DNA from: Acidimicrobiales bacterium | Lineage (GTDB): Bacteria; Actinomycetota; Acidimicrobiia; Acidimicrobiales; Aldehydirespiratoraceae | Direction: 5' to 3' | Assembly (NCBI GenBank): GCA_965214945.1 | Contig: OZ244029.1 | Span: 872,533-936,532 of the forward strand | DNA length: 64,000 bases | In this document: positions 1-64,000 of the stretch, one piece after another | How the letters are laid out: each line of letters starts with the position of its first letter | Position numbering within the stretch: the first letter of the stretch is position 1 | The notes under the pieces: generated by a model | The model's input: the letters and a program-made list of their open reading frames with translations, nothing else | What the model was told of the DNA's origin: nothing | Database searches by the model: none | Made by a program: the position numbers and the translations under genes

Positions 1-1290
1 AAGGATCATGAAGGTGCCGTAGCATCGCTCGGAGGCTTTCTAGAAGCACCATCTCTTCTCGCCAAGCTTGCACACTCTCACGTGGATGCCGCCGTTGATT
101 TCCTGCGTCCAATGCACGACAGTGGACAGATCCCACAACGCTACGTTGGATTCGTCCGCGAGCTCCTTGAGGCTGAGCAGTGTATTTGCGGCGAAGATCT
201 CTCCCAACCAAGTGTACATCGCAGGCATGTCGAGGAAAGGCTTGCTGCTTCCGAAGCAAATGCCAAGCACGCGAACCATCTAGGATATGTGTTCGATGCA
301 GCTCGGGATCTCATGCACCTTGCCAATAACTCAGACTGGGCCGTCGAGTCAGTGGACGCAGAGAAACGACTGGCAGAAGTCGAGGAGCGATTGATGGAGC
401 TCAAAACAGACCGGGCGGATATCGACAAGAAATTGCGCACCATCGAAGATTCTGAGATTGGGCTGATCCAGGAGGAGATCGACGCCCTCGATGTACAGGT
501 GGAGAGATTCATCGCTGATAACTCTGAGTACTCGAACCGGCTTCCAGATCTCCAGCGCGAAGCGGACGCCCTGAACAAGCAGATCCACGCCCGACAGAAC
601 AGCGAGATAGCCGCTGCTAGCCACCGTCGTTCCGAAGACTTAGCGGGTGTAATCCATCGGATTCTGACAAGTGCCTACAAGACCATTCAGAAAGACCAAG
701 TCGCGGAGCTCTCCAATGAGATGAATCGGCTGTTCGCAACGATGGTCGACAACGTAACCGAATACGATACTAACACCGACCAGGCCGGTAAGGAAACAAT
801 CCGAACTATTGTGCAAGTGGGTGTGCGCTCAGCCTCAGGCGGCGGCTTCGAGATCTTTGCCATCAACAACCACGGACGCGACAAGCCGCACATAGAGATC
901 AATGGGGCCAGCCGCCGAGTGATCGCTCTAGCCTTCGTGCTCGCGCTCTGCAATGAGTCAAAAACCCGTGCGCCGCTGATAGCTGACTCACTGCTCAATA
1001 TGATGTCCGGCGCTGTCCGCCGAAACACTCTCGTGGCGACGGCTGAGAAGTCAGGGCAACCGATCCTCCTGTTGACTGGAGCGGATCTTGAGGCTGAGAG
1101 CGAGGCGGAAACCATCGCGAGTAGGTGCGGAGCGACCTACACCCTGACCGCTCAGTGGCACAAAGAGGTAGTGAACCTAACCGACGCTCGGGCAATCTCC
1201 CTTATTTGCGAATGCGGACCTCGTCAGTACTGCGATGTGTGCGAGCGGATTGGTCAAGCAAACCGCCGGGGCTGGTCAAGGAGGAGGTAG
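1..1290 (+). CDS. SMC/ABC-type coiled-coil ATPase, DndD-like; 5-prime end lies outside the window
   Basis: Frame 1 is open from nt 1, with no stop before the first listed Met at 82. Long coiled-coil stretch (EKRLAEVEERLMELKTDRADIDKKLRTIEDSEIGLIQEEIDALDVQ), a CxCG motif (EQCICGEDL), an ABC-signature/Walker-B-like C-terminus (INGASRRVIALAFVLAL, APLIADSLLNMMS, QPILLLT) and a terminal Cys cluster (CECGPRQYCDVC). Family assigned by motif recall only. Confidence 0.5.
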   Translation, partial: KDHEGAVASLGGFLEAPSLLAKLAHSHVDAAVDFLRPMHDSGQIPQRYVGFVRELLEAEQCICGEDLSQPSVHRRHVEERLAASEANAKHANHLGYVFDAARDLMHLANNSDWAVESVDAEKRLAEVEERLMELKTDRADIDKKLRTIEDSEIGLIQEEIDALDVQVERFIADNSEYSNRLPDLQREADALNKQIHARQNSEIAAASHRRSEDLAGVIHRILTSAYKTIQKDQVAELSNEMNRLFATMVDNVTEYDTNTDQAGKETIRTIVQVGVRSASGGGFEIFAINNHGRDKPHIEINGASRRVIALAFVLALCNESKTRAPLIADSLLNMMSGAVRRNTLVATAEKSGQPILLLTGADLEAESEAETIASRCGATYTLTAQWHKEVVNLTDARAISLICECGPRQYCDVCERIGQANRRGWSRRR

Positions 1291-1297
1291 GACTCAC

Positions 1298-1762
1298 ATG
1301 AGCTTTGCCCATCTCCTAACTGCCCGCCGCCACTCTCTCTACCTGCCGAAGGATGCGCGTGATGATGTCGCTCGGCTCGTGTCCGTACATCAGCAAACGA
1401 AGACTACACGCAAGATGACACCATTCCGTCGCCAAGTCGACTTCTGGCTCCTGTGTCTAGGGGTCGCCTTAGCGAAAGGTCTACCGCAGCGAGACGGCTT
1501 GCCGTCAGCATGGGGATATAAGTTCGTAGACACGACGCAGGTACAACTACCAACTGAGATATACAACCTACTGGTAGTGATCGCGTTCGAAGAGTTGGGG
1601 CACGATGCCGACGCGATCGACGACCCTGCTCAGATCATCGACACCGCAAATCGGTTGTCCGGTGCGGCATGTTCTCAGGTGCTTGGCGAGCTGACGAGCA
1701 AGGATCTCCGCATCACCCCGCTGGACAAGGCACTTCGCCTGGCGCGTCGGGCACTAGGTTAG
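1298..1762 (+). CDS. Small protein coupled to the upstream ATPase; possibly DndE-like (uncertain)
   Basis: The ATG at 1298 sits just downstream of AAGGAGGAGG, which lies in the last codons of the upstream gene. The 154-aa product has loose resemblance to DndE-type small helical proteins (FRRQVDFWLLCLGVALAKG, EIYNLLVVIAFEELG). Family call is weak. Confidence 0.4.
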   Translation: MSFAHLLTARRHSLYLPKDARDDVARLVSVHQQTKTTRKMTPFRRQVDFWLLCLGVALAKGLPQRDGLPSAWGYKFVDTTQVQLPTEIYNLLVVIAFEELGHDADAIDDPAQIIDTANRLSGAACSQVLGELTSKDLRITPLDKALRLARRALG

Positions 1763-1923
1763 AGCCTGCTGACGGTGGGCCGTGCCGAGACCAACTCTCG
1801 TTCAAGAAGAGGCCGTTCGGTTGCCAGCTAGTCCAGCAGCCCAGCGCTGAGGTGTAGCTCAGCCTCGGCATCGGACCCAGAAAGAAGGCAGTTGTGCGCA
1901 GGGTCACACCTTGCCTGGTTCGG

Positions 1924-2805
1924 TCATGACATGATCTGGAATCGGCGGACGAGGTCCAGGTTGAGTTCGAGTCCGAGCCTTGGTGAGGAACTCGATCATG
2001 GTGATCTGCCTGCTGGCGGTCTGCATGTGGATGTTGTAGAAGTCCGAGATGGCCGAGGCGTAGATATAGGCAATCAGCAGAGCCCCGGCTAACTCGCACA
2101 TCACCGATATCTGGGTGATCTCGGTGAAGCCGCCGGCTCGGCTGATGTCGCAGTGCTGCAACAGCACCTTGGCGTTGTCGAGTCATTCCTTGGTCTCCCA
2201 GTGGCCGGTCGAGATTTCGCCTGTGTCGATGAGCAGCGGGCCGCCAGCTGGCGGTACCCCTCCATATCGTCGTGGCGCAGCGGGACCCTCGGCGAAGTAC
2301 ACCCGGTGGTCGTCCAGGTGGTTGGGGACCCACAGCGCCTACTGCCAGTGGGCCCAGCGATATCCGGGGTCGGTGCTGAGCACGATGTCGTCGCCGATCA
2401 TGGCCCGAGCCGGCCGACAAAGTCGACCACCTGGTGGTCGGCCATCTCGGTGAGCCCGACGATCGCCTCCATCTTTGCGAGGATGGCGTCGGTCGGCTCA
2501 CCTCTAGTGTCGCCGGGATACAGGGTCACATAGGGGTGGGCGCCGCTCTGGCGGGCGCCTCCCAGCAGCTGCCAAACCGGTCTCCAAGTTGCTTGCCGTC
2601 AGGTCGTACAAGGTGATGTCGACCGCGTACAGGGCGTTGATTAGCAGTCCTCTGTGGCCGTGGTAGAAGCTCGAGTGATAGATGATGTCGTAGATGCCCA
2701 GCATGTCTATCGGGTCCTTGCCGATGACGTGCCCTGGGTCGCTGTGCGGAGCTAGCGCAATCCCGACGGTTCGGAGTTCAGCGTGTGGGAGTGCTGGGTA
2801 GCCAT
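1924..2805 (-). pseudogene. Enolase-superfamily (mandelate racemase/dehydratase-like) pseudogene, repeat copy A
   Basis: The minus-strand translation gives family-typical blocks spread over several frames: INALYAVDITLYDLTGKQLG, then QLLGGARQSGAHPYVTLYPG in a shifted frame, IDTGEISTGHWETKE followed by a TGA, LLQHCDISRAGGFTEITQI, and the C-terminal LGLELNLDLVRRFQIMS-stop. Multiple frameshifts and in-frame stops. Confidence 0.7.
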
Positions 2806-3015
2806 CTCGACCGACCGCTGTACCTGGCGCTGTTTGCGCGCTGGGATCCGGGCATGATCGTGCGCCGACACAGCCACTACAGCCCGCACGTGTTGATAGT
2901 GCTTTTGGGCGAGTTCACCTGCTGCGATGTCCTCTGCGGGCCAGGCACCCACCTCGAACTGTCTTTCGGGGCGGACTTCGGGCCGTTCGCGGCCGGACCC
3001 GACGGAGTGGAGTTC
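1945..3015. repeat. Direct repeat copy A (enolase pseudogene + cupin segment), left flank of the DISARM operon
   Basis: By-eye alignment to 17406-18181. Shared runs include tccaggttgagttcgagtccgagccttggtg, gcatgtggatgttgtagaagtccgaga, gtacacccggtggtcgtccaggtggttggg, gtgctgagcacgatgtcgtcgccgatcatggccc and gctgtttgcgcgctgggatcc. Each copy has private deletions. Confidence 0.8.
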
Positions 3016-3099
3016 TACGAGGTGATGATGGGCGATCCCCGATCCTGGAGCGACTCGCCCGAATCTATGGCCCGGGTCCTGGTCGAGCAGGGCGTCTAG
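2785..3099 (+). CDS. Cupin-domain protein (possibly N-terminally truncated)
   Basis: Cupin-like core ALFARWDPGMIVRRHSHYSPHVLIVLLGEFTCCDVLCGPGTHLELSFG. The annotated start overlaps the divergent enolase pseudogene start by about 20 nt, which suggests an old junction. Confidence 0.5.
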   Translation: MGVLGSHLDRPLYLALFARWDPGMIVRRHSHYSPHVLIVLLGEFTCCDVLCGPGTHLELSFGADFGPFAAGPDGVEFYEVMMGDPRSWSDSPESMARVLVEQGV

Positions 3100-3341
3100 C
3101 AGTTGCCCGACCCGCCGGTCCAGCTGCCCGCTGGCCTGGCCGACCTGCGCCGCCGTCTTCACCGCCGGCAAACGACAGGACACGGGGGCCTGACCAACCC
3201 CGACACATCCGAATCGATCCCCGAGGGGGACGTGACATCCAACGGGCGGAGCATGGCTGCTCATGGGGAATACCGGTGCGTTCCCGTCCTTCGGACGATC
3301 GTTCCTACACTCATTCTCGTGCTGACCCTGCGCATAGAGCG

Positions 3342-6300
3342 ATGAGCGTTGTCGAGGTGCGGGCACCAATGCCCGAGCTGCCTGATCCTGGGCAGGTGGT
3401 TGAGGTCCGGGGCTCGACTTGGGCTGTCGCCGACGTTCGTCCGCAGGGGCTGCCGCGTAGTCCGGCCGATGAGGCCACTGCGCAGCTCTCGCACGTGGTC
3501 GATCTCCAGTCGCTCGATGAGGACCGCTTCAATGAGATGTTGAGCGTCGTGTGGGAGCTGGAAGTTGGCCATACCGTCACTCCGGCTCAGGGTCTTCCGG
3601 AGCGAATATCGCCGGAGGCCTTCGATGATCCGGACACGCTTGCGGGGTTCATCGACGCGATGCGGTGGGGCGCCGTCACTTCTGCGGACCCGAACCGCTA
3701 CCAGGCGCCCTTCTGGTCGGGCGTGAACATCGAGGCGTATCAGATGGAACCGCTCCGTCGTGCGCTCAGTGCGCCGCGGACGAACCTGCTCTTGGCCGAC
3801 GACGTGGGCCTTGGCAAGACGATCGAAGCCGGACTCGTCATCCAGGAGCTATTGCTTCGCCACCGAGCCCGAACCGCAATAGTCGTGTGCCCTCCGAGTC
3901 TTCGGCTGAAGTGGCAAGACGAGATGCGGGAGAAGTTCGGCCTCGAGTTCGTCATCGTCGACAGCAGCCTGATGGCGCAGGTGCGCCGAACGCACGGTCT
4001 GCACGCCAACCCGTTCCTGATGTACCCCAGGGTCATCGTGTCTATGGCGTGGCTGCCGAAGATTCGAGCTCAGCGGCTCCTACGCGACCTGTTCTCACAG
4101 GCGGGCAATCCGAAGACGGGCAAGCGATTCGCGTTCGACATTCTCGTCGTGGACGAAGCCCACCACGTGGCACCTTCGAGTCCTTCAGCGGGCGCAGGTG
4201 GTCGTGGGTACGCAGTCGACACGCAGCGAACAGTTGCGGTCCGTCACCTCGCCGACAGATGCGAACACCGGCTGTTCCTGTCAGCCACTCCGCACAACGG
4301 CCATCCAGAATCGTTCACGGCCCTCATGGAGATGATAGATCCTCGGCGATTCTCACGGGGTGCACTGCTGGACAGCAACGCGCTGAAGGACGTGGCAGTC
4401 CGCCGGCTCAAGCGGGAACTCACCGGCAAGGGATTCAGGAGGCGATCTGTCGAGTCGCTCACGTTCACTCCCGCCGACGATGAGCAGGAGAAATTCACCA
4501 TTCTCGACGCGATCGTTTCGAAGAGCGCGAAGCTGAACGGGAGCAAGCCTGGTGGTGACATCGTGACGATGCTCCTCAAGAAGCGGTTCCTGTCCAGCCC
4601 CTTTGCCTTCGGCCAGACCCTCAGCCACTACCTCAGTTCCCGATTAGGCCGCGGCCTGAGCTACGACGACTACGACGACATCTTCGGTGAAGGCCAAGCC
4701 GACGAGGAGGAAGGGCTTTGGGAACAAGACGAGTCCGAGCGTCTTCACGAATCGAAGACGTCCGATCCTCTTAGCGCCGCCGAGCCCGGGCAGCTCGACT
4801 CGCTGATGGAGTGGGGCTTGAGCTACGAAAGCCGCCCGGACTCACGGCTCGAGGCTCTGCGCTCGTTCTTGAACGAGGTCTGCCGTCCCGATGGTCAGCA
4901 CTGGTCGCAAGAGCGGGTCGTGGTGTTCACCGAATACGCGCACACGGTCGACTGGCTGACGAGAGTGCTAATTCAGCAGGGATACGGTGACGTCATCGCC
5001 GTCATCCAGGGCTCGACCCCGCCGGAGGACCGCGAGTACATCCGCGCACAATTCACGGCGGACCCTTCGAAGGAGCCGGTGAGGGTGCTCCTGGCGACCG
5101 ACGCAGCTGGCGAAGGGATCGATCTGCAGGCTCATTGCCACCGGCTGGTCAACTTCGACATCCCGTTCAATCCCTCCCGGCTAGAGCAGAGGATCGGTCG
5201 CATCGACCGGTACGGGCAGACTCGTGATCCGCAGGTGTTCCATTTCGTGCCCACTTCGGATTCCTCCCTCTACGCAGCAGCCGCTGATTTCATGGCCCGA
5301 ATCGCAAGGAAGGTCGCCAACGTCGAAGCTGACCTTGGCTCGGTCAATCCGGTGATCGGCGGGGAGATCCACGAGCACTTCGCAGGGCGGACCCCGTCGA
5401 TACGCAAGGCGAGAGCCGTTGACGCCAATGAGGTGATCAACGCTGCGCTTGCAGGTGGCATCGAACTCAACGCACGACTGACCCAACTCGAACAGGGCTT
5501 TGACGAGTCGCGGACCGAAATGCATCTCGAACCCGGCAATCTGCGGCGCGTTGTCGACACTGCCTTGCGGATCGATCGCCAACCCCCGCTCATCTCCATC
5601 CCATACGATGAAGGCGATCCACAGGGTGTACGTGCCGACGAGTTTGCCGTGCGTCTCCTTCCTGACCGGGGTGAACAACCAGGGCCGCTAGCGTTTGCCG
5701 CGTACGAGGTCCCACAGGTATCTCGCCCCTGGCATGCCACCTTGAAGGGCCTGTACACGCGGCTCGCGCCGAACATAGCGCGTCCGATCACCTTCGACCA
5801 GGCTGTAGCAGAAGGTCGAGACGATCTGGTCTACGTCCACCTCGGCCACCCGCTGGTCCAGAAGGCGCAGAGGCTGCTGCGTAGCGCCCTGTGGAGCACA
5901 TCCTCGCCTCTGAACCGCGTGACAGCAGTCGTCGTAGACGATCTGCCGGAATCATTCGTCGCGGCAGTGACCCGAATGGTTCTCGTCGGTCGTGGTGGAG
6001 TCCGCCTGCATGAGGAGGTCTTCCTCGCAGGTGTACGTCTCCGAGGACGTCGAGCCATGGCCGAGGAGAAAGCCGAGGCCGCCCTCGACCAAGCGCTGGA
6101 CGCATCGCGCCTGACGTTCGCGGAGGACTCCGTGCGCTCACAGCTCTGCGTGCTTTGGAACACGCCCGACGCGCCCCTGCGAATCCGCCTTGAGGAATCG
6201 ATGCGAGCACGAGCCGCACGCCGACACGAGACAGTGATGGAGCAGCTCGCGCGTCGTAAAGCGGCCGATGCCCAACGGGCTCACGAGATCTATGCGGCAT

Positions 6301-6563
6301 TTCGAGCCAATCTGCGAGAGTCGCTCGACGCGCTCCGTAAAGCCGAGGAAGAGGAGGCGGCCAAGCTCTTCACCGATGACCAGCAGCACCAGCGACGGCG
6401 CGACATCGATGCGATGGGGCGACGGCTTGAGGAAATAGACGACGAAGAGGCCCGTGAGATCGAGGCGATCAGTGAGCGATACGCAGAGGTTAAGCCCCAT
6501 ACCACCGCTGCCGCAGTTGTCTTCGCGCTCACTCGTGCCGACGCTGCCGGATGGGGGAACTAA
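3342..6563 (+). CDS. drmD: SNF2-family helicase, DISARM class 1 DrmD
   Basis: SF2/SNF2 motifs: LLLADDVGLGKTIEAG (I), DILVVDEAHHVAP (II), LFLSATPHNGHPESF (III), VLLATDAAGEGIDLQ (V), FNPSRLEQRIGRIDRYGQT (VI). Start placed at ATG 3342 (MSVVEVRAP); the ORF track opens at 3276. First gene of the coupled five-gene operon. Confidence 0.8.
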   Translation: MSVVEVRAPMPELPDPGQVVEVRGSTWAVADVRPQGLPRSPADEATAQLSHVVDLQSLDEDRFNEMLSVVWELEVGHTVTPAQGLPERISPEAFDDPDTLAGFIDAMRWGAVTSADPNRYQAPFWSGVNIEAYQMEPLRRALSAPRTNLLLADDVGLGKTIEAGLVIQELLLRHRARTAIVVCPPSLRLKWQDEMREKFGLEFVIVDSSLMAQVRRTHGLHANPFLMYPRVIVSMAWLPKIRAQRLLRDLFSQAGNPKTGKRFAFDILVVDEAHHVAPSSPSAGAGGRGYAVDTQRTVAVRHLADRCEHRLFLSATPHNGHPESFTALMEMIDPRRFSRGALLDSNALKDVAVRRLKRELTGKGFRRRSVESLTFTPADDEQEKFTILDAIVSKSAKLNGSKPGGDIVTMLLKKRFLSSPFAFGQTLSHYLSSRLGRGLSYDDYDDIFGEGQADEEEGLWEQDESERLHESKTSDPLSAAEPGQLDSLMEWGLSYESRPDSRLEALRSFLNEVCRPDGQHWSQERVVVFTEYAHTVDWLTRVLIQQGYGDVIAVIQGSTPPEDREYIRAQFTADPSKEPVRVLLATDAAGEGIDLQAHCHRLVNFDIPFNPSRLEQRIGRIDRYGQTRDPQVFHFVPTSDSSLYAAAADFMARIARKVANVEADLGSVNPVIGGEIHEHFAGRTPSIRKARAVDANEVINAALAGGIELNARLTQLEQGFDESRTEMHLEPGNLRRVVDTALRIDRQPPLISIPYDEGDPQGVRADEFAVRLLPDRGEQPGPLAFAAYEVPQVSRPWHATLKGLYTRLAPNIARPITFDQAVAEGRDDLVYVHLGHPLVQKAQRLLRSALWSTSSPLNRVTAVVVDDLPESFVAAVTRMVLVGRGGVRLHEEVFLAGVRLRGRRAMAEEKAEAALDQALDASRLTFAEDSVRSQLCVLWNTPDAPLRIRLEESMRARAARRHETVMEQLARRKAADAQRAHEIYAAFRANLRESLDALRKAEEEEAAKLFTDDQQHQRRRDIDAMGRRLEEIDDEEAREIEAISERYAEVKPHTTAAAVVFALTRADAAGWGN

Positions 6564-9500
6564 TGGCTGCTGCTAACCGCCGACGCATCCCTGCCACCAG
6601 CAACGTGTCGGAACTTCATCGACGGTGGCTGGAGCTGGTCGACATCGAAGGTCCTTTTCTGGCCATCCCGCCACTCAAGAGAGTTTGGCCCAACGGGATC
6701 CCCAACTTTCGGTCCACCCACCCAGACCGGTTTGAAGTACTCAACCACGCCCTCAAAGACTTCGAAGCGGCTTGGGAGTCCCTGGACCGAGCTGAGGACA
6801 GCAGTAGCACGCTTGACGCGTACCGAGTGGCACGCGACAAGTGGGTCGAGACCGTATTGCGTGACGTGGTTGGTTGGGCCGAGTCCCTCGAATGGGGGGC
6901 CATTCCGGGCGTCGAGGCGCAGTCGCCGAACCGGGCAGTGACCGTGACTGCGCAAGGAGCCATTGTTGGTGCCGACGGCACGAGAGCGTTGGTACACGTC
7001 ACCGATGCGACGGAGTCGCTCCGCCAAACTCCGAACGATCTGTGGGCTGCGACACCAATAGATCGCCTCGATGCGCTTCTGCGAGAGAACGATGTCGAGA
7101 TCGGCATCGTCACTGACGGTCGATGGTGGGGACTCGTGTACGCCGGTGAGGGCCGCATGACGGCCTCCGGAGTGGTCGACGCGCTGACCTGGGTCGAGGA
7201 ACCCCGCACTCGCGATGCGTTCTTCACCCTCGCCGGGCGCCAGCACATCATCGGCGGAGATCCGACTGAGAGACTCCCGGTGCTGTTTGCCGAGTCCGTC
7301 GCCGCTGCCGAGGAGATTACCGAGGCGCTTGGTTCCCAGGTCCGCCGCGCGGTCGAGTTGCTCATCCAGTCGTTCTCCGAATCGGCCTCAGAAGCTCGTC
7401 GACTCGGCAAACCAGATCCGTTACCAGATCGAACCCACGACACCTACGAGGCTGCGGTCACCGTGATGATGCGCGTGGTTTTCCTCCTCTTCGCTGAGGA
7501 GCGAGGTCTACTTCCCTCAGGCGAGCTGTTCGAACAGGGTTACGGCATCTCCAGAGAGCTAGACCGGCTCGACGCCGAGAGCACGCCCGGCGAGGAAGTG
7601 CTCGAAGCAACATCCCTGACCTGGCACCGGTTGCTAGCCACCAGCGGCGCGCTGTACAAGGGTGCGTCCCTTGAGAACCTGCGCATGCCCGCCTATGGAG
7701 GATCACTCTTTGACCCTGACCGGTTTGCCTTCCTCACCGCAATCACGGACGAAGGCACACTCGCCGTGGTGGTGTCAGATCGGGTGATGCTCCACGTCCT
7801 CCGGTCCGTCCAAGTGGCGACCGTGAGAGGCGAAGCTCGCCGTATCTCCTTTCGCGACATCGATGTCGAGCAGATCGGCTACATCTACGAAGGCCTCCTC
7901 GGATACACTTGCAAATCGGTTGATGAGACATATCTGGGCATTCTCGGAACGATGGGCGAGGAGCCTGAAATCCCGCTCGGGACCATCGAGCAGCTCGCTA
8001 GGGAGAACACGACGCCAGAGAAGCTGGCCGGTGCGATCCGCAAGTGGGTTAAGGAGAATCAGCCTTCAGCAAAGCCTGCAACCGCTGCCAAGATCGCCAA
8101 AGCCCTCCAGGCCGATGCCGACCCGTCAGTGGTCAGTGCGCTAGCCCAGACCGTTGCCGACAACTCAGAGCTTCTCAATCGCATCGCGCCCTGGCTAGGC
8201 CTGATCCGTCGCGATCTGCGAGGCCACCCCTTCGTCTTACGGGGGGGGGGGGGTCTCCTGGTCGCAGAGACCCCGTCACGGAGGAATGCAGGGGCGCATT
8301 ACACCCCGAAGTCGCTGGCTGAAGAGGTCGTTTTCCACACGCTCGAGCCTCTCTGCTACTCGCCTGGTCCGCACCAGACGAGCGACGAAGCGTCATGGCA
8401 GCTCCGGAGTTCTGACGAGCTGCTCAATCTCAAGGTCGCCGACATCGCTTGTGGCTCTGGCGCCTTCCTTGTGGCCGCAACTCGCTACTTGGCAGATCGA
8501 GTTGTCGAAGCCTGGATCAGTGAGGAACCGGCCAACGCTCAGCGGATGGATCTCCATACGCGGGCCAAGCGTCAGGTCGTCGCGAATTGCCTCTATGGAG
8601 CTGACATCAACGACATGGCCGTCGAGATGTGCAAGCTCTCCCTCTGGCTCGTCTCCCTCGATCGCGATCTGCCCTTCTCCTTCGTCGACGACAAAATCTT
8701 CCTAGGCAACTCGCTCTTGGGGCTCACCAGCCTCGATCAGCTTCGGAAGCTTCACATTGATCCGACGCGAGTCCCTATGGACCGCAGGTTCGACATCTTT
8801 GACGTCGATGTCGATGAGATCATTCACAAAGCTGTCAGTCTTCGAGAGCATCTATTGGGCGAGATTGACGACAACGACCCGGCGCGGAGCAGCGCGACTA
8901 AGCGCCGCCAGCATAATGAGTCGAAGAGTGTTACCTCCCCACTCCGCCAGATAGCGGATGGCATCATTGCTGCGGGTCTCCCTCTAGGCGGCAAGCCCGG
9001 TAGGGAACTTGACGCAGCCTATGTAAGCCTCCGGTGCGCCGTTAGGAATGCCTATCCTGATGATGACACTCACAAGGATGCAAGAGAGTTGGAGGCTCTG
9101 ATTGTGAGAGGTCTTACTCCGGCTGTCAAGACCGACTTCAAGCGATGGCAACCGCTCCATTGGCCAATCGAGGCCCCCGACGTGATCGTTGATCGCAGTG
9201 GCTTCGATGCAATTATCGGCAATCCTCCATTCCTGGGGGGCCAGAAACTCAGCGGGGCAATGGGCAGTGAGATCAGGGACTGGTTCGTTCACGTGCTGGC
9301 GAATGGAAAACGAGGTAGCGCCGACTTAGTTGCCTACTTCTTCCTTCGGATACTTGGTCTTCTCGCAGACAATGGCACCATTGGGCTAATCGCGACCAAC
9401 ACCATTGCTCAGGGGGTCACGAGGCAAGTTGGCCTTGACCAGATTGTGGATCAGGGATTGACCATCATGCGTTCGATCCAGAGCAGGCCATGGCCGGCAA

Positions 9501-10636
9501 CAAGCGCGAGCCTGGAGTTCGCCGCGGTCTGGGGTACCCAAAGCTCTGTTCTTTCAAGTGGGCTCCGCGTCAGTGACGGCGTACCGGTTGCCAAGATCTC
9601 GACATTCCTTGAGCCTGCAGGTCGGATTGAACAGGGGCCCGAGAAGCTTGTTCAGAACAAGAATGTTGTGTTCCAAGGATGCATCGTTTTGGGCAGCGGA
9701 TTTATTGTCGATCCGGAGGAGGCTATGGGATGGATCCAGAACGATCCATCCAACAAGGAAGTTCTCTTTCCTTACCTCAGCGGCGATGATCTTAATTCCC
9801 GGCCCAACTGCTCTGCATCTCGCTGGGTCATAGACTTTGCTGAAAGGACGGAGGAAGCGGCGCGCAAGTATGAAGGGCCGTTCAATAGAGTGGCTGAGAC
9901 CGTCCTGCCTGAGCGCAAAGGCAAGAACGATTCTGGAGCTCGGAAGTATTGGTGGCGCTTTCTTCGGCCACGACCAGCCCTCCGCTCGGCGATCGACGGA
10001 CTCAATGAAGTCATCGTCATTGCAGGTGTCAGCAAGACGGTCATGCCCGGAAGAGTGAATACTGGGACGGTCTTCCCCCACCACCTTGTAGTGTTCGCAT
10101 CTGAGTCATATTCGTTGCAGGCCTGCTTGTCGTCAAGCATCCACCAGATGTGGGCAATCATGTATGGGTCGACGATGGGATCCGGTCCGAGATACACCCC
10201 GGAACGCTGCTTCAAGCCCTTTCCATTGCCACCCGAGTCGGAAGCGTTGGCATCTATGGGAAGGATTCTTCATGGGGAGCGACGTGAGATCATGTTGCGC
10301 CGCCAATTGGGACTCACCGGTCTCTATAACTTGGTCAACAGTCCTGAGATCGGTGCCGAAGCTGACCCCGATGTTGCCCGAATGCGCCAGATCCACATCG
10401 AGCTTGATGAGGTTGTGATGGATGCCTACGGGTGGCCAGATGTCGCACTCGATCATGGCCATCACACGTATCGGCAGATGGAGCGGTGGACTGTCAGTCC
10501 GACTGCCCGGGTCGAGATACTCGACCGTCTCCTGGAGGAGAATCACCGTCGGGCTTCTAAGGAGTCGCCGAAGCCCAGAGCGATGAGCCACCACTCCAAG
10601 AAGGGTCGGAATGTAACAGAAGAGCTTTTCTCATGA
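6551..10636 (+). CDS. drmMI: Large Eco57I-like N6-adenine DNA methyltransferase, DISARM DrmMI
   Basis: GAHYTPKSLAEEVV, VADIACGSGAFLVAA (AdoMet motif I), YGADINDMAVEMCKLSLWL, FDAIIGNPPFLGGQK (catalytic NPPF). The start at 6551 (alternative ATG 6563) overlaps the drmD stop at 6561-6563. 1361 aa. Confidence 0.8.
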   Translation: MGELMAAANRRRIPATSNVSELHRRWLELVDIEGPFLAIPPLKRVWPNGIPNFRSTHPDRFEVLNHALKDFEAAWESLDRAEDSSSTLDAYRVARDKWVETVLRDVVGWAESLEWGAIPGVEAQSPNRAVTVTAQGAIVGADGTRALVHVTDATESLRQTPNDLWAATPIDRLDALLRENDVEIGIVTDGRWWGLVYAGEGRMTASGVVDALTWVEEPRTRDAFFTLAGRQHIIGGDPTERLPVLFAESVAAAEEITEALGSQVRRAVELLIQSFSESASEARRLGKPDPLPDRTHDTYEAAVTVMMRVVFLLFAEERGLLPSGELFEQGYGISRELDRLDAESTPGEEVLEATSLTWHRLLATSGALYKGASLENLRMPAYGGSLFDPDRFAFLTAITDEGTLAVVVSDRVMLHVLRSVQVATVRGEARRISFRDIDVEQIGYIYEGLLGYTCKSVDETYLGILGTMGEEPEIPLGTIEQLARENTTPEKLAGAIRKWVKENQPSAKPATAAKIAKALQADADPSVVSALAQTVADNSELLNRIAPWLGLIRRDLRGHPFVLRGGGGLLVAETPSRRNAGAHYTPKSLAEEVVFHTLEPLCYSPGPHQTSDEASWQLRSSDELLNLKVADIACGSGAFLVAATRYLADRVVEAWISEEPANAQRMDLHTRAKRQVVANCLYGADINDMAVEMCKLSLWLVSLDRDLPFSFVDDKIFLGNSLLGLTSLDQLRKLHIDPTRVPMDRRFDIFDVDVDEIIHKAVSLREHLLGEIDDNDPARSSATKRRQHNESKSVTSPLRQIADGIIAAGLPLGGKPGRELDAAYVSLRCAVRNAYPDDDTHKDARELEALIVRGLTPAVKTDFKRWQPLHWPIEAPDVIVDRSGFDAIIGNPPFLGGQKLSGAMGSEIRDWFVHVLANGKRGSADLVAYFFLRILGLLADNGTIGLIATNTIAQGVTRQVGLDQIVDQGLTIMRSIQSRPWPATSASLEFAAVWGTQSSVLSSGLRVSDGVPVAKISTFLEPAGRIEQGPEKLVQNKNVVFQGCIVLGSGFIVDPEEAMGWIQNDPSNKEVLFPYLSGDDLNSRPNCSASRWVIDFAERTEEAARKYEGPFNRVAETVLPERKGKNDSGARKYWWRFLRPRPALRSAIDGLNEVIVIAGVSKTVMPGRVNTGTVFPHHLVVFASESYSLQACLSSSIHQMWAIMYGSTMGSGPRYTPERCFKPFPLPPESEALASMGRILHGERREIMLRRQLGLTGLYNLVNSPEIGAEADPDVARMRQIHIELDEVVMDAYGWPDVALDHGHHTYRQMERWTVSPTARVEILDRLLEENHRRASKESPKPRAMSHHSKKGRNVTEELFS
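8241..8253 (+). repeat. G13 homopolymer tract inside drmMI (currently in frame, encodes GGGG)
   Basis: Counted directly: ttcgtcttac + 13 g + tctcctg. Translation across it is FVLRGGGGLLVAETPSRRNAGAHYTP. Confidence 0.9.
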
Positions 10637-13600
10637 CTGATGCGTCTGCTTCGGTGGGTTCTCAGACCAGTTACGACTTGCGATTCGAGTTAGACGGTTC
10701 GTCCTTCGCTGTGCGAGAGAATCTTGTCGACATCCTGGAACGCGAGCTGCTAGGGCCGATTCACGGATCAGAGGAGGTGCTTCCTATCAGCCCTCGGTCC
10801 CAATACCTGGTTGGTCACGTTGCTCCGGTGAAGCTCACCTCCGACGCAGCCAGTGAGGCGGTTGATTCTGGCTCAGAGGATCGCGGCGAGCTGATCGAGG
10901 TTCGTCTGGACACAACCGCGTTGGCCGAAGTTCCCGGTGTGCCAGCGTTTGCAGCTGATGACCAGAAAGCCGAGACCGAGGACGATGATGCCGAGGACCG
11001 CGCACCGAAGCAAGGCCTCATGATCCCGGCGTCGATGGGAATGCGCTTCCAGGTTCCCGCCGATTTGGAGTCGTTCACGGTATCGGCCTCATGGGGAACG
11101 TACGAGACCATTGAGACGGATCAGGTGACCAAGTCGGGACGTCCTGTTCGCCATTACAAGCGGATCCCGGTGGAGGAAGCGAGGTTAATTAGGTTGGCGG
11201 ATCTGGTTGCTGGCAGAACGAAGATCGTGGAGCTTCAGGATTCTGTTTGCCTTCGCCTTGACCGTTATGACGACAAGATACACGATCGGGTGCTAGTCGA
11301 GATCGCCCTGTGCAACGATCGCGAGACCCCGGACTCCATCCCGATAAGCATGTGGATGTTTCAGACCAAGCTCCGGGTAGACGCTGGCGGGGCGGAAGTG
11401 TTTTTGCCGGTGCGTGACGTGCTCGAACAGGACTGGCCAGAGCCCGACGACGAGGTGCAACAGCTCGACCTCCAATATCGAGACCGTCTGGAGTATGCGG
11501 TTGGGCGCACCTGCTCCGTGGACTGGGAGGTGCGCCAAGGATCGCGGCGGGCGACCGAAGTGTCGACGACCTGGCTCCCGATAGCTGAGACACCGCAGAC
11601 GCGGGCTCCGGACCGTGACAGGTCCATGTTGTCGATGGACGAGCTCGCCACCGTCACGCCGGCCAAGTTGCGCACCGGCCTAAGACCGCTGGTGGACGGC
11701 TATTGTGAATGGCTCGATCAACAGGAATCGAGAGCTAAGAAGCTGCCCGAGCACTGGCACGAGACCTGTGAGCAGGTCCTTTTGGAAGCTCGTCAGGCTC
11801 ACCAACGTCTTGCCGACGGGTTGGAGCACGTTGCGACCGAGCCCGAAGCGCTGCGTTGCTTCCGATTCATGAACCGGGTGATGCGTGACCAACGGATCGC
11901 TTCGCAAGTTGCCGAAGAGCGAGCGTCGGACTCATCGGTCACGATCGAGCAGGCCAGGCAAAGGGTGGACGCGCTGAGTGCCGGCGTGGCTTCGTGGCGC
12001 CCTTTCCAGTTGGCCTTCATTCTCATGCAACTCGAAGCGCTCACCGAGCCCACGACCGCCATCCGCAGCGCAGAGCATCAGGCCCGAGTCGAGTTGCTGT
12101 TCTTTCCGACGGGAGGCGGCAAAACCGAGGCCTACCTGGGTCTCGCTGCCTATGCCTTCGCGACCCGCCGCCGGCAGGGAGTTGTCGAGTCGGCCGAGGG
12201 ACCGCTGGACGGAGGCCTTGGTGTTGCGGTGCTGATGCGCTACACGCTGCGGCTGCTGACTGCGCAGCAGTTTCAGCGGGCAACGGCGCTTGTGTGCGCA
12301 GCAGAGCTAGCTCGCCGCGAGGACGAAGCGACCTGGGGCACAGAGCCATTCCGCATCGGTCTGTGGGTCGGGACCGATGTGAGCCCTAAGTGGTTCGAGG
12401 AAGCAGACAAGCAGCTCACCAGGGCCAACGAGTACGGCTCGCATCGCTTGACTGTCCTGCAGATTCAGCGCTGCCCGTGGTGCGGAACCCCGATCGCGGC
12501 AGCCCAGATCAAGGCCGACGCCACGCAGCGGCGGGTGTTCGTGTACTGCGGAGACGAGCTCGCCCGATGCCCGTTCGCCAAGGGCGGGGCCGTCGACGAG
12601 GGCCTGCCGGTGCTCACTGTCGACGAGGAGATATACCGTCTCGCTCCCGCGTTCGTCATCGCGACGGTGGACAAGTTCGCCCGCTTGGCCCGCGAGGGTG
12701 CAGCAGCGTCCCTGTTCGGCTATGTCGCCCGCCGCTGCGGTCGCCACGGCTACGTCCATCAGGACTATGCTGGGTGCAGCATCAGCAGAGCGCACCCGGC
12801 GGTCAAGGACGGTGATCGCATCGTCCATCCGCAGGCCACTGTGCGGCCTGTGGGGCGACTGCGGCCGCCGGACCTCATCATCCAGGACGAGCTGCACCTC
12901 ATCACCGGTGCGCTCGGCACGTCAGTCGGCCTGTTCGAGGTCGCGGTCGAGACTCTCGCCTCGTGGGAGACCGCCGACGGCAAGCCTGTGCGACCGATGA
13001 TCGTCGCCTCGACGGCAACGGTGCGCAATGCCCACGAGCAGGTGCGAGGCCTCTATGGGCGCCAAGTCCAGATCTTCCCGCCCCAGGTGCTCGATGCTGC
13101 CGACACCTACTTCTCCCAAGAGGTGCCGATCGACCGCGCCAACCCTGGGCGCCGCTATCTGGGCGTCAGCGCTCAAGGAGTCCGCCTTTCGAGCGCCGAG
13201 ATCCGCGTGGCCGAGGTCTTGCTCTCCGCGGGGCAACTGCTCTTCGACGAAGCCGGCGAGGCAGCCGACCCGTACATGACGCTGGTCGGGTACTTCAACG
13301 CAACCCGGGAGCTGGCGGGCATGGCCCGCTACATGGCTGATGACGTCGCCAACCGAGTCGGCAACCCGCGTATGGGCTCCGGCTTTCCCCGCAGGTACGG
13401 CACCGGCTTTGGAAGTTTGTCCATCGCGGAGCTCACCTCACGCATCGCTTCCGCCGAGATCGGCCGCACCCTCGACCGACTCGGGCTCGAGTTCGATCCC
13501 GACTTCGACGCTACCCAGCAACGCCTGGACCGCATCAAAGCCGCAAACGCCGGCAAGAAGCGGCCCATCCGCACGAACATCCCCTTCGACGTGGTGCTGG

Positions 13601-14367
13601 CAACCTCGATGCTCGGGGTCGGCGTCGACGTCCAGCGGCTCGGCCTCATGCTGGTGGTCGGCCAGCCGAAGAACACCGCCGAGTACATCCAGGCGTCCTC
13701 CCGCGTGGGACGCGAAGCATCCGGTCGCCCCGGCCTTGTGGTGGCGCTGGGCAACTGGGCGCGGCCGCGAGACCTTGCGCACTTCGAGCAGTTCCGGCAC
13801 TACCACGAGACGTTCTACGCCCAGGTCGAGGCTCAGTCGGTCACACCGTTCTCGACGACCTCGCTCGATCGGGGCCTTGATGGCCTGCTCGTGAGCGTCG
13901 CTCGCGTGGTGCAAGCGACCGAGGCCAAGGGTCTGTCGCCCGAGCAGGACGCCTGGCGGATCCGCGACCAGCGGGCCTCAATCGACGCCATCTGCGATCG
14001 GCTCAGGAAGCGGATCGCCGTGGCGGCCCGAGACGACGCCGCCTCCAACCATGCCGGCGATGTGCTCGTCAACCGCATCGATCGATGGAACGAGCGCGCC
14101 AAGCGAGCAACGGAGATGAACAAGACTCTGGTGTACGAACGGATCGGGCAGGGAGAGGAGTTCCTCCCTCTGATCATCAGCCCCGAGAACGCCAAGGCCA
14201 GCGCCGGCGATTCCCTCCAAGCCCCGTTCGTGATCGCGAACTCCATGCGCGAAGTGCAGCCTGAGATCAATGTGCTCGTCAGCCCCCTAGCGGAGCGGCT
14301 GTTCATGCTGAGGCCTGATGGCGCGCCCGAGTGGACCCTCCCGGTTGGAGAGGACGACGATGACTGA
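10633..14367 (+). CDS. drmA: DExH helicase, DISARM DrmA
   Basis: LLFFPTGGGKTEAYLGL (Walker A), DLIIQDELHLITGALGT (DExH), ATSMLGVGVDVQRLGLMLVVGQPKNTAEYIQASSRVGR (motifs V-VI), and a Zn-ribbon-like CPWCGTPI...YCGDELARCPF. ATGA overlap with the drmMI stop. Confidence 0.8.
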   Translation: MTDASASVGSQTSYDLRFELDGSSFAVRENLVDILERELLGPIHGSEEVLPISPRSQYLVGHVAPVKLTSDAASEAVDSGSEDRGELIEVRLDTTALAEVPGVPAFAADDQKAETEDDDAEDRAPKQGLMIPASMGMRFQVPADLESFTVSASWGTYETIETDQVTKSGRPVRHYKRIPVEEARLIRLADLVAGRTKIVELQDSVCLRLDRYDDKIHDRVLVEIALCNDRETPDSIPISMWMFQTKLRVDAGGAEVFLPVRDVLEQDWPEPDDEVQQLDLQYRDRLEYAVGRTCSVDWEVRQGSRRATEVSTTWLPIAETPQTRAPDRDRSMLSMDELATVTPAKLRTGLRPLVDGYCEWLDQQESRAKKLPEHWHETCEQVLLEARQAHQRLADGLEHVATEPEALRCFRFMNRVMRDQRIASQVAEERASDSSVTIEQARQRVDALSAGVASWRPFQLAFILMQLEALTEPTTAIRSAEHQARVELLFFPTGGGKTEAYLGLAAYAFATRRRQGVVESAEGPLDGGLGVAVLMRYTLRLLTAQQFQRATALVCAAELARREDEATWGTEPFRIGLWVGTDVSPKWFEEADKQLTRANEYGSHRLTVLQIQRCPWCGTPIAAAQIKADATQRRVFVYCGDELARCPFAKGGAVDEGLPVLTVDEEIYRLAPAFVIATVDKFARLAREGAAASLFGYVARRCGRHGYVHQDYAGCSISRAHPAVKDGDRIVHPQATVRPVGRLRPPDLIIQDELHLITGALGTSVGLFEVAVETLASWETADGKPVRPMIVASTATVRNAHEQVRGLYGRQVQIFPPQVLDAADTYFSQEVPIDRANPGRRYLGVSAQGVRLSSAEIRVAEVLLSAGQLLFDEAGEAADPYMTLVGYFNATRELAGMARYMADDVANRVGNPRMGSGFPRRYGTGFGSLSIAELTSRIASAEIGRTLDRLGLEFDPDFDATQQRLDRIKAANAGKKRPIRTNIPFDVVLATSMLGVGVDVQRLGLMLVVGQPKNTAEYIQASSRVGREASGRPGLVVALGNWARPRDLAHFEQFRHYHETFYAQVEAQSVTPFSTTSLDRGLDGLLVSVARVVQATEAKGLSPEQDAWRIRDQRASIDAICDRLRKRIAVAARDDAASNHAGDVLVNRIDRWNERAKRATEMNKTLVYERIGQGEEFLPLIISPENAKASAGDSLQAPFVIANSMREVQPEINVLVSPLAERLFMLRPDGAPEWTLPVGEDDDD

Positions 14368-16429
14368 CCCGCTCACCGGTCCAGAAGCTCCGAGCATGAT
14401 GCTGCATGATCCAGGTCAGACGCTCGACCCGCTGGCGGACGCCGAAGACGCGGCAGTCAAGAATCGGGCCAAGGTCGGTTCAGCTCGGCCTTCCTCGCTC
14501 CTCTACACCTACGGGCCGGGCGCCATCATGGATCTTCCGGGCTTCTCGGTCATGCCCGCCGGGCTTGGCGACTGGGAGCCCATCTGGCAGCGACGAGAGT
14601 CGGTCCCCACGATCACCGAGCCCCGTCTGCTCGACGTGGTGCGACTCCACCTGGGACCGCAGGTAGACGCTCTGCGCCCTTTCCCGTGGCAGCCGAAGAC
14701 GAGCCCCTCGTCTTCTGACGGCAGTGATCTCGGGATACCAGCCCGTGTCTTTCCCCAGTGGCTGCGGTGCACCGGCTGTGACTACCTCGGCCCGATTTCA
14801 CGCTTTCGCTACACCAACACCCACCCATTCCGTCCCGACCTGGCCCAGTTCACCCACGCCCCCTGCCCCGGCCGCGGCGGACAACGCCGCACCTCGAGCC
14901 GGAAGGAGCGCGGGAGGCCGGCGGTTCCGGCCCAACACCTGCTGACCTGCGTCAACGGCCATCTCGACGAGTTCCCCTACGACCTCTGGGTCCACCAAGG
15001 CGACAGATGCCCGAAAGTCGAAGTGCCGAGCCTGAAGATGCGCGACGCCAATGTCGGCGGCTCCAATGTCGGCTCCACCATCATCTGCGAAGCCTGCAGA
15101 GCGAGGCGGGGAATGGCGGAGGCACAAGGACGGGCAGGCCGCGAGAAGCTCCCGCAGAAGTGCCGCGGGCGCCACCCTCACCTGAACGCCTTCGACGGCT
15201 CCTGCGATGCGCAGCCGGCGCTGATCATGATGGGTGCGTCGAACCTCTGGTTCCCTTCGATCCAGTCGATCATCGTTATGCCCCGGACTGAGGCCGAAGG
15301 GCAGTCCGCCCTCGCTGACAGCTTGCGGCTCCAACTGGACGTTGAGCAGATTCGCCGATCTGGCCAGGATCTTGACTGCATCGTGGCGCTTGCCAGGGCT
15401 ATGCGGGGCCTTGACACGGCTGACATCACCGACCAGGAGCTCAAGGAGGCGATTTCGGAAGTACTGGCACCGGCAGACACCGAGGAGGATCGACAGGAGA
15501 AGCTGGCGGCCTGGGATCCCATCGAACTGCTCGTGCCGGAGTGGGACTACCTGCAGAAGCCGGCCCTGTTCCCGCAGCAGGAGAACACCAGCGGCCTGAT
15601 GGTCACCGAGGAGCAGCGCCACGCAGACCTCGACACCCGCATCACACGGGTGGTCGCCGTCAACCAGATGAAGAAGGTCAACGCCGTCCTCGGTTTCACG
15701 AGGCTCGACGAGATGGACCGGGTCAATGATCTGGCGAGCCGCCTGGTCAAGCTGACCCGCGACGCCCGACCGACCTGGGTACCGGCGACCGAAGACCGCG
15801 GCGAGGGTGTCTTCCTGCAGCTCGACCCCGAGAAGGTCGCTGCCTGGGAGGAGAAGATTCTCGTCTCGGACTTGTGGGACGCCCATCGCAAGGCACACCG
15901 GCGCAATTTTCAGCGGCGATTCTCCGAGACCGCGAAGCTCGTCGACCCCGACGTGCGCCTGGCCGCGCCGCGGTATTGGCTGCTGCACACCCTCGCTCAC
16001 GTGCTGATCCGCGAGATGGCCATGTCGTGCGGCTACGGCGCTGCGAGCCTCACCGAGCGCATCTATGGTTGGGCTTCATCGCCGCAGCGAGACGCGGCGG
16101 CAGGCCTCCTGATCTGCACGACCGCTTCGGACAGCGAAGGGACCCTTGGCGGTCTGGTCGCCCTGTCTGAGCCTTCTAGGCTGCAGGGGCTCATCAGATC
16201 GGCACTGCGGCGAGCCGGCAGATGCTCGTCTGATCCGGTCTGTGCCATGCGCACTCCGAGCGACCCCGAGGACTTTCTGCACGGAGCGGCTTGTCACTGC
16301 TGTGCGTTCGCATCGGAGACCTCGTGCGAGAGGGCCAACCGGTTCCTCGACCGCCGCCTGCTGCTGACCCTCCCATCCGCCGATGGCGCCACCGTGCCGG
16401 GCTTCTTCGGGACGGTCGATGCCATCTGA
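14360..16429 (+). CDS. drmB: DUF1998-domain protein, DISARM DrmB
   Basis: C-terminal DUF1998-type motif HGAACHCCAFASETSCERANRFLDRRLL, plus Cys clusters CTGCDY and CPGRGG...CVNGH. The ATG at 14360 overlaps the drmA stop (14365-14367); the ORF track opens at 14318. Confidence 0.75.
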   Translation: MTDPLTGPEAPSMMLHDPGQTLDPLADAEDAAVKNRAKVGSARPSSLLYTYGPGAIMDLPGFSVMPAGLGDWEPIWQRRESVPTITEPRLLDVVRLHLGPQVDALRPFPWQPKTSPSSSDGSDLGIPARVFPQWLRCTGCDYLGPISRFRYTNTHPFRPDLAQFTHAPCPGRGGQRRTSSRKERGRPAVPAQHLLTCVNGHLDEFPYDLWVHQGDRCPKVEVPSLKMRDANVGGSNVGSTIICEACRARRGMAEAQGRAGREKLPQKCRGRHPHLNAFDGSCDAQPALIMMGASNLWFPSIQSIIVMPRTEAEGQSALADSLRLQLDVEQIRRSGQDLDCIVALARAMRGLDTADITDQELKEAISEVLAPADTEEDRQEKLAAWDPIELLVPEWDYLQKPALFPQQENTSGLMVTEEQRHADLDTRITRVVAVNQMKKVNAVLGFTRLDEMDRVNDLASRLVKLTRDARPTWVPATEDRGEGVFLQLDPEKVAAWEEKILVSDLWDAHRKAHRRNFQRRFSETAKLVDPDVRLAAPRYWLLHTLAHVLIREMAMSCGYGAASLTERIYGWASSPQRDAAAGLLICTTASDSEGTLGGLVALSEPSRLQGLIRSALRRAGRCSSDPVCAMRTPSDPEDFLHGAACHCCAFASETSCERANRFLDRRLLLTLPSADGATVPGFFGTVDAI

Positions 16430-17122
16430 TCCGTTCGCTGATCTGGGGACCTTCCTCACCGCAACCGAGGCAGTCGGGATCGCAGTCCAGCTCTCCACCG
16501 GTCAGCACTCATCAGTCGCTCTCCGGGAGGTGAATCCAGCCCGTCGCGAGAAAGCCAAGGAACTGATGAGCACCGCCGGACTCGGACACGATGACGTCGA
16601 CCGATCCTCAGCCGTCCTTCATGCGATCGCGAGAGCCAAGAGTCTCGGGAGTCAGTTGACACCGGTGTGGATGATGCCCGGGAACGAGGCAACAGCCGGC
16701 CGTCTCACCGGTGAGTTCACCGGCTCATCCAAGCAGCTAGCCAGTCGGTGACGTGCGCGACTTATAACTTCGAGCCCACGTCGCAGATGTGGACAGCGCT
16801 TCGGGAAGCGGCCGATCAGCCTGGGATCGTCGTCGCCGTCTACCTCGACGCCGACAAAGCGGACGCTGGGAAAGTCAAGAGCCAGCTTGGCCGCGCATCC
16901 GTATACCAATCCGCCGTCTTGCCTGATGGCAACCAGGTAGTCAGCCACGCCAAGTTCGTCGTCATCGACCATGAGATCGTCCTCGTCACGAGCGCGAACT
17001 TCTCATTCAGCGCCGAGAACCGCAACGTCGAGTTCGGCTTGCTCGTCCAAGATGCCGGACTTGCTCGTTCAGTTGAAATGACGATGGAGTCGAAGCAGGG
17101 CACCCTCTACGAATCAGCGTAG
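16419..17122 (+). pseudogene. drmC: PLD-family nuclease DrmC, split by one frame change
   Basis: HxK(x)4D motif in SHAKFVVIDHEIVLVTSANFS. The N-terminal half reads in the frame of ATG 16419 and stops at 16749-16751. The C-terminal half reads in another frame that is open from 16715 (VHRLIQAASQSVTCATYNFEPTS). The switch lies between 16715 and 16748, near the short repeat tcaccgg-tgagt-tcaccgg. The start overlaps the drmB stop by 11 nt. Confidence 0.7.
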
Positions 17123-17244
17123 AGAGCTTGGGGGTCCGGGAGGCTGTCAACAAGGAGAGCTGTCGGTCCAGGCGATCGTCTCCGAGGCGTCGCATGTGGC
17201 CTCCACACCCGACGGGTGGCGACGCTGAAGCCGAGGAGCGGCAC

Positions 17245-17360
17245 CAACTCGCCGCCGCAGTGGGTGGAGGTCGCGCAATGCAGAAGGTGGATCCCGGGAG
17301 GATCGTGCCGGTAGGCCTCGTCGGTATGAGGCACTACCGGTATGAGGCACCACCGGCTCG
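17245..17360 (-). pseudogene. Remnant of a TauD/gamma-butyrobetaine hydroxylase-type Fe(II)/2OG dioxygenase
   Basis: The minus-strand translation PHTDEAYRHDPPGIHLLHCATSTHCGGEL matches the HxD facial-triad block of that family. Only about 35 codons are recognisable. Confidence 0.4.
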
Positions 17361-17405
17361 GTGTCGGTCAAGGCATCACCGGGTCGGGCCACACGTCAGC
17401 TGGCT

Positions 17406-18181
17406 GCGGAGGAGATCCAGGTTGAGTTCGAGTCCGAGCCTTGGTGCGGTTGGGGGTGTGATCCAGCCATCGATGATCTCGGGCATAGCAAGGTGGATGA
17501 GGTCGCGTCGCAGGATCTAGGTGACCGCTTCGATGGTGCGGAACTCGATGCTGGGGATCTGCATGCTGGTGATCCGCATGTGGATGTTGTAGAAGTCCGA
17601 GACGGCCGAGGCGTAGTTGTGGGGCATCAGCCCATATCGCCGTGGCGCAGCGGGGCCTGGCGAAGTACACCCGGTGGTCGTCCAGGTGGTTGGGAACCCA
17701 CAGCGCCTCCTGTCAGTGGGCCCAGCGGTATCCGGGGTCGGTGCTGAGCACGATGTCGTCGCCGATCATGGCCCGGAGCCGGCCGACAAGGTCGACTAAC
17801 TGGTGGTCGGGTGTTTGGTGAGCTCGACGATCGCTCCCATCTTGTCGAGGATGGCGTCGTCGGCTCACCTATAGTTTCGCCGGGATACAGGGTCACATAG
17901 GGGCGTGCGCCGCTCTGGCGGGCGCCTCCGGTTCGGTGTCCAGCGTGTGGGAGCAGTGGGCGGTCTTCTCGACCGACCCGCTGTACCGGGCGCTGTTTGC
18001 GCGCTGGGATCCCGGCATGATCGTGCGACGGCACGGCCACTACAGCCCGCACGTGCTGATAGTGCTTTCGGGCGATTTCACCTGCGGCGACGTCCTCTGC
18101 GGGCCAGGCACCCACCTTGAACTGTCTTTCGGGGCGGACTTCGGGCCGTTCGTGGCCGGATCCGACGGGTCGGTGGAATCG
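17406..18181. repeat. Direct repeat copy B (degenerate enolase + cupin remnants), right flank of the DISARM operon
   Basis: Same orientation as copy A. It lacks about 210 nt that copy A has (around 2560-2770). It retains about 90 nt that A has lost but copy C (34.5 kb) has. The cupin remnant reads ALFARWDPGMIVRRHGHYSPHVLIVLSGDFTCGDVLCGPGTHLELSFG. Confidence 0.8.
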
Positions 18182-18353
18182 CCCTCGCTGACGCTGCCAT
18201 TGAGAACAGGACGCGCATCGCGACTGGCCGATCGTCTCGCAGCTCATGAACCGGTTTACTGGCGAGCCGAATCCGGCAGCCCTGCCTGGAGGAGTCGCTG
18301 TGGCCGAACAGCCCGCGTCATCGAGGATGGGGACGCCTCGCGCCCATCAGGCA

Positions 18354-18476
18354 ATATATCGTTGAACGTATATACCAATAAAGCTGAACATATATGCCTA
18401 TAAATTTGTGGCTGGAGATTAAAATTCAGATTCAGGCCTGATATAGTGCATGTATGCTTACGATATATGAGATTTT
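18354..18476 (+). promoter_or_regulatory. AT-rich putative promoter/operator region of the RHH-GHKL module
   Basis: Composition is strikingly AT-rich against a GC-rich background. Two direct repeats, tgaacgtatatacc (18363-18376) and tgaacatatatgcc (18385-18398). Distal inverted pair atatatcgt / acgatatat. TATAGT at 18442-18447, about 30 nt upstream of the start codon. Confidence 0.4.
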
Positions 18477-19526
18477 TTGATGGCTCCGACTGATCGACGC
18501 ATTATGCGTATTCCCATCCCCGTCCCCTTGATCAGGCAGATGGACGCTGTGATCCTGGGCGGTCTCGGCGGCTACACGACCCGTGCTGAGTTCATCGTCG
18601 ATGCCATCCAGGAGCGGATCCTCGAACTGTCGGTCGGGGTGGTTGAGGACGCTGGAGTTCCGCCGGACCCGCTTCTGGCGCCCGATACCACGACCCCGAA
18701 CATGACCGAGACAACCCTGCCTCCTCGGGCTACGCCCACACTTGCGGCGACCGTTCTCGAAGCGCCGTTGTCGGGTGCCACTGTGGATTGCGACTCGGAT
18801 CTGAGCCGCCCGGAGGGACGGCCCATCTTTGGGCTGCACAACCGCGACTACCCGTCGCTGTGGGCTCTCGCTGAACTTGCGAAGAGCACGGTGAACGGAG
18901 CCATCCCTGCCGAGACCTTCTACAACGAGACGCTCCGCAAGGCGTGGACCTTCGGAGAGGTGCTCCTCGCGGTTAAGAAGCACACAGGGATCAAGTGCAC
19001 CGTCTTGTTTCCCACGAATCCGGCTAAGCGAAAGGCTGCCGAGAACCGGTTTCGCTCCTCCGCCATCGGGACCCTTCGCACTGTTGGTGGCACCTGGACC
19101 ACTAGAGGACCGCTTTTTGAATGGCGGCTCGCCGGGCTGATCGAAGGCGACGAGTCTGGTCCGCTCATCGGCGTGACTCCTGGCGGGTGGAACATTCTCC
19201 AAGCGGTAAACGGGATCTCGGTCGAGGAACCCCACCCCGAGAACATGAGAGCCAAGTTCTTCGCTCACCTAGCCGAGTACGCCCCCGCTGATGAGCGGGG
19301 CTTCAGAGAGATCGTGGCTGCAATCGGACCAGATGGTGCCACCCGCCGAGATGTCCACGATCACTTAACGACGGCTTGGCCCGACTGGAACGGTAGCGAG
19401 GTTGCCACGAATTCCTCTGGCTATATCGCCCGAGCACGTGAATGGGGTCTCGTTAAACCGAAGCAGACCAAAAGCCATTACCACCTGACCGCACTCGGAC
19501 ACCAATACGCAAACGGAGGAAAGTGA
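18477..19526 (+). CDS. Ribbon-helix-helix (CopG/MetJ-like) DNA-binding protein with a large uncharacterised C-terminal region
   Basis: The N-terminus RIMRIPIPVPLIRQMDAVILGGLGGYTTRAEFIVDAIQERILEL fits the RHH pattern (beta strand, then two helices). The C-terminal end resembles a winged helix (SSGYIARAREWGLVKPKQTKSHYHLTALG). Its stop overlaps the next start (GTGATGA). Confidence 0.55.
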   Translation: MMAPTDRRIMRIPIPVPLIRQMDAVILGGLGGYTTRAEFIVDAIQERILELSVGVVEDAGVPPDPLLAPDTTTPNMTETTLPPRATPTLAATVLEAPLSGATVDCDSDLSRPEGRPIFGLHNRDYPSLWALAELAKSTVNGAIPAETFYNETLRKAWTFGEVLLAVKKHTGIKCTVLFPTNPAKRKAAENRFRSSAIGTLRTVGGTWTTRGPLFEWRLAGLIEGDESGPLIGVTPGGWNILQAVNGISVEEPHPENMRAKFFAHLAEYAPADERGFREIVAAIGPDGATRRDVHDHLTTAWPDWNGSEVATNSSGYIARAREWGLVKPKQTKSHYHLTALGHQYANGGK

Positions 19527-21850
19527 TGAGCAACATTGTCGAGAAGGCCCTTGCTGCCCGCACTGTCAAGGAGGCTGAGGCGGTGCAGAAACTCATCGCC
19601 CGTATTATCGGGGCTCGTCATCAGCGCCCGCTCGGCGACCGCTGGAACAACCAAGGCATCCTTACCGGCAGCGGTTCCAGCTACGACCACAAGGCCCTCG
19701 AGGTTGTGACGAATATGCAGGACGCAGTTCTTGAACGTTACGCGCTTCAGAAGTACGGCAGCCGTGCGGCGGTGCAGTTCTCCACTCCTCAGGCTGCTGC
19801 CGCGTCTCTGCTCGCGGACCTCGGCCCCAAACAGCAAGCAGACCTCGCCACTGTCACCATCGACCGGGCAGAGGCTGGCACGAACAAGAAATGCATCACC
19901 CTCGTGATGCGCGACCGGGGGTGCGGGATCACTGACGCAGAGGTTCCTAACGGGATCTTCTGGCTCGGTGCCAAGCACAAAGATGGCATCGACTGGCAGC
20001 AGGGAACCTTCGGACTTGGCGGTGCCACCACCTACCTCAATGCGAAGGCTGTAGTGCTGATTTCGCGCCGCCATCCCGATCTTCTCGTTAGCGGGCAGGC
20101 CGACAAGATCACGGTTGCAGTCGTGCAGTGGGAGCGGGAGCGCACCACCACCAACGCGTATTATCTCGTAAGCCGCCACTGGGATGAAAACGACCCCAGG
20201 AGTTGGGCAGCTGCCACGCCGTTGTCGGTTCCTGCTAGCGATTTCCCCGACTTCGAGGCTGGTACCCACCTGGCGCTCATTGCCTACGACACGAAAGGTC
20301 TCGGCCAGCGCTCCGGCTCGGAGAAGTCGTTTGACACCGTCTTCAACACTCGCCTCTTTCAGCCTGTTCTACCCATCAGGTACCGCAACAACATAACTGG
20401 CGCTTACCGGCCCAATACACTCCGCGGCCTTGCTCGTCGCCTCCTCGACAACCCTGGAGACGACCGTACCGAGGGCGAGGAGACTCTGCCGTTCAATCAC
20501 CGAGGCACCACCTACCATCTCCCGATCTTGTTCTGGCTGTTTGCCAAACCCGGCGAAAAAGGCGGGCGACGCAACTTCGTCGCGCAAGGGCACGCTCTGC
20601 TCATTACATCCAACGGCCAGGTTCACTCCCACTGGACCCCGCGGGACTTCAAACTGCGCACCACGCTCAACAAGCTCTACGACCGGATCCTCGTTGTCGT
20701 CGAGACTGACGCCCTCCCCATACGAATCCGTACCGAGCTGTTCACTGCGGACCGTGCCCAATTTGTCCAAAGCGAAGTCGCTATGCGCCTGGAGAAGGAG
20801 ATTGCCGCCTTCCTTGATACTTGTAGAGAGCTGCAGGATGCCAATAAAGCCCTTATCCGCGAGGCGATCACCGGTGACAACAACGACCGCCCGACCCGGG
20901 CTATCGCCGAGCAGATCGCCCGATCCATTAAAGCCAAAGGATTCTCTCGCCGGCCCGCGGGCACCGGGACGGGGGTAAGACGCAGCCCAAAGCTCCCCGA
21001 TACAATTGCGCCTGAGGATCTTCACGATAATCCCACCCACTTCGAGGGACCCGAATCAGTCCAAGCGCTGCTCAGCGAGGTCACGAGTGTCTACTTAAAG
21101 TTGAATGCCACTGATGATTTCATCCCCAGGCGTGCTCAGCTCAAGGTCACCTGCGATCACCCCGATATCGGTGCCTCCGAGATTACGGTCGGCAACCTCC
21201 ACTCAGGATCCGTACGTGTCGCCATCGCCGTTCCCGAGAACGCTGACCTAGGTACCTACAAGCTCACAGCTGAGATCCCTGAGTGGGCCAAGACCTCTGG
21301 CGGCCTTGGCCCACGCTTTGAGTGGACGACCAAGGTCGAGGTCGTTGAGGAGATCAAACCCAGGCTGTCCGGATCAAAGTCCGGTTCAAGCCAAGGCAAG
21401 TTGGGGCCTCGAAAGTACGGAATTCCAGCGCTTGTTTGGAAGAGCGAGACCGACGACGGAATGGATGACTGGGACGCCTCTACCGTCGGCCACGTCGAGA
21501 TGGTCCAGGGCAGGGATCTCGCCGAAAAAATGGACGAGTACGCAGAGTTGTCCGAAGTCGATTCCGAGGTCTCCACTATCTTTCTCAACCGCACGTACTC
21601 GCCGCTCAAGTCCTATGTGCAAGCTCGCGCTGCCGAACTCACCAACGAAGGTAAGGAGAAGGCCCGGGATCGCTATGCGGTCGGGGCTGGGGTTGCCCTC
21701 CTCATGCTCGATCAAGAAGAGCGCAAAGCAAAGAAGGCTGGCAAACAGTTCGACGATGCCCTGGTCGCTTTGGCCCTACAGGCAGCGGCACGGGCCGTGC
21801 TCAGCGTCCTGCCTGCCTACGACCGCCTCGCGAGGGAGCTTAAGAACTGA
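19523..21850 (+). CDS. GHKL (Bergerat-fold) ATPase, 775 aa, uncharacterised family
   Basis: N-box EVVTNMQDA (aa 60-68), G1 box DRGCGI (aa 131-136), G2 box GTFGLGGA (aa 161-168), in canonical order and spacing. The rest of the protein has no motif I recognise. Confidence 0.6.
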   Translation: MMSNIVEKALAARTVKEAEAVQKLIARIIGARHQRPLGDRWNNQGILTGSGSSYDHKALEVVTNMQDAVLERYALQKYGSRAAVQFSTPQAAAASLLADLGPKQQADLATVTIDRAEAGTNKKCITLVMRDRGCGITDAEVPNGIFWLGAKHKDGIDWQQGTFGLGGATTYLNAKAVVLISRRHPDLLVSGQADKITVAVVQWERERTTTNAYYLVSRHWDENDPRSWAAATPLSVPASDFPDFEAGTHLALIAYDTKGLGQRSGSEKSFDTVFNTRLFQPVLPIRYRNNITGAYRPNTLRGLARRLLDNPGDDRTEGEETLPFNHRGTTYHLPILFWLFAKPGEKGGRRNFVAQGHALLITSNGQVHSHWTPRDFKLRTTLNKLYDRILVVVETDALPIRIRTELFTADRAQFVQSEVAMRLEKEIAAFLDTCRELQDANKALIREAITGDNNDRPTRAIAEQIARSIKAKGFSRRPAGTGTGVRRSPKLPDTIAPEDLHDNPTHFEGPESVQALLSEVTSVYLKLNATDDFIPRRAQLKVTCDHPDIGASEITVGNLHSGSVRVAIAVPENADLGTYKLTAEIPEWAKTSGGLGPRFEWTTKVEVVEEIKPRLSGSKSGSSQGKLGPRKYGIPALVWKSETDDGMDDWDASTVGHVEMVQGRDLAEKMDEYAELSEVDSEVSTIFLNRTYSPLKSYVQARAAELTNEGKEKARDRYAVGAGVALLMLDQEERKAKKAGKQFDDALVALALQAAARAVLSVLPAYDRLARELKN

Positions 21851-22056
21851 ATTACATGCCAGCCACGTTCGCGATCAGCTCCCGTTTGCCAAGGAGCGGG
21901 ACGGCCGTTTGCCCAGCAGTCCGTCACTGAGGTATTGCTCGGGCTTCGAGGCAACGGTCGCCTACCGGGGTTCAGTGCTCCAACCTGTGTGGGAGAGGAG
22001 GCGCTGCTTGAGCAGGGTGACGGATCCCTTGGAGGCTCGGGCGTTTGGGTTCGGCT

Positions 22057-22860
22057 TTATTGGATGACCCAGCCGCCGTCGATGTGGATCATCTGCCCGG
22101 TCATGTAGTCGCTGTCGTCGCTGACGAGGAAGGCAGCGGTGCCCTTGATGTCATCGGGACTCGAGACCCGCTTCAGCGCCAGGATCTCGGCGAGATCCTC
22201 GAATGCCTGACCCTCCCGCTCCTTGAAGCCCATCTCGACCAGATCCTTGTCGAGTTGCGCCCACAATGGCGTCTTCACCACGCCAGGTGCGTAGCCGTTG
22301 ACGGTGATGTTGTGTTCGGCCAGCGCCACCGCGCCGCAATGTGTTAGGGCGAGGCAGCCGTACTTCGAGGTGCAGTAGACGGTGACGTCGATGAGCGGCT
22401 TGCGTGAGGCGACAGACCCGACGCAGATCAGCTTGTAGGGATACTCCTGGGGCCCCTGCTGGATCATCTGTCGGGCGGTCTCTTGCATGCCCAGCCACAT
22501 GCCCTTGGTGTTGACGTCCATGATGAAGTCCCAGTTGTCCTCATCGATGTCCATGAAGAATCGGGGTTTGTTCAGGCCTGCGTTGAAAAGGCCGACATTG
22601 ATCATGCCGAAGGCGTCGACGGTTGCCGCGACCGCTGCAACGTTATCTTCTCGCTTGGTCACATCTGCGCGCACAGCGATGGCCGAGCCGTTGCCGGCTT
22701 CGTTGATTCGGTCGGCGACGGCACGAGCTTCGTCCACGTCGATGTCGGCGACGCAGACGTTGGCGCCGAGCTGGGCGAAGTATTCGGCGTTGGTGGCACC
22801 CATGCCGCTGGCGGCACCAGTGATGAGGATGTTCTTTCCCTTGAGGCGGTTGGGATCCAC
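22057..22860 (-). CDS. Short-chain dehydrogenase/reductase (acetoin/diol dehydrogenase-like)
   Basis: TGAASGMGAT Rossmann motif, YCTSKYG catalytic YxxxK, NGYAPGVVKTPLW, C-terminal IHIDGGW. Confidence 0.8.
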   Translation of the reverse strand: MDPNRLKGKNILITGAASGMGATNAEYFAQLGANVCVADIDVDEARAVADRINEAGNGSAIAVRADVTKREDNVAAVAATVDAFGMINVGLFNAGLNKPRFFMDIDEDNWDFIMDVNTKGMWLGMQETARQMIQQGPQEYPYKLICVGSVASRKPLIDVTVYCTSKYGCLALTHCGAVALAEHNITVNGYAPGVVKTPLWAQLDKDLVEMGFKEREGQAFEDLAEILALKRVSSPDDIKGTAAFLVSDDSDYMTGQMIHIDGGWVIQ

Positions 22861-22974
22861 GGCAAGCGCCCTCCTGTTTTTTGTGCTGTCGTGTGAGCGT
22901 CGGTCGCCGCGCAGGCAACGGGTGGTCGCCGCGCGAAGGCGTCGTTACGACCCTAGCTGTTCTCAGCAGAGGTA

Positions 22975-22988
22975 TGCAAACGATTGCA
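22975..22988. promoter_or_regulatory. LacI/GalR-type operator palindrome TGCAAACGATTGCA
   Basis: Near-perfect 14-bp palindrome in the divergent SDR / ABC-ATPase intergenic region. One of four related sites. Confidence 0.6.
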
Positions 22989-23040
22989 GGGTCTGGTCTG
23001 TTGACGTGTTGAAGATGCCTTACGGTAGAACCCAGTAACC

Positions 23041-23054
23041 TGCAATCGATTGCA
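23041..23054. promoter_or_regulatory. LacI/GalR-type operator palindrome TGCAATCGATTGCA
   Basis: Perfect 14-bp palindrome, 82 nt upstream of the ABC ATPase start. Confidence 0.65.
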
Positions 23055-23135
23055 GCACCGGTGTTGATCGCTCGGTCGTCCATGCGTGACCGTGGTCAGC
23101 GCTTACCGGCCTCGGCGCAACGGGAAGGAGCCGGA

Positions 23136-24656
23136 ATGAACAACGACATCCTGGAGGCGCACAACATATCGAAGCACTTCGGCGGTGTCTTCGCCGTCGA
23201 CGACGTGAGCCTCTCGGTCCCTCGCGGGGAAATCCACGGGTTGGTCGGGGAGAACGGCGCAGGCAAGTCGACGCTCATGCGCGTGCTGGCCGGGATTCTG
23301 AAACCCGATCAGGGCCGTGTGATCGTCGACGGGAACGAACTCAGCGGAGGTGCCGCGGAAGCGATCGACGCCGGGATCTCGCTTGTCCATCAGGAACTCA
23401 GCCTGGTGCCCGAGATGACGGTTGCCGAGAACATCCTCCTCGGGTCCACTCCCACGCGGGGAGGATTCATCGACCGGCGCGAGCAACGCCGTATCGCGGC
23501 GGAGGCGCTCAAGGAGATCCACGTGAAAGTGGACCTGGACGAGCCGGTGGTGAGGCTGTCCGTAGCGCTGCGTCAGTTCGTCGAGATCGCCCGAGCGGTA
23601 GCTCGTCGGCCCCAGGTGCTGATTCTCGACGAACCCACGGCCACCTTGACTCCTGCCGAGACCGACTACCTGCTCGACATGCTGCAGCGACTCGCTGCCC
23701 GCGGGCTCGCGATCATCTACATCTCGCATCGGATCCCGGAGATTTTCCGCATTTGCGACCGGGTCACCGTGCTGCGCGACGGCAAGCACATCGACACCGT
23801 CGCCATCGAAGACACCCAGTCCGACGAACTCGTCGAGATGATGGTGGGCCGCGAGTTGAAGCAGACGCTCGGAGAGCACCGAGAGGACACAACGCCGGGC
23901 GAGGTTCTGCTCAGCGCTCGAGGGATTCGGTCTAAAGGGGTTAACGACGTCGACCTCGACGTCCGCGCTGGCGAGATCGTCGGGCTCGGCGGACTCGTCG
24001 GCGCGGCGCGGACAGAGCTGGTCCGCGTCATGATTGGCGCTGACGATCGGTCGGCCGGCGACACGACCCTGAATAACGGCGAAGAGCTGGTGCGCCTCAC
24101 GAGCTACCGCAAGGCGGTCTCCAACGGACTGGCGTATATCCCTGAAGAACGCCGATCCGATGGTTTGGCCCTCACGATGACCGTGGCCGAAAACATCACC
24201 TTGCCCAACCGCCACGAACTGTCACGTGGCGTTGTGCTCGCGTTCCGCAAGATCGCCCGCTTCTCCCAGGAGCTGGCCGACCGGGTCGGTCTCCGTCCTC
24301 CAGAGATCCGGCGCGATGCCGGTGACTTCAGCGGCGGCAACCAACAGAAGATGGTGCTGGCCAAGTGGTTGGGGCGTGAGCCTAGGGTCATCGTGCTCGA
24401 CGAGCCGACCCGAGGGGTCGACGTCGGCGCTAAGGCCGAGATCCACCGCCTGATCCGGGATCTCGCAGACCGGGGAACGGCGGTTCTCGTCGTGAGTTCC
24501 GACCTCCCGGAACTGCTCGAACTCGCCGATGTCATCCATGTGATGCGTGATGGACGAATCGTGGGGACGCTCGAAGGTGACGCCGCAGACGAGAAATCGG
24601 TGATGTCGTTGGCGGCCGGCGAAGCAGCCGCAGCCAGCGCCGGCGCTTCGTCGTGA
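23136..24656 (+). CDS. Sugar ABC transporter ATP-binding protein (tandem ABC domains, RbsA/MglA-like)
   Basis: Two ABC cassettes: GENGAGKST and GLVGAARTEL Walker A regions, FSGGNQQKMVLAKWL signature, VLILDEPT and VIVLDEPTRGVDV Walker B. RBS GGAAGGAG lies 5 nt upstream of ATG 23136. Confidence 0.85.
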   Translation: MNNDILEAHNISKHFGGVFAVDDVSLSVPRGEIHGLVGENGAGKSTLMRVLAGILKPDQGRVIVDGNELSGGAAEAIDAGISLVHQELSLVPEMTVAENILLGSTPTRGGFIDRREQRRIAAEALKEIHVKVDLDEPVVRLSVALRQFVEIARAVARRPQVLILDEPTATLTPAETDYLLDMLQRLAARGLAIIYISHRIPEIFRICDRVTVLRDGKHIDTVAIEDTQSDELVEMMVGRELKQTLGEHREDTTPGEVLLSARGIRSKGVNDVDLDVRAGEIVGLGGLVGAARTELVRVMIGADDRSAGDTTLNNGEELVRLTSYRKAVSNGLAYIPEERRSDGLALTMTVAENITLPNRHELSRGVVLAFRKIARFSQELADRVGLRPPEIRRDAGDFSGGNQQKMVLAKWLGREPRVIVLDEPTRGVDVGAKAEIHRLIRDLADRGTAVLVVSSDLPELLELADVIHVMRDGRIVGTLEGDAADEKSVMSLAAGEAAAASAGASS

Positions 24657-24790
24657 TAACCGGAGGCTCGTCGTGATAATCGGGGGCGTTGTCTCCGGCG
24701 ATTATCTGCCGACCAACCGCCGTTATCTGCCGATCCAACCGCCGTCAACGGTCAGCACGGAACCGTGCCTGTAGTCGGACGTGGTCGTGG

Positions 24791-25774
24791 TCACTGGTGA
24801 GCTGCCCTGCTGACCGTCTCGACGATGCGGTCGACCGAGGGGATCGTCGCGTCCTCTAGCGAATCGGCTGCCGGAAGCGGAACGTGGGGAGTGGTGATGC
24901 GCACCACCGGGCCGTCGAGGTCCCAGAAGGCTTCATCGGCGACGATGGAGGCGATCTCGGCGCCCCAGCCGCACAGTCGAGGGTTTTCCTCAACCGTGAT
25001 CAGCCGGCTGGTCTTGGTGACGGATGCGAGGATGGTCTGGGTGTCGAGCGGGACCAGCGAGCGGACGTCGATGACCTCGGCGTCGATCCCTTCCGCGGCC
25101 AGCTGCTCAGCGGCGTCGAGAGTTCGATGGACCATGAGCGCGAGCGCCACGATCGTGACGTCGCTGCCAGGCCGGACCACCTTGGCGACCCCCAGCTCGT
25201 CGACGATGTCCCCGTCGTGGTCTGGCAGGTCGAACTTCATCGGGTAGCACGACTTGTGTTCGAAGAACATCACCGGGTCCGGATCGCGAACCGACGCAGC
25301 CAGCAGACCGATCGTGTCCTGGGCCGTCGACGGCGCAACCACCTTGAGGCCGGGAACAGCCATCGCCCAATTCTCCACGCTCTGAGAGTGCTGGGCCCCG
25401 AAGCGGGATCCCCCGCCGTTGGCCGTGCGGATCACGAGCGGGAACGACAGCTGGCCGGCGGTCATGTAGCGACTCTTGGCGATCTCGTTGGCGACGATGT
25501 CCCAACACACGGCAAGGAAGTCGCTGAACATGATCTCGGCGATCGGGCGGAGGCCGGTCATCGCCGCACCCATCGCCGCGCCCAGAATCGCCTGCTCAGA
25601 GATCGGGGCGTCACGCACACGCTCGGGTCCGAACTGCTCGAGCAGGCCGGTGGTGGTCTTAAACACCCCACCCGCGCCGGCGACGTCCTCGCCCAAGAAC
25701 ACGACGCGAGGGTCGTTCGCCAGCTCTTGGGCAATGCCTCTGCTGACGGCTTCTCGGTAAGTCAGTTGCGCCAT
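24791..25774 (-). CDS. 2-oxoacid (pyruvate/acetoin) dehydrogenase E1 component beta subunit
   Basis: LGEDVAGAGGVFKTTTGLLEQFGPERVRDAPISEQAILGAAMGAAMTGLRPIAEIMFSDF, typical of E1-beta. Overlaps the upstream alpha-subunit stop. Confidence 0.85.
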   Translation of the reverse strand: MAQLTYREAVSRGIAQELANDPRVVFLGEDVAGAGGVFKTTTGLLEQFGPERVRDAPISEQAILGAAMGAAMTGLRPIAEIMFSDFLAVCWDIVANEIAKSRYMTAGQLSFPLVIRTANGGGSRFGAQHSQSVENWAMAVPGLKVVAPSTAQDTIGLLAASVRDPDPVMFFEHKSCYPMKFDLPDHDGDIVDELGVAKVVRPGSDVTIVALALMVHRTLDAAEQLAAEGIDAEVIDVRSLVPLDTQTILASVTKTSRLITVEENPRLCGWGAEIASIVADEAFWDLDGPVVRITTPHVPLPAADSLEDATIPSVDRIVETVSRAAHQ

Positions 25775-26826
25775 GACGAGCCTCCGTCAGCCCAGACGTC
25801 AGTGAATATCGTCTTGAGATCGGGAATGGCCCCACCGACCGCTTCCTGGGTGGCGACGTCAACCGCCTGGGCTGTCTCGGTGGCGATTCGGGTGAGGTCA
25901 CCCTCCGGCACCCCCAGCTGAAGCAGCCGCTGGTGATACATGGGGATCGGGTCGCGCTCGAGCCAGGCCTCGATCTCCTCGTCGGGCCGGTAGGTCCCCG
26001 GGTCGGCCCGACTGTGGCCGCCGTGGCGGTAGGTCTGAGCCTCGATAAGGGATGGTCCGCCACCCGACCGTGCACGGTCGAGCGCGTCCGATGCCACCGC
26101 GTAGACAGCGTCGGCGTCGTTGCCGTCCACGATGATCGAATCCAGTCCGTAGGCGGGTGCTCGGTCGGCAGCAGGGTTCGGCACGGCCGTGACCTGGCCG
26201 ATGGCGGTGTATTCCATGTAAAGGTTGTTCTCGCAGACGAAGACTGTGGGCAGGTTCCACACCTTGGCGAAGTTGATCGCCTCGTGGAACGCTCCGATGT
26301 TGGTAGTGCCGTCGCCGAAGAACGCCACGGCGACCTGGCCCGTCTGCAGGAGTTGGGCGGTCCACGCCGCGCCGTTGGCCACGCAGAGGTGGGCGCCGAT
26401 GATGGCGTAGCTGCCCATCACCCCGTGATCGACGCTCGTGAGGTGCATCGACCCGCCTTTGCCACCCAACAGGCCGTTGGCTCGCCCGAGGAGTTCGGCC
26501 ATCACCGGCGTCATCGGGACACCGCGGGCCAGCGTGTGTGCGTGACCGCGGTAGGTGGCGAATGTCCAGTCGTCCGGTCGCATGGCTGCGCCGAAGCCCG
26601 CGGCGATGGCCTCCTGACCCAGCGAGAGGTGACTAGTCCCCTTGACGAGACCGCGCAGGAAGAGGTCGTAGGCGCGCTTTTCGAAGAGCCGGATCTCTTG
26701 CTGCAGGCGATAGAGGCGAAGCCGGACATCGGAGGCGATCGGCAGCTCGGCGTTGGCATGGTCGACCGGATCGGGGAGGATCGGCTCGTGATGGCCATAC
26801 TCCTCGAACGAGGGCATGGTGGTCAT
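25762..26826 (-). CDS. 2-oxoacid (pyruvate/acetoin) dehydrogenase E1 component alpha subunit
   Basis: TPP-binding region GDGTTNIGAFHEAINFAKVWNLPTVFVCENNLYMEYT, plus YRGHAH and GKGGSMH. Start placed at MTTMPSFEEY (26826) so that it does not overlap the upstream convergent stop. Confidence 0.8.
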   Translation of the reverse strand: MTTMPSFEEYGHHEPILPDPVDHANAELPIASDVRLRLYRLQQEIRLFEKRAYDLFLRGLVKGTSHLSLGQEAIAAGFGAAMRPDDWTFATYRGHAHTLARGVPMTPVMAELLGRANGLLGGKGGSMHLTSVDHGVMGSYAIIGAHLCVANGAAWTAQLLQTGQVAVAFFGDGTTNIGAFHEAINFAKVWNLPTVFVCENNLYMEYTAIGQVTAVPNPAADRAPAYGLDSIIVDGNDADAVYAVASDALDRARSGGGPSLIEAQTYRHGGHSRADPGTYRPDEEIEAWLERDPIPMYHQRLLQLGVPEGDLTRIATETAQAVDVATQEAVGGAIPDLKTIFTDVWADGGSSWRN

Positions 26827-26834
26827 TGGGCGCC

Positions 26835-28085
26835 TCAGTATTGGTTGGCGACGAAGAGTTCTTCGGCAGGGAAAAGCGTGATGACGTCGCACCCGTCGGG
26901 GGTCACGACCACCTCTTCTTCGATTCGGGCGGCGGACACACCGTCGGTGGCGGGGCAGTAGGTCTCAAGAGCGAACACCATGCCTTCCTTGATCTCCATC
27001 GGATGATCGAGTGAGTTAACCCGGCTGATGATGGGCCGCTCGTGCAGGCCGAGCCCGAGGCCGTGGCCGAACTGAAGTCCGAACGCCTCGAACTCGCTGT
27101 CGAAGCCGAACTCGTGACAGGCAGGAAAACCCTCGGCGACGTCCTTGGTGCTGATCCCCGGTTTGATCATCTCTATCGCGGCGTCGATCCACTCGCGAGC
27201 CTTGCTGTACGCCTGGTGTTGGGCTGAGGTGGCCCGCCCCACGTTCAGGGTGCGGTAGTAGCAGGTTCGGTATCCGTTGAACGACTGGATGATGTCGAAG
27301 AATGCCTGATCGCCGGGCCTGAGGAGACGATCCGAGAAATTGTGCGGGTGGGGGCTGCAGCGTTCACCCGAGACGGCGTTCACCGCCTCCACGTCGTCGG
27401 AACCCATCTCGTACAGCCGCTTGTTGACCAGCGCGACGATCTCGTTCTCCCTGATGCCGGGTTTCAGCACCTCGGAGATCATCTGGTAAGCGCCATCCAC
27501 CATCGAGGCAGCGGTGGTCAACAGCATGATCTCGTCCGGGGACTTGATCTCGCGCGCGTCGAGCATGATCTGTTGGCCGTCGATCACCGTGATGCCCTCG
27601 TCTTGGAGCGCGAACAACATCGGAGGTTCAACGATGTCGACGCCGAGCGGCATGCCCGCCACGCCCTGTTCTCGCAGAATGCTCGCGATCTCCTTCGCCG
27701 TTCGGACGAAGAGCCCATTGTCTGGGGGGATGGCGCCGCGCAGTCCGTTGAGGCCGGCGCGGCAGTTGTCCGGATCGAGCCAGGGGGCATAGAGCCGGTG
27801 GTGCGCCGCCGCGGATCCGAAGTCCCAGACCATCGGCTCGTTCTCGCGCGCCAGCAAGGAGAACCGTGTCATCTTGTCGCGGGCCCACTCGCCGATCTGT
27901 GTGCTCGTCGTGTAACGAATGTTGTTGGTGTCGAAGCAAAGGAGCGCACCAGCCCGGGAAGCGTCGAGGGCCTGGCGGACGCGAGCGAGTCGGTACTCAC
28001 GCAACCGTTGAAAGTTGACCCGCTCCTCGAAGTCCACGGCCATGGATCCGGGCGACGGGGTCACGGCAATTGCGAATTCGGCCAT
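26835..28085 (-). CDS. M24-family (creatinase/Xaa-Pro peptidase fold) hydrolase
   Basis: HGLGLGLHERPII, MVFALETYCP and IEEEVVVT are pita-bread fold metal-site blocks. Start placed at MAEFAIAV (28085); the ORF track extension to 28247 looks non-coding. Confidence 0.7.
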   Translation of the reverse strand: MAEFAIAVTPSPGSMAVDFEERVNFQRLREYRLARVRQALDASRAGALLCFDTNNIRYTTSTQIGEWARDKMTRFSLLARENEPMVWDFGSAAAHHRLYAPWLDPDNCRAGLNGLRGAIPPDNGLFVRTAKEIASILREQGVAGMPLGVDIVEPPMLFALQDEGITVIDGQQIMLDAREIKSPDEIMLLTTAASMVDGAYQMISEVLKPGIRENEIVALVNKRLYEMGSDDVEAVNAVSGERCSPHPHNFSDRLLRPGDQAFFDIIQSFNGYRTCYYRTLNVGRATSAQHQAYSKAREWIDAAIEMIKPGISTKDVAEGFPACHEFGFDSEFEAFGLQFGHGLGLGLHERPIISRVNSLDHPMEIKEGMVFALETYCPATDGVSAARIEEEVVVTPDGCDVITLFPAEELFVANQY

Positions 28086-28224
28086 CTCGTCCTTTTGCGT
28101 CTGTGTCTGCCACTGGTTCGTCTGCCACGCGCCTATTCGTGGGCGACATAGCGCTGCTGTGGCCGGCGGCGACTGGGGCTTGGCCGGCGGCGACCGGCAC
28201 CATGCCCAGATAATAGGCGAATTA

Positions 28225-28238
28225 TGCAACCGATTGCA
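28225..28238. promoter_or_regulatory. LacI/GalR-type operator palindrome TGCAACCGATTGCA
   Basis: Lies in the divergent M24 hydrolase / permease intergenic region. Confidence 0.6.
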
Positions 28239-28311
28239 AACCATCACAACGCACGTATCGGCTACTTCTTACCGAAGTTTGGCCGATATCGCTCACATGT
28301 GGATGATAATT

Positions 28312-28325
28312 TGCAATCGATTGCA
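28312..28325. promoter_or_regulatory. LacI/GalR-type operator palindrome TGCAATCGATTGCA
   Basis: Perfect palindrome identical to the site at 23041, about 60 nt upstream of the permease start. Confidence 0.65.
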
Positions 28326-28385
28326 TAACCTATTAGGTTCGGGCTCCGATGGAGTCGACCCGCTGGAGGGAGGTGTCTGCTGCAC

Positions 28386-29402
28386 ATGATCCGTGAGACA
28401 GTTGACGCGACACCTGGCGGAGCGGACCTCGGTGCGCCGAGCGACGACGCCGCTGAGCCGTTCCAGCTGCTGGATTGGATGGCAGACCGCGGCATCTTCC
28501 TGTTCACCGCCCTGCTCGTCGCGGCGTCAGCGATCTTCGTCGACGGGTTTGCGACCGTCGACAACATCACAGACGTCTTCAATCGAGCCGCCCCGATCGG
28601 GATCGTGGCTGTCGGCATGACGTTCGTGGTGATCAGCGCCAACTACCTCGACCTCTCGGTCGTGGCCCAGGTGGCAACGTCGGCCGTTCTCCTCATCGCT
28701 GTTAGCAACGAATCGAACATCTTGGTGGCCATGGCCCTCGCTCTGCTCGTCGCGATCGCCTACGGGCTCGTGAATGGCACGGCTGTGGGCGTGTTCGGCG
28801 CTAACGCGGTCATCGTCACCCTGTCGACGACGTTCATCGGGCTCGGCATACTCCGATGGGCAAGCGGCGGAAGTATCTACTTCGGCTCGAACGACGGCTT
28901 CATCCGTGACTTCGGGACGTCGGAGATCGGACCGTTCCCGCTGTCGATGCTCCTGTTGATAGTGGTAGCGCTGATCCTCCAGTTGGTCTTGAACAACACC
29001 ACCTTCGGCTTCCTGGTGAAGTCCTACGGCTCGAATCGGGAGGCAACGCGGCTGGCCGGTGTCAGCACATCGTGGGTTGTCATCGGCGCGTTCACGTTCT
29101 CCGCGTTCGGGGCGATGCTTGGCGGCTGGGTCCTCGCCGCGTTCTCCAACACGGCGGTCTCGGCGATGTCGCAAGGCTTCGACTTCGAAGCGCTGGCGGC
29201 CATCATCGTCGGTGGCACCAGCGTGTTCGGTGGCAAGGGGAGCGTGCTTCGGACGCTCCTCGGGGTGGTGTTCGTGAGTGTGCTCACCAACATCATGGTG
29301 TTGTCCGGATTCGGGTTCGGGTACCAGCAGATGGCGATCGGGGCACTGATCGTCCTCGCGGTCTCGGTCGACGCGCTCGCCCGAAGGCTGGTGAGAACAT
29401 GA
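28386..29402 (+). CDS. Sugar ABC transporter permease (RbsC/AraH family)
   Basis: Polytopic hydrophobic protein with family-typical blocks (YGSNREATRLAGVS, IVGGTSVFGGKGSV). Stop overlaps the next start (ATGA). Confidence 0.8.
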   Translation: MIRETVDATPGGADLGAPSDDAAEPFQLLDWMADRGIFLFTALLVAASAIFVDGFATVDNITDVFNRAAPIGIVAVGMTFVVISANYLDLSVVAQVATSAVLLIAVSNESNILVAMALALLVAIAYGLVNGTAVGVFGANAVIVTLSTTFIGLGILRWASGGSIYFGSNDGFIRDFGTSEIGPFPLSMLLLIVVALILQLVLNNTTFGFLVKSYGSNREATRLAGVSTSWVVIGAFTFSAFGAMLGGWVLAAFSNTAVSAMSQGFDFEALAAIIVGGTSVFGGKGSVLRTLLGVVFVSVLTNIMVLSGFGFGYQQMAIGALIVLAVSVDALARRLVRT

Positions 29403-30478
29403 GTCAGTCGGCCGGTCTCCACCTCGGGATCGCCCAGACCGATCTGATCGGTCGGATCAAGACCACCATCGCTCGCCGCACGGAAGGACGCGCCATCGTC
29501 CTGCTCATCGGCGTGGCCATCTGGGCCTGGATCGAAGACGACACGGTCTTCACCGCCTATGAGGTCACGCTCGGCCGGATCGCGCTGATAGGCCTCGTGG
29601 CCCTGGGGTTGACGGCCGTCATCCTCATGGGCGAACTCGACCTCAGCATCGCTAGCACCCTCGCTGTCGCCGGCGTCGTCATGGCCAGTATCGACAACAT
29701 GGCGCTGGGGATCGTTGCTGCGCTCGTTGTTGGGCTCGCGATCGGCGCGTTGAACGCTTTCTTCGTGGTGATCGTCGGGATCAACTCCTTCATCGCGACA
29801 CTCGGCATGCTTTTCTTCCTGCGCGGTCTCGCTTTCGTCATCTCCGACGAGGAGCCGGTCCGCATCTCCGACGTCGACGCCGGCATCGCGTTCGGCAAAC
29901 CGCTCATCGGAGACTTCACGCCTCGTGTCCTGATCTTTTTGTTGACCTTCGTGGCGATGCAGGTCTTCTTGAGTCGCGTCCGTGTCGGCCGCGAGTTCTA
30001 TGCGGTCGGCGGCAACCGGGAAGCGGCTCGCGACGCAGGGATCCCCGTCCGCCGACGGGTTTTCACCGGCTTCATGATCTCCGGATTCATCGCTGCTGGC
30101 GCTGGTGTGATCAACACGCTCGAGCGTACGGCCGCCGATCCGACGGCTGGCGGCACCGTCCTGTTGTCTAGCTTCGCCGCCGCGATCGTCGGCGGAATCC
30201 TGCTAACTGGCGGTCGTGGCTCGGTGGTCGGGACACTTCTCGGCGCAGCTTCGCTTGGCATCCTGCAGATCGCGCTGACTCTCACAGCGGTCGAGGTCGA
30301 CGTCCAGAACATCATCATCGGCCTTGTGCTGTTCGTGGCCGTGGTGACCGATCCGACGACTCTGCGGTCGGTTATCTCGAGCGCACGGTCTGCCATCCGC
30401 GCTCGCCGCTCCGGTGGTGCGAACACATTACCACGACCCACATTACCGCGACCGGGCTCCTCGCAAACCAGTCACTGA
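29399..30478 (+). CDS. Sugar ABC transporter permease (second subunit)
   Basis: AVGGNREAARDAGIPV and IVGGILLTGGRGSV blocks, paralogous to the previous permease. Start at ATG 29399 (MSQSAGL). Confidence 0.8.
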   Translation: MSQSAGLHLGIAQTDLIGRIKTTIARRTEGRAIVLLIGVAIWAWIEDDTVFTAYEVTLGRIALIGLVALGLTAVILMGELDLSIASTLAVAGVVMASIDNMALGIVAALVVGLAIGALNAFFVVIVGINSFIATLGMLFFLRGLAFVISDEEPVRISDVDAGIAFGKPLIGDFTPRVLIFLLTFVAMQVFLSRVRVGREFYAVGGNREAARDAGIPVRRRVFTGFMISGFIAAGAGVINTLERTAADPTAGGTVLLSSFAAAIVGGILLTGGRGSVVGTLLGAASLGILQIALTLTAVEVDVQNIIIGLVLFVAVVTDPTTLRSVISSARSAIRARRSGGANTLPRPTLPRPGSSQTSH

Positions 30479-30554
30479 CCTCAACCATTACTGAGACCTC
30501 AACCATTACAGATCACTGACCCCCCAACCATTACAGAAAGGACCCAGTGAACCT

Positions 30555-31604
30555 ATGAGCAAGACAGATACCACCGACAGGCGATGGAGGCCGCTTATCG
30601 GCCTGTTCCTGGCAGTCACTCTGGTCGCTGCCGCGTGTGGCGGTGACGACGATGACGAATCTGCAGCGGAACCCGCCCCCGCGTCCGACGATGACGGTGG
30701 TGCCTCTGGCGATGGAGAGACCTTCGAGGTATTCGCCCTCCTGCCGCAGGGCAACGACCAGCCGTACGGAACCACCTACCTGCCGCCGTTCGAAGCCAAG
30801 GCTGCGGAGCTCGGCCTGAACCTCAACATCACGAACTCGCAGTACGACGCCGACAAGCAGGCGAGCGAGTGTGAGGTCGCGGTTGCTGCTGAACCGGACC
30901 TGATCATCCTTTGGCCCGCGGTCGGCGACACGGTGCGTCCATGTCTCGAAGCGGCAAGGGACGCGGGAATCCCGGTGACGGTGACGAACTCCGACGTGAA
31001 CCCCGAAGACAAGGACCTGACTGCCGCCTACTCCGGCCCCGACACTTACGGGCAGGGCGCGGCGTCAGGTGAGCTGATGTGCGAGTTCGCCGACGGGCAG
31101 GAGATCGGCATCATCATGGTTAATGGCCTCACCGGCAACTCCACCGCGATCGACCGAGAAAACGGCTTCGAGGAGACGATCGACGAGCAATGCCCGAACG
31201 TGGAGATCCTGGCCCGCCAACCGGGCAACTGGAACAAGGACGACTCGCAACTTGCTGCATCCGAGATGATCACGGCCGTTGGCGCCGAGAACATCCAGGG
31301 CGTCTACGCAGCGGACGACACCATGGTGGCCGGGGTGATTGATGCGCTGAAGGCCCGTGACATCGATCCGGCTGGACTCATCATCACCTCGATCGGGAAC
31401 ACATTCCTCGGGAACCCGCTCGTGAAGAACGGCGAGCTCGACGGCACGATCTTCCAGTCGTCGTCGTGGGACGGCGAGAACGCCGCAGTGACTGCCTACG
31501 AGATCCTGACCGGCGTTACCTCCGAGCGCATCGTCAAGTTCATGCCCTCTGTCAAGGTGACTGTCGATAACGCCGACGACCCGTCGGTCGCTCCCGAGTG
31601 GTAA
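30555..31604 (+). CDS. Sugar ABC transporter substrate-binding lipoprotein
   Basis: Signal peptide with lipobox LVAAACGG, an acidic linker, then a periplasmic-binding-protein type I pattern (alternating beta-alpha blocks, GIIMVNGLTGNSTAIDRENGF). Confidence 0.75.
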   Translation: MSKTDTTDRRWRPLIGLFLAVTLVAAACGGDDDDESAAEPAPASDDDGGASGDGETFEVFALLPQGNDQPYGTTYLPPFEAKAAELGLNLNITNSQYDADKQASECEVAVAAEPDLIILWPAVGDTVRPCLEAARDAGIPVTVTNSDVNPEDKDLTAAYSGPDTYGQGAASGELMCEFADGQEIGIIMVNGLTGNSTAIDRENGFEETIDEQCPNVEILARQPGNWNKDDSQLAASEMITAVGAENIQGVYAADDTMVAGVIDALKARDIDPAGLIITSIGNTFLGNPLVKNGELDGTIFQSSSWDGENAAVTAYEILTGVTSERIVKFMPSVKVTVDNADDPSVAPEW

Positions 31605-31748
31605 CCCGCAACCGCAGGTAACCCGCAACCGCAACTAACGGTCGGACGCGGGACCCGGGGGAGTGGTTCCCCTCCGCACAGCCCTTGGGTCCCGCGTGCC
31701 CGACTTGTCACCCGCGTGCTCGGCTTGTAATTAGCAAAATATGCAGAG

Positions 31749-32774
31749 ATGAGCGTCACCCTCAAAGATGTGGCCGACCGAGCGGGTGTGACTGTTTCCA
31801 CCGCATCACGCGCCCTGAGCGTCGACAAGAACACCTTGGTGAAACGCTCCACCCGACTCCGCGTAATAGAAGCCGCCGAGGCGCTGCGCTACCGAGGGAA
31901 TCTCCAAGCCTCGGCGCTTCGGAGGGGGCGGACGGGGACGATCGGCGTGATTGTCGCCGACCTCAGCAACCCGTTCGTCGGCCCCGTCTTGCGGGGCATC
32001 GCGAACGGGTTGAGCAGCAGAGATCTCCTGCCGATCATTACCGAGTCCAGGGATTCGTCGCAAGACCTGGCGACGATTTGCAACAAACTGTTGGCGCAGC
32101 GGGTCGATGGGTTGATCGTGGCCTCCGGTCGATACCGCGATCGCTCGCTGCTGCGGCGGGTCGCGGCCGAACTGCCCACGGTGCTAGCAGTGCGCGAGCT
32201 GCCCGGCAGCGGCATCCGGGCGGTCGCCCACGACGACGTGTCCGGAGGCCGCCTGGCAGCGGAACACCTGCTGGGACTCGGGCACACCCGACTCGCCCAA
32301 CTCACAGGCCCCCAGGACATCTGGTCGTTCGAGGGGCGCGGGCAGGGCTTTCGCAACGCCGTTTCGGCGGGCGGTGCGACCTGCATCGACATCGATGCTT
32401 CGGTACAGCTGCCGACCGTCGAGGCCGGTCAGAGGCTGGCCGCCAGTCTGTTGGATCTGCCCGACGATCTCCCCACCGCGGTCTTTGCCCACAACGACAG
32501 CATCGCGATCGGGGCTATCGCCATGCTGCGAGCCCGCGGCTTTGACTGTCCCCGTGACGTCTCGGTAGTCGGGTACAACGACGTTCCCCTGGCCGACCAG
32601 ATACAACCACCGTTGACAACGATCCGGCTCCCTGGCTACGAACTCGGCCGGCTCGCCGCAGAACTCGTGCTCTCGGGCATTGAAGGAACGGAACCGACGA
32701 CCGACAAGGTCATGTTGGCGCCCGTGTTGGTCGTGCGGGAGTCCACGGCAGCACAGCGGCACAGCGGCGAATGA
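31749..32774 (+). CDS. LacI-family transcriptional regulator
   Basis: N-terminal HTH VTLKDVADRAGVTVSTASRALS, followed by a sugar-binding core (IGVIVADLSNPF, VVGYNDVPLA). Confidence 0.9.
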   Translation: MSVTLKDVADRAGVTVSTASRALSVDKNTLVKRSTRLRVIEAAEALRYRGNLQASALRRGRTGTIGVIVADLSNPFVGPVLRGIANGLSSRDLLPIITESRDSSQDLATICNKLLAQRVDGLIVASGRYRDRSLLRRVAAELPTVLAVRELPGSGIRAVAHDDVSGGRLAAEHLLGLGHTRLAQLTGPQDIWSFEGRGQGFRNAVSAGGATCIDIDASVQLPTVEAGQRLAASLLDLPDDLPTAVFAHNDSIAIGAIAMLRARGFDCPRDVSVVGYNDVPLADQIQPPLTTIRLPGYELGRLAAELVLSGIEGTEPTTDKVMLAPVLVVRESTAAQRHSGE

Positions 32775-33664
32775 CACGGCGGCATGGAGCTGGTGTGACC
32801 CGCGTCGGCGTCGCCGGTCTCGGCCGGATGGGCACCCCGATGGCCGCCAACTTGATCCGAGCCGGGTTCTCCGTCGGGTTGTGGAACCGCAGTCGTGACA
32901 AAGCGGAGACGCTGGCGGCGAGCACGGGCACCAAGATCCACGACACCCCGCGGGTGTTGGCCGAGACCTCCGATGTCGTCGTCACCATGCTCGCTGACGA
33001 TGCGGCTTCCACGGCGGTGCACAAAGGCGATGATGGCCTGTTCGCTGCCTCTGACGGTGCTCGGGTCTTCCTGGAGATGGGAACGCTGAGCGTCGGCCAT
33101 TTTCGGGACCTTGTCGCTGTCGGTGGCGATCGTCTTGTCATCGATGCCCCGGTCTCGGGTTCGATAGACGCGGCGAGCGCGGCCCAGCTCCTCGTTATGG
33201 TCGGAGCTGAGGCCCACACGATTGACCCGTTTCGGCCTGTGCTCGAGGCGATCAGCCGCCAGATCATCTGCCTGGGGCACCGCGGTGCGGCCGCCAGGAT
33301 GAAACTGGCGGTCAACCTCGTCATACACGGTTTGAATCAGTCAATCGCCGAAGCTCTAGTGCTGGCGGAGGGCGGTGGCATCGACCCAGACCTGGCCTAT
33401 GAAGTGCTCGAGAACTCCGCGGCGGCTGCCCCGATGGTCGGCTACCGGAAACCGCAGTACCTGGACGAGGCCGCGAGCCCGGTGTCCTTCGCCCTCTCCC
33501 TTGCACGCAAAGATCTTGAGCTAGCGCTCGAGTGCGCTGGCAACACCGGTGTGCGGATGCCGCAGACCGCGCTGAACGTAGCCCAGCTGCGAGCGGCCGA
33601 GGCCGCCGGTCTCGGCGACCGCGACATGGCCGCCATGGTGTCCCATCTGAGAGGGAACCCATGA
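32771..33664 (+). CDS. NAD(P)-dependent oxidoreductase, 3-hydroxyisobutyrate/6-phosphogluconate dehydrogenase-like
   Basis: VGVAGLGRMGTPMAANLIRAGFSVGLWNRS dinucleotide-binding motif. ATGA overlap with the lacI-family stop (alternative GTG start at 32795). Confidence 0.75.
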   Translation: MTRRHGAGVTRVGVAGLGRMGTPMAANLIRAGFSVGLWNRSRDKAETLAASTGTKIHDTPRVLAETSDVVVTMLADDAASTAVHKGDDGLFAASDGARVFLEMGTLSVGHFRDLVAVGGDRLVIDAPVSGSIDAASAAQLLVMVGAEAHTIDPFRPVLEAISRQIICLGHRGAAARMKLAVNLVIHGLNQSIAEALVLAEGGGIDPDLAYEVLENSAAAAPMVGYRKPQYLDEAASPVSFALSLARKDLELALECAGNTGVRMPQTALNVAQLRAAEAAGLGDRDMAAMVSHLRGNP

Positions 33665-34413
33665 CCGAGAACCGATCCATGACCGAGAACCAGTCCAAGA
33701 CCGCCGTCTTGTTTGTCGGAGGCTGGGAGGGACATAAGCCCCAGGTCTTCTGCGACTGGACCCAGGAACTCCTCGAGAGCGAGGGGTTCAAGGTTGTTAC
33801 CCACGAAAGCCTCTCGCCGCTGGCTCGCCCGGAGCAGATGGCAGAGGTCGACCTCGTGGTGCCTATCTGGTCGAGCGCCCGTTCCGCGCATCAGCCGGAG
33901 TTCGGCAACATGACGAAGGCTGAAGAGGATGGTCTGCTCGCCCTCATCGCCGACGGATGCGGGATCGCCGGGTGGCACGGCCACATGGGGGACGCATTCA
34001 GGGACCGCCCGACGTACCACTTTCTCATCGGTGGCCAGTTCGTCGCCCACCCGCCGGGTTGGCCCGACAACCCGATCCCGTCCGATGACTTCGTCGAGTA
34101 CGACGTCACCATCACCAAGCCCTACGACCCCATCGTTCGTGGCATCAAGAGTTTCCGGCTCACTTCGGAGCAGTACTACATGCTCGTCGACCCGTCGAAC
34201 GAGGTTCTGGCCACCACCACCTTCTCGGGAGAGCATCTTTGGTGGATCGAAGGGACGAGGATTCCGGTTGTGTGGAAGCGTCGGTGGGATCGGGGTCGGG
34301 TGTTCTACTGCTCGGTCGGTCACGCGATCGAAGACCTTCGGATCCCGCAGGTGACCGAGATCATGCGTCGCGGCATGTTGTGGGCAGCCGCGGGACGCTC
34401 CGAGGCTCTATAA
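33661..34413 (+). CDS. ThuA-like (trehalose-utilisation domain) protein
   Basis: AVLFVGGWEGHKP, IAGWHGHMGDAFR and RVFYCSVGH blocks. The start carries an 18-nt tandem duplication (atgaccgagaaccgatcc / atgaccgagaaccagtcc). Confidence 0.6.
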   Translation: MTENRSMTENQSKTAVLFVGGWEGHKPQVFCDWTQELLESEGFKVVTHESLSPLARPEQMAEVDLVVPIWSSARSAHQPEFGNMTKAEEDGLLALIADGCGIAGWHGHMGDAFRDRPTYHFLIGGQFVAHPPGWPDNPIPSDDFVEYDVTITKPYDPIVRGIKSFRLTSEQYYMLVDPSNEVLATTTFSGEHLWWIEGTRIPVVWKRRWDRGRVFYCSVGHAIEDLRIPQVTEIMRRGMLWAAAGRSEAL

Positions 34414-34419
34414 CCCGTC

Positions 34420-34634
34420 ATCTGGTCGGTCAAGTCGTGATCTAGAATCGGCGGACGTGGTCCAGGTTGAGTTCGAGTTCGAGACGTTGAGTTCGAGCCC
34501 GAGACCGGGCGCAGTCGGCGGCACACCCCAGCCGTCGACGATCTCGGGCATGGCCGGGTGGATGAGGTCGCGTCGCAGGATCGAGGTGACCGGTTCGATA
34601 GTGCGGAAATCGATCATCGGGATCTGCATGCTTG
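34420..34634 (-). pseudogene. 3-prime fragment of the enolase-superfamily gene (repeat copy C), truncated at about 34634
   Basis: The minus-strand translation ends ...APGLGLELN...LNLDHVRRF-stop (stop complement at 34442-34444). It aligns to copy B (ccagcc.tcga.gatctcgggcat.gc..ggtggatgaggtcgcgtcgcaggatc) and shares the downstream flank with copy A. Confidence 0.75.
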
Positions 34635-34685
34635 TCGAGGACAATGCTGAGAAGGCGCAAAAGCTGATGGCGAAAGCTGACAGAA

Positions 34686-35894
34686 TTAAGGCAAGAGCGC
34701 AACAACGACCTGGTCGGCTACTTGGCGCGCCAGCAGGGGCGGTACTGCGTTCCCTAGCTGAGACTGGACCGACGCTCGCTTTCCTGCGAAGGCATAGCTG
34801 TCGGGGAAGGTGAACAGGCTCCGCAGTTCGGGTACCCGCAGTCGCCGGTTTTTCAGTGGAATGGCCCGACGTTGGGGCCCAGTTGGGCCTGGATGGTCGG
34901 TGAGGGTCTGTCGGGGTCGAGCTTCAGCAGGAACGACCAGTACCGTGACCGTCAATCGAAGATGGGTTCGGGATGGCCGCGTCTGGCGGTGAAGTGCAGG
35001 TAGTTGTCTCCGGGCGGGATCTGCGGGAGCAGATGACCCCACGATCCGCGTACGACTTCTTCTGGTTCGGGCTCGGTGACCAGGCCGTTGAGAACCTCGC
35101 CTGACGTGACATGCGGAACAACGCCTCGCGATCTGCTCCTACGTTCCCATTGGCCGAAGTGCGTCGGTGAGGGCAGCCTGGGAAGGCGTTCCCGTTTGCG
35201 GCTGCCGACAACGAAGAGGCGGCGCCGGGCTTGGGGCACGCCATAGTCGGCGGCGTTGAGCACCTTCCCGAGCTGCCCGCGCCTACCAGCGGCAGCGGTA
35301 GCCGGCGGCTTCGATCTCAGATAGCAGCCGGTTGAAGACCGGGCGGCTTGCGCCTTGTTGTCAAAGGTCAGCGCGTGGACGTTCTCAAAGATGAAGAGGC
35401 GGGGCCGGGCCTCTGACAGCACACGGGTGTAGGCCTGCAGCAGGCTCGCTGCCGGATCGATGCCGTCGCGCTTCCAGCCCAGCCAGAAGCCGGACTTGGA
35501 GAAGGCGACGCAGGGAGGGCCCGCCGATCAGCAGGTCGGGCTGTTCACGGCCTCTGAGGCCTGCGGCTCGCGGGATGTCCTTGGTCAACAGCCCCGAGGA
35601 CTGCCCGTTGGCCAGGGGGAACAGGTCACCGCGCACCACCTTGCGAAGCGAGGGAAAGTACGTAGGCGCGTTCTTCTCCATCGTGTCGGCAGCGGCGTCG
35701 TCCCACTCGATAGCAGCCAGCACCGCGAAGCCCGCGGCCTCCACCCCGAGATCAAGACCCCCGGCACCCGAGAACAACGAGATCGCAGAACCGGCGGACA
35801 CCCTGGCATTATTGCGGATCCGGCGGACACCCTCACATCTGCCCGCTCGCAGCCTCTTAGCGGCGCTCCCTTGTGTCGGAACTCTGGGTAGCAC
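34686..35894 (-). pseudogene. DNA (cytosine-5) methyltransferase pseudogene with three inactivating lesions
   Basis: Motifs FSGAGGLDLG (I), GGP then PCVAFS in a shifted frame (IV), FIFENV (VI), GVPQARRRLF (VIII), QLGNAVPP (X). Lesions: a frameshift inside the GGPPC motif near 35,510; a TGA in place of Trp in FD-W-RSRYW at 34952-34954; a 1-nt loss in HW-KNRRL near 34,855. Confidence 0.8.
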
Positions 35895-36073
35895 GACTAT
35901 CCACAGCAGGTCAATACTCCGAGCAGCGATCTCATCCAGAACCGAGGGGGCCGACAGTCGTGGGTCTCGACCCCCGACGTCGGCGTCGCACCAGACTCAC
36001 TGGGGTCTGTCACACCTGCCGAATACCATAAGAGTGTTGGTACTCAAGCGCGAGCACCTCCGCCGCTATACTG

Positions 36074-39000
36074 ATGTGTAGCGAATCGAAAGGTATGTGG
36101 GTCTTGGATTCGACCGGCCCGTGGCAACGCTACTTCCGCTGGAATGAGGCGATTGCTGACGTCGTCTTCAGCAGTGATCATGCTGGAAGTCCGGTCTATT
36201 TGGACCTCGAAGACCACATCATGAGCGAGGTCGCATCGAAAGCCGAACCGGGAGGCACGGGAGGTGCTAGCGGCCTAATCAAGGCGGTGAAGGACACGCT
36301 AGTTCTCGAACGTGGCCCTTCCCAGGTCTTCGCAGGGCACTTCAACCATCTGCGCGCATGGCGCAACGGCTCGAGGCTGAACCCGCCACCGGTCCTTGGC
36401 CTGCTGGGGATGCTGAGCCTGGTGGCAGAGGTGATGCACGAGGGCGAAGGCATGAAGGCGAACAACTTCTGGGGCCGGATGGCGCAGCTGCTAGATCTTG
36501 AACCGGGCGGTCTGAAGGCGTTTCAACAAGCCTTTTGGCACAAGGTCGACGGTCGCCCAGTGTCGGCACAGCTCTACGACTCCCTCAACGTCTGGTTGGA
36601 GATGCTCGAAGGCAATCGTGGGCTTCCGACAGCTATCGCCGCTGGACACCAGCATATCGGGTGGCCACTCTCTCAGGCCCTCGTTCGTGAGACGGATCGA
36701 GACCGATTTGGCGACCTGTTTGCACTCAACGCGTTGCCGCCAAGGAGTTCGCTACCGACATTCGAGATGGAGGGGCTGATCGAGGAGTGGATCTCGCACC
36801 GGCCATGTCCAGCGAGCAACTCCCTTGTACGTCTATGGAAGACAGGTTCGGAGGCACGAGCACGCATCACGGATGTGGCTGTGCTCACGCTCGGGTCGTG
36901 GGACGGCACTTCCGAGCGTATGTCCGAGCGGAGTAGCGCAAGTCGTCCTGTGGACGTTGTGCGTGCCACGGTTGTTCTGCGCACGTTTCCGTCTCGGAGC
37001 ATTCACGTCGGACTGGTTGTGCCCGGCCAATCTTCTGGTTCAGCGGATATTGTCGAGGTCGTTGACCGCGATGGTTCGGCTGTCAAGACGTTCGAGATGA
37101 CGGCCGCATCTTCCGCCTACCTGAGTCTGGCTGAGTCCGGATCCATCGATCCGGCCAGCTTCTTGGCTGGCGAAGTACTCCTGCGAAGGCGTGGGGATGA
37201 AGCTCTGCTGCGTCGCCGCGCTCGTAGGGTGATACCGATGCGGCACGATGACTTGCTGCAGGCATGGGTGGAGTGCGAGAGAGTTCAGCTTGCTGAGGAA
37301 TCTCTGGTTCTTGTCCGGTGCGAATTGGAACCGAAAGCCAAGAATGTGCTCAAGAAGATTGCGAGGCCTGGATTTAAGGTCGAAGGCGCGATGCTGGGGC
37401 TTCCTGAAGGCTGGATTGCAGTGTCCAGAGTTCAGGTCGTATCGTCGGTTCCGATCGAATTGCGTGAGAAAATTCGCGTGGAACTCAACGTTCTTCAGCC
37501 GCTTGCCACGTCACAGGCAGTGCTGGAGGGCGGTCTGCAGATTCCTGGAAACATTCAGAAGTGGTCCACTCTTCTTCCGCCGGAGTTCCGCGCTACTACT
37601 GATAGCGAACAGAGCCAGACGGCGTTGCTCACCTGTACCCGTGTGCTGACCTCGCTGCGTCCAGAGGATCGAAGGATCGTTGGTCAGGGGCAAGTGCTGG
37701 TTTGGGACTTGGCTCATGAGAGTCTCGGAGATGGCGACTACAAGCTCACTGTGCTTCAAGACGAAGAGCCAATCCGAATCGTGACTCTTCGCCTGCGTTC
37801 TGCCGATACTCCGGCTGTTCGTGGCGACGAGGCTGGGCTGCCGATTGTCCACGATCCAGAAGCCATCGGATTCGGGCTCGTTGCCTGCCCAAGTGACAAG
37901 CCGGGCGGTTTCCGCGGTGCACGCTCGACCCGTGCCCAAGTACCACACCAGCCTCTGCCAGCAGTCCCTGATTGGTACTCCGCACGTAGAGAACGGCCAG
38001 AGGCGCCCCAGAGTGCGGCTTGCGGCCAGTTTCGATTCCCCGCCGCCGATGACAGCTCCTGCATGGTAACCGGATATCACGTGATGAGCCTTGAGACTGC
38101 TCAAAAGGGGATGAAAAATGTCGAGGGTGTGTGCAAGGGCTGTGGTCTAGTGAAGCGCTACCCGGCTTGGCGAGGGAAGCCGAAGTCTGCCTGTCGGTCG
38201 TCGAGCAGGACGGCCTTGGCTCCCCGAATCGACGTAAAGGCCCTCGCCCCTGTTCGGGTAGCAGAAGGCATCGATTGGAGCGCAGCCTTCGACGTTGTCT
38301 GTCATGTCGGCTCAGGTCCAGCGTCTTCTCTCGCCCGCATCGCAGCTCAGCTAGAGGGCACCAGCTTATTCGGCAACATATTCGAACGACGGCTTGAAGC
38401 GCTCAGCCACATCGAGATCGAACGCACCAGCAGCCAGATGATTGCCAGTTGGGAAGTGGTAGAGCCTCTTATCCTCGGCCTCGGCGACGGATCTGCTGTT
38501 CTTGCTGGCTTCAGGAGCGCGAAGATGCTAGATGCCATCAGAGACTATGTAAAGGATTGCCAAGGCTTCCTTGAAATCGAGGAAGTTGATGCACCTCCGG
38601 TCGTGTACATCCGCAACCTGACCTCGGACCAACTCGGCAACCTGACCGCCGTCATGAGCGTTGTCGTCCAACGAGAGGCTCGGTATGTGCCACGGGCATC
38701 TGAGCAACTCTGCGCAGAACTACCGCCGTTGAGCCGAGCCCGCCGTGGACTGCCCACAACAACCACCACCAGGGCTCGGAGCTACGAGAGGTGGGATCCG
38801 GTTACTGCGCGCTTTGTACAAGTCGATAATGCGTCCTCTGCAGGGGCGTTTCGGCTCAGTGGCTTCACCCGCCAGTACATCTACAGGACTACCAATGACG
38901 TCGCCAAGATGCGAGCGGTTATCGGCGATGCCCGAATTGTGAAGTATCTCGCCGCCGCAGATGCTGGACTGGCAATCGTTGGCTACGACGTCGCGGCCAA

Positions 39001-39166
39001 GGTACTGTACGTACCCCTAGGCGCTGATCTGCCAGGCCTCTACGGACGCGCGGCAACCCTTTGTTCTGGAAGGCTGCCTCACGAGAATCGCAATGAACAG
39101 ATACTCGAGTATCGGAACATCCCCGCAGACGTAGCCGCACACCTCTCGCGCCTACTCATGAACTAA
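36074..39166 (+). CDS. Large uncharacterised protein, DruH-like by position and size (Druantia type III partner)
   Basis: A 1030-aa ORF with coding-like composition and no motif I recognise. It sits immediately upstream of the DruE-like gene (13-nt gap). The start is uncertain (ATG 36074 or ATG 36095). Confidence 0.45.
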
Positions 39167-39179
39167 GGATAGGACTCGT

Positions 39180-42100
39180 TTGACGATTACCACCCCGCAG
39201 AGCGTGTACGACGACATCAAGCAGGCGTACCTCCGTTATGTCGACACGACGTTCTGGCTCCGGTCATCCGCGCTCAGATCCGAACGAAGACGCCTACTCG
39301 AGGAGACTGATCTGCTCTTCACAGATGTACTGGTCGAGCCCGTTCTTCCCTACGACGCAACGGTTCCCCTTGATGAAGTCGTAGGCGACCTAGGCATTGA
39401 TCCACAGGTGGGCGAACTCGTCGGCCAGGCACTGTTCGGGGTGTTCACGAAGCCTGGCTGTCCCTACCTGCTGCGTTCACATCAAGCAGAGGCTCTTCGG
39501 CAGTCCCTCCAGTCTGGGGTTGCAGATGGCCGCAACGTCGTAGTGACCTCCGGCACAGGTTCCGGCAAGACAGAATCCTTTCTGCTTCCCGTGCTCACCA
39601 GGCTCGTAGACGAAGCCCTTGCATGGCTGCAGGATCCCCCTATCCATCCCTGGTGGGACCAGACCCGGGAGCCTTGGATTGGCTCTCGGCATGGCTCCTT
39701 CCGCCAGGCCGCAATCAGAGCTGTCGTTCTCTACCCGACCAATGCGCTAGTCGAGGATCAAGTGACTCGTTTGCGAAGAGCCATCAGGTCGATCAGAGGC
39801 TCTGGCGGTCCGCAGCTCTGGTTCGGACGCTACACGAGCGCAACACTCGGCTCGGGGAATCCTCCGGCAACGTCGCGAGATCGTAGAAAGGTGGAAGAAG
39901 CCGGCCGTGAGCTTCGCGCAATGACGAGCGAGTACGACGTCCTCATCAACGTAGATGGGATCGATCTCGCGGAGTTTCCTGATCCGCGCCAAGGCGAGAT
40001 GCTGACCAGATGGGACATGGTTACAAGCCCGCCAGACGTGCTTGTAACGAACTACTCGATGCTCAACGCTATGCTCATGCGCGATATCGAGGAACCGATG
40101 TTCGAGGCCACCCGACAGTGGCTTCGTAGCGATGAGGGCAACGTGTTCTCCCTGGTTGTCGACGAACTCCATCTCTACCGCGGGACGCAGGGGTCAGAAG
40201 TCGCGATGATCGTCCGCAACCTTCTGAGCCGTCTCGGACTTAACCCAGAATCGCCACAGCTGCGGTGTCTGGCGACCTCGGCGTCATTAACCGACAACCC
40301 GAGCAGCCTTGACTACCTTGAGCAGTTCTTTGGTGTTCCACGCTCTTCATTCTTCGTCACGGCAGGATCTCCCCGTTCTGTTGACACTGATCTGCCGATC
40401 AGTGGGTCTGACTTGCTCCACACATGGCAGAGCACTCCCGCAGCTGACCGAGGCATCGCAGTAGTCGAGCAGTTCTCGCTTCCTGAAGCTGTTGCATCGG
40501 CTTGCCAAGATCACGAAGGGCATGTGCGCGCTACACGCCTTGATGAACTCGCTGTGAAGCTGTTTGGCAACAATTCAGACCCATGTGCGTTTCAAGTCGC
40601 CCTTGAAGCACTGGGAGGCCTGAAGGCGGGAGCAGACTCAATACCACTTCGGGCACACATGTTCGCCCGTACTATGCGCGGGCTCTGGGCTTGCTCCAAT
40701 CCTTCATGCGACCAGGTGAGCCGCCAAGAAGATCTGGGTATCGGACGCATATTCGGTATCGCCACATCGACCTGCGGATGTGGCGGCCGAGTCCTCGAGC
40801 TCCTCTATTGTTTCGAGTGCGGCGACGTCAGCCTCGGCGGATACGTGGCCACGGAAGAGGAAGGCGTCACATTCCTCACCTCGACACCCGCCGACGTGCT
40901 CGCGGGCAAGGCCGCCCCCGTTTTCAAGCGATTGCACAATGCCTACCGGTGGTACCGTCCAGGCCCCGAACGCAGCTGGCGGACGTGGGGTCCGACGACC
41001 CCGTGTGGCAAGAAGATCAAGATCGGCTTCGCAGCCACCGACTACGACCCACTGCTAGGCGCTCTGATCACGCCACCGGAGGGATCCGGCACTGGAATGC
41101 TCCTCGCGGGCATTCCAGCAGACGAGAACCTGCGGACGCCATCCCTGCCAGTGCACTGTCCACGCTGCGATCAACGAACCGGAGTCCTTGATGGTCACAC
41201 CTACTTCGTAGGCGAGGTTCGCAGCCCAATTCGTGCACACATGTCCGGTATCGACCAGGCAACTCAGCTGCTGATGACTCAGCTTCACCGGTCTATGGGA
41301 GACACGGTCGAGGAATCCCGCACGATCGTCTTCACGGACAGCCGTGAAGGTGCAGCACGCACCGCCAGCGGCACCGAACTCAACCAATTCCGTGATCTCG
41401 TCCGGCAGCTCACCCGGCGAGTTCTCCAGCAACAGGAAGACCACATCGACATCATGCGGCGCGGTTCTGCAGATATCGACGCTCTAGAGCCAGAAGAGCG
41501 AGTGCTCTACGATCAGATCGCTGCAGGAGATGCGGCACTTGCCCAAGCCTTTCTCCGTGACCATCTCGGCGCAGCAACACCTGTAGATATTGAGCGCATC
41601 GCTGCGTTCGAGGCCCAACATAGCGGATCCAAGCAATTCGTATCATGGGGTTCTATCATACATCGCCTGAGCAAAGAATTGCTCCAACTTGGCCTGAACC
41701 CTGCAGGCCCTGACGCTTCCCTCCGAACATTTGACAACGCTGATGACGTCCCTTGGTATCGTGCCTGGGAGCCACCCAAACCCGGTCTTTGGCATCAGGT
41801 CGAGTTCGACCTCGCTCAGCAGGCCCAGCAACGGCAGAAGGAACGCCTCACGATCAGAGTCGCTGAGGGTGCCTTCGATCGCGCAGGACGAGACCTGGAG
41901 TCGATCGGCCTCGGGATCGTTGAGCCCAGCATCGCCAATCCTTTATCTTGGCCACTCGGCAACGACGAAGCACAAGAAGTCGTCAGGTCCGTAACCCGAA
42001 TCCTGGGCACCATGGGCCGATACGACGGCAGCTACTACCGGCATCCCAGCGACAACCCTCCAAAGAATGTCAAGGACTATCTCGTTGCGGTATCAGCCGG

Positions 42101-44546
42101 GCGATGTGACGAAGAAGCACTGATAAAGCATGTGTCGACTCTCTTCTTAGGCAGTATCGCGCCAGACTGGATTCTTGCAACAAACCCAGTTCGATCTACC
42201 CTGCGGGTCATCAGTCCCACCTCTTCATCCCGCTGGGTCTGCTCAAACTGCGCACGTGTGCATCTTCATCCGTCTGCCGACGTGTGCTCTGGTACCGGCT
42301 GCAACGCGCGTGGACTCATCGAACAAGAAATAACACCCGACAACTTCGAGGACTACTACTCATGGCTTGCCCAGTTGCCCCCGCGTCGACTTCGCGTTCG
42401 CGAATTGACAGGACAAACGAAGCCTCTCGACCTTCAACGCCAACGCCAACGCATCTTCAAGGGAGCGGTTCTTCCGCCACCGAGAGAAGAAGCCACGTGT
42501 GACGGCATCGACGTGCTCAGTGTGACGACAACGATGGAGGTCGGCGTGGACATCGGCTCGCTTCGATCCGTCATGATGGCCAACGTCCCGCCCCAGCGTT
42601 TCAACTACCAGCAGCGCGTTGGACGCGCTGGCCGCATGGGTCAAGCCTTCTCGTACGCACTCACCCTTGTACGCGATCGCACACACGACGACTACTACTA
42701 CAAGCACACCCACAAGATAACCGGGGATGCGCCACCCCAGCCCTTTCTCGACACGAGGCGAGACCGAATTCTCAAGCGAGTAGCCAGCGCCGAGCTGCTT
42801 CGGCGAGCCTTTTTGTCTCTGCCCAATCCGCCCAAGCGGACTGCGGACTCGATCCACGGTGTTTTTGGACGAACGGATGAATGGGAGGGCCTACATCGGA
42901 GCGGAGTCCGCTCCTTCCTCGAACAGGCTCCCGACGTTGACGAGGTCGTAGGGCGCCTTAGTGCCTTCACGGGTATGCCCCACGACACACTTGGCGATAT
43001 CGTTCTCTGGCAGCGCAGCAACCTGGTGCTCAAAATCGACGAGGCGGTGCAAAGCCCCTACTACCGACAGCCAGAACTCTCCGAACTGCTAGCGAATGCA
43101 GGTCTACTGCCCATGTTTGGGTTTCCAACCCGGGTCCGCAACCTCTACGGGAGGTGGATCAAGTTGCGCGAAGATCTTGACGCTTACACAGTGAGCACCC
43201 GTCCGCTCGACCAAGCCATAGCGCACTTCTCGCCAGGCTCTGAGGTCACACACGAGGGGTCTATCTACACGTGTGTTGGATTCGCCGCATATGACATCAA
43301 GGCGGGCCGGCCCTTCCCAGTAGATCCACTGAGTGAGAGAATCGAGTTCAGCCGATGTGTTGGGTGTGATCGCACGGAAGTGTCCGGGAACGATATATTG
43401 CACGCCTGCCCTGCCTGTGACAGCGAACTTGAGATCGTTCCGTTGCACCAGCCTCTGGGCTTCAGGACCTCTTACTCGCCTAGGAACTATGATGACATCG
43501 TTGAGGGTGTGGGGTCCATTGGATTTCCTCAACTCGCCATGCGTCCAGGCACGGGTGACTCGGAGACGGTTGGCGCAATGGTTGTCGAAAGATGGGAAGA
43601 GCCGGTCTCGGTGGTGCGCATCAACGACAATGAGGGAAGACTTTTTTCGCTCCTCCGCGAACGCGACGGCACCGTTGTTTGCGATGACGACTCGCTTTAT
43701 AGGAAGCAGAAGAGTTTCGAATCCGCTGGTTCGACTAGACTCGAATCAGCGGCGATAGGAGAGATTAGGCCGACCGATGTCGTGACACTCTCCCTTGAGC
43801 AGGTCGCGTTGCACGGAGGTGTCATACCCACGGCCGGCTATCTGGCGCCCGCCGGAATGAGTGCGATGTGGTCATTCGCAGAGCTCATGCGGCGAGGGTG
43901 TCAGGTCGCGCTTGACCTCCAACCGGATGAGATTCAGGTCGGCCTGCAGCCGATCCGAATTGGGGACTTTGAGACTCGCCTGATCTTTCTCGCGGATCGC
44001 CTTGAGAACGGCGCTGGCTACGCGCCGGAACTCGGCCAGAGCAAGCACCTCAAGCAGGTGTTGGATGGCATTCTCGGAGAGCTAGCTGACGAGTATGAGG
44101 GACCCGGTCATGCCGACGACTGTGGCCAATCATGCCCCGACTGCCTCCGCAGCTGGGACAACCGTCGATTGCACGGTTTGCTCGATTGGCGTCTGGCGCT
44201 GGACGTGGCAACCCTCGCCACTGGCTTGTCGCTTCGTACCGACCGGTGGCTGAGCCGCGCTGAGGGGCTTGCCGATCAGTTCGTCCGCGCGTACCACCAG
44301 GCCTTGCCATGCCGGATCGCTTTGGCTGGCGATTTGTTCGCTATCATCCGGCAAGACAACAAGGCTGCAGCGATCCTCGGCCATCCGCTATGGATGCAAG
44401 ATGAGAGATATCTCAACACCCAGCAATCCGAGGCTTACAACATCGTTCGATCAGACCTCGGTGTTCGGAATGCGTCCCTCACTGACCTCTGGGTGCTTGA
44501 CCGCATTCCGGCGAGGATCTTCAGAGTTCTCCGTGAAGCCGACTGA
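39180..44546 (+). CDS. druE: Giant DExH helicase fused to a DUF1998 domain, DruE-like (Druantia)
   Basis: [20 protein letters not shown] (I), [12 protein letters not shown] (Ia), [16 protein letters not shown] (II), [37 protein letters not shown] (V-VI). Several Cys4 clusters. C-terminal DUF1998-type [26 protein letters not shown] start with AGGA upstream. 1788 aa. Confidence 0.7.
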
Positions 44547-44557
44547 CTTCCCAATAG

Positions 44558-44662
44558 GATGACGTTCTCGACGACATGGAACGACTTGCCTGGCACACCG
44601 AGGCAGACGTGGATCTTGAACTCGGTATGCCTCTTCAACCCAAGGGGATTGATCCCCGGTAA
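44558..44662 (+). pseudogene. 34-codon scar of a paralogue of the gene at 50329-51306
   Basis: Translation DDVLDDMERLAWHTEADVDLELGMPLQPKGIDPR-stop, against DPDVLDDIERLARYDEADVDLVLGMPLQPKGIDPRY inside the 50329-51306 product. It begins 12 nt after the druE stop, preceded by an in-frame TAG. Confidence 0.75.
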
Positions 44663-44718
44663 TGGTGCTCACAGGCAGAGTCAACAGGCTCGACCGAGAA
44701 AAGGAGCACTGTCGTATC

Positions 44719-45333
44719 TTGTCCGCCTTTGAGCCGGTTCTCTTGGAGCAGTATCGACCGCAAGGCCGGCTTCGCCTTGGTAGCTTGCTGCTCGTCGGTG
44801 TTATCGCTCTGGCGCTGTTGTTCGCAGGATGTTCAAGTGACTCTGATGATTCCGACGACGCAGACACCGAGTCAGACAGCAGCACTGAACAGGACTCCGG
44901 CTCAGGTGCCGCATTCGATGCTGATCGCGAAGCGGCAATCGCGGTGTTGGTCGAGTTGTACACCGCGACGGCCGACGAGCCGTACCAATTCTTCAGCCCC
45001 GTCGAGGCTCGCTGCATCGCCGAGGGGGTCGTCTCCGAACTCGACCTCTCTGAGCTGCCCACTGACCTCACAGACCTGGCGACCGCCGACCCCACCAGTC
45101 AACCTGACATCGACTTCTTCGCCCTCCAACGCAGTTGCATCAACGGCCCTGCCCGCCTCGAGCAGCTTCTCGCGCCGGGCATCGGTGCCGAGGCAGCAGC
45201 CTGCGTGGCAGAGCAGGTCAGCGCCGAGTCGGCTTACGCCTACGCAGTCGGGCCGTTCCTGGAAGATGCAGATATCCCGCCTGAGGACCAAGCCGCCGTC
45301 GTAGGCCACATTGAGGCCTGTCAGACCGGCTGA
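44719..45333 (+). CDS. Acidic secreted lipoprotein, unknown function
   Basis: Signal peptide with lipobox (RLRLGSLLLVGVIALALLFAGCSS), then a D/S-rich linker. Start uncertain: TTG 44719 follows AAGGAG (44701-44706); the ORF track opens at 44662. Confidence 0.5.
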   Translation: MSAFEPVLLEQYRPQGRLRLGSLLLVGVIALALLFAGCSSDSDDSDDADTESDSSTEQDSGSGAAFDADREAAIAVLVELYTATADEPYQFFSPVEARCIAEGVVSELDLSELPTDLTDLATADPTSQPDIDFFALQRSCINGPARLEQLLAPGIGAEAAACVAEQVSAESAYAYAVGPFLEDADIPPEDQAAVVGHIEACQTG

Positions 45334-45618
45334 ACGGCAACCGAGATCCGTTGCCAACCCAGAGCACCAAATCGGATGAGGCCTGAGGCGTCATGACCAC
45401 GGATCCCGCGGCCGTGCCGCCCATCAAATTACGCAGAGGGTTACGGCTACGTCGACCAGCCCAATAGGGTTAGCCGTCCTCCTGGCCTGAGTCTGAGGCG
45501 GGTACTGATGATGTGAACCTATAGCGGAGCGGGCCAGGCACACATACCCACATCAATCCCGGGTGTCACAGCTCAGCGGTACGGTCGCACTCATCTATTC
45601 AATGTGAGAGGGATACCT

Positions 45619-47040
45619 ATGGTTAAACATGATCTTTCGCTCAGCCAGCTGCCAAATGGAGGCACTGCTCAAGCGATTCCTCTTCCCGGGAGCGAGTTGT
45701 GGTCTACGGTGGGGGACATGGCTGCTGCTACGCGTCCACGCACCAATGCCAGAATGAACATGCTCTTGGCGCGAGACGCCCCCGCACACGACTGGTACCG
45801 GTTCGTGTTGTCGTTCCCTCCTCACCTTGTGCGTGATTACGCTCAGCGATTCGGTCTCACCACCAAGAGTCGCCTTCTTGACCCGTTCGCCGGAACGGGT
45901 ACAACCCTCGTCGAAGCGAAGAAGCTTGGCTTGCCCAGTTATGGTCTTGAAGCGGTGCCTGTGTCCAGGCTCGCGGCTTCCACAAAGGTCAATTGGAGTC
46001 CTGATCCTGACAAGTTTATCAAGCATGCTGATCTTGTGGCCGAGAAGACCCTCACGATGTTGGCTGTGGACGGCATCTCTGATGAGCCGGCATCATCTGA
46101 CCCGCGAGGAGTGAGGCTACTGACGCTTCCTTCCGCCAGCGCGAAGTTGCTGCTCAAGAACTCCATCAGCCCGCTGCCGCTTCACAAGGTGCTTGTCTTG
46201 CGTGACACCATCGACAGTGAACACAAAGCGGCCTTTGCTGACCACGAACGGCTCGCATTGGCTCGCATCTTGCCTGTAGAGGTTGGCAATTTGCGGTTCG
46301 GGCCGGAGGTGGGTCTCGGAAGTGTCAAGCAAGATGCGCCGGTGGTGTCCGCGTGGCTCAACCGCGTCCGTGCAATGTGTTCTGATCTCCATCAGCTCCG
46401 GCCTCAGGCCGCAACCCCGGCGGCAGCCCTCGACGGAGACGCTCGAGCCGTTGATGAGCACCTGACACCGCGCAGTGTTGATGCAGTCATCACATCCCCG
46501 CCATACCCGAACGAGAAGGACTACTCGCGCACCGTGCGCCTCGAATCGGTCATTCTGGGTTATCTCAGCAGCCGAGCGGACTTGCAAGCGATGAAGAAGC
46601 GACTCGTTAGGTCCAATTCTCGGGGCGTCTACCGCGACGACGGCGACGACTCCTGGGTTCGAGACAACAGCGAAGTCAACCGTGTCGCTGCAGCGATAGA
46701 GGCCCGCCGCATTGAACTCGGTAAGGACTCCGGATTTGAGCGCATGTACCATCGGGTTACCAAGCTGTACTTCGGCGGGATGGCACGTCATCTGACTTCC
46801 TTGAGCCATGTCCTCACACCGGGAGCACGGCTGGCGTATGTTGTCGGAGACCAGGCCTCTTACCTGAGAGTCATGATTCGCACCGGTAAAATGCTGGCTG
46901 AGATAGCGGAGCGCGCCGGATACGAAGTTGAGTCAATCGACCTGTTTCGCACCCGCCATGCAACTGCCACACGAGAGCAACTCCGTGAGGAAGTACTCGT
47001 TCTGCGCTGGCCAGGTAGCGGGCGGGACGGCCAACCATAA
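45619..47040 (+). CDS. DNA methyltransferase (amino-MTase; SPPY motif suggests N4-cytosine or N6-adenine)
   Basis: AdoMet motif LDPFAGTGTTLVEAKKLG (aa about 90) precedes the catalytic AVITSPPYPNEKDY (aa about 295), i.e. motif I, then a variable region, then motif IV. ATG 45619 is preceded by GAGAGGG. Confidence 0.75.
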   Translation: MVKHDLSLSQLPNGGTAQAIPLPGSELWSTVGDMAAATRPRTNARMNMLLARDAPAHDWYRFVLSFPPHLVRDYAQRFGLTTKSRLLDPFAGTGTTLVEAKKLGLPSYGLEAVPVSRLAASTKVNWSPDPDKFIKHADLVAEKTLTMLAVDGISDEPASSDPRGVRLLTLPSASAKLLLKNSISPLPLHKVLVLRDTIDSEHKAAFADHERLALARILPVEVGNLRFGPEVGLGSVKQDAPVVSAWLNRVRAMCSDLHQLRPQAATPAAALDGDARAVDEHLTPRSVDAVITSPPYPNEKDYSRTVRLESVILGYLSSRADLQAMKKRLVRSNSRGVYRDDGDDSWVRDNSEVNRVAAAIEARRIELGKDSGFERMYHRVTKLYFGGMARHLTSLSHVLTPGARLAYVVGDQASYLRVMIRTGKMLAEIAERAGYEVESIDLFRTRHATATREQLREEVLVLRWPGSGRDGQP

Positions 47041-47079
47041 TGCAGTCACAATCTCGAACATCCAGAGGACTGACCTGAC

Positions 47080-47910
47080 ATGCCAACGACGAGCCTGGCA
47101 CAACAGATCATCGAGAGAATCTTCAGCAAAAAGCACGCTGAGGGCATTGAAAAGGTCACATTCACCAGGGAGGACTTGGGTCGTGCCGCTGAAGCGTTGG
47201 GGGCATCTCAACCCAAGAACCTTGGCGACATCGTGTACTCGCTGCGCTATCGACAGCCACTACCTGACTCCATCAGACAAACCGCACCTCCAGGACGTGA
47301 ATGGGTTATCTTCCCCGGCGGCAATGCCGTGTACACACTGCGGACCGTGCCATTTAGCTCTATTGAACCAAGACAAGGCCTTGCCACAATTCGCCTACCC
47401 GACGCCACACCCGGCGTCATCTCAAAGTACTCTCTCACAGATGAACAGGCCCTCCTGGCCGAGGTACGGTACAACAGACTGCTGGATGTGTTCACAGGCC
47501 TTACTTGTTACCCTCTTCAAAGCCACTTGCGCACAAGTATCACCATCACCAGTGATATCGACGGGACACCAAGCAGCTCACAGGTTGAAACGGACGACCT
47601 ATATGTTGGTCTGGACGAACACGGAGCACATTATGTGCTGCCGGTCCAGGCCAAACGTGGCTCTGATTTCTTGAGCGTCATCCAGATTTGGCAGGATTTC
47701 CGGGTCGCCAACCAGAAGTTCCCTCGCTTGATTGCCAGGCCGATTGCAGCACAATTCATGGGCCACGGTGCGATAGCACTCTTCGAATTTCGGGAATTCA
47801 ATGATCAGATCACCATTGCTAAAGAGCACCATTACAGCCTGGTTCTGCCTGAAGAACTTACGCGTGAGGAAATCGCAGAGTATTCAACCGCTGCCCAGCG
47901 ATCTCGCTGA
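47080..47910 (+). CDS. Putative type II restriction endonuclease (PD-(D/E)xK-like)
   Basis: Sits 39 nt downstream of the methyltransferase. Candidate catalytic block ETDDLYVGLDEHGAHYVLPVQAKRG (D...QxK). No other recognisable domain. Confidence 0.5.
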   Translation: MPTTSLAQQIIERIFSKKHAEGIEKVTFTREDLGRAAEALGASQPKNLGDIVYSLRYRQPLPDSIRQTAPPGREWVIFPGGNAVYTLRTVPFSSIEPRQGLATIRLPDATPGVISKYSLTDEQALLAEVRYNRLLDVFTGLTCYPLQSHLRTSITITSDIDGTPSSSQVETDDLYVGLDEHGAHYVLPVQAKRGSDFLSVIQIWQDFRVANQKFPRLIARPIAAQFMGHGAIALFEFREFNDQITIAKEHHYSLVLPEELTREEIAEYSTAAQRSR

Positions 47911-47941
47911 GAATTGTGACCATACCCATTAGTCCGTCCAA

Positions 47942-48015
47942 ATGGCGATGAATGGGCCAGGTGACTCATTCGACCTTGAAGGCCTTGTGGCCATGGTGAC
48001 CGGCGGCAGCCGATG
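47942..48015 (+). pseudogene. N-terminal stub of an SDR gene
   Basis: FDLEGLVAMVTGGSR is the start of the SDR Rossmann motif. The reading frame then degenerates into short tandem repeats (ggcgacgcctcagaga twice, 48034-48067). Confidence 0.35.
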
Positions 48016-48108
48016 CAGCGGAGTCCGGGATCAGGCGACGCCTCAGAGACCGGCGACGCCTCAGAGATCAGACCGGCGAAGCCTCGATGATCGAGACCGG
48101 CAGGGATT

Positions 48109-48732
48109 CTACAGACCGAACGACGGGTAGTGGGTGGTGACCATGCTGACGTAGACCCCGACGCGGTACAAGTAGTTGGCGAAGGCCACCAGGAAGTTGC
48201 GCATGCCCTTGGGCCAGCGTCCCGTGAACAGCACCGCGAACCAGGCGAGGATCACGACCACAAGGGCGCCGATGCCGATCACCACGATCACGATGTAGTG
48301 TGGTATCGCCAGCAGGAAGTTGAACAGCGCCCTTCTCGGAGTGCGCTCCGGCACGTCCGGGAGGTTGAAGCGCAGAGGCGAGTAGGCGCCGTTGTCGTCG
48401 ACGGAGAAGTTGAAGTCGAAGGGCGCGTACTTCTCGCTGTAGCCGAAGAGAAAGGCATCTGCTCGGGCCTCGTAGCGCAAGCAGCCGGCCTGGGCTGCCC
48501 AGAGCCCAGAGTTGAGACGGCCGGTGAACAACAGGTGAAACCAATTGAGGAGCAGCACGACCTGGCTTAGCACATTCAGCGTGTAGCCCACAAGGCCGTG
48601 CGGAATGTACATCAGCCAATGCACGAGCGGCCGCCAGTTGGCAACCTCATAGGGGCTGTCGAGCACGTAGATGTCGCCATCGGCGGCCACCGGCGAGGAC
48701 TGGATTGAGGTGTTGTTGTCCATGGCCGCCAA
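48109..48732 (-). CDS. DUF4389-like membrane protein
   Basis: Two hydrophobic hairpins with the repeated signature WFHLLFTGR / WFAVLFTGRWP, as I recall for DUF4389. TTG at 48732 or ATG at 48723 as start. Confidence 0.5.
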   Translation of the reverse strand: MAAMDNNTSIQSSPVAADGDIYVLDSPYEVANWRPLVHWLMYIPHGLVGYTLNVLSQVVLLLNWFHLLFTGRLNSGLWAAQAGCLRYEARADAFLFGYSEKYAPFDFNFSVDDNGAYSPLRFNLPDVPERTPRRALFNFLLAIPHYIVIVVIGIGALVVVILAWFAVLFTGRWPKGMRNFLVAFANYLYRVGVYVSMVTTHYPSFGL

Positions 48733-48887
48733 CCGTAGCAGTTGCTGCCGATGCGTCAGGGGGTCTGGTATGACCTCCTGCGCCTATGCCGACTGGCGCG
48801 GCCCTGACGCCACCGTGGTGGGCCTCGGCAATGCGCCCGGCGCGTCTGCCGATACCCTGGCCGGCCTGGCCGCCAGTGATGCCCGAG

Positions 48888-49367
48888 ATGGCTATGGTCG
48901 ACTTCTCCGGCGACCTGCATCCTCCCACCCGGCTCGCCGCTGCGGTGTGGGCGAGCGTTCCGGTGAGTGGCGACGAAGACGCTCCGAAGGTTTGGGGCGA
49001 AGAGGAGGACGATGTGGGTGCGGATGCCCCAAGACCTGGAGACTGGTTTGTCGTTCCGAATGCCGTCACCGGGCTGCGTGCACCCGAACAGGGTGGCGTT
49101 CACCCTCTGATAGTCGCGTCAGCGTGGCCTGGCCCCCCGGTCATGCTTTTCCCGAGGTCGGCCAGTCGGGGTAGCTGGCACAAGGCCCATCAAGGCTCCT
49201 GCGGATTTGCATCCTGTCGCATTGACAAGGACGGCGAGATCGGCTTAGATCCCTGCATCGTCGACCCCTGTGATCTGACCGATTATTCCTGCAAGGAACC
49301 GGACGAGGAGATCATCGAATGGGTGATGGGTGGTGCTCACGCGAGTCGGAAACGAGGTCGGCGGTGA
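48888..49367 (+). CDS. Hypothetical protein, first gene of a four-gene coupled operon; possible MazF/PemK-like barrel (weak)
   Basis: RPGDWFVVPNAVTG...HPLIVASAWPGPPVMLFPRSAS resembles the GD-x-hydrophobic / RP-x-hydrophobic-V pattern of PemK-fold proteins. Start uncertain (48786, 48876 or 48888). Stop overlaps the next start (GTGA). Confidence 0.35.
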   Translation: MAMVDFSGDLHPPTRLAAAVWASVPVSGDEDAPKVWGEEEDDVGADAPRPGDWFVVPNAVTGLRAPEQGGVHPLIVASAWPGPPVMLFPRSASRGSWHKAHQGSCGFASCRIDKDGEIGLDPCIVDPCDLTDYSCKEPDEEIIEWVMGGAHASRKRGRR

Positions 49368-50332
49368 GCGACGCTCGACTCAAGCGTCTACGCCATGAAG
49401 CGGCCACGGCGCGGCTCGGCAGAGAATGGCTGAGAGAGATTCGAGCCGCGTGTGCAGAGGTCAGCAGGCGTTTCGACCCGACAATATATGGAGTTTCCGA
49501 ACCATCTTGGACCGGAGCAGAGATCGACAACCTCGTCCGGGACGTCACAACCGAACGTCTCTTGGGGCAAGGCCAGCTTGCTTACATTCTCGACGTCGCC
49601 GAGACGATCGGTGGCGTGCATCGCCTGCTTTGCCACCAGGTCCGTCGGGCGCTCGTTGCACGACACCACTGCACAGTCATCGATCGGCTCTTGACCCGGA
49701 TCACTACGCTCCTTGACGGCATCGAAGCCTACGAACGTGTCCCTGCCACCTCTCCGGTGCGCTACCGTCCCGTGGGCTCCGACTGGGGTGTTGTGGGGCC
49801 GTCGGCTGAAGATCTTCGTCGCGCTAGTGCCCGTGTCCGGTTGCTGCCGATATCAGCGGCGAGCAGGGATCGTGCTCCAGCCATTTTCCGCAGTGAAGTC
49901 CTCGACAGAGTGGTGGCGGATTGCTTCGACGCGTGCGAGACTAGTCTGTCGATCGACGACTTTGGCCGGATTCTTCGTGAGGCATTGACATCTTGGTTTC
50001 CCGTCGTCCTTGAACTGGAGGAGGAGATCGACGTGGAGTCTCCGGATACCGTCGACCTCCTCAGCGAACTGGAGCAGACCGTGACCCTGATCATCGATGA
50101 CCTCAAAGAGACACACAGGTCGGTCTTGGTGACCAAGCTGCGAGGAGCGCCAGATTCGGCACTGGCCGAGCAGCTGTCAGTCAGTCGCCCGACCGCCGTG
50201 AGCGCTAAGCTTGACGCGTTCGCTGAACTCCAGAGTGCTTGGCAGCGGTGCGCTTCCGATCTTGCGCCAGCTCACCACGCTACGCTTGCCCAAGTCCTCT
50301 ACTTGCGCCTCAAAGAGCAGGTTGGCCAATGA
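49364..50332 (+). CDS. Hypothetical protein with a C-terminal sigma-70 region-4-like HTH
   Basis: The C-terminus LKETHRSVLVTKLRGAPDSALAEQLSVSRPTAVSAKLDAFAELQ matches the region-4/LuxR-type HTH pattern. GTG 49364 overlaps the upstream stop; the ORF track opens at 49319. Confidence 0.45.
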   Translation: MSDARLKRLRHEAATARLGREWLREIRAACAEVSRRFDPTIYGVSEPSWTGAEIDNLVRDVTTERLLGQGQLAYILDVAETIGGVHRLLCHQVRRALVARHHCTVIDRLLTRITTLLDGIEAYERVPATSPVRYRPVGSDWGVVGPSAEDLRRASARVRLLPISAASRDRAPAIFRSEVLDRVVADCFDACETSLSIDDFGRILREALTSWFPVVLELEEEIDVESPDTVDLLSELEQTVTLIIDDLKETHRSVLVTKLRGAPDSALAEQLSVSRPTAVSAKLDAFAELQSAWQRCASDLAPAHHATLAQVLYLRLKEQVGQ

Positions 50333-51306
50333 AAGATCAACAAATGCCCGACTGGCTTACGGAAACGCTGTCGATGACTGAGCCGTACACACGGACGGCG
50401 GAAACTCAAGCACCAGCCGAGATCCGGCCTGGCGATGTGTGCGTCGTATACTCCTCCACGAGATCGGATGCTGTCGTTAGGCTGCTCCTCGCGCGACACG
50501 CCGAAGATGGTTGGTGCGACGGAATGCTCATCAGCGCAGAGACAGAGTTGGCAACGGAGGTCGACGCCATTCTTCCCGGAGAGCAAACCAGGCTTGGTTA
50601 TCGAGTTGCCGTCCACTCTCGTTTCCATGGTCCGATCTGGATCACCCAGATTGCCCGACGTGTGGGGGCAGTCGATCCAGATGTTCTCGACGATATAGAG
50701 CGACTCGCAAGGTATGACGAGGCAGACGTGGACCTCGTGCTCGGCATGCCACTTCAGCCCAAGGGGATCGATCCTCGGTATCCGGCTCTCGAAGCGCTCT
50801 TCGCCGAACTCAAGGTGCTTACCAACCATTGTCGCCGCCTACGCTACGATCTGAGTCCACCGGTCCTTGATCCTTACCTCGCAGAGATCCATGTTTTCCG
50901 CCAACTGCTCACCGAACCCGGATGGGAAATAAAGCTGGCAAACGCAGTAAGCACGCCCGACTTCCAAGATCGGCTGCTGGCGTCGCTGCGAGAACTCTCC
51001 AAAACCGAACGCCGAGGAGCGATGCTCTTCATTGAACGTGCCCTTCATTGTGAACCTACCGCAGTGTCTATATCGGTATCGAAGCAAGCGACAGCCCCTG
51101 GCGAAGTCATGGCAGACCATCGAGACCAGCACGCTCTGGCCGGTGCCATAGCTAGTCGTTCGGATCCGTCGGTCACGCTTTTTTCGCATTCGAGTTGTTG
51201 GGAGCGATCGCCCAGCTTTGCCTTCCGCGCGTACCTCGGAAGCATCGAGGAGAAACACATCAAGATTGACTCGATCGGTGAGCTCCTCATGAAGGATGCT
51301 GCATGA
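50329..51306 (+). CDS. Hypothetical protein; N-terminal MazF/PemK-like pattern (weak) with an unknown C-terminal extension
   Basis: IRPGDVCVVYSS...VVRLLLARH...GMLISAETELATEVDAIL...RRVGAVDPDVLDDI. ATGA overlaps at both ends. A paralogous scar lies at 44558-44662. Confidence 0.4.
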   Translation: MKDQQMPDWLTETLSMTEPYTRTAETQAPAEIRPGDVCVVYSSTRSDAVVRLLLARHAEDGWCDGMLISAETELATEVDAILPGEQTRLGYRVAVHSRFHGPIWITQIARRVGAVDPDVLDDIERLARYDEADVDLVLGMPLQPKGIDPRYPALEALFAELKVLTNHCRRLRYDLSPPVLDPYLAEIHVFRQLLTEPGWEIKLANAVSTPDFQDRLLASLRELSKTERRGAMLFIERALHCEPTAVSISVSKQATAPGEVMADHRDQHALAGAIASRSDPSVTLFSHSSCWERSPSFAFRAYLGSIEEKHIKIDSIGELLMKDAA

Positions 51307-53120
51307 TGTCGTCACGCTTTGGCTTCCGGGCACCACGTCGAACGCGATTGAGCGGAATTGAACTCCGTAACTTCAAGTCTGTTGCTTCGACCGATGTTCC
51401 CCTCACTCCACTGACAGTCGTCGCAGGATCCAATTCTTCTGGGAAGAGTTCACTCCTTCAAGCAGTCCTTGCCCTGACGCAGGTAGCCCGGCGCCGCATT
51501 GACGGACGACGGTTTCCGCTCAACGCCGAACTCACACGTCTTGGCACATTCACATCACTGCGTCATCAGGACGCTGATCCTAATGCGCCTGTCGTGATCG
51601 GAACGCAATTCAACGTTGACCCATGGGACCTGGGAATCCCGTGGCAGCGCCGTCGAGCCTTCAGTGTTGGCCAGACGTCTCATATGGAGCGATTCAAGAA
51701 GTACCCGGTGTCTGTTCGTTGGTCGATTGAGATGGACTTACCCGTCGAGGATCAGATCGGATCTGCCCAGATCTTAGCTGTTGATGTATCTGTCAGCAGT
51801 GACTCTCTAGACTATTCGTGCCGAATTAGGCGGACGTCTGAGCTGTCGAAGGTCCGCGGTCCGCGGATCGATATTGACGATGCTCGGACCTTCAAGGGCT
51901 CTATCAAATCGGGCGATACCGATACAGAAGTACTAGATGCGCGGCTCTTCAGCGGGCAGGTGGCTTCTTTCTTCGGCCAGCTGCCTGAGCCAGCGATCCG
52001 TGTCCGTGAGTGGCTTCAGGCGCTGCTGGAGAGCCACGAAGTTGACGACGGGAAGGAAGTGGCCTCATCGATCGATCGAGAGCGGGCCATCCAGCGTGCA
52101 GTGTGGGCAATCGACAGGGGCCGCGAAGAGGCCTCGGAGTTTGCGGCGTTGTATCTCGCTCAAGACGAAGCCGGTCGTAAGACGTTGGAGGAAGATTTAA
52201 TCAGGGCCTTGAAGGAAGATTTGTCCAGGGCGTCGAAGCGAAACTTCAGGAGGAGGGTACGTGCTGGTGGCGATGGCTCGATCGAGCTACTGACAGGGCA
52301 CACGCCCGCTGCGCTTGTCGGAGCGCAGCGGGCGTGTGCTCAGTATTTGTCGTCGCAGGTCAGATACGTCGGCCCTCTCCGTCACCCGCCTGATCAGCCC
52401 TTCAGCACAGCTCCAGATCCAGATGCTGGAGATGTCGGCGTGGCTGGGCAGCACGTGGCTGCCGTTCTACAGGCCAAAGGAAACGTCAAGAGCAGTTATC
52501 CGTTGCCTCCCGACGTGTCGGCAATGACAGCTTCTGACGACACGACTCTCGAGCATGCCGTCAATCTATGGCTCACGTACTTGGATCTTGCCGAGACACT
52601 GAGTGTGCGAGAGGACACGCCTCTTGTGCTAGGAATCGACTTAGTACCTCCGGGCCTCGCAAGGCCAGTCGGGCTCGGTGCTGTTGGTGTTGGCGTGAGT
52701 CAGGTACTTCCAGTGTTGGTGCAGTGTCTGGTCGCAGGTCCGGGAGCCCTTGTGGTGCTGGAGCAGCCAGAACTCCATCTGCATCCGGGGGCTCAGCAAC
52801 TCCTTGCTGACTTTCTGCTTGCGTGCGTGGACTGGGGCCAGAATTTCCTCATCGAATCGCACAGTGAATATCTGGTTCTCAGGCTTCGTCGTAGGATTGC
52901 TGAGGACGACTCCGGTTCCCGGCTAGAGCAGATCTCGATCTTGTTCGCTGAGCGCAACGGTGGTGCGACTACATACCGCCCGGTCGAGATGACCCCGACC
53001 GGAGGCGTTGTCGATTGGCCTGATGGGTTCTTCGATCAGGGCCCTGACGAGGCATACAAGCTCCTGGTCGCTGCTGCTGACCGCCAGCGTCGAGCACAGG
53101 CAGACAGCGATTCTGGCTAA
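51303..53120 (+). CDS. AAA/ABC-type ATPase with a DUF3696-like C-terminus
   Basis: N-terminus LSGIELRNFKSVASTDVPLTPLTVVAGSNSSGKSSLLQAVLAL (Walker A). LVVLEQPELHLHPGAQQLLADFL (Walker B). ESHSEYLVLRLRR. C-terminal DWPDGFFDQ, which I recall as the DUF3696 signature. Confidence 0.65.
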   Translation: MMSSRFGFRAPRRTRLSGIELRNFKSVASTDVPLTPLTVVAGSNSSGKSSLLQAVLALTQVARRRIDGRRFPLNAELTRLGTFTSLRHQDADPNAPVVIGTQFNVDPWDLGIPWQRRRAFSVGQTSHMERFKKYPVSVRWSIEMDLPVEDQIGSAQILAVDVSVSSDSLDYSCRIRRTSELSKVRGPRIDIDDARTFKGSIKSGDTDTEVLDARLFSGQVASFFGQLPEPAIRVREWLQALLESHEVDDGKEVASSIDRERAIQRAVWAIDRGREEASEFAALYLAQDEAGRKTLEEDLIRALKEDLSRASKRNFRRRVRAGGDGSIELLTGHTPAALVGAQRACAQYLSSQVRYVGPLRHPPDQPFSTAPDPDAGDVGVAGQHVAAVLQAKGNVKSSYPLPPDVSAMTASDDTTLEHAVNLWLTYLDLAETLSVREDTPLVLGIDLVPPGLARPVGLGAVGVGVSQVLPVLVQCLVAGPGALVVLEQPELHLHPGAQQLLADFLLACVDWGQNFLIESHSEYLVLRLRRRIAEDDSGSRLEQISILFAERNGGATTYRPVEMTPTGGVVDWPDGFFDQGPDEAYKLLVAAADRQRRAQADSDSG

Positions 53121-53195
53121 GAACGTGACCCCGACGGATGACGCCCGCTTAGCGGTCGGAGATGCTGCGCCGCTGGCAGTACTGCGCCCAGCGGC

Positions 53196-55622
53196 TTACA
53201 GGCTTCTGACTGGCTCGGGGTTGTCCATGTCGGCACGCCACTTGTGGTAGGCGGCCCACACGATCAGCATTGGTGGCACCAAGAGGATCGAGGCGCCTAG
53301 CGCGTACAGGATTGTGATGCCGGTGACGAGGCCGAACTGCTGAAACGGCAGAATCGGGCTGAAGAGCAGCACCGCGAAGGCGAGCGCTGTGGTGAGCGCC
53401 GATCCGATCAGCGCCGAGCCTGTGGTAGTCAGAGTCGTCGTGGTTGCCTCGAGGAGCGACTTTCCGCTGTCGAGTTCCTCGGTAAAACGGTGGATCACAT
53501 GGATCGTATAGTCGACGCCGATGCCGATCGACAGGGCAGTGATCAGCGCGGTGACGACGTTGTATGGAATCCCGAGAATCGTCATCGACCCGAGCACCCA
53601 AATCAGCACCAGCAGGATCGGCACCACCGCAATGACTGCCAGCATCGGCTTGAACTCGGTGGCCCAGAAGAAGAGCATCAGCACGATCAGGGCAGCGACG
53701 ATCGTGATCGCGATTGACGTGGTCTGACCTGCGGTCATTGCGCTGGTTACTTCGAGGCTGATGATTTCGGCCGAGTTGGCGGTGATCTGGTCGCGGTCGC
53801 CGTACCAGAGTCCTTCGAGGTCGTCGACAAGGGCTTGGGTTCGGTTCTGGTCGCCTGTGAGGGCGTTGAACTGAACCAGCGTGAGGTCTGTGCTGTCGGG
53901 GTTGTCGACTGCGACCTGCCCGAACGCGACCGGGTCGAGTTCTTCGAGCCGGTCGAGAACGGCTTGGACGCCGGCGGCGTCGACTGTCAGGCCCTGGTCG
54001 ATGTCGGAGGTCAGGGTCAGCAGCGCGGCGTCGTACTTGTCGCCCGGCTCGCCCGATTCGGTGACCCAGTCCCTAAACAGAGTGCCGAGCGAGAGGGTGA
54101 TGTCGCTGGCTGCACCGGTCGGGCGGGTCAGCTCGTCGGCGAACGCCTCGGTGAGAGTCAACAGGTTGCGCAGGATGCGATCATCAGTGAGTTCGGCTTC
54201 GACCAGCACCGTGACGACTTCGGTTCTGCCGCCGATTGCTGCGTCGAGGGTCTCGATGTCCTCGAGCGAATCACCGCCCGAAGGCAGGAAGTCCGATGAG
54301 TCGAAGCGGGTGCTGATCTGTGAGGCCGCAACGACGAAGACGATCGCGGAAATGCCCGCAACGGCGAGCACTTGCATCGGCCTGGTGGCGACGAACCGAC
54401 CGATGCGCCCGATGAGCGGGCCGGCACCGGGTATTGCGTCGCCCATGAGGCGGCTCTCGCGGAGCCGGCCCTTGGCCTGCTTGCGCTGATCGAAGATCGT
54501 TCGTGCGGCGGGGACGAGCACGAGCATGGTCAGCAGGCCGAAGAACACGCCGAAGGCAGCGACGACACCGAAGTCACGGTTGGCCGGGAGGCTGGAGGTG
54601 AGGTTGGTGAGGAAACTGATGATCGTCGTGCCAGCGGCGAGCCCCAGAGGGAGCAGCACTCCTGCGAGCCCATGGCGGGCCGCATCGCTGATTGAGCGTC
54701 CTTCGGCGCGCATTTCGCGGTAGTGCGAGACGCTTTGTATCGAGTAGTCGACGACGAGCCCGATCAACATGATCGGAACCATCGTGGTGATCGAGTTCGG
54801 CAGGCCGATGAGCCCGAAGCCTTCGGGGCCGGCAAGACCCTGGAAGCCGATAGTGCCGACAATCGTGATGGCCAGACCGGCTAGCGAGAGCGCCATGTCG
54901 GAACCGCTGCGGAAGAACACAAACAGCAACAAGGCAATGACGACCAGCGCGATCAGCATCAGCGTCGACATCGAAGACTGAGACGTCTCGGAGGACTCCT
55001 CGTTGATGGTGGCGTTGGACAGGCTCCGAACGTCGAGGGGGCCGTCTGCGGCCTCGACGAGGTCGGCGACCACAAGCTCGGCCTCGACCAGGGCGTCGGG
55101 ATCGCCGAGTTCGCGCAGCTTGATGCTGGAAACGGCGACGGGCATGCCGTCTTCTTGGCCGCTCAGGCTGTCGAGCAGGGCCGCGAGTCGGGGCTGGGCC
55201 GCGGCCGCGTCGATGCGAGCTTGGCTTACCGTCGCAAGCTCGTCGACGCCGAGTGCCTGCTTGAAGGCTCCTGCGATCGAGACAACCGGATTTGTGAGAG
55301 CGAGTCGGTCGGCGACCTCTGGCTCGGCCACGACCGCGGCGATTGCCCTGTCGATCTGAGACAGGCCTTCGGGCGTGAGGAACTCGCCTCGGTGAAGCAC
55401 CGTGACGTTTGTCAAGCCTGCGGAGTCGGGGAAGGCGTCACTGAGGGTCTCGCTGGCTTCGGCGACGTCGCTGTCGCCCGGCAGGAACGCCTCGTTACCG
55501 GCCTGCGGGCCGAGAAGAGTGGTGCCGTAGAGCAGCACGCCTGTCAGCACCGCGAGCGTCAGCAGCGCGGTTCGGGGCCGGTTCGTCACCAAGCCGGCTG
55601 TGGTCGTGAATCGTGCGGTCAT
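53196..55622 (-). CDS. MMPL/RND-superfamily membrane transporter
   Basis: 808 aa with two repeated halves. Each half has a large soluble loop followed by a cluster of TM helices (e.g. LMLIALVVIALLLFVFFRSGSDMALSLAGLAITIVGTIGF and IAITIVAALIVLMLFFWATEFKPMLAVIAVVPILLVLIWVLG). Confidence 0.7.
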   Translation of the reverse strand: MTARFTTTAGLVTNRPRTALLTLAVLTGVLLYGTTLLGPQAGNEAFLPGDSDVAEASETLSDAFPDSAGLTNVTVLHRGEFLTPEGLSQIDRAIAAVVAEPEVADRLALTNPVVSIAGAFKQALGVDELATVSQARIDAAAAQPRLAALLDSLSGQEDGMPVAVSSIKLRELGDPDALVEAELVVADLVEAADGPLDVRSLSNATINEESSETSQSSMSTLMLIALVVIALLLFVFFRSGSDMALSLAGLAITIVGTIGFQGLAGPEGFGLIGLPNSITTMVPIMLIGLVVDYSIQSVSHYREMRAEGRSISDAARHGLAGVLLPLGLAAGTTIISFLTNLTSSLPANRDFGVVAAFGVFFGLLTMLVLVPAARTIFDQRKQAKGRLRESRLMGDAIPGAGPLIGRIGRFVATRPMQVLAVAGISAIVFVVAASQISTRFDSSDFLPSGGDSLEDIETLDAAIGGRTEVVTVLVEAELTDDRILRNLLTLTEAFADELTRPTGAASDITLSLGTLFRDWVTESGEPGDKYDAALLTLTSDIDQGLTVDAAGVQAVLDRLEELDPVAFGQVAVDNPDSTDLTLVQFNALTGDQNRTQALVDDLEGLWYGDRDQITANSAEIISLEVTSAMTAGQTTSIAITIVAALIVLMLFFWATEFKPMLAVIAVVPILLVLIWVLGSMTILGIPYNVVTALITALSIGIGVDYTIHVIHRFTEELDSGKSLLEATTTTLTTTGSALIGSALTTALAFAVLLFSPILPFQQFGLVTGITILYALGASILLVPPMLIVWAAYHKWRADMDNPEPVRSL

Positions 55623-55894
55623 GCCGAACCTCGGGTGCTGCCTGCCATGCCGGTCAGCAAGGTAGCGAATTGATCGATGGGCTCCGTGTCCACCCGAACG
55701 AATAGCACTTGGCCGCCGTGGGGTTGACCCCCTCCACGGCTCATTGTCACACCCCAGCTCAATGATTGAGCGATGACCAATCAGACGAATCGAGGCGAAC
55801 GCCGATCGCCCCAGGAATGCCGATCGCTCCAGGAATGGTGTACGGCGGCGGTAGCGGTGCTCCGCAGCAGACCGGTCGTGCGAGGTGGTGACCT

Positions 55895-56557
55895 ATGCCA
55901 GTGACAAGCGAAGCTCTCCTCATCTTACTGGCGTTCGTCGTTCCCGGAGCGCTCTACGAATGGGCATATGAGCGCCAGACTGGGCGATGGAACGATGCAG
56001 CGACGGATCGGCTGATTCGCTTCGTCGCCAGCGCGAGCGTCTTCCACGCTCTGGCGTTCCCGCTGTCATTCGCTGTCTGGCGCGATCACCTGAGGGGCTG
56101 GGAACCGGGGACGGGTAGGTCCATTCCATGGTTCCTCTGGCTGGTTCTCTCGGTTGCGGTGGTCGTGCCGACGCTCCTCGGTTGGCTCGTCGGCTGGGGC
56201 ACACGCTCGGCCAAGCGCTGGGCGCGACCTCTCACTGGCGCTGACCCAGCGCCACGAGCCTGGGACCACCTGTTCTTCCGTAGAGGTGCAGCCTGGGTCC
56301 GCCTCAAACTCAAGTCTGGTCCCTGGGTGGCAGGGAAGTTCGTGGCCAATGACCACAACCCATCGCTTCGCTCCTATGCCGGCGGCTACCCCAATCCTGC
56401 CGACCTCTATCTGCTCTACCGTGTCGAGGTCGACCCTGATTCGGGAGCTTGGCAATTCGATGAGAACGGCCGGATTGTCAAGCTGGAGTCTGGCCTCTTG
56501 GTCCGCTGGGACGAGGTAGAGTTCCTGGAGCACTTCCCGACACGGAGCGAGGACTGA
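55895..56557 (+). CDS. Membrane-anchored hypothetical protein (possibly DUF6338-like)
   Basis: N-terminal TM segments (ALLILLAFVVPGALYEW, FLWLVLSVAVVVPTLLGWLVGW) followed by a soluble domain. The family guess is from memory only. Confidence 0.35.
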   Translation: MPVTSEALLILLAFVVPGALYEWAYERQTGRWNDAATDRLIRFVASASVFHALAFPLSFAVWRDHLRGWEPGTGRSIPWFLWLVLSVAVVVPTLLGWLVGWGTRSAKRWARPLTGADPAPRAWDHLFFRRGAAWVRLKLKSGPWVAGKFVANDHNPSLRSYAGGYPNPADLYLLYRVEVDPDSGAWQFDENGRIVKLESGLLVRWDEVEFLEHFPTRSED

Positions 56558-56767
56558 ATGGGCAAGCACATGAGCAATGAGGGCGTGTAGACGATGACGC
56601 AGCGGGATCGCGAGAGGTTTGTGAAGCGAGGCGGATATGGGGCGACCGAACCTGAGAGTTCGCTGACTCCGCCTCCGCCTTCGACAGGGGCTGGCTACAA
56701 GCCGCCATCGGACTCTGGTCCGAGTTCGGGCTCCGACGCTGAAAAGTCGGGTTCAGACGGAACCTGA

Positions 56768-57010
56768 GGGCCGAGTGGTCTCAACTACGGCCTCGGTGAT
56801 CTCGACGAGCGGATTGCTCTGCGCTGCGGCGGTCTGTCGCTTAGCTATGGGCAGACGCTTGCTGCGGCGGACGGCGCCGCTACGGAGCTTTGTGCCCAAG
56901 GCGTGGCGCCCGGATCGGTGGTGATGTACCGGTGAGGCATCCCGATCGACGTTGTTGTGGGCTTCTTCGCCGCTCGGCTGGCGGGGCTGTGTGGGCAGCG
57001 GTTCGCGCCG
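56768..57010 (+). pseudogene. N-terminal remnant of an AMP-dependent synthetase/ligase
   Basis: IALRCGGLSLSYGQTLAAADGAATELCAQGVAPGSVVMYR, then an in-frame TGA, then GIPIDVVVGFFAARLAG. This is the typical substrate-announcing N-terminus of acyl-CoA ligases. No downstream AMP-binding motifs. Confidence 0.4.
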
Positions 57011-57409
57011 GCGTGCGCGGCGGCGAGTCGACGCCCTTGTCACCTCCTCGATCCCAGGGTGCTGGTCCGACGGTGTGCGCATCACGGGCGGCTCGGGAAT
57101 CGTCGCTGCGCCTGCGCTGTTAGGCGACGGACATCCAGCAGCCTGCAGGGACCGCACACACATCGGGATTGTGGTCATCTAGGAGATCCAGGTCGGAACG
57201 CTGGGCACGCCCGACCGCTAGGCGATCCTGGCCTGGCTGGCGTCGGGGCAAGCCTCGCCTTCATTATCGTGGCGGCATGCGTAGGCTATTATCGTGCTGC
57301 TGAGTGAGGTACCGGCCTCATCTCGACCCAAGACCTCCCGAAATGACGCAGCAGGCACGGAACTCAAGGCGCCTGACCGCGGTCGTCGTGTGGGCAGCTT
57401 TCTGAGGTT

Positions 57410-57428
57410 GGGGGGGGGGGGGGGGGGG
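57410..57428 (+). repeat. G19 homopolymer tract
   Basis: Counted directly (1+10+8 g). It encodes GGGGGG in the frame of 57294. It is flanked by an imperfect 36-nt duplication (ggcacggaactcaaggcgcctgaccgcggtcgtcgt / ggcacagagttcaaggcgcctgactgcggtcatcgt). Confidence 0.9.
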
Positions 57429-58358
57429 TACCTGACGGCACAGAGTTCAAGGCGCCTGACTGCGGTCATCGTTGCCATCGCCGCTGTCGGCACGGCCTGG
57501 ATTCTCGTGCAGACGTACCACGGTGCCTGCGTCACTTCCGACTCCGTCTTCTACTTATCCGCGGCCGAAAATCTTGCGGCCGGTAAGGGCCTGGTCGGCT
57601 TCAGAGGAAACGAGCTGTATTGGTTTCCGCCCGGATACTCGATTAGTCTGGCCGGATTCGAGCTTGCCGGCATCGGAGCACAGGAAGGCGGACGCTACCT
57701 GAACGCAGTCCTGTTTGGCGCCACGATCCTTATCTCGGGCCTGTGGCTCAAGACACTGTGCCGGTCGGGCACGGTTGTGCTGGCGGGCGTGCTCACGACC
57801 GCCAGCACCAAGACATTCTACCACAGCGCTGGCTGTCTCCACTCCGAGCCCTTGTATCTGCTGCTCACGCTCAGCTCTTTGATCCTGGTCAGCGAGGCTG
57901 TCAAGCATGACAGAGCAGGCCGTCGGACGCAGTGGATGCTGCTGGCAGCAGGCCTGCTGTCAGGGCTGTCAGTAGCAACCCGCTACGTCGGCATTGTGAC
58001 CACAGTGAGCAGCTTCTTGCTCCTCCTGTTCTGGCGCCCGTCGCGCACAGCTCTGCGGACCCGGCTGCAGGCTGCGACTATGTTCGGCTTGGCAGCATCG
58101 CTGCCGGTCGTGGCCGTCTTGATCCGCAATCTGGCCGGCACAGGCAGACTTCTCGCAGATCGCCTATATGATAGCACCGGTCGCACCGGTCACTCCATGC
58201 TGGACGCAATCGAGACCATCATCAGGTTTCATTTTATTAGGTTTCAAGTTCATCCCACTTTCACGATCAGTCATCCCACTTTCGCGATCGGATGGATCAT
58301 GCTGTTCACAGCCGTTCTGGCCTACTGGGTGGCTGGAGGACGGCCAACTCCTCACCCT

Positions 58359-58372
58359 CCCCCCCCCCCCCC
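58359..58372 (+). repeat. C14 homopolymer tract at the frame break of paralogue 1
   Basis: Counted directly: ctcaccct + 14 c + gctggctcgg. Confidence 0.9.
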
Positions 58373-59082
58373 GCTGGCTCGGCATCGAGCGCAGCGCCCC
58401 ATTAGCGGCATTTGTTCTGCTCTATGTCGTCACCCTCGTCCTTACTCAGCCATGGAACTCCGGACCGGTTGTCCCTCGTCTTTATATGCCGGCTGCGATT
58501 GCCTTGGTCTTCGTGGGCTGCGAGTCACTGGACGCAGCAATCAGACGCAGCAGCCCCTCGAGGGCACTACGCGAGCCAAGGCTGAACCTTCTGTTGGCCT
58601 ACACGGGCGCTATAATCGTTCTCGTGCTGGCTGCTTCGTTTTACGTCAACGTGAACAGAGCGCGCTACGGGCTCGCTCAGGGCCATCCCGCCGGCGACGT
58701 TGTCGCCGGAATTGTTGAGTCGCCTGTGATCGCTCATCTCCAGCACCACGCCACAGACGCCCGCCTCTACAGCAACCGACCGGCGGGCGTCTACTTGCTG
58801 ACAGGCATCCAGCCGTTGCTACACTTGCCGGCGTGGTGGCCCTGGACTTCGCCGTTGACGGATTCGGACTGTTTCGATCACCTCACCGCCTTCTCGAACC
58901 GTGCAGGCCAGTCAGAGAGCAGAAAGCTCCAAATCGCATGGTTCGACGAACTCAGGAGAGGCGATGCCAGGTTCTATTGCGACATCCCGGCCCTCGCATC
59001 CGGCTCCTCGGAGCTGGAGCTGGTCGAGGAGTTCCCCGACGGAGCGATCTACCGATTCGAGCCCTCCACCTGAGATGCAGAG

Positions 59083-59460
59083 ACGGACTGTATCGGTTTC
59101 TGCCTGGATACTCGATCAGTCTGGCCGGATTCGAGCTTGTCGACATCGGGACACAAGAAGGCGGCCGCTGACTGAACGCGGCCATGTTCGGCACTACGAT
59201 CGTCGTCGTTTTGGCCCGCAATCTCGCCGAGACAGGTAAGCTTTTCAGAGTTCGCATGGATGACAACTCCGGCCACTCTATGCTCGATGCAGTCGAAGAT
59301 CATCATCAGGCTTCACGGTCCGAGTCAGCCCACCTCCGCGATCACATGGATTATGCTGCTCGCAGCCGCTCTGACCTGCTGGACAGCTGGAGGCAGCCAA
59401 ATTCTGCCCCCCCCCCTCTCTCTCGCAGTAAGCTAGGCATATACTGCAGCGCGCCGTTCG
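59083..59460 (+). pseudogene. Internally deleted fragment of the same membrane-protein family (paralogue 2)
   Basis: Aligns to paralogue 1 at LYRFLPGYSISLAGFELVDIGTQEGGR (then a stop). It then jumps about 400 nt to LARNLAETGKL...GHSMLDAVE, and carries a C10 tract at the homologous position. Confidence 0.65.
59407..59416 (+). repeat. C10 homopolymer tract in the fragment
   Basis: Counted directly: attctg + 10 c + tctctc. Confidence 0.9.
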
Positions 59461-59673
59461 TGGTGGTTCGTGGCCCTGGAACGCTGCTGCCAGTCCCAGC
59501 TGCGGCCGAAGCCTCCGGCGAGCCGATCGAGATTCCCGAGTATCTCTGCCAGGAGGGCTACGACGCCCAGGGGCACGATCTGGCGGGCTGGTTCCAGTTC
59601 CAGCCTTGGTGGGACGAACTGACCGAGAGGAGCCAGAGTTCCTGGAGAGCCAGAGTTCCTGGAATAGACTCCC

Positions 59674-61270
59674 ATGCTTAGACCGGCACCTGCTTCGAGG
59701 TTGCCTGCGTTCGTCTCAAGAGCACTGCCCCTCCTCATAGGGGGCATAGCTCTTTTGGCAACGATCGTGATCCTGATCCGCACGCGCTATGGGCCGGTAA
59801 TCACCTACGATTCTTTTAGGTACATTTCGACAGCGGAGAATTTGGCTAATGGTCAAGGCTTGATCCACTTTCACGGGGGGCCGCTTGTCAAGTTTCCTCC
59901 TGGCTATCCGATGATGCTGGCGCCGTTTGAGTTGTTTGGGATTGGTGCTAGGGAGACCAGCCGCTTTCTTAATGCTCTGCTTTTCGGCTCGACTGTGCTG
60001 ATTTCGGGGCTTTGGCTTAGAAGCGTCTGTAGATCCGTCGGTCTTGTGATTGTGGCTACCCTCGCAATCGCAGGTCCGACGACATATCACAGGGTTGCCA
60101 GTGCATACCTCTCTGAGCCGTTGTACATGTTTGTCACGGTCGGCTCGCTGATCTTGATCTGCGAGTTGCTCAGACGTAGCGGAGACCCAGCTTCTGAGAT
60201 ATCCCCCCCCCCCCCTAGGGATGTTGCTGGCAGCCGGGCTCCTGGCGGGCCTCGCTGCCTTGACTCGCTACGTCGGCGTGGCACTGATCGTCAGCAGCAC
60301 CTCTGTTCTCTTGCTGGCCTATGCCCGCAGAAAAGCATCTTGGATGCAGCGCCTGCTGCCTGCGGTCCTCTTCGGTGCGGTCGGTATTCTGCCGATCAGC
60401 GCCGTTCTGGTTCGCAATTTGGCTGTCAGTGGCACCTTGACGGGAGATCGCTCGAACGAAAGCACCGGCCTTTCGTTCCCGGAAGCAGCTCAGGAGCTGC
60501 TCGCTCTGTTCGCACACTCGGAGTTTAGGGTTGCGACGATTCTCGTGTTGTCCGCGGTCTTGGCTGCGATCGGATTTCGCACGCGGATACTGTGGCGAGC
60601 GCTCACAGCTGCCCGCACCATACCGTTCGCCGCTTTTGCGGTGGTCCACTCGCTGGCGATCTTGGCCACCCAGACATGGACCAGCGAGCCTCCGAGCCCT
60701 CGGTTCTTCCTGCCTGCCTATGTGGCGCTGCTGTTCGTGTTCAGCGAAGCCTTGGATGCTGCGCTTCGACAATCAAAGAGACCTGAGGCAGCCACTTCGC
60801 TTGCTCACAGGTTTGCGTTGATAGCAGTTGTCTTGTTGTGCATGATTCCGCTCAGGAGCATGTGGAACGACAATTATCAGGAGGCTCGCAAAGGATGGGA
60901 GCATGACTCTCTCATGAGCGACTTCCCCGACCTTCGCGACTCGCCGATGGTCGACTATTTGGGGCAGAACGTTCTTGATTGTGAACAGGATTGCGATAGA
61001 GTGATCACCAATAGCCTGTGGGCCGCATTTTGGATATTGGGTTTGCAGCCGCTGGAACTTCTTGTTTCTGGTGATGAAGACTATTGCTTAGACTGGCTGA
61101 GTCAGTATCAGTATTCTCGCCCTCGCTACGTTGTCTGGTTTGCCAATGTTGGCCCGCATGATACCGGTGAATACTGCGATATTCCGTCTCTCGCGTCCAG
61201 CAGTCCGAAGCTGGAGCTGCGTCAGGAGTTCTCTGACGGAGCGGTCTATTGGTTCGACCCTTCTGCCTAG
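59674..61270 (+). pseudogene. GT-C-like membrane protein, paralogue 3; frame broken at a C13 tract
   Basis: YDSFRYISTAENLANGQGL and FPPGYPMMLAPF. The frame of 59674 enters the C13 tract (60203-60215). The conserved continuation MLLAAGLLAGLAALTRYVG...EFSDGAVYWFDPSA is in the frame of ORF 60221. C12 or C15 would give one ORF. Confidence 0.6.
60203..60215 (+). repeat. C13 homopolymer tract at the frame break of paralogue 3
   Basis: Counted directly: gagatat + 13 c + taggg. It sits at a different position in the protein from the tract shared by paralogues 1, 2 and 4. Confidence 0.9.
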
Positions 61271-61598
61271 ACCGTCTGCCATCAGATGGTGCCCAAAGGA
61301 GTGCGTGATGGCACCACAGAGAAAGCCATAACCGACTACCTGACCGTTCACCAACCTGGTGACCTCGGAGATCCGCCGCAGGTTCTCCGAGCGGTCCGGG
61401 GCGCTTGAGGGTGTGGGCGTTCGCCGGATGCGGCCATGCTCGCGCGAACGCCCTACCCGCTGGAGCGCAGGGGTGCAGGCGCGACTGCCCAGAGGAACGC
61501 GACAGCCCGGACGAGCACAACAGCGCGACAGCCCGGACGAGCAGAGGCAGGGCCGCCCGCAAAGGCCCGGCGGGCGCCCTGGCGTAGAATCTGCGCTG

Positions 61599-61998
61599 AT
61601 GTGCGCAGCGGCGACGACCGATTATCGGCTCAGCCATATCGAGCAGCTCGAGTCCGAGAGCATCGAGATCATCCGCGAGGTCGTCGCCCAGTCCGACCGC
61701 CCGGTGATGATGTACTCGATCGGCAAGGACAGCTCGGTGATGCTGCACCTCGCCCGCAAGGCCTTCTACCCGGCCCGGCCGCCGTTCCGCTGCTGCACAT
61801 CGACACCACCTGGAAGTTCCGCGAGATGATCGACTTCCGCGACCGCACAGCCTCGAAGACCGGCCTGGAGCTGATAGTGCACACCAACCCCGGGCCTGGC
61901 CGCAAGGCGTCAACCCCTTCGACCACGACCCCGCCTACTACACCGGCGTGCTGAAGACCCAGGCCCTCAAGCAGGGCGGCTTCGATGCGGCATTCGGG
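61599..61998 (+). pseudogene. cysD: Sulfate adenylyltransferase subunit 2 (CysD) pseudogene
   Basis: [48 protein letters not shown], then [18 protein letters not shown] in a second frame, then [31 protein letters not shown] in a third. The remainder of cysD is deleted. Confidence 0.8.
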
Positions 61999-62890
61999 TG
62001 GTTCGACGGCCCGCCGCTGCTGGAGCACCTGGAGACGGTCGACGTGGCCGCCGATGCCGATCTCGGCGTCTTTCGCATGGCGGTCCTGAACGTGATCCGA
62101 GCCGACGGCGACTTCCGCGGGCTGGCAGGCACGGTCGCCTCGGGGGTGGTCCGCCCCGGCGACGAGCTGGTGGCGCTATCCTCGGGAGTGGAGTCTGCCG
62201 TGGAGCGGATCGTGACCTTCGACGGCGACCTCGATGCCGCCGGGCCGGGTCGTGCGGTCGCCTTGTCGTTGAGCGGCGAGATCGACGTGAGCCGCGGCGA
62301 CTGGCTGGTGTCGGATCGCAGTGCGCCGCTGCGCTCCCACGACGTAGAGGCCATGGTCGTGTGGATGAGCGCGGCGTCTCCGCTGACCGCAAGCTGCTGT
62401 TCGACCCGTACGCGGTCAACCGCCGGACCGGCTCGTTCATCTTCGTAGACCGCCTTAGCAACGCCACCGTCGGCGCGGGCATGATCCTGGGCGCCTTGTT
62501 GTCGTGGGACCGCACGCCGCAGTCCAGCCTGGTGCGCCGGGTGTCGGGCATCGAGGCCCAGGAGCGCTCGATCGCCACGGCCAGCAGCCCTGCACGGTGC
62601 TGATCACCGGCCTGACCGCGGCGGGCAAGTCGACCATCGCCACGGCCCTGGAGCGCGAGCTCTTCGACCGGGGCAAGGTGACGGTGCGCCTCGACGGCGA
62701 GAACGTGCGCCTGGGCATCAGCCGCGACCTCGGCTTCAGCGCGCCGGAGAGATCGGGAGAACCTGCGGCGCATATCGGAGGTCGCCAGGCTGGTCAACGG
62801 CCAGGGGCTGATCGCCATCGCCGCCGTGGTCGCCCCGGACGCCGAGGTGCGCTCGCGTGCCAGGGACCTGCTCACGCCGGAGCGCTTCAT
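61999..62890 (+). pseudogene. cysNC: CysN/CysC (sulfate adenylyltransferase subunit 1 / APS kinase) pseudogene remnant
   Basis: Joined directly to the cysD stub at FDAAFG|WFDGPPLLEHLETV; the GTPase domain is missing. FRMAVLNVIR...FRGLAGTVASGVVRPGD. APS kinase P-loop CTVLITGLTAAGKSTIATALE. At least three further frame changes. Truncated at about 62890 (LLTPERF). Confidence 0.75.
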
Positions 62891-62903
62891 GACTTGCATT
62901 CTT

Positions 62904-64000
62904 TCAGCGCGAGGAGTCGAAGCGGTAGATCGCCCCGTCTCCGAACTCCTGGGTCAGCTCCAGCTCTGAGGAGCCCGCTGCCAGGGCCGGGATGTCGCAG
63001 GAGGTCCTGCTGCTGCCAGCCCTGGGCTCGTCGAACCAAGCGATTTGGAGACTCCTGCTCTCCGACCCGTTTGCGTAGCTTGCGAAAGCAGTGAGCCGGT
63101 CGAGACAGTCTGCTTCCGTCAACGGCGAATTCCCGGGCCACCATCCCGGCAGGTTTCTCGTCGGCTGGATGCCCGTCAGCAGGTAGACGCCCATCGCCCG
63201 GTTGCTGTAGAGGCTCTCGTCTGTGGCGTGGTTCTCCAGGTGAGTGATCACAGGCGATTCGGCGATTCCCTCGATGATGGCGCCGGGATAGTGGCCGAGA
63301 GCGAGCGACTCGCGTGCCCTGAGCACGTTGTCGTATGACGAGGAGGCCAGAGCGAGGACGACAGTCGCGCTCACGCCTGTCAACAGCAAGTTCCTCGCAA
63401 GACCGCTCGACCCTTCCTGCCGCGCTGTGCTGTGCATTGCGGTGTCCAGCGCCTCGCAGCCCACGAAGACCAAGGCGATCGCGGCGGGCAGGTACAGGCG
63501 GGCATTGACCGGCCCTGGGTGGAAGGGTTGGATGAGCACGAGAGTCGCCGCATAGAGCAGCGCAAACGTGGCGAACGGGGCACTGCGCTCGATGCCGTGC
63601 TTGTTTCCGGGGGGGGGTCTGGCGATGTGGTGCCTTCCGGCTGTCAAGCCGATCAGGGCGGCGGCGAGCAGCATGATCAATCCAATTGAGAGGGTGGGCC
63701 TGCTCGGACCTTGAAGAGTGATGATGGTCTCGAGTGCGTCCAGCATGGTATGGTCGGTGCCGCGGCCCAGGCGATCCCCGAGGAGTCGGCCCGTTACTGC
63801 TAGGTTGCGGGCCAGGACGGCCACTACCAGGACGGCGACGACCGGCAGAGATGCTGCCAGGCCGAACACCGTCGCCGCCTGCAGCCGGGACCACATCGAT
63901 GTTCGCCCCGGTCGCCAAAGCAGAAGGAGCCCGAAACTGCTTGCTACGGCCACGACGCCTACGTAGCGAACGACTTCGGACAACCCCGCCAGCAGCCCTG
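62904..64000 (-). CDS. GT-C-like membrane protein, paralogue 4; 5-prime end outside the window, reads through a 9-nt tract in frame
   Basis: The minus-strand frame is open to nt 64000 (GLLAGLSEVVRYVGVV...). The tract encodes the RPPPG region in TAGRHHIARPPPGNKHGIERSAPFATFALLY, homologous to the paralogue 1 junction. The C-terminus EFGDGAIYRFDSSR matches the other copies. Confidence 0.65.
   Translation of the reverse strand, partial: GLLAGLSEVVRYVGVVAVASSFGLLLLWRPGRTSMWSRLQAATVFGLAASLPVVAVLVVAVLARNLAVTGRLLGDRLGRGTDHTMLDALETIITLQGPSRPTLSIGLIMLLAAALIGLTAGRHHIARPPPGNKHGIERSAPFATFALLYAATLVLIQPFHPGPVNARLYLPAAIALVFVGCEALDTAMHSTARQEGSSGLARNLLLTGVSATVVLALASSSYDNVLRARESLALGHYPGAIIEGIAESPVITHLENHATDESLYSNRAMGVYLLTGIQPTRNLPGWWPGNSPLTEADCLDRLTAFASYANGSESRSLQIAWFDEPRAGSSRTSCDIPALAAGSSELELTQEFGDGAIYRFDSSR
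63609..63617 (-). repeat. G9 (C9 on the coding strand) homopolymer tract in paralogue 4
   Basis: Counted directly: ttgtttcc + 9 g + tctgg. Confidence 0.9.

What the first reader, a model, noticed from the sequence alone, without database searches (positions are those of the whole stretch)
1908..18181. DISARM operon is bracketed by degenerate direct repeats of a decayed enolase + cupin segment
Segments 1945-3015 and 17406-18181 are same-orientation copies of one ancestral stretch. That stretch holds a minus-strand enolase-superfamily gene, now riddled with stops and frameshifts, plus a plus-strand cupin gene. Each copy has private deletions: about 210 nt missing in B, about 90 nt missing in A. 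They are therefore old duplicates rather than an assembly duplication. Together they flank the whole DISARM cassette (3342-17122). Direct repeats of this size could let the cassette be lost or swapped by homologous recombination. They also suggest that cassettes were installed by recombination through this gene rather than by a site-specific integrase, since none is visible.
Basis: seen in the sequence. Interest (0 to 1): 0.6.

Follow-up and report, generated by a model that had tools for sequence, protein, structure and literature searches.

The report
Decayed gene-fusion scars flanking DISARM
The anti-phage DISARM operon is flanked by two old, decaying copies of a dead fusion of two unrelated gene fragments, which looks like a scar of duplicative DNA rearrangement in a defence-gene hotspot rather than a functional element or a recombination "landing pad".

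Summary
Segments about 1885-3005 (A) and 17368-18168 (B) are collinear same-strand copies, 86-93% identical, each with private deletions. They bracket a class 1 DISARM operon (drmD, drmMI, drmA, drmB, frameshifted drmC).

The repeated unit is not a decayed natural gene pair. It is a chimeric joint. An enolase-superfamily gene lacking its first ~71 codons is fused head-to-head, at a GTG microhomology (2729-2731), to a cupin-like gene lacking its first 22 codons.

- In 80 related Acidimicrobiia genomes the two genes are never neighbours.
- In the nearest relative they lie 70 kb apart and convergent, around a defence island that starts with a drmD scar beside the intact cupin-like gene.
- A-B differences are spread evenly over codon positions, and both copies share a 48-nt deletion, so one dead joint was duplicated long ago (~11% neutral divergence).
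- A third enolase remnant (34422-34719) sits beside ThuA. A sister strain carries a different remnant there, so this is probably the native locus.

Most likely the joints are novel-joint scars of tandem duplication, or of circularisation and re-integration, of a cupin→DISARM←enolase unit. This origin is inferred, not shown. Recombination between the copies is possible but weak (longest identical tract 47 nt). Modest interest.

The parts
1924..2731 (-). Enolase-superfamily pseudogene fragment, copy A. It covers about codon 72 to the stop codon at 1924-1926. It has several private frameshifts, two in-frame stops, a 7-nt deletion and an 84-nt deletion. It also has a 48-nt in-frame deletion shared with copy B.
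   Evidence: Reconstruction hits Pfam MR_MLE_C at 1e-14. tblastn with P0002 covers aa 72-388.
2729..2731 (.). Novel joint of copy A. Enolase homology (reverse strand) ends at 2731 and cupin-like homology starts at 2729. The shared GTG lies inside an imperfect 9-nt microhomology. The joint links enolase nt ~213 to cupin nt 67.
   Evidence: Ungapped comparison with the L001/L002 enolase genes and the L003/L004 cupin-like genes.
2729..3192 (+). Cupin-like pseudogene fragment, copy A, covering codon 23 to the natural stop. It has a frameshift near 2815, a nonsense codon at 3097-3099 and a +1 frameshift near 3130. The source annotation calls a 104-aa ORF here (P0121).
   Evidence: tblastn with P0122, blastn to L003, homologue search.
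3342..17122 (+). Class 1 DISARM operon: drmD 3342-6563, drmMI 6551-10636, drmA 10633-14367, drmB 14318-16429, and drmC 16383-17122. drmC is split by a frameshift into ORFs 16383-16751 and 16748-17122.
   Evidence: PADLOC full-length hits, Pfam domains, drmD start and upstream region conserved with L003, drmC frames.
17368..17929 (-). Enolase pseudogene fragment, copy B. It covers about codons 129-388. It lacks 183 nt that are present in A, shares the 48-nt deletion with A, and has private stops and frameshifts. The stop-codon region is lost through a small deletion.
17929..18168 (+). Cupin-like pseudogene fragment, copy B, covering about codons 34-115. The joint region present in A (2563-2766) is missing. 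The fragment is cut off at 18168, where unrelated AT-rich DNA and the 348/774-aa gene pair begin.
34422..34719 (-). Third enolase remnant (C), covering about codons 329-388 plus a 20-nt tandem insertion. It is convergent with ThuA (33532-34413). This is probably the native enolase locus. A frameshifted cytosine methylase and a Druantia-like block lie to its right.
   Evidence: tblastn, blastn, alignment. Sister-strain contig L087 is 96-99.8% identical up to this point and carries a different enolase remnant there. PADLOC for the neighbours.
18480..21850 (+). Pair of genes of unknown function (348 and 774 aa) that follows copy B. The pair is orthologous (about 76% aa identity) to a pair that lies upstream of the intact cupin-like gene in the relative (L003).
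   Evidence: tblastx; no Pfam or PADLOC hit; sister-strain contig L088.
82..1762 (+). Left neighbour of copy A: the C-terminal part of a PbeC/DndD-like ATPase (82-1290; the window starts inside it) and a 154-aa gene (1298-1762). The junction with the enolase 3' end is shared with a sister strain.
   Evidence: PADLOC; exact look-up of the 154-aa product; contig L090 is 96% identical over 1493-1977.

Best explanation
A and B are two neutrally decaying copies of a single dead chimeric joint. I call the joint J, the enolase-superfamily gene 'eno', and mark a truncated gene with a prime. In J, the 3' three-quarters of eno are fused head-to-head to the 3' seven-eighths of a conserved cupin-like gene. 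The fusion arose by illegitimate recombination at a short microhomology.

Shown:
- the joint and its exact breakpoint;
- the pseudogene state of both halves;
- single origin of A and B followed by about 11% unconstrained divergence;
- the absence of any natural eno-cupin neighbourhood in relatives;
- the ancestral linkage of the cupin-like gene to drmD.

Inferred:
- In the ancestor, the cupin-like gene and eno flanked a defence-gene hotspot with their 3' ends facing inward (cupin→ cargo ←eno). The nearest relative has this arrangement. Within this window, so do cupin_A and the enolase remnant beside ThuA.
- In that topology, a joint that links the two outward-facing 5' sides can only arise in two ways. 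One is a tandem duplication or amplification of the unit. The other, which is equivalent, is circularisation of the unit followed by re-integration through homologous recombination.
- J_A-DISARM-J_B would then be one complete repeat unit (cupin'→DISARM←eno') of such an array. Its neighbours were later overwritten by other cargo: a Pbe/Dnd-type system on the left and the 348/774-aa pair on the right.

Today the copies have no coding function. They are weak substrates for RecA-type deletion of DISARM.
For: - Repeat and indels.
- Identity of the two gene fragments.
- Exact joint with GTG microhomology.
- A-B differences by codon position are 21/27/29, uniform (p = 0.51). Functional orthologue pairs give 41/37/159. 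Contingency p = 1.6e-5, Fisher p = 8e-6.
- A and B share a 48-nt deletion that removes the 'FTAVKLPFV' strand. Their frameshifts and stops are otherwise private.
- None of 80 related loci has eno within 10 kb of the cupin-like gene. The eno homologue contexts are unrelated to the cupin-like gene.
- On relative contig ctg149805l, eno is on the + strand at 137.2 kb and the cupin-like gene on the - strand at 208.4 kb, with defence genes at both inner edges.
- The relative keeps an 83%-identical drmD 5' scar just downstream of its intact cupin-like gene.
- In a third genome (L004), the 3' flank of the cupin-like gene also carries defence genes: LmuB-like and DndD/C/A.
- The third eno remnant beside ThuA has the same orientation and, with cupin_A, the same convergent topology. 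It sits at a locus that is 96-99.8% conserved in a sister strain.
- The relative contig itself carries a 98-99% identical direct repeat of at least 8.9 kb, spaced 58.9 kb, inside this island.
- No tRNA, Rfam family or recombinase domain was found in the window ORFs tested.
Against: - The ancestral convergent arrangement rests on one relative contig (a metagenome assembly) plus the internal topology of this window.
- Two joints require at least three original units, or two events.
- The flanking units no longer resemble DISARM at all. A/B homology stops 40-60 nt past the eno stop on the left and inside the cupin-like gene on the right. So several later replacements must be assumed.
- B lacks the joint itself (a 204-nt gap spans it), so identity of the two breakpoints is inferred, not seen.
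- On short segments, the eno in A/B is about as far from the native-locus remnants (80-82%) as from orthologues in other genomes (77-80%). It may therefore have arrived with foreign DNA rather than by local duplication.
- The left side of the locus lies outside the window, and the source chromosome could not be fetched.
Confidence: 0.5

Rival explanations
1. Campbell-type installation. The chromosome already carried one copy of the joint. A circular DNA carrying the same joint plus DISARM, from a sister strain, integrated by a single homologous crossover within the joint. That produced joint-DISARM-joint.
For: - Same-orientation repeats flank exactly one cassette.
- No integrase is visible.
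- A sister strain shares the left junction and the right-hand 348/774 cassette. No protein at least 90% identical to DrmA or to the cupin_A ORF from any other sample is in the protein collection.
Against: - The cupin→drmD adjacency is ancestral and is also present as a scar in a more distant relative. DISARM is therefore old at this position, not a newcomer.
- About 11% neutral A-B divergence means the event, if it happened, is ancient.
- The sister-strain assemblies are fragmentary (2-6x coverage), so absence of DISARM there is not evidence.
- This model still needs a prior duplicative or circular event to create the joint.
Confidence: 0.2
2. Simple deletion followed by segmental duplication. 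In the direct ancestor, eno and the cupin-like gene were divergent neighbours. A deletion removed both 5' ends and created the joint. A later local duplication copied the joint to the other side of DISARM.
For: - Microhomology-mediated joints also arise by deletion.
- The neighbourhood of the cupin-like gene is highly variable between genomes, so an unseen arrangement is conceivable.
Against: - None of 80 related loci has eno within 10 kb.
- The nearest relative and the outermost copies in this window both show the convergent topology, not the divergent one.
- This model gives no mechanism for copying a 1-kb piece 15 kb away in direct orientation.
Confidence: 0.12
3. Site-specific tandem accretion. 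An integrase encoded outside the window targets the 3' end of eno. Each incoming island carries a copy of the target's 3' part, leaving eno 3' fragments (A, B, C) as attachment-site scars between successive islands.
For: - There are three same-orientation eno 3' ends. Each abuts different DNA at almost the same point, 12-60 nt past the stop codon.
- Content turns over quickly at the ThuA-eno locus between near-identical strains.
- In the relative, a defence island starts right after the eno stop.
Against: - The repeats are far longer than usual attachment sites (up to about 950 nt of eno) and include the cupin-like fragment.
- The fragment lengths run the wrong way for accretion at an intact gene: the shortest is at the native locus and the longest is the most distal.
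- No recombinase, tRNA or conserved short core was found.
- Uniform decay and the shared internal 48-nt deletion fit duplication of a dead copy.
Confidence: 0.08
4. Assembly artefact. The two copies come from two co-assembled strains joined wrongly in a long-read metagenome-assembled chromosome.
For: The source is a single-contig metagenome-assembled genome of 3,150,762 bp. The related metagenome contig also shows an odd 98-99% repeat.
Against: - The copies are only 89% identical, with different indels and different flanks on all four sides.
- A sister-strain short-read contig independently confirms the left junction of A.
- Strain chimeras give near-identical repeats, not decayed ones.
Confidence: 0.03

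Closest known systems
Novel joints of tandem duplications and amplifications in bacterial chromosomes (RecA-independent joining at microhomology, then RecA-dependent expansion or collapse). From my own knowledge of the Salmonella and E. coli duplication literature.
   Same: - A downstream point is fused to an upstream point at a few bases of microhomology.
- Direct repeats bracket one complete unit.
- The joint creates truncated, fused gene fragments.
   Different: - Classical duplications are unstable and the copies are near-identical. Here the joints have persisted to about 11% neutral divergence.
- The neighbouring units now carry different cargo.
- The duplication itself is inferred from topology, not observed.
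Defence-system hotspots flanked by conserved core genes, such as the P. aeruginosa core defence hotspots (PMC10250203) and the E. coli hotspot catalogue (PMC10121019).
   Same: - A fixed chromosomal position is bounded by recognisable genes (the cupin-like gene and eno).
- Its cargo differs between close relatives: DISARM here, a drmD scar with other systems in L003, and Lamassu-like plus Dnd in L004.
- Content turns over quickly between strains that are 97-99.8% identical.
   Different: - In E. coli most hotspot cargo sits on recognisable mobile elements (abstract of PMC10121019). No mobility gene was seen here.
- The boundary genes themselves have been truncated, fused and duplicated.
- The cupin-like gene has no conserved neighbourhood across the class, so it is not an ordinary core-gene anchor.
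Campbell-type integration of a circular DNA by a single homologous crossover. From my own knowledge.
   Same: The product is homology-insert-homology with direct repeats, as seen around DISARM.
   Different: The homology here is itself a circle-type or duplication-type joint. DISARM is ancestrally linked to one arm. No circular form or donor is known.
Class 1 DISARM (drmD, drmMI, drmA, drmB, drmC; Ofir et al. 2018). From my own knowledge.
   Same: Gene set and order match, with full-length PADLOC profile hits.
   Different: drmC is split by a frameshift. This could be a real pseudogene or a long-read sequencing error. The DISARM system is the cargo, not the subject of the finding.

Membership tests
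Enolase superfamily (MR/MLE type), the minus-strand remnant | Match to the C-terminal barrel domain (Pfam MR_MLE_C) above the curated cut-off, and to the N-terminal capping domain | tested here: met
   The reconstructed A/B protein scores 55.1 bits on MR_MLE_C against a cut-off of 29.4. MR_MLE_N is sub-threshold because the N-terminus is missing. The intact homologue P0002 hits both domains.
Enolase superfamily (MR/MLE type), the minus-strand remnant | An intact open reading frame, as a functional member needs | tested here: not met
   Copies A and B carry 5' truncations, stops, frameshifts and deletions, and copy C is a 5'-truncated stub with a 20-nt tandem insertion. All three are pseudogene fragments.
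Cupin superfamily (ChrR-like Cupin_7), the plus-strand remnant | Pfam Cupin_7 match above the gathering score | tested here: inconclusive
   Intact homologues score 15-25 bits against a cut-off of 27, with E from 2e-5 to 0.02. A few database homologues carry a precomputed PF12973 hit. A 41%-identical plasmid gene is annotated as a cupin domain protein. No structure prediction was run.
Class 1 DISARM | Presence and order of drmD (SNF2), drmMI (N6-adenine methylase), drmA (helicase), drmB (DUF1998/MZB) and drmC (PLD) | tested here: met
   PADLOC scores: DrmD 1267 bits, DrmMI 1612 bits, DrmA 997 bits, DrmB 231 bits, and DrmC in two pieces. Pfam domains agree. Activity was not tested. drmC is frameshifted.
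Attachment-site repeats of an integrase-borne genomic island | A recombinase gene in or next to the island, and short identical core repeats at both ends, often at a tRNA or a gene's 3' end | tested here: not met
   No tRNA or tmRNA and no Rfam family. No recombinase domain in the ORFs scanned. The repeats are about 1 kb, 89% identical and interrupted by indels. The part of the island to the left of the window could not be examined.
Tandem-duplication or amplification novel joint | The joint links the distal end of a segment to its proximal end, with microhomology at the breakpoint | tested here: inconclusive
   Microhomology at the joint was observed. The head-to-tail nature depends on the ancestral convergent order. 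That order is seen in one relative contig and in the outer copies of this window. Duplicated cargo is no longer present.
Tandem-duplication or amplification novel joint | Copies derive from one event and diverge without selection afterwards | tested here: met
   Differences are uniform over codon positions (p = 0.51) and differ from functional orthologue pairs (p = 1.6e-5). The two copies share a 48-nt deletion.

The most novel reading that the evidence does not exclude
The joints are footprints of an integrase-free way of stacking defence cassettes. Units bounded by the cupin-like gene and the enolase gene are cut out as circles, which creates the eno'|cupin' joint. They are then re-inserted by homologous recombination into the same hotspot of related cells. 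This would build arrays (Pbe | joint | DISARM | joint | 348/774 pair) in which each joint acts as a portable homology arm, a recombination-driven counterpart of an integron.
Probability: 0.1. Interest if true: 0.65.

Novelty: new member of a known kind. Interest (0 to 1): 0.3.

Why it matters
How defence islands are assembled where no mobile-element genes are visible is still poorly understood, especially in uncultured Actinomycetota such as these Acidimicrobiia.

This locus gives a dated, base-resolved record of non-integrase rearrangement in a defence hotspot. The record has four parts:
- a microhomology joint;
- its duplication;
- its neutral decay;
- different cargo in adjacent slots and in sister strains.

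It also has a practical use. The public annotation calls hypothetical proteins on these remnants, and these should be treated as pseudogene debris.

It does not reveal a new kind of element or a new defence mechanism.

Tried and rejected
- Pfam on the mechanical ORFs of the repeats gave nothing. The real frames only appeared after frame-following reconstruction.
- Attempts to reach the source chromosome beyond the window failed. Exact-protein look-ups of P0121, the 175-aa ORF and E1-beta were not on record.
It did not return that protein, only homologues at 53% identity or less.
- The metagenome scan with the enolase gave only two short contigs with no useful flanks.
- Looking for sister-strain contigs across the joints, through spurious ORFs of the repeats, found only singletons.
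- Plasmid searches with the joint DNA found nothing.
- Promoter and terminator scans of both copies showed nothing above shuffled expectation, except a promoter-like site upstream of the 348-aa gene.
- I considered independent formation of the joints in A and B, because their breakpoints differ by 204 nt. I rejected it as less likely because of the shared 48-nt deletion and the uniform codon-position divergence.
- I tried to derive the present gene order from one or two tandem duplications of a plausible ancestor. No scheme worked without extra replacement events, so I do not claim a full history.


Full report
In this report, 'eno' means the enolase-superfamily gene, 'cupin' means the cupin-like gene, a prime marks a truncated copy, and J means the eno'|cupin' joint.

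OBSERVATION

The repeat is real. The repeat finder and blastn give a collinear, same-strand series of blocks between about 1945-3005 (A) and 17406-18168 (B), at 86-93% identity and with E-values down to 1e-114. Weak homology runs another 40-60 nt to the left, to about 1885 / 17368.

Each copy has private deletions.
- B lacks A's 2079-2261 (183 nt) and 2563-2766 (204 nt).
- A lacks B's 17450-17533 (84 nt), which is flanked by an 8-nt direct repeat.

Between the copies lies a class 1 DISARM operon. PADLOC gives full-length hits for DrmD, DrmMI, DrmA and DrmB. DrmC is split into two ORFs by a frameshift.

WHAT THE REPEATED UNIT IS

Mechanical ORFs gave no Pfam hit, because the coding frame keeps switching.

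Enolase part:
- Following the frames on the minus strand gives a protein that hits Pfam MR_MLE_C above threshold.
- It is 68% identical to intact 388/389-aa enolase-superfamily proteins.

Cupin-like part:
- The plus-strand part is 83% identical to an intact 176-aa protein. That protein belongs to a family that is very widespread in Acidimicrobiia.
- Pfam Cupin_7 hits to the family are only sub-threshold.
- A distant plasmid homologue is annotated as a cupin domain protein.

Coverage and damage:
- A covers eno codons ~72-388 and cupin codons 23-176.
- B covers eno ~129-388, with gaps, and cupin ~34-115.
- Both halves of both copies are dead.
  - All are truncated at the 5' end and carry frameshifts and stops.
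  - cupin_A has a nonsense codon at 3097-3099.
  - cupin_B is also truncated at its 3' end.

The joint in A can be read to the base. Reverse-strand eno homology ends at 2731 and cupin homology begins at 2729. The two share GTG inside an imperfect 9-nt microhomology. So the unit is a head-to-head fusion of two 5'-truncated genes made by illegitimate recombination. It is not a decayed natural gene pair.

IS THERE AN INTACT PAIR ELSEWHERE?

No intact pair was found.
- A genome scan with the intact cupin-like protein returned 80 loci from Acidimicrobiia with 10-kb flanks. None contains an eno homologue.
- The neighbours of the cupin-like gene are not conserved at all.
- The eno homologues sit in ordinary metabolic contexts (L002, L086) or next to defence genes (L001).
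- In the closest relative found (one 222-kb metagenome contig), eno is on the + strand at 137.2 kb and cupin on the - strand at 208.4 kb.
  - The two are convergent, 70 kb apart, with their 3' ends facing a defence island.

Directly downstream of that relative's intact cupin-like gene lies an 83%-identical scar of the same drmD 5' end and its upstream region. The cupin→drmD adjacency is therefore ancestral.

In a third genome (L004), the 3' flank of the cupin-like gene carries Lamassu-like and Dnd genes. The 3' side of this gene is thus a defence hotspot in this clade.

AGE AND ORIGIN OF THE TWO COPIES

- A-B differences fall evenly on codon positions (21/27/29, p = 0.51). Functional orthologue pairs show the usual third-position excess (41/37/159). 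The two patterns differ at p = 1.6e-5.
- A and B share a 48-nt in-frame deletion that removes a conserved barrel strand. All their frameshifts and stops are private.
- So one joint that was already dead was copied, and the copies have since diverged by about 11% without constraint.
- This rules out an assembly duplication. It also makes it unlikely that the two joints formed independently from functional genes.

A THIRD REMNANT AND THE NATIVE LOCUS

tblastn found a third eno fragment at 34422-34719, in the same orientation and convergent with ThuA. It lies at the end of a 12-kb metabolic block.

A sister-strain contig (L087) is 96-99.8% identical across that block. It ends in a different eno remnant followed by unrelated DNA. 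This is therefore probably the native eno locus, and it turns over quickly.

To its right in the window are a frameshifted cytosine methylase, DruF/DruE, a type II restriction-modification system and an NsnB-like ATPase.

cupin_A (+ strand, 2.7 kb) and this native eno remnant (- strand, 34.4 kb) show the same convergent topology as in the relative.

MECHANISM (INFERRED)

If cupin→ cargo ←eno is the ancestral order, a joint linking the two outward 5' sides cannot arise by deletion or inversion. It is what a tandem duplication or amplification of the unit produces, or circularisation followed by re-integration. J_A-DISARM-J_B is then one complete unit.

Weak points of this model:
- Two joints need at least three units or two events.
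- The flanking units now hold unrelated cargo: a PbeC-like system on the left and a conserved 348/774-aa pair on the right.
- B lacks the joint itself.
- On short segments, the A/B eno is as distant from the native remnants as from orthologues elsewhere.
- The region to the left of the window could not be obtained.

I put about 0.5 on this composite explanation. Campbell-type installation, deletion plus segmental duplication, site-specific accretion and assembly artefact are rated lower, for the reasons given under the rival explanations.

RECOMBINATION POTENTIAL

The longest identical A/B tracts are 47, 36, 34 and 31 nt. These are above the minimal length for RecA-type exchange (my own knowledge). 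However, they sit within 89% identity and several indels, so deletion of DISARM through the repeats should be rare. No read-level data were available to test for excision.

A 550-nt sister-strain contig shares the left junction of A at 96% identity. Another shares the 348/774 cassette at 93.6%. Nothing spanning the joints was found.

COMPARISON WITH KNOWN SYSTEMS AND VERDICT

The locus resembles core-gene-flanked defence hotspots (PMC10250203, PMC10121019) and classical duplication joints. It is a well-resolved example of rearrangement scars in a defence hotspot of an uncultured actinobacterium. It is not a new kind of element.

Interest is modest (0.3).

Noticed in passing
window 16383-17122: drmC is split by a frameshift near 16700-16750 into two ORFs that match DrmC profile positions 2-102 and 113-239. 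This is either a real pseudogene or a homopolymer error in a long-read assembly.
   Followed up: partly
window 34686-53120: A second defence block lies to the right of the third enolase remnant. It holds a frameshifted C5 cytosine methylase (34686-35894, minus strand), DruF (36074-39166), DruE (39180-44546), a type II methylase and restriction enzyme (45604-47910), and an NsnB-like ATPase (51303-53120).
   Followed up: partly
window 18480-21850; L003 5785-9158: A conserved pair of genes (348 and 774 aa) has no Pfam or PADLOC match. It lies next to the cupin-like gene in two genomes but on opposite sides of it: after the truncated copy here, before the intact gene in the relative. It may be an undescribed defence pair. 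The junction cupin nt ~349 | 18169 also looks like a duplication-type joint.
   Followed up: partly
L004-L083 (80 loci); P0122 family: The ~175-aa cupin-like family is 65-91% identical across Acidimicrobiia, yet it has no conserved neighbours within 10 kb. In three close genomes its 3' flank carries different defence systems. That is unusual for such a conserved gene.
   Followed up: partly
L001 12524-21167 and L003 11676-20531 (contig ena:ERZ25070786:ctg149805l): The relative's island contains its own 98-99% identical direct repeat of at least 8.9 kb (Eco57I-like methylase plus HKD-SNF2 helicase), spaced 58.9 kb. It is either a recent large duplication or a strain mis-join in the metagenome assembly.
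   Followed up: no
window 17929; L087 ~9077; window 2545-2566: The 5' breakpoints of the enolase remnant in copy B and in the sister strain lie 2 nt apart, at an imperfect palindrome CTGGCGGGCGCCTCCCAG. This may be a recurrent breakage site.
   Followed up: no
window 1713-2420 (minus), 2788-3099 (plus), 17627-18247 (minus): The source genome's public gene calls include 'proteins' of 235, 104 and 206 aa laid over the pseudogene remnants. Two of them are on the wrong strand or frame. They are annotation artefacts.
   Followed up: yes
window 17270-17310: There is a short tandem motif, GGTATGAGGCAC(T/C)ACCGG x2, in the 245-nt spacer between the drmC stop and the 3' end of enolase copy B. Its meaning is unknown.
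   Followed up: no
window 44561-44661 / 50680-50780; 57607-57728 / 59080-59201; 57949-59073 / 62904-64000: There are further diverged repeats in the right half of the window. Two are direct repeats at 80-83% identity. One is a set of inverted arms at 71-76% identity, which suggests paralogous genes of unknown family in opposite orientation.
   Followed up: no

What the first reader, a model, noticed from the sequence alone, without database searches (positions are those of the whole stretch)
3342..17122. Complete class 1 DISARM gene set as one translationally coupled operon
Five consecutive same-strand genes carry the five domain types that define class 1 DISARM. These are an SNF2 helicase (DEAH, GxGKT), a large Eco57I-like NPPF adenine methylase, a DExH helicase, a DUF1998 protein and a PLD HxK nuclease. 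Every junction overlaps: drmD/drmMI share the stop region, drmMI/drmA is ATGA, drmA/drmB overlap by 8 nt and drmB/drmC by 11 nt. The system is a described one. This copy still stands out because it combines a hypermutable tract in the methylase, a broken drmC and flanking direct repeats (see the separate findings).
Basis: partly seen in the sequence, partly recalled or inferred. Interest (0 to 1): 0.6.

Follow-up and report, generated by a model that had tools for sequence, protein, structure and literature searches.

The report
Class 1 DISARM phage-defence operon
This is an ordinary, well-conserved class 1 DISARM anti-phage operon from an uncultured high-GC actinobacterium, unusual only in having a run of 13 G's inside its methylase gene (a possible on/off switch) and a one-base deletion that splits its dispensable nuclease gene.

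Summary
The observation and the interpretation both hold. Window 3342-17122 (+) carries drmD, drmMI, drmA, drmB and drmC in the canonical class 1 DISARM order. All four junctions overlap, by 1, 4, 8 and 11 nt.

- **Family scores.** PADLOC gives DrmD 1267, DrmMI 1612, DrmA 997 and DrmB 231 bits. The NCBIfam equivalogs for DrmD, DrmA and DrmB pass their cut-offs. DrmA and DrmB match the solved Serratia DrmAB complex (7S9V).
- **Rivals.** BREX and type IIG/ISP readings score far lower.
- **Relatives.** Of 160 related loci, mostly Actinomycetota, 87 hold all five genes, all colinear. Overlapping junctions are the norm there, so the architecture is not special.
- **drmC.** It is split by a 1-nt deletion (TTCCAC to TTCAC, 16716-16720). 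None of 105 relatives has this. Restoring one C lifts the score above the equivalog cut-off.
- **G13 tract.** It lies in frame at 8241-8253 of drmMI, upstream of all methylase motifs. The 58 orthologues compared have runs of only 2-5 G at that site. A change of one or two bases truncates the protein.
- **Flanks.** The operon is bracketed by decayed copies of an enolase-superfamily gene.

Verdict: a new member of a known kind. Phase variation through the G tract is plausible but could not be tested, because no close relatives were found.

The parts
3342..6563 (+). drmD, an SNF2-like helicase of 1073 aa, with GLGKT at residue 156 and DEAH at residue 271
   Evidence: PADLOC DrmD scores 1267.5 bits. 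NCBIfam NF038317 scores 1214.5 against a cut-off of 610. Pfam finds SNF2-rel_dom and Helicase_C.
6563..10636 (+). drmMI, an N6-adenine methyltransferase of 1357 aa, with motif I ADIACGSG at residue 628, NPPF at residue 887 and a C-terminal MmeI-like target recognition domain
   Evidence: PADLOC DrmMI scores 1612 bits, aligned end to end. Pfam finds Eco57I, MmeI_Mtase and N6_Mtase, plus MmeI_TRD at 24.1 bits, just under its 27-bit cut-off. The nearest solved structure is MmeI, a weak match.
8241..8253 (+). G13 homopolymer inside drmMI. It encodes Arg-Gly-Gly-Gly-Gly and is in frame as assembled, upstream of all methyltransferase motifs.
   Evidence: Fifty-eight orthologues have G runs of only 2-5 at the same site. 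With G11 or G14 the product is 585-586 aa, and with G12 or G15 it is 713-714 aa. All of these are out of frame before motif I.
10633..14367 (+). drmA, a DExH helicase of 1244 aa, with GGGKT at residue 494 and DELH at residue 752
   Evidence: NCBIfam NF038325 scores 1375.3 against a cut-off of 950. PADLOC DrmA scores 997 bits. It matches PDB 7S9V_A (DrmA) at E = 2.5e-227.
14360..16429 (+). drmB, a DUF1998/MZB protein of 689 aa, with a GGAGAGG Shine-Dalgarno-like sequence 8 nt upstream of its ATG
   Evidence: NCBIfam DrmB_fam scores 660.7 against a cut-off of 240. Pfam PF09369 scores 29.4 bits. It matches PDB 7S9V_B (DrmB) at E = 4.8e-117. The exact 689-aa product is on record as a called gene.
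16419..16751 (+). drmC 5' fragment: 100 native codons, then 10 out-of-frame codons and a TGA stop
   Evidence: It matches PADLOC DrmC PDLC02609 profile positions 2-102 of 241 and NF038319 at 24.7 bits.
16716..16720 (+). Site of the 1-nt deletion in drmC. The window reads TTCAC where relatives read TTC CAC, at the GEF|HRL junction.
   Evidence: Three-frame translation compared with ten relatives. The two halves are in one frame in 105 of 105 relatives. Inserting one C gives a 234-aa protein that scores 151.1 against the 133 cut-off.
16748..17122 (+). drmC 3' fragment in the -1 frame. It holds the whole PLD domain with HAK, and a GTG at 16748 overlaps the upstream TGA.
   Evidence: Pfam PLDc_2 scores 52 bits, matching profile positions 15-129 of 132. 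PADLOC DrmC matches profile positions 113-239 of 241 at 180.6 bits. HAK is at residue 67.
1915..3005 (.). Left flanking repeat: a decayed enolase-superfamily gene on the minus strand plus the 5' part of a small + strand ORF (2785-3099)
   Evidence: MR_MLE_C scores 45.4 bits in a frame that contains stops.
17395..18170 (.). Right flanking repeat. Aligned blocks are 86-93% identical to the left copy and are separated by indels. A third short fragment lies at 34422-34636.

Best explanation
**Identity.** The locus is a class 1 DISARM defence operon (drmD-drmMI-drmA-drmB-drmC). It is orthologous to the experimentally studied Serratia sp. SCBI system and belongs to a clade spread through Actinomycetota. 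It sits in a defence island of an uncultured high-GC bacterium.

**Mechanism, inferred from homology.**
- DrmMI puts m6A on a short non-palindromic motif in host DNA to mark self.
- The DrmA helicase and the DrmB DUF1998 protein form a complex that is kept off by a trigger loop in DrmA.
- That complex is switched on by incoming DNA with a 5' overhang, and less so when the DNA is methylated.
- DrmD (SNF2) assists.
- The PLD nuclease DrmC is accessory.

**Expression.** The five genes are probably expressed as one transcript with coupled translation, since every junction overlaps.

**Peculiarities of this copy.**
- drmC is split by a 1-nt deletion, which by precedent should not abolish defence.
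- drmMI carries a G13 tract. Slipping by one base would remove the whole methylase domain and probably lower translation of the downstream genes.
For: **Shown here.**
- Domain and family membership.
- Catalytic motifs.
- Near full-length matches to the solved DrmA and DrmB.
- Gene order and overlaps.
- The same colinear five-gene set in 87 of the 160 related loci retrieved, that is in all 87 that hold all five genes.
- Overlapping junctions in 82-122 relatives per junction.
- Four large ORFs, about 13 kb in all, with no lesion.
- A repaired DrmC passes its equivalog cut-off.

**From the literature.**
- The same paper reports m6A at ACACAG by DrmMI and methylation acting as an off switch.
- DrmAB autoinhibition by a trigger loop and activation by 5'-overhang DNA come from PMC9142583.
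Against: - No function was measured. The methylation motif, the transcript structure and translational coupling are all inferred.
- drmC is not intact. As assembled, the locus therefore does not encode a full-length DrmC.
- Identity to the Serratia proteins is moderate, so details such as the trigger loop may differ.
- The length of a 13-nt homopolymer in an assembly is uncertain. The methylase could actually be out of frame in most cells.
Confidence: 0.9

Rival explanations
1. The system is a decaying, non-functional remnant. The drmC frameshift and the unstable G tract would be early steps of pseudogenisation, and the flanking repeats would be a route to deletion.
For: - The drmC frameshift is unique among 105 relatives.
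- Pseudogenes surround the operon: decayed enolase-family copies and a fragmented C5 methylase.
- Direct repeats that could recombine and delete the operon bracket it.
Against: - drmD, drmMI, drmA and drmB together span about 13 kb without a single stop or frameshift, and all catalytic motifs are intact.
- drmC is dispensable in both DISARM classes.
- The G tract is in frame as assembled.
Confidence: 0.15
2. The drmC break is a consensus error of the assembly rather than a mutation, and the exact tract length of 13 may be too. In the cell, drmC would be intact.
For: - The window comes from a single contig of 3,150,762 bp. I infer a long-read metagenome assembly from this; the record does not say so. 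Indel errors occur in such data.
- Two other genes in the window are split exactly at long poly-C tracts.
Against: - The deletion lies in a CC dinucleotide, not in a long homopolymer.
- About 21 kb of the DISARM and Druantia ORFs show no other frameshift, which argues for a low indel error rate outside homopolymers.
Confidence: 0.3
3. The gene set is really a BREX system, or a type IIG/ISP restriction-modification system, with accessory helicases.
For: - DrmMI is homologous to type IIG/IIL enzymes. The PADLOC REase_MTase_IIG model scores 669 bits, Pfam finds MmeI and Eco57I domains, and there is a weak PDB MmeI hit.
- DrmD hits BrxHI/HII at 221 bits.
Against: - The DrmMI model scores 1612 bits and the DrmD model 1267 bits.
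- PglX equivalogs score 22-34 bits against cut-offs of 400-900.
- No PglZ, BrxC or BrxL hit was found among the neighbouring ORFs tested.
- The helicase and the methylase are separate genes, followed by DrmA, DrmB and DrmC equivalogs.
Confidence: 0.02

Closest known systems
Class 1 DISARM of Serratia sp. SCBI (DrmAB structures 7S9V and 7S9W; bioRxiv 10.1101/2021.12.28.474362; PMC9142583)
   Same: - The same five gene families occur in the same order.
- DrmA and DrmB align over nearly their full length with the solved chains.
- The methylase is of the NPPF adenine type.
   Different: - The Serratia locus also carries a cytosine methylase, drmMII. None is adjacent here.
- drmC is frameshifted here.
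- drmMI carries a G13 tract here.
- The host is an actinobacterial-type high-GC genome.
Class 2 DISARM (Bacillus paralicheniformis; Ofir et al. 2018, as cited)
   Same: The drmA-drmB-drmC core is shared, and drmC is dispensable.
   Different: Class 2 uses the C5 methylase drmMII, sometimes with drmE, and lacks drmD and drmMI. This locus has drmD and drmMI.
Actinomycetota and metagenome relatives found here (for example L001, an Acidimicrobiales MAG, and L004, Rhodococcus sp. KRD162)
   Same: Proteins are 60-84% identical. Gene order and the overlapping junctions are the same.
   Different: - All 105 relatives with both halves of drmC have it in one frame.
- None of the 58 orthologues compared has a long G run at the tract site.
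- Twenty-five of 130 relatives carry an inverted copy of the drmMI 3' end between drmMI and drmA. In L014, the one checked, a serine recombinase gene lies beside it. The window lacks this arrangement.
PglX of the Streptomyces coelicolor Pgl system (BREX type 2)
   Same: In both, the methyltransferase gene of a defence system carries an in-ORF G tract. In Pgl, changes in tract length switch the system on and off (PMC4365076).
   Different: It is a different defence system. The tract is G8 there and G13 here, and switching is demonstrated there but not here.
Programmed inversions in class 1 DISARM drmMI, and the poly-G type IIG enzyme Cj0031 (PMC9881135)
   Same: The methylase is the component targeted by a diversity-generating mechanism.
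   Different: Inversions swap the specificity domain. A poly-G tract inside drmMI would be an on/off switch and is not reported in that paper.

Membership tests
Class 1 DISARM | drmA: helicase with pfam00271, DrmA clade | tested here: met
   Pfam Helicase_C is found. NF038325 scores 1375.3 against a cut-off of 950. The protein matches 7S9V_A at E = 2.5e-227.
Class 1 DISARM | drmB: DUF1998 (pfam09369) protein directly after drmA | tested here: met
   PF09369 scores 29.4 against a cut-off of 24.2. NF038324 scores 660.7 against a cut-off of 240. The protein matches 7S9V_B at E = 4.8e-117.
Class 1 DISARM | drmC: PLD-domain (pfam13091) gene after drmB | tested here: met
   PLDc_2 scores 52 bits with HAK present. 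The PADLOC DrmC profile is covered at positions 2-102 and 113-239 of 241. The gene is present but frameshifted.
Class 1 DISARM | drmD: SNF2-like helicase (pfam00176) preceding the core | tested here: met
   SNF2-rel_dom scores 41.9 bits. NF038317 scores 1214.5 against a cut-off of 610.
Class 1 DISARM | drmMI: N6-adenine methylase between drmD and drmA | tested here: met
   PADLOC DrmMI scores 1612 bits. Pfam finds Eco57I, N6_Mtase and MmeI_Mtase. NPPF and motif I are present.
Class 1 DISARM | Gene order drmD-drmMI-drmA-drmB-drmC on one strand | tested here: met
   The order is the same in 87 of 87 relatives that hold all five genes.
Class 1 DISARM | m6A marking of a host motif, and protection against phage or plasmids | not testable with these tools
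   This needs methylome data and challenge assays.
Fully intact class 1 DISARM (all five ORFs uninterrupted) | drmC reading frame uninterrupted | tested here: not met
   A 1-nt deletion lies at 16716-16720. The fragments score 24.7 and 103.2 against a cut-off of 133, and the repaired protein scores 151.1.
BREX | PglX methylase together with PglZ and BrxC | tested here: not met
   PglX equivalogs score 22-34 bits against cut-offs of 400-900. No PglZ or BrxC hit was found among the neighbours tested.
Type IIG / ISP restriction-modification | A single polypeptide combining nuclease, methylase and target recognition (plus helicase in ISP), acting alone | tested here: not met
   The best IIG model scores 669 bits against 1612 for DrmMI. 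The helicases are separate genes with DISARM equivalog scores.
Phase-variable defence methyltransferase (PglX or Cj0031 type) | Long simple-sequence tract inside the ORF, upstream of the catalytic motifs | tested here: met
   G13 lies at 8241-8253, at residues 559-563, before motif I at residue 628.
Phase-variable defence methyltransferase (PglX or Cj0031 type) | Tract length varies between cells or strains, with matching on and off phenotypes | not testable with these tools
   No same-species sequence was found. The exact pattern scan gave 0 hits, and the best metagenome relatives are 70-74% identical.

The most novel reading that the evidence does not exclude
**The reading.** The G13 tract makes this a phase-variable DISARM.
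- Slipped-strand changes of one base truncate DrmMI before its catalytic domain.
- Because the genes overlap, those changes would also lower expression of drmA, drmB and drmC. Cells would then switch the whole defence on and off.

**Genome context.** The switch would be one of a set of contingency loci in this uncultured actinobacterium. The same window holds two paralogous glycosyltransferase-like membrane protein genes, each split exactly at a tract of 13-14 C's. Phage defence and candidate phage receptors might therefore vary together.

**Precedent.** On/off switching of a DISARM methylase by a homopolymer has not been reported in the papers I could search. Those papers report only inversion-based specificity switching.
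Probability: 0.4. Interest if true: 0.55.

Novelty: new member of a known kind. Interest (0 to 1): 0.3.

Why it matters
As a DISARM locus it adds little, because the same operon is common across Actinomycetota.

The useful points are comparative.
- **Methylase variation.** In this clade the methylase is repeatedly the target of variation mechanisms. An inverted copy of the drmMI 3' end is present in about a fifth of relatives, with a recombinase gene beside it in the one checked. This copy has a poly-G tract instead.
- **A natural drmC knock-out.** The drmC break sits next to four intact genes. This fits the experimental finding that DrmC is dispensable.

If the tract really switches, it would give a simple natural system for two questions. 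One is how a methylation-based defence tolerates loss and regain of its methylase. The other is whether defence and surface structures co-vary in environmental actinobacteria.

Tried and rejected
- **Exact look-ups.** Look-ups of the encoding contig for DrmA and DrmB found no record. The source organism could therefore not be named. All that is known is that the contig is 3,150,762 bp and is held by NCBI and ENA.
- **Same-species search.** A scan of metagenome contigs for the two flanks of the G tract, allowing any tract length, gave 0 hits. A protein-guided scan gave relatives of at most 74% identity. Tract-length polymorphism could therefore not be tested.
- **Promoter and terminator scan.** The scan of 2900-17700 gave nothing on the + strand. 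This is consistent with one operon but is uninformative for a high-GC organism.
- **Flanking minus-strand ORFs.** The long ORFs at 1713-2501, 2752-3369 and 17627-18247 gave no family hits, and their translations are Arg/Pro-rich. I rejected them as genes. The repeats are instead frameshifted enolase-superfamily remnants.
- **PADLOC mad3/mad8 hits on 23061-24656.** I rejected these. NCBIfam shows a sugar ABC transporter ATPase.
- **Programmed -1 frameshifting in drmC.** I considered and rejected this. There is no slippery heptamer at GGTGAGTTCACC, and 105 of 105 relatives are in frame.
- **An inverted drmMI cassette in the window.** I looked for one and found none.
Full report
**Observation**

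The region 3342-17122 holds five consecutive + strand reading frames:
- drmD, 3342-6563.
- drmMI, 6563-10636.
- drmA, 10633-14367.
- drmB, 14360-16429.
- drmC, in two frames: 16419-16751 and 16748-17122.

Reading the junctions directly confirms the overlaps:
- drmD/drmMI is TAATG, a 1-nt overlap, or 13 nt if the upstream ATG at 6551 is used.
- drmMI/drmA is ATGA.
- drmA/drmB overlap by 8 nt.
- drmB/drmC overlap by 11 nt.

The chosen starts are supported in three ways.
- Relatives align from residue 1.
- The profile coordinates agree.
- For drmB, there is a GGAGAGG sequence 8 nt upstream, and the exact 689-aa product is on record as a called gene.

- DrmD has GLGKT and DEAH.
- DrmMI has ADIACGSG and NPPF.
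- DrmA has GGGKT and DELH.
- DrmC has HAK.

**Identity**

| Protein | PADLOC best model, bits | NCBIfam equivalog, bits vs cut-off | Pfam |
|---|---|---|---|
| DrmD | 1267.5 | 1214.5 vs 610 | SNF2-rel_dom, Helicase_C |
| DrmMI | 1612.1 | no hit to a DrmMI model | Eco57I, MmeI_Mtase, N6_Mtase |
| DrmA | 997.5 | 1375.3 vs 950 | Helicase_C |
| DrmB | 231.4 | 660.7 vs 240 | PF09369 (MZB, the former DUF1998) |
| DrmC halves | 98.9 and 180.6 | 24.7 and 103.2 vs 133 | PLDc_2 |

The two DrmC halves cover positions 2-102 and 113-239 of one 241-position PADLOC profile.

DrmA and DrmB match the solved Serratia DrmAB complex 7S9V over nearly their full length (E = 2.5e-227 and 4.8e-117).

- BREX PglX models score 22-34 bits against cut-offs of 400-900.
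- BrxHI/HII scores 221 bits against 1267 for DrmD.
- The best type IIG model scores 669 bits against 1612 for DrmMI.

The domain list and gene order are those given as the definition of class 1 DISARM in bioRxiv 10.1101/2021.12.28.474362.

**Relatives**

Protein-guided scans of genomes and metagenomes returned 160 related loci.
- Most are from Actinomycetota. The closest are Acidimicrobiales and Microthrixaceae MAGs, at 70-84% protein identity.
- Eighty-seven loci hold all five genes, and in all 87 the genes are colinear on one strand.
- Overlapping junctions are the rule in the clade: 122 of 130 for drmD/drmMI, 82 of 98 for drmMI/drmA, 112 of 116 for drmA/drmB and 92 of 105 for drmB/drmC. The 11-nt drmB/drmC overlap seen here is the commonest value.

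The compact, presumably translationally coupled layout is therefore a family trait, not a peculiarity of this copy. Coupling itself is inferred.

**The drmC break**

In frame 0 the window reads ...GRLTGEF and then runs out of frame to a TGA stop. The -1 frame continues HRLIQAASQSVTCATYNFEPTSQMW..., exactly as in relatives. The DNA reads TTCAC where TTC CAC is expected, so one C of a CC pair is missing at 16716-16720.

- In 105 of 105 relatives with both halves, the halves are in one frame.
- Inserting one C gives a 234-aa protein that scores 151.1 bits, above the 133-bit cut-off.
- The 3' fragment keeps the whole PLD domain and the HxK motif. A GTG at 16748 overlaps the TGA stop, but I see no Shine-Dalgarno-like sequence before it, so re-initiation is speculative.
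- The deletion is not in a long homopolymer, and about 21 kb of the neighbouring large ORFs carry no other frameshift. I therefore lean towards a real mutation, about 70:30, but an assembly error cannot be excluded.
- drmC is not required for defence in either DISARM class, so the break need not disable the system.

**The G13 tract**

Positions 8241-8253 read CGG GGG GGG GGG GGT (Arg-Gly4), in frame. The tract lies about 65 codons upstream of motif I and about 325 codons upstream of NPPF.

- At the homologous site, the 58 orthologues compared encode two Gly or similar residues, with G runs of only 2-5 nt. The window protein is one residue longer there.
- A G or C run of 13 or more is expected 0.02 times in this window.
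- The 2.7 Mb of related loci contain only three runs of 9 or more. The 64-kb window has six such runs, of 9-19 nt.
- With G11 or G14 the product is 585-586 aa, and with G12 or G15 it is 713-714 aa. All of these lack the methylase motifs.

There are precedents. The G tract in pglX switches the Streptomyces Pgl system on and off (PMC4365076). Poly-G switching is known in the type IIG enzyme Cj0031, and inversion-based switching is known in DrmMI (PMC9881135). I could not test polymorphism, because no same-species sequence was found. The length of such a tract in a consensus sequence is also uncertain.

**A comparative point**

In 25 of 130 relatives, an inverted partial copy of the drmMI 3' end lies between drmMI and drmA.
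- The copy covers residues about 905-1340, including the target recognition domain.
- In L014, the one relative examined, a serine recombinase gene lies next to it.
- This is the programmed-inversion arrangement described in PMC9881135.
- The window has no such cassette.

The methylase thus seems to be a recurrent target of variation in this clade, by different means.

**Surroundings**

The operon is bracketed by direct repeats at about 1915-3005 and 17395-18170. Aligned blocks are 86-93% identical and are separated by indels. A third short fragment lies at 34422-34636.
- The repeats are decayed copies of an enolase-superfamily gene on the minus strand. MR_MLE_C scores 45.4 bits in a frame that contains stops.
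- They also include the start of a small + strand ORF.
- Recombination between the repeats would delete the 14.4-kb DISARM segment. This is an inference.

The wider window is a defence island interleaved with sugar-metabolism genes.
- A PbeC/DndD-like ATPase is cut by the window start.
- A Druantia-like DruF/DruE pair lies at 36074-44546.
- Methyltransferases and an OLD/AriA-like ATPase are also present.

Third-position GC is 0.67-0.80 in the DISARM genes and 0.78-0.82 in the core genes.

**Mechanism**

The mechanism is inferred from the Serratia work.
- DrmMI marks self DNA with m6A.
- DrmAB is autoinhibited by a trigger loop in DrmA and is activated by incoming DNA with a 5' overhang. Methylation dampens this activation.
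- DrmD assists, and DrmC is accessory.

None of this was measured here.

**Verdict**

The finding is correct, and the object is a new member of a known kind. The only feature with some potential is the G13 tract. I give it about 0.4 probability of being a working on/off switch.

Noticed in passing
window 57294-61270, with tracts at 57410-57428, 58359-58372, 59407-59416 and 60203-60215; also 63609-63617: Two paralogous membrane protein genes resemble PMT/GT-C glycosyltransferases. The Pfam PMT hit is weak (E = 5e-4, below the cut-off), and their N-terminal parts are 49% identical. Each gene is split into two frames exactly at a long poly-C tract (C14 and C13). A G19 tract lies near the 5' end of the first gene, and a C10 tract lies upstream of the second. 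This looks like a set of contingency loci for surface structures, or like homopolymer lengths miscalled by the assembly.
   Followed up: partly
L014 7305-9946; the same pattern occurs in 25 of 130 related loci (for example L002, L017, L028, L033, L043): Between drmMI and drmA, relatives carry an inverted partial copy of the drmMI 3' end with an MmeI-type target recognition domain. In L014, the one examined, a serine recombinase gene (Resolvase + Recombinase domains) lies next to it. This is a programmed-inversion cassette for methylase specificity, and it is absent from the window.
   Followed up: partly
window 1915-3005, 17395-18170 and 34422-34636: Three decayed copies or fragments of one enolase-superfamily (MR_MLE_C) gene lie on the minus strand. 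Two bracket the DISARM operon. The third lies beside a fragmented C5 DNA methylase (34952-35894, minus strand), just before the Druantia-like genes. This may be a trace of repeated insertion or duplication at one target.
   Followed up: partly
window 36074-44546: A Druantia-like pair is present. DruF scores 743 bits over 1030 aa, and DruE scores 1531 bits over 1788 aa. Both are intact and have lower third-position GC (0.63-0.64) than the core genes. Downstream lie a methyltransferase (45604-47040) and an OLD/NsnB/AriA-like ATPase (51303-53120).
   Followed up: no
window 18477-19526 and 19523-21850: Two + strand ORFs of 349 and 775 aa overlap by 4 nt and lie directly after the right repeat. Their codon-position GC pattern is that of coding sequence. 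They have no hit in Pfam, PADLOC or NCBIfam, and the 775-aa one has none among PDB sequences either. They are a candidate unknown two-gene module in a defence island.
   Followed up: partly
window 1-1762: The C-terminal part of a PbeC/DndD-like SMC-type ATPase runs off the left end of the window; its frame is open from base 1. It is followed by an overlapping 175-aa ORF with no family hit. Another defence system probably lies just upstream of DISARM.
   Followed up: no

What the first reader, a model, noticed from the sequence alone, without database searches (positions are those of the whole stretch)
8241..8253. G13 tract inside the DISARM methyltransferase: possible phase-variable self-protection
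A run of 13 G lies in the drmMI coding sequence (FVLR-GGGG-LLVAE), about 30 codons upstream of the GAHYTP block and about 70 codons upstream of AdoMet motif I. Runs of this length are prone to slipped-strand length changes, and a +1 or -1 change would truncate the methylase before its catalytic domains. Phase-variable methylases are established for type I/III R-M systems. I am not aware of this being described for DISARM, where loss of the modification arm while the helicase/nuclease arm stays on could be toxic or could reset specificity. The tract is in frame as assembled.
Basis: partly seen in the sequence, partly recalled or inferred. Interest (0 to 1): 0.7.

Follow-up and report, generated by a model that had tools for sequence, protein, structure and literature searches.

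The report
Slippery G13 run in DISARM methylase
A run of 13 G bases, found in no related gene, sits in frame inside the DNA-methylase gene of a DISARM anti-phage system in an uncultured Acidimicrobiales bacterium, and it most likely acts as a random on/off switch of a kind already known from related defence systems, though no read data were available to show it switching.

Summary
G13 lies at 8241-8253 in drmMI of a class 1 DISARM operon (drmD-drmMI-drmA-drmB-drmC). It reads CGG GGG GGG GGG GGT (R-GGGG) and is in frame.

It is not chance. Nine-G words number 30 against 0.7 expected. In 1.74 Mb of orthologous loci there is no G/C run of 11 or more.

It is lineage-specific. All 119 protein homologues and 81 orthologous loci have one residue fewer here and G runs of only 2-6. 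A metagenome scan found no drmMI with 10 or more G at this site.

A +/-1 change truncates the protein at 590 or 717 aa, before motif I and NPPF.

The same window holds five more long tracts (G19, C14, C13, C10, C9) in paralogous membrane glycosyltransferase-like genes. Three of them sit at one homologous site with different lengths, and two are out of frame.

Ten core genes show no frameshifts, so the assembly has few indel errors.

Phase variation is therefore well supported circumstantially but not shown, because no reads or strain variants were available. The toxicity idea is contradicted by published class 1 DISARM data.

Close precedents exist: the pglX G8 tract in Streptomyces, the Cj0031 G9 tract, and inversions in DrmMI. 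I class it as a new member of a known kind, of moderate interest.

The parts
8241..8253 (+). G13 homopolymer. It covers positions 2-3 of the R564 codon, G565-G567 (GGG x3), and positions 1-2 of the G568 codon (GGT).
   Evidence: sequence; run-length census; shuffle expectation.
6551..10636 (+). drmMI, the DISARM class 1 N6-adenine methyltransferase. The ORF is 1361 aa; the likely start is ATG 6563 (1357 aa, P0001).
8291..8308 (+). GAHYTP block (G581-P586), 13 codons after the tract.
   Evidence: invariant G581, H583, Y584, T585, P586.
8441..8467 (+). AdoMet motif I, DIACGSGAF (D631-F639). It is lost in every out-of-frame variant.
   Evidence: invariant columns; aligned to the CamA methyltransferase.
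9221..9232 (+). Catalytic motif IV, NPPF (N891-F894).
8320..8322 (+). TGA stop reached when the tract is G11, G14 or G17 (product about 590 aa).
   Evidence: with the sequence.
8703..8705 (+). Stop reached when the tract is G9, G12 or G15 (product about 717 aa).
   Evidence: this frame is the one of ORF 8286-8705.
3276..6563 (+). drmD (SNF2 helicase). Its TAA stop overlaps the drmMI ATG (TAATG at 6561-6565).
10633..14367 (+). drmA (helicase). Its ATG overlaps the drmMI TGA (ATGA at 10633-10636), so the two are translationally coupled.
14318..16429 (+). drmB (DUF1998/MZB).
16383..17122 (+). drmC (PLD nuclease), split by a -1 frameshift at about 16716-16719 (GAG TTC|ACC, where relatives have TTC CAC). 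It appears as two ORFs, 16383-16751 and 16748-17122.

Best explanation
The G13 run is a real, recently expanded, hypermutable homopolymer. It makes drmMI a stochastic on/off (contingency) gene.

Proposed mechanism:
- Slipped-strand mispairing during replication adds or removes a G.
- Lengths of 10, 13 or 16 keep the frame. They only add or remove a glycine in a beta-hairpin turn just before the methyltransferase domain. The assembled state is ON.
- Any other length stops translation at 8320 or 8703. The product is then only the N-terminal 590-717 aa, without motif I, NPPF or the target-recognition domain, so the DISARM m6A mark is lost.
- drmMI is translationally coupled to drmA (ATGA overlap) and lies 1.9-2.3 kb upstream of it. 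OFF variants therefore probably also express less drmA and drmB.
- The result would be a mixed population of methylating, defending cells and non-methylating cells.

What is shown: the tract, its frame, the truncation outcomes, its uniqueness, its non-random codons and the gene junctions.

What is inferred: actual switching, its rate, the polarity on drmA/drmB, and any benefit.
For: 1. The tract is far longer than the composition allows and is built from non-preferred codons (GGG 18% of glycine codons; the adjacent TTA is 1.4% of leucine codons).

2. It is derived. All 119 homologues and 81 orthologous loci read FVV(L/R)-x-GG-L, with one residue fewer and G runs of 2-6. A G10 tract would give the ancestral protein length, so G13 looks like a net +3 expansion that kept the frame.

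3. The frame outcomes were computed.

4. The AlphaFold model places R564-G567 in the turn between two strands, with local pLDDT 80-86.

5. Everything downstream of the tract is intact. The window protein keeps all family-invariant residues, including motifs I and IV.

6. Other tracts in the same window behave like contingency loci. C14, C10 and C9 occupy one homologous position in three paralogues of a PMT/GT-C-like membrane protein. The C9 copy is in frame. The C14 copy and a C13 in a fourth copy are out of frame by one base.

7. The assembly is not error-ridden. Ten syntenic core genes (about 11 kb) align full-length in a single frame to a relative at 85-93% amino-acid identity.

8. Precedent in the same phylum. 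A G8 tract in the methylase pglX switches the Streptomyces Pgl system at 1e-2 to 1e-4 (PMC4365076). The actinobacterial NucS repair pathway does not correct indels (PMC7015689).

9. An OFF state should be viable. There was no autoimmunity without the methylases in class 1 DISARM, and a relative (L019) carries drmMI interrupted by a 2.7-kb insertion carrying an IS1595-like transposase gene next to intact drmD, drmA, drmB and drmC.

10. An Actinomyces MAG (L056) has drmD frameshifted exactly at a G10 run.
Against: - There is no direct evidence of length variation. No reads were available. The 90% clusters of DrmMI and DrmA contain only this genome. The metagenome pattern scan returned 67 loci, none of them drmMI. 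The last protein search failed to return even the self hit, so it says nothing.
- This is a single genome, and the sequencing technology is unknown. The exact length of a 13-base homopolymer is the hardest thing for long-read assemblies to get right.
- drmC carries a frameshift outside any long run, so the operon may already be decaying.
- The tract is not conserved in any relative, so long-term selection for a switch cannot be argued.
- Polarity on drmA and drmB is inferred only from the gene junctions.
Confidence: 0.55

Rival explanations
1. The tract is real and slippery but is not a selected switch. It would be a transient mutational accident in an accessory, partly decayed defence island, caught while still in frame and heading for pseudogenisation.
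For: - drmC is already frameshifted.
- The whole DISARM region is absent from the syntenic position in an 89%-identical relative, so it is accessory.
- Relatives show other ways of losing DISARM genes: an insertion carrying an IS1595-like transposase gene in drmMI of L019, and frameshifts in drmD of L056 and L067.
- No orthologue shares the tract.
- An in-frame state has a one-in-three prior by luck alone.
Against: - Building G13 from the ancestral GTC CTC GAx GGC GGC needs several substitutions plus a net +3, and the frame was kept.
- The 790 residues downstream keep every family-invariant position.
- drmC is dispensable for DISARM defence in both classes, so its frameshift need not mean decay.
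- Five other long tracts in the window sit in exactly the classes of genes that carry contingency repeats elsewhere.
Confidence: 0.25
2. The tract, or its exact length, is a sequencing or assembly artefact. The true sequence would be shorter, interrupted, or of a different length, so 'in frame as assembled' would mean little.
For: - The source is a single 3.15-Mb contig, which implies long reads. Long homopolymers are the main residual error class of long-read consensus (my own knowledge).
- Two glycosyltransferase-like genes are out of frame exactly at long C tracts.
- drmC has a 1-base deletion in a CC dinucleotide.
Against: - Ten core genes over about 11 kb show no frameshift against a relative.
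- DrmD, DrmMI, DrmA, DrmB, DruE and DruF are all full length against their profiles.
- Both flanks of the tract are in the same frame and align perfectly with orthologues. A spurious insertion would not be expected to do that.
- Six tracts confined to two kinds of gene is not the pattern of random poly-G artefacts, which occur at read or contig ends (my own knowledge).
- Paralogues carry C9, C10 and C14 at one homologous site, which points to real tracts.
Confidence: 0.15
3. Selection acts on the protein. An extra glycine in the hairpin turn would be favoured, and the G run would be an incidental way of encoding RGGGG.
For: - The GG at this turn is nearly invariant in the family.
- The model puts the residues in a turn, where glycine is favoured.
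Against: - None of the 119 homologues, 80 genome loci or L081 has the extra residue.
- Codon usage predicts GGC. GGG three times in a row after CGG has a probability of about 1e-3 given the peptide, and the other GGG tripeptides in the window use mixed codons.
Confidence: 0.04

Closest known systems
G-tract phase variation of pglX in the Pgl (BREX type 2) system of Streptomyces coelicolor (Sumby and Smith 2003, as described in PMC4365076)
   Same: - Same phylum (Actinomycetota).
- A poly-G run lies inside the coding sequence of the large N6-adenine methyltransferase of a multi-gene anti-phage system.
- A +/-1 G change switches the system off and on at high frequency (1e-2 to 1e-4, with only 8 G).
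   Different: - A different defence system. Here the partners are DrmD, DrmA, DrmB and DrmC, not PglW, PglY and PglZ.
- The tract is longer (13 against 8).
- In Pgl the methylase is toxic without PglZ. For class 1 DISARM, methylase loss was reported harmless.
- Switching has been demonstrated for Pgl but not here.
Cj0031/Cj0032 type IIG restriction-modification enzyme of Campylobacter jejuni, with a polyG switch (PMC4889913)
   Same: - A homologous enzyme class. DrmMI matches a PADLOC type IIG model at 670 bits over its full length.
- A mid-gene G9 splits the ORF in two when its length changes.
- The tract is present in only some alleles, as it is here.
   Different: - Cj0031 is a stand-alone fused restriction and methylation enzyme in a low-GC pathogen with a well-studied set of 12-29 tracts.
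- Here the methylase has no detected nuclease domain, serves a helicase-based system, and sits in a 62% GC uncultured environmental actinobacterium.
Programmed inversions in class 1 DISARM DrmMI and DrmMI-like genes (PMC9881135)
   Same: The same gene family (DrmMI) is the target of a programmed heterogeneity mechanism.
   Different: Those are recombinase-driven inversions that swap coding segments and so change specificity. Here it is a homopolymer that can only turn the gene on or off. No invertible repeats or alternative target-recognition cassettes were seen.
Phase-variable type III mod and type I hsd genes (phasevarions) of Haemophilus, Neisseria and Helicobacter
   Same: A repeat tract within a methyltransferase ORF causes on/off switching of a methylation mark (review PMC12707154).
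   Different: In those systems global gene-regulation effects have been shown, and restriction depends on Mod, so the OFF state is safe by design. Neither point is known for DISARM.

Membership tests
Class 1 DISARM | An SNF2-family helicase gene, drmD, directly upstream of the methylase gene. | tested here: met
   ORF 3276-6563 matches PADLOC DrmD (PDLC02621) at 1267 bits, and Pfam SNF2-rel_dom plus Helicase_C.
Class 1 DISARM | An N6-adenine methyltransferase, DrmMI, with AdoMet motif I and NPPF. | tested here: met
   PDLC02643 at 1612 bits over residues 18-1350; Pfam Eco57I, MmeI_Mtase and N6_Mtase; motifs at residues 631-639 and 891-894.
Class 1 DISARM | The core pair drmA (helicase) and drmB (DUF1998/MZB) downstream. 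| tested here: met
   DrmA PDLC02575 at 997 bits; DrmB PDLC02583 at 231 bits plus Pfam MZB. The gene order is the same as in L081 and L019.
Class 1 DISARM | An intact PLD-family nuclease gene, drmC. | tested here: not met
   drmC is present but split by a -1 frameshift between residues 100 and 101 of the L019 orthologue. drmC is reported to be dispensable for defence.
Class 1 DISARM | Demonstrated anti-phage activity and host motif methylation. | not testable with these tools
   This needs an experiment or methylation-aware reads.
Repeat-driven phase-variable (contingency) locus | A homopolymer above the length at which slippage becomes frequent (about 7-9 G/C or more). | tested here: met
   G13. 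The demonstrated switches have G8 and G9.
Repeat-driven phase-variable (contingency) locus | The tract is placed so that a one-unit change abolishes or restores the product. | tested here: met
   Simulated lengths 9-17 give in-frame products only at 10, 13 and 16, and 590- or 717-aa products otherwise.
Repeat-driven phase-variable (contingency) locus | The tract is non-random: over-represented against composition and codon usage, and absent from orthologues. | tested here: met
Repeat-driven phase-variable (contingency) locus | Observed length polymorphism within a population or among close strains. | tested here: inconclusive
   No other sequence of this drmMI exists in the collections. The metagenome scan was negative and the fragment search was uninformative. 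The only indirect support is C14, C10 and C9 at one homologous site in paralogues.
Repeat-driven phase-variable (contingency) locus | A reversible, heritable ON/OFF phenotype. | not testable with these tools
   This needs cultures or time-series reads.
Pgl / BREX type 2 | Partner genes pglZ, brxC/pglY and pglW next to the methylase. | tested here: not met
   The neighbours match Drm profiles, not Pgl/Brx profiles. Only weak BrxH hits appear, on the SNF2 helicase.
Type IIG restriction-modification enzyme (Cj0031/MmeI-like) | A nuclease domain fused N-terminal to the methyltransferase and target-recognition domain, in a stand-alone gene. | tested here: not met
   No nuclease family was detected in residues 1-560. 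The gene is embedded in a DISARM operon. The DrmMI profile scores 1612 bits against 670 for the type IIG profile.

The most novel reading that the evidence does not exclude
This would be the first repeat-driven phase-variable DISARM system. A poly-G switch in drmMI would, through translational coupling, toggle the whole methylase/helicase module. It would be one element of a multi-locus set of switches (with at least four poly-G/C-bearing surface glycosyltransferase paralogues) in a free-living, uncultured Acidimicrobiales. That would mean pathogen-style contingency loci, linking phage receptors and phage defence, operate in environmental Actinomycetota that lack indel-correcting mismatch repair.
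Probability: 0.4. Interest if true: 0.6.

Novelty: new member of a known kind. Interest (0 to 1): 0.45.

Why it matters
If the tract switches, DISARM joins type I, type III, type IIG and Pgl/BREX as a defence system whose self-marking arm is run as a bet-hedging switch. This would be a natural experiment on a point that is still debated: whether DISARM needs its methylase for self-protection or for defence.

The organism would give a tractable read-out. Tract length and the m6A motif could be measured on the same long reads.

The co-occurrence with variable surface glycosyltransferase paralogues hints at coordinated variation of phage receptor and phage defence in an environmental, uncultured lineage, where contingency loci have hardly been studied.

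If the tract does not switch, the case is only a curiosity of one assembly.

Tried and rejected
1. Looking for strain or population variants of the tract.
- Exact look-ups of the window proteins found no other contig.
- The 90% clusters of DrmMI and DrmA have a single member.
- The metagenome scan for 10 or more G upstream of the ETPSR-coding block gave 67 loci, none homologous to drmMI by tblastn or blastn.
- A protein search with the 132-aa stretch ending at the tract returned only two unrelated short proteins and not even the self hit, so it is uninformative.
- A same-species contig exists (L149, 97.5% identity), but it covers only the MMPL gene.

2. Chance or codon usage as an explanation. 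Rejected.

3. A conserved poly-glycine feature of the family. Rejected, because orthologues have xGG.

4. A general assembly indel problem. Not supported, because there are no frameshifts in ten core genes. Homopolymer-specific error cannot be excluded.

5. Other repeat types in the window. None of note. There were no Rfam hits.

6. A solved structure covering the tract. None exists. The nearest are CamA and MmeI, and their alignments start after the tract. The AlphaFold model is poor overall (pLDDT 59) and was used only locally.

7. Sumby and Smith 2003 and Ofir et al. 2018 are not held in the library. They are cited only through papers that describe them.

8. The organism's name and sequencing platform could not be recovered. 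The placement in Acidimicrobiales rests on the best named homologues.
Full report
**1. Observation**

The sequence at 8241-8253 is thirteen G, bounded by C and T. It lies in a 1361-codon ORF, 6551-10636. The likely start is the ATG at 6563, which overlaps the TAA of the upstream gene (TAATG) and gives the 1357-aa protein held in the public collection (P0001).

GAHYTP begins 13 codons after the last tract glycine, not 30. Motif I (DIACGSGAF, residues 631-639) is 63 codons downstream, and NPPF is at 891-894.

**2. Gene and operon**

Profile searches identify a complete class 1 DISARM gene order:
- DrmD, 3276-6563
- DrmMI, 6551-10636 (1612 bits to a DrmMI profile; Pfam Eco57I, MmeI_Mtase and N6_Mtase)
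- DrmA, 10633-14367
- DrmB, 14318-16429
- DrmC, split into two ORFs

The drmC split is a one-base deletion outside any long run. The window has GAG TTC ACC where relatives have GAG TTC CAC. drmMI and drmA overlap by ATGA.

The organism is an uncultured Acidimicrobiales. The best named relatives of a core ABC ATPase are Acidimicrobiales and Acidimicrobiia MAGs at up to 89% identity, and the source contig is 3.15 Mb.

A relative with conserved synteny of the core block 22-33.7 kb has no DISARM next to it. The operon therefore sits in an accessory island. The window also carries a PbeC/DndD-like gene, Druantia DruF/DruE, a type II restriction-modification pair and an NsnB-like ATPase.

**3. Is it more than chance?**

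Yes.
- G/C run lengths in the window decline geometrically to 6, and then six runs of 9, 10, 13, 13, 14 and 19 appear, with none of 7-8.
- Nine-G words number 30, against a mean of 0.71 in dinucleotide-preserving shuffles.
- The 80 orthologous DISARM loci fetched from genomes (1.74 Mb, similar GC) contain four runs of 9-10 and none longer.
- GGG makes up 18% of glycine codons in the window's genes and TTA makes up 1.4% of leucine codons. The three other Gly-Gly-Gly tripeptides use mixed codons.

**4. Orthologues**

All 119 listed protein homologues (64-75% identical) read FVV(L/R/V)-x-GG-L at this place, one residue fewer than the window. At the DNA level, the 80 genome loci and the closest relative (L081, 75%) have G runs of 2-6 there, typically GGC GGC. 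A scan of 241 million metagenome records for 10 or more G followed within 10-24 bases by the ETPSR-coding block returned 67 loci, none of them drmMI.

The tract is thus a derived, lineage-specific feature. A G10 would give the ancestral protein length, so G13 looks like a net +3 expansion that preserved the frame.

**5. Consequences of length change**

I simulated tract lengths from 9 to 17:
- G10, G13 and G16 give full-length proteins with three, four or five glycines.
- G11, G14 and G17 stop at 8320-8322 (about 590 aa).
- G9, G12 and G15 stop at 8703-8705 (about 717 aa).

All truncated forms lack motif I, NPPF and the target-recognition region. Native-frame restart codons lie downstream of GAHYTP, so a restart could not rescue activity.

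An AlphaFold model of residues 401-1050 is poor overall (pLDDT 59) but confident around the tract (80-86). It places R564-G567 in the turn between two beta strands, just before the part that aligns to solved gamma-class methyltransferases. In-frame variants are therefore likely to be tolerated. This is an inference.

**6. Other tracts in the window**

The other five long tracts are all in a 6.5-kb cluster of paralogous, weakly PMT/GT-C-like membrane-protein genes.
- C14 (58359), C10 (59407) and C9 (63609, minus-strand gene) occupy the same homologous position in three copies.
- The C9 copy reads through in one frame.
- The C14 copy needs C13 or C16.
- A C13 (60203) at another position in a fourth copy needs C12 or C15.
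- G19 (57410) lies at the 5' end of the first copy, between two copies of the N-terminal coding segment.

Different lengths at one homologous site in paralogues, together with a mix of in-frame and out-of-frame states, is the classic picture of contingency loci. It shows that such tracts change length in this lineage. Surface glycosylation and restriction-type methylases are the two gene classes that typically carry such tracts in Campylobacter.

**7. Assembly quality**

Ten syntenic core genes (window 22060-33658) align full-length in a single frame to a relative at 85-93% amino-acid identity. The large defence proteins are full length against their profiles. Indel errors are therefore rare outside long homopolymers.

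This makes the drmC frameshift more likely to be real, and it makes the existence of the tracts credible. It cannot certify that the length is exactly 13.

**8. What is known**

- In Streptomyces coelicolor, the Pgl system switches off at 1e-2 to 1e-3 and back on at 1e-3 to 1e-4 through a G8 tract in the methylase gene pglX (PMC4365076).
- Cj0031, a type IIG enzyme homologous to DrmMI, is switched by a mid-gene G9 that is absent from other alleles (PMC4889913).
- DrmMI itself is a target of programmed inversions (PMC9881135).
- The actinobacterial NucS pathway does not repair indels (PMC7015689), so slippage products should persist.
- Library searches found no report of a repeat-driven switch in DISARM.

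**9. Hints from other DISARM loci**

- An Actinomyces MAG (L056) has drmD frameshifted exactly at a G10.
- Bifidobacterium leontopitheci (L067) has an in-frame C9 in the target-recognition region of drmMI.
- Propioniciclava flava (L076) has a C8 in the target-recognition region of drmMI.
- The Acidimicrobiales relative L019 has drmMI interrupted by a 2.7-kb insertion carrying an IS1595-like transposase gene and a methylase-HNH gene, while drmD, drmA, drmB and drmC remain intact.

Loss of single DISARM genes, including the methylase, is evidently tolerated in nature.

**10. Verdict**

The most likely reading (about 0.55) is a real hypermutable tract that makes drmMI an on/off gene, ON as assembled, with probable polar effects on drmA and drmB.

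The rivals are:
- a real but unselected, transient tract in a decaying island (0.25);
- a homopolymer-length or assembly artefact (0.15);
- protein-level selection for an extra glycine (0.04).

The toxicity and specificity-reset suggestions are not supported.

Because the mechanism and even the enzyme class have close precedents, this is a new member of a known kind. It is moderately interesting, chiefly as the first DISARM example and as a sign of contingency loci in an environmental actinobacterium. Read-level tract lengths would settle it.

Noticed in passing
window 57294-63983 (tracts at 57410-57428, 58359-58372, 59407-59416, 60203-60215, 63609-63617): A cluster of four paralogous PMT/GT-C-like membrane-protein genes or fragments carries G19, C14, C10, C13 and C9 tracts. 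C14, C10 and C9 sit at one homologous position. The C9 copy is in frame, and the C14 and C13 copies are out of frame by one base. It looks like a family of phase-variable surface glycosyltransferases.
   Followed up: partly
window 57344-57470: The N-terminal coding segment (..SRRLTAV(V/I)V..) is duplicated on either side of the G19 tract. The upstream copy ends in a stop just before the tract, and a TTG immediately precedes the G run.
   Followed up: no
window 16700-16751: drmC has a -1 frameshift in a CC dinucleotide (GAG TTC ACC, against TTC CAC in relatives), not in a long run. It splits the PLD nuclease gene into ORFs 16383-16751 and 16748-17122.
   Followed up: yes
window 36074-53120: A second defence island holds Druantia-like DruF (36074-39166) and DruE (39180-44546), a type II methyltransferase (45604-47040) with its restriction enzyme (47080-47910), two ORFs with no family match (49319-51306), and an NsnB/AAA_15-like ATPase (51303-53120).
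   Followed up: partly
window 82-1290: This ORF matches only the C-terminal half of PbeC/DndD-type SMC-like ATPases (profile positions about 295-643). It may be a remnant or a short form of a Dnd/Pbe-type system at the edge of the window.
   Followed up: no
window 18477-21850: Two overlapping ORFs (349 and 775 aa) directly downstream of DISARM have no Pfam or PADLOC match. They are possible unknown island cargo.
   Followed up: no
window 22057-33664: This is a core housekeeping block: SDR, ABC ATPase, transketolase-like, E1 dehydrogenase, M24 peptidase, a sugar ABC transporter and LacI. It is syntenic with Acidimicrobiales MAG GCA_046290435.1 (L150) and flanked on both sides by accessory defence islands. 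One SDR gene present in L150 is missing between 32762 and 32795.
   Followed up: partly
L019 13390-16056: In the related Acidimicrobiales MAG, drmMI is interrupted at about residue 1125 by a 2.7-kb insertion. The insertion carries an IS1595-like transposase fragment and an N6_N4 methylase-HNH gene that is itself split into two ORFs. drmD, drmA, drmB and drmC are intact.
   Followed up: partly
L056 7588-7597: In an Actinomyces sp. MAG, the drmD gene of a class 1 DISARM operon changes frame exactly at a G10 run. This is a second homopolymer-associated disruption of a DISARM gene.
   Followed up: partly
L067 13107 and about 8940; L076 13188: Bifidobacterium leontopitheci drmMI has an in-frame C9 in its target-recognition region, and its drmD changes frame near residue 745. 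Propioniciclava flava drmMI has a C8 at a nearby position.
   Followed up: no
window 8237-8239: The leucine codon just before the tract is TTA, which makes up 1.4% of leucine codons in this window. The few codons around the tract look compositionally atypical compared with orthologues (GTC CTC GAx GGC GGC).
   Followed up: partly

Follow-up and report, generated by a model that had tools for sequence, protein, structure and literature searches.

The window, by which is meant the whole 64-kb stretch of DNA analysed here, carries a complete class 1 DISARM system, whose five genes stand in canonical order on the forward strand with PADLOC E-values of 0 to 1e-53. It comprises drmD, encoding an SNF2-type helicase (3276..6563; PADLOC DrmD, E = 0, 1267 bits; Pfam SNF2-rel_dom and Helicase_C), drmMI, encoding an N6-adenine DNA methylase (6551..10636; PADLOC DrmMI, E = 0, 1612 bits; Pfam Eco57I, MmeI_Mtase, N6_Mtase and MmeI_TRD), the helicase gene drmA (10633..14367; PADLOC DrmA, 9.8e-301), drmB (MZB/DUF1998; 14318..16429; PADLOC DrmB, 7.4e-69; Pfam MZB) and drmC, encoding a PLD nuclease (16383..17122; PADLOC DrmC). 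What the initial annotation had simply called a methylase is indeed a modification enzyme, which PADLOC specifies as DrmMI of class 1 DISARM. A BREX/Pgl identity (PglX) was rejected, as the best PADLOC models are DrmMI for the methylase and DrmD, DrmA, DrmB and DrmC for its neighbours, and PADLOC gave no match to PglZ, BrxC, PglW or PglY in the window. The drmC gene is split over two reading frames (DrmC profile positions 2-102 in 16383-16751 and 113-239 in 16748-17122) by a frameshift that falls outside any homopolymer, and it has been reported to be dispensable for defence in class 1 DISARM (bioRxiv 10.1101/2021.12.28.474362). The Druantia methylase in the window is also broken.

The end of the window is occupied by a tandem family of paralogues with a predicted GT-C fold. 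Gene 1 (57294..59073, forward strand) matches the family HMM in two frames, at 57432-58364 (frame 2, HMM 5-302) and 58363-59067 (frame 0, HMM 300-533). Within its 5' region lies a duplicated gene 1 N-terminus (57343..57403, forward strand; ATG...MTQQARNSRRLTAVVVWAAF, then a stop codon), which is identical to 57432-57477 at 36 of 52 aligned positions, the latter having CTG in place of ATG. An internally deleted paralogue remnant follows (59082..59416, forward strand; HMM fragments 64-105, 230-271 and 262-299), and then gene 3 (59674..61270, forward strand), with HMM matches at 59695-60210 (frame 0) and 60215-61264 (frame 1); gene 3 is orthologous to a copy at 19783-21393 of the related locus L001, with 63% identity. 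Gene 4 (62904..64000, reverse strand) runs past the window end and is identical to the C-terminal part of the 539-aa protein P0005. Searching 56.5-64 kb for promoters and terminators yielded nothing informative, and base composition gave no sharp island boundary at the tract-bearing genes.

The cluster is partly decayed. A tblastn search with proteins of locus L002 located fragments of the sulfate activation genes cysD and cysNC, in several frames, at 61340..62900 (forward strand), and gene tables show both genes intact beside the array in L002, L057 and L058. In addition, the window's cluster is without GT2 and DLH genes, and its aldolase is down to a 40-aa tail. As the cluster is degraded in this way, genes 1 and 3 may be on their way to permanent loss.

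Homopolymer tracts in the window

Six G/C runs of at least 9 nt had been listed for the window, and a recount returned every one at the same coordinates and length. All six are 9-19 nt long and lie inside coding sequence or at its 5' edge. On the forward strand, G13 (8241-8253) forms codons 564-568 of drmMI (R-G-G-G-G), just 5' of the methylase catalytic motifs; G19 (57410-57428) lies near the 5' end of the gene 1 coding sequence, just after the duplicated N-terminus and 4 nt before the conserved one; C14 (58359-58372) is at loop site B of gene 1; C10 (59407-59416) is at site B, at the end of the paralogue remnant; and C13 (60203-60215) is at loop site A of gene 3. The sixth, at 63609-63617, is a G9 run on the forward strand and C9 on the coding strand; it lies at site B in gene 4, where it encodes PPP. 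The earlier claim of one tract position common to three paralogues, with different lengths, was borne out, C14, C10 and C9 all falling at family-HMM position ~300, while C13 of gene 3 marks a second site at ~170 and G19 the 5' end of gene 1.

The G/C run lengths in the window are bimodal (length 4, n = 276; 5, n = 44; 6, n = 6; 7-8, n = 0; then the six tracts). The longest other run is therefore 6 nt and not 7 as first noted, and the tract-free remainder measures ~55 kb rather than ~25 kb. Runs of at least 9 nt are expected 2.25 times under an iid model, 0.115 times under an order-2 and 0.015 times under an order-4 Markov model, against six observed, and four runs of at least 13 nt were observed vs 0.02 expected (iid). 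As runs of at least 6 nt are strongly depleted in the window (12 observed vs 76.5 expected, iid), the long tracts stand out further. All six fall within 9.2 kb (14%) of the window, with a chance probability, computed post hoc, of ~9e-6. No other class of simple-sequence repeat was found in the 64 kb. Codon usage was rejected as a cause: CCC makes up 27% of proline codons and GGG 19% of glycine codons, and the seven other PPP/GGG runs, in the window's 30 other genes, are built from mixed codons with homopolymers of at most 5 nt.

As assembled, drmMI (at G13) and gene 4 (at C9) are in frame (ON), and gene 1 (at C14) and gene 3 (at C13) are out of frame (OFF). In silico edits of tract length gave a full-length open frame for gene 1 at C13 or C16 and restored that of gene 3 at C12 or C15. 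The G19 tract encodes a run of six glycines (Gly6) when read from GTG 57294 and is in frame with that upstream start as assembled; only G16, G19 and G22 join an upstream start to the gene 1 body, and at other lengths the first start gives a 521-aa product without TM1. Similarly, drmMI is open at G10, G13 and G16 only, other lengths truncating it at codons 589-718. Among 118 DrmMI homologues, the window's alone has a four-glycine run at the tract position, and the spacing from R.DLR to ETPSR is 15 residues in it and 14 in the other 117; the tract is known from this one sequence, which had no close orthologue for comparison.

Tracts in related genomes

Five close assemblies from separate datasets were compared, namely the window genome, OZ243946.1, GCA_964346925.1, the Logan assembly of SRR23261226 and JGI 3300007082; a more distant lineage, with contig names in the hifiasm-meta pattern, also carries tracts. 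A scan of reference genomes with single-protein patterns gave no match, and with a tighter family alignment OZ243946.1 was the only one. The metagenome scan returned only distant GT-C homologues (24-42% identity), which served as a negative control: a single G/C run of at least 8 nt was found in the 446 kb around them.

The five assemblies hold 16 in-coding C/G8-14 tracts, at HMM positions ~89, ~170 and ~300, which read as proline at sites A and B and as glycine at site C and appear as G or C on the assembled strand to match the coding strand. Eight of the tract-bearing copies are ON and eight OFF. In all eight OFF copies, changing the tract by 1 nt, and nothing else, restores a full-length homologous frame in silico. 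Of the tract-less copies, 0/10 are disrupted (Fisher p = 0.008). Two C10 tracts, at 7605 in L001 and 5900 in L002, were at one stage taken to lie upstream of a 236-aa gene, a reading rejected when the HMM map showed that they mark site B in a full-length paralogue that is split. Locus L060, which is more distant, has a split family copy with its frameshift outside a homopolymer, and also a site B degraded to C5; because of that frameshift, the statement that every family frameshift lies at a tract is made for the five close assemblies only.

Tract lengths differ between related genomes. One orthologous site A tract is C9 (ON) in L001, C10 (OFF) in L002 and C13 (OFF) in the window, and L001 and L002 are 97% identical over the segment with the C9/C10 difference; at two further orthologous tracts L001 and L002 agree in length (C10). 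The tracts are concentrated in particular gene classes across the window (our coverage of the 3.15-Mb chromosome) and across the close and distant loci (~70 kb and 446 kb, respectively). The earlier proposal that hypermutable tracts are confined, as at contingency loci, to a modification enzyme and envelope-related genes gains support from their recurrence in other assemblies.

Two-colour Illumina poly-G or long-read homopolymer errors had been raised as a possible source of the tracts. Homopolymers of at least 9 nt are error-prone on all platforms, and in the three MAG/chromosome assemblies 6/6 OFF tracts are exactly one base too long; because such a uniform excess might stem from a systematic tendency to over-call homopolymers, some of these copies may have been scored OFF in error. 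However, the tracts occupy the same codon positions between homologous coding flanks in six or more assemblies, which come from separate datasets and differ in assembler naming convention, they occur as G and as C on the assembled strand and always fit the logic of the coding strand, and the rest of the window, with intact ORFs of up to 1788 aa, betrays no general indel problem. Errors could shift a length by 1 nt and could not create tracts, which makes an artefactual origin very improbable. The independent support that had been called for is provided by the recurrence of tracts at matching protein positions, both among the five close assemblies and in one distant lineage. The artefact concern, laid to rest for the existence of the tracts, holds for their exact lengths, which are uncertain by 1 nt, so that individual ON/OFF calls are uncertain too. 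The tracts are genuine, exceed what chance or codon usage would give and are conserved in position across independent assemblies, and disrupted copies in close relatives are repaired by 1-nt edits.

Could the homopolymer DNA be incidental to a need of the proteins for poly-proline or poly-glycine loops? In-frame tracts do read PPP(P) or GGGG in flexible loops. Yet most paralogues lack a proline run at the tract sites (e.g., RSSP, RSLP, RSFP), 117 of the 118 DrmMI homologues lack the extra glycine, the window's other PPP/GGG runs use mixed codons, and half of the tracts are out of frame; a protein-level requirement of this kind is extremely unlikely.

A further alternative is that the tracts are mutational hot spots without adaptive role, merely the places where first lesions land, and that the OFF copies are early pseudogenes in a cluster under loss. 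The decay of the window's cluster (GT2 and DLH lost, a 40-aa aldolase tail, cysD/cysNC fragments and a paralogue remnant), the broken drmC and Druantia methylase, and the non-tract frameshift and degraded C5 site in L060 all fit this explanation, as does the ON fraction (8/16), which is not significantly higher than the 1/3 for random lengths (p = 0.13). On the other hand, both halves of every OFF copy are open over some 500 codons and are rejoined by 1 nt; other copies and other genomes, some with intact clusters, have these sites in the ON state; and many paralogues, as well as a second lineage, carry tracts at the same loops, unpurged in a genome that otherwise strongly avoids runs longer than 6. 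We therefore regard hot spots without a role as unlikely, though deserving of some weight.

Fold of the paralogues and the proposed switch

The paralogues had been described as surface proteins. They are envelope-related, but fold search and homologues indicate GT39/GT83-like membrane glycosyltransferases of the GT-C fold, a small lineage-specific family whose members probably decorate the envelope and are not themselves surface proteins. The AlphaFold2 model of P0005, of moderate quality (pLDDT 69.6), has ~11 long helices and, C-terminal to them, a domain of mixed alpha/beta structure. In a Foldseek search of the PDB with this model, the best 30 matches were all GT-C enzymes, among them AglB, AftA/B/D, ArnT, STT3, ALG9, PMT and DPY19 (TM-score 0.35-0.53), and beyond them the probability collapsed. 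Gene 1 matches Pfam PMT (PF02366) weakly, at 20.1 bits and below the 22.7-bit cut-off, and PF13231/PF02366 domains are present in the distant homologues, which bear the name GT39. An aspartate directly after TM1 is invariant in 15/15 aligned members (D39 of P0005; D46 in the first sequence of alignment A1) and fits the conserved acidic residue of the first extracytoplasmic loop, a GT-C feature, which suggests a catalytic role.

By analogy with such enzymes, the family may use lipid-linked (polyprenyl-phosphate) sugar donors. In L001, L002 and L058 the array has a GT2 gene as a neighbour, an arrangement that resembles gtrABC of Salmonella and Shigella. There, the lipid-linked sugar is the product of a GT2, and a polytopic transferase then attaches it to the envelope glycan on the outer side of the membrane; this O-antigen glucosylation is expressed phase-variably and affects phage adsorption. 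The phase variation of gtr is epigenetic (Dam/OxyR) and acts at the promoter, whereas the present arrays have homopolymer tracts, and the window has no GT2.

Our preferred reading, to which we assign a probability of about three in four, is that the six tracts mediate slipped-strand phase variation of envelope glycosylation and of DISARM methylation. Slipped-strand mispairing would make them frame switches. Five of the tracts lie in short, probably cytoplasmic inter-helix loops of the tandem GT-C family (poly-C, read as proline) or in an N-terminal tail (poly-G, read as glycine), where gain or loss of one base would truncate the enzyme ahead of its C-terminal helices and extracytoplasmic domain. 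If the paralogues are switched independently, the population would be a mixture of envelope glycoforms. In drmMI, slippage of G13 just before the catalytic motifs would turn DISARM self-methylation off and on. As at contingency loci, tracts of at least 8 nt lie within reading frames or at their 5' edge, changes in length switch the product in silico, and lengths differ between relatives; drmMI, a methylase gene with such a repeat, is at most a candidate for a phasevarion, in which methylase switching alters genome methylation and the expression of other genes. Actinobacterial NucS repair is unable to correct short indels (PMC8228993).

On this reading the tracts would switch reversibly and at a high rate in vivo, the target would be an envelope glycan, and switching would bring a selective benefit. 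The window is dense in phage-defence genes, which makes escape from phage adsorption the likeliest advantage. We extend this only tentatively to a selected combinatorial envelope glyco-code, in which arrays of three to eight cys-linked GT-C paralogues, each with its own switch at one of a few conserved cytoplasmic-loop sites, are paired with a homopolymer-switched DISARM methylase and diversified together against phages; this joint proposal, in our judgement, falls a little short of probable.

Comparison with known systems

The textbook examples of homopolymer contingency loci come from a few host-adapted pathogens, most of them low in GC. The mechanism proposed here is known; the lineage and the target gene families are new. 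In glycan loci of Campylobacter jejuni, Neisseria, Haemophilus and Helicobacter, as here, intragenic G/C homopolymers of ~8-13 nt lie in several genes that modify surface glycans, and, as proposed here, one-base slippage shifts the frame and independent switches yield combinatorial glycoforms (Campylobacter poly-G/C loci are reviewed in PMC8355987; Cj1295 in PMC3068675 is an example). Those Proteobacteria are low-GC and host-adapted and switch mostly soluble or peripheral GT-A/GT-B enzymes, whereas the present lineage consists of uncultured Acidimicrobiales of 62-67% GC, with polytopic GT-C enzymes in tandem arrays and several recurrent tract sites, and switching is predicted from the assembled genomes. 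In Mycobacterium tuberculosis, likewise an actinobacterium without indel-correcting mismatch repair, short G/C homopolymers undergo reversible frameshifts under diversifying selection (PMC13596474); its tracts are mostly 7-9 nt and lie in metabolic and regulatory genes of a pathogen, in contrast to 9-19 nt in one paralogue family and a defence methylase.

For drmMI, the nearest parallel is pglX of the Streptomyces coelicolor Pgl system (BREX type 2), where a G tract leads to phase variation (Sumby and Smith 2003, as cited in PMC4365076). Both cases are actinobacterial, and in both a poly-G tract lies within the gene of a large N6-adenine methylase, Eco57I/MmeI-like, that belongs to a phage-defence system of several genes; the frameshift that switches Pgl corresponds to what we propose for drmMI. 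Here, however, the system is class 1 DISARM (DrmD, DrmMI, DrmA, DrmB, DrmC) without PglZ, PglW or PglY, and the consequences of methylase loss may differ: loss of drmMI from class 1 DISARM causes no autoimmunity, and in Serratia it is non-toxic and merely weakens defence against some phages (bioRxiv 10.1101/2021.12.28.474362). DrmMI-type enzymes are already targets of programmed variation, class 1 DISARM DrmMI undergoing programmed inversions, and related type IIG enzymes such as Cj0031 use poly-G switches (PMC9881135). The variation reported for DrmMI (PMC9881135) is a DNA inversion that shuffles coding segments, whereas a homopolymer on/off switch is proposed here.

A literature search turned up neither a homopolymer switch reported for DISARM nor a paper linking Acidimicrobiia to phase variation. 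If true, the drmMI tract would be the first homopolymer switch described for DISARM, and the present reading would extend contingency loci to uncultured actinobacteria of high GC content, a lineage that metagenomes alone have revealed, and homopolymer switching to polytopic GT-C glycosyltransferase arrays and a DISARM methylase. Bet-hedging against phages through switching of surface glycans and defence may then be common in environmental bacteria and readable from MAGs. Pipelines that call homopolymer frameshifts errors or pseudogenes would miss such biology, and polishing tools may erase the tracts. Annotation of such assemblies lists these genes as truncated proteins of 474, 349, 347, 236 and 321 aa.

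Homopolymer tracts and reading frames in the window

In the window (64,000 bp, 61.7% GC), homopolymers of at least 8 nt number exactly six, namely G13 at 8241, G19 at 57410, C14 at 58359, C10 at 59407, C13 at 60203 and G9 at 63609, in full agreement with the initial annotation; the longest run outside these tracts is 6 nt, rather than 7 as estimated there. G/C runs of lengths 4, 5 and 6 number 276, 44 and 6, an approximately five-fold drop per additional base, and the histogram is empty at 7 and 8 before the six tracts appear. Six runs of at least 9 nt are observed, whereas the number expected is 2.25 under an iid model (0.02 for runs of at least 13 nt), 0.115 under an order-2 Markov model and 0.015 under an order-4 one, both Markov models having been trained on sequence in which the tracts were masked. 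Ordinary runs are strongly depleted (12 of at least 6 nt, versus 76.5 expected under iid), and homopolymers are therefore normally avoided by this genome. We consider, at odds of roughly three to one, that the tracts are slipped-strand frame switches mediating phase variation of GT-C glycosyltransferases and of DrmMI, the N6-adenine methylase of a class 1 DISARM phage-defence system. Codon usage was rejected as a cause of the tracts, as codons are mixed in the seven PPP/GGG runs found elsewhere in the window, and so was a need for Pro/Gly loops, as the residue run is absent from most paralogues and DrmMI homologues.

Except for the G13, all tracts fall within genes for multi-pass membrane proteins that lie together at 57.3-64 kb, and their frame consequences can be read from the assembled lengths. 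With the assembled C14, gene 1 (57294-59073, forward strand) is out of frame (OFF), and a tract of C13 or C16 would open it over its full length; gene 3 (59674-61270, forward strand) is likewise OFF with its C13, its frame being restored by C12 or C15. Gene 4 (62904 to the window end, reverse strand) is in frame (ON) through its C9, and the C10 at 59407 (forward strand) terminates an internally deleted remnant of a further paralogue. Two diverged copies of the first ~16 codons of gene 1 flank the G19, which lies 4 nt 5' of the conserved N-terminus. As the upstream copy keeps an ATG, with a stop just before the G19, and the downstream copy has CTG instead, all usable starts of gene 1 are either 5' of the tract or directly abut it; the GTG at 57294 is joined to the gene body at G16, G19 and G22 only. 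Judged from sequence, the arrangement is that of a translational switch at a putative start site. Other short repeats were also observed, including a 21-nt in-frame tandem duplication in gene 1 (HPTFTIS/HPTFAI, 58250-58289), a perfect 17-nt tandem duplication immediately 5' of the gene 3 start codon (59630-59663) and a (TC)4 directly 3' of the C10.

A small GT-C family with recurrent tracts

The tract-bearing membrane family is very small, with 11 close relatives among 5.8 billion proteins. In the AlphaFold2 model of P0005 (pLDDT 69.6), the 539-aa product of gene 4 and an intact member, the top 30 PDB matches are all GT-C fold glycosyltransferases (AglB, AftA/B/D, ArnT, STT3, ALG9, PMT and DPY19), and the match probability collapses beyond these 30. 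Gene 1 has a sub-threshold Pfam PMT match, more distant homologues of the family carry PMT/PMT_2 domains and the GT39 name, and an Asp immediately after the first helix is invariant among the aligned members. Thus, the genes previously described as surface-protein paralogues are indeed paralogues, but they encode glycosyltransferases rather than surface proteins, enzymes that most likely decorate an envelope glycan or protein with sugars taken from lipid-linked donors.

The nearest relatives were found in the Acidimicrobiales MAG chromosome OZ243946.1 (loci L001 and L003), a second MAG, GCA_964346925.1 (L002), the Logan assembly of SRR23261226 (L057) and the JGI metagenome 3300007082 (L058). 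In each of them, 3-8 paralogues stand in tandem, and the array is surrounded by a conserved set of genes for dienelactone hydrolase, class II aldolase, a GT2 glycosyltransferase and cysD/cysN/cysC. Mapping of the copies with a family HMM on six-frame translations revealed that C/G8-14 tracts recur at three loops, a poly-G near HMM position ~89 and poly-C at ~170 (site A) and ~300 (site B). Among the 16 in-coding tracts, eight are in frame and eight stand at the junction of two frames, and in all eight OFF copies a one-base tract edit alone yields a full-length ORF in the homologous frame, while copies lacking a tract are all intact (10/10, Fisher p=0.008). The gene 3 tract differs between orthologues, being C9 and ON in L001 versus C10 and OFF in L002, two loci that share 97% identity over the surrounding segment. 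A more distant lineage (L059, ERZ19489113; 45% identity, GC 60.7%, hifiasm-meta-style contig names) also carries tracts in homologous genes, a C8 at site B (8917-8924) at a frame junction, and thus OFF, and a G13 at a fourth loop (7237-7249) in frame. In 446 kb surrounding 53 distant GT-C homologues, only one G/C run of at least 8 nt was found. The recurrent loop sites, the one-base repairs and the C9/C10 difference support the contingency-locus reading of the initial annotation, with the gene identities corrected.

A sequencing artefact, in which two-colour poly-G or long-read error made the tracts, cannot explain these data, since the same codon positions are hit in six assemblies from separate datasets, the tracts occur on both strands and are always consistent with the coding strand, and the window shows no general indel problem, with intact ORFs of up to 1788 aa. 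Error may still bear on the lengths: each of the six OFF tracts in the three MAG/chromosome assemblies has one base too many, which could reflect systematic over-calling and makes the exact lengths less secure than the existence of the tracts. Both OFF tracts of L058 are one base too short.

The serious rival is decay, in which the OFF copies are pseudogenes in a cluster being lost. The cluster in the window is indeed degraded, with the GT2 and dienelactone hydrolase genes absent, the aldolase reduced to a 40-aa tail, cysD/cysNC fragmented and a paralogue remnant present, and 8/16 ON tracts do not significantly exceed the one-third expected for random lengths (p=0.13). However, the tract is the sole lesion of the OFF copies, intact clusters have these sites ON, and the tracts are retained and reappear although the genome otherwise purges homopolymers, all of which speaks against decay. 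An exception is L060, a sister contig of L059, with two split copies (at 2427 and 8914), one broken by a 1-nt deletion outside homopolymers and the other at what is left of site B, a degraded C5.

The degraded surroundings in the window span 59505-59624 and 61340-62900; the cysD/cysNC fragments lie in several frames and are inverted relative to related genomes, and a C3 run that lost 1 nt accounts for at least one of the cysD frameshifts. The paralogue number also varies, with eight in L001 (6683-21387) and six in L002 (4978-16646), and flank identity between the two ranges from 84% to 99.9%, indicating that duplication, deletion and recombination also shape the arrays. In L057, an intergenic C9 (9284-9292) lies 156 nt 5' of a paralogue ATG with stops between, and is possibly a promoter-type switch or the relic of a lost copy. 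Genes for PAPS synthesis (cysD/N/C) adjoin the arrays of close relatives (L002 17714-21066, L057 11947-14203, L058 12654-13231), and in the more distant loci an arylsulfotransferase gene (L060 4886-6580) and a gene for an FGE-sulfatase domain protein (L059 844-1545) stand beside the arrays; this recurrence hints that the glycan made or modified may be sulfated.

The DrmMI tract

The G13 lies inside a 1361-codon ORF (6551-10636) matching PADLOC DrmMI at E=0, and its neighbours DrmD, DrmA, DrmB and DrmC follow the canonical class 1 DISARM order. The tract spans codons 564-568 (R-G-G-G-G), directly 5' of the motifs of the methylase. It is in frame, the ORF being open at G10, G13 and G16 only. The closest DrmMI relative shares 74% identity, and there is no near orthologue. 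Of 118 homologues having the local motif, 117 space R.DLR and ETPSR by 14 residues, usually with VLxGGL, and only in the window protein are there 15 residues, with four consecutive glycines. The tract therefore appears lineage-specific and exceeds the usual length in the family by one codon, the outcome predicted for a G10 that slipped by three. In addition, drmC (16383-17122) is broken across two reading frames (DrmC model 2-102 and 113-239), and the junction, near 16720-16750, is away from any homopolymer. In a Serratia class 1 DISARM, loss of drmMI caused no autoimmunity and drmC was dispensable for defence (bioRxiv 10.1101/2021.12.28.474362), so that an OFF state of DrmMI should be tolerated.

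Precedents and genomic setting

The proposed mechanism is that of classical homopolymer contingency loci. G/C homopolymers of at least 8 nt show high slippage rates and drive phase variation in Campylobacter and others (PMC8355987), and a G tract in pglX of Streptomyces coelicolor, itself an actinobacterium, likewise causes phase variation, at 1e-2 to 1e-4 (PMC4365076); this tract and those in the poly-G glycan genes of Campylobacter and Neisseria are the closest parallels. MutS/MutL are absent from almost all Actinobacteria (PMC5290159), and short indels are not correctable by NucS (PMC8228993). Independent toggling of the paralogues would produce mixed envelope glycoforms and thereby change phage receptors, and toggling of DrmMI may alter self-methylation, its OFF state weakening defence against some phages and relaxing the barrier to unmethylated DNA. 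The programmed variation reported for DISARM concerns inversion in DrmMI only (PMC9881135), in contrast to the homopolymer tract described here, and our literature search found neither a homopolymer switch in DISARM nor phase variation in Acidimicrobiia. Thus, the mechanism is familiar, and the lineage and the targets, GT-C paralogue arrays and DrmMI, are new; such switches are recognisable from metagenome assemblies.

Positions 1-53120 form a dense defence island, comprising a PbeC/DndD-like gene (82-1290), class 1 DISARM (3276-17122), Druantia DruF and DruE (36074-44546), whose DruM cytosine methylase is reduced to a fragment on the other strand (34952-35422), a type II R-M pair (45604-47040 and 47080-47910) and an AAA_15/NsnB-like ATPase (51303-53120). 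Among the methylase genes or fragments of the window (DrmMI, DruM and the type II methylase), DrmMI alone carries a tract.
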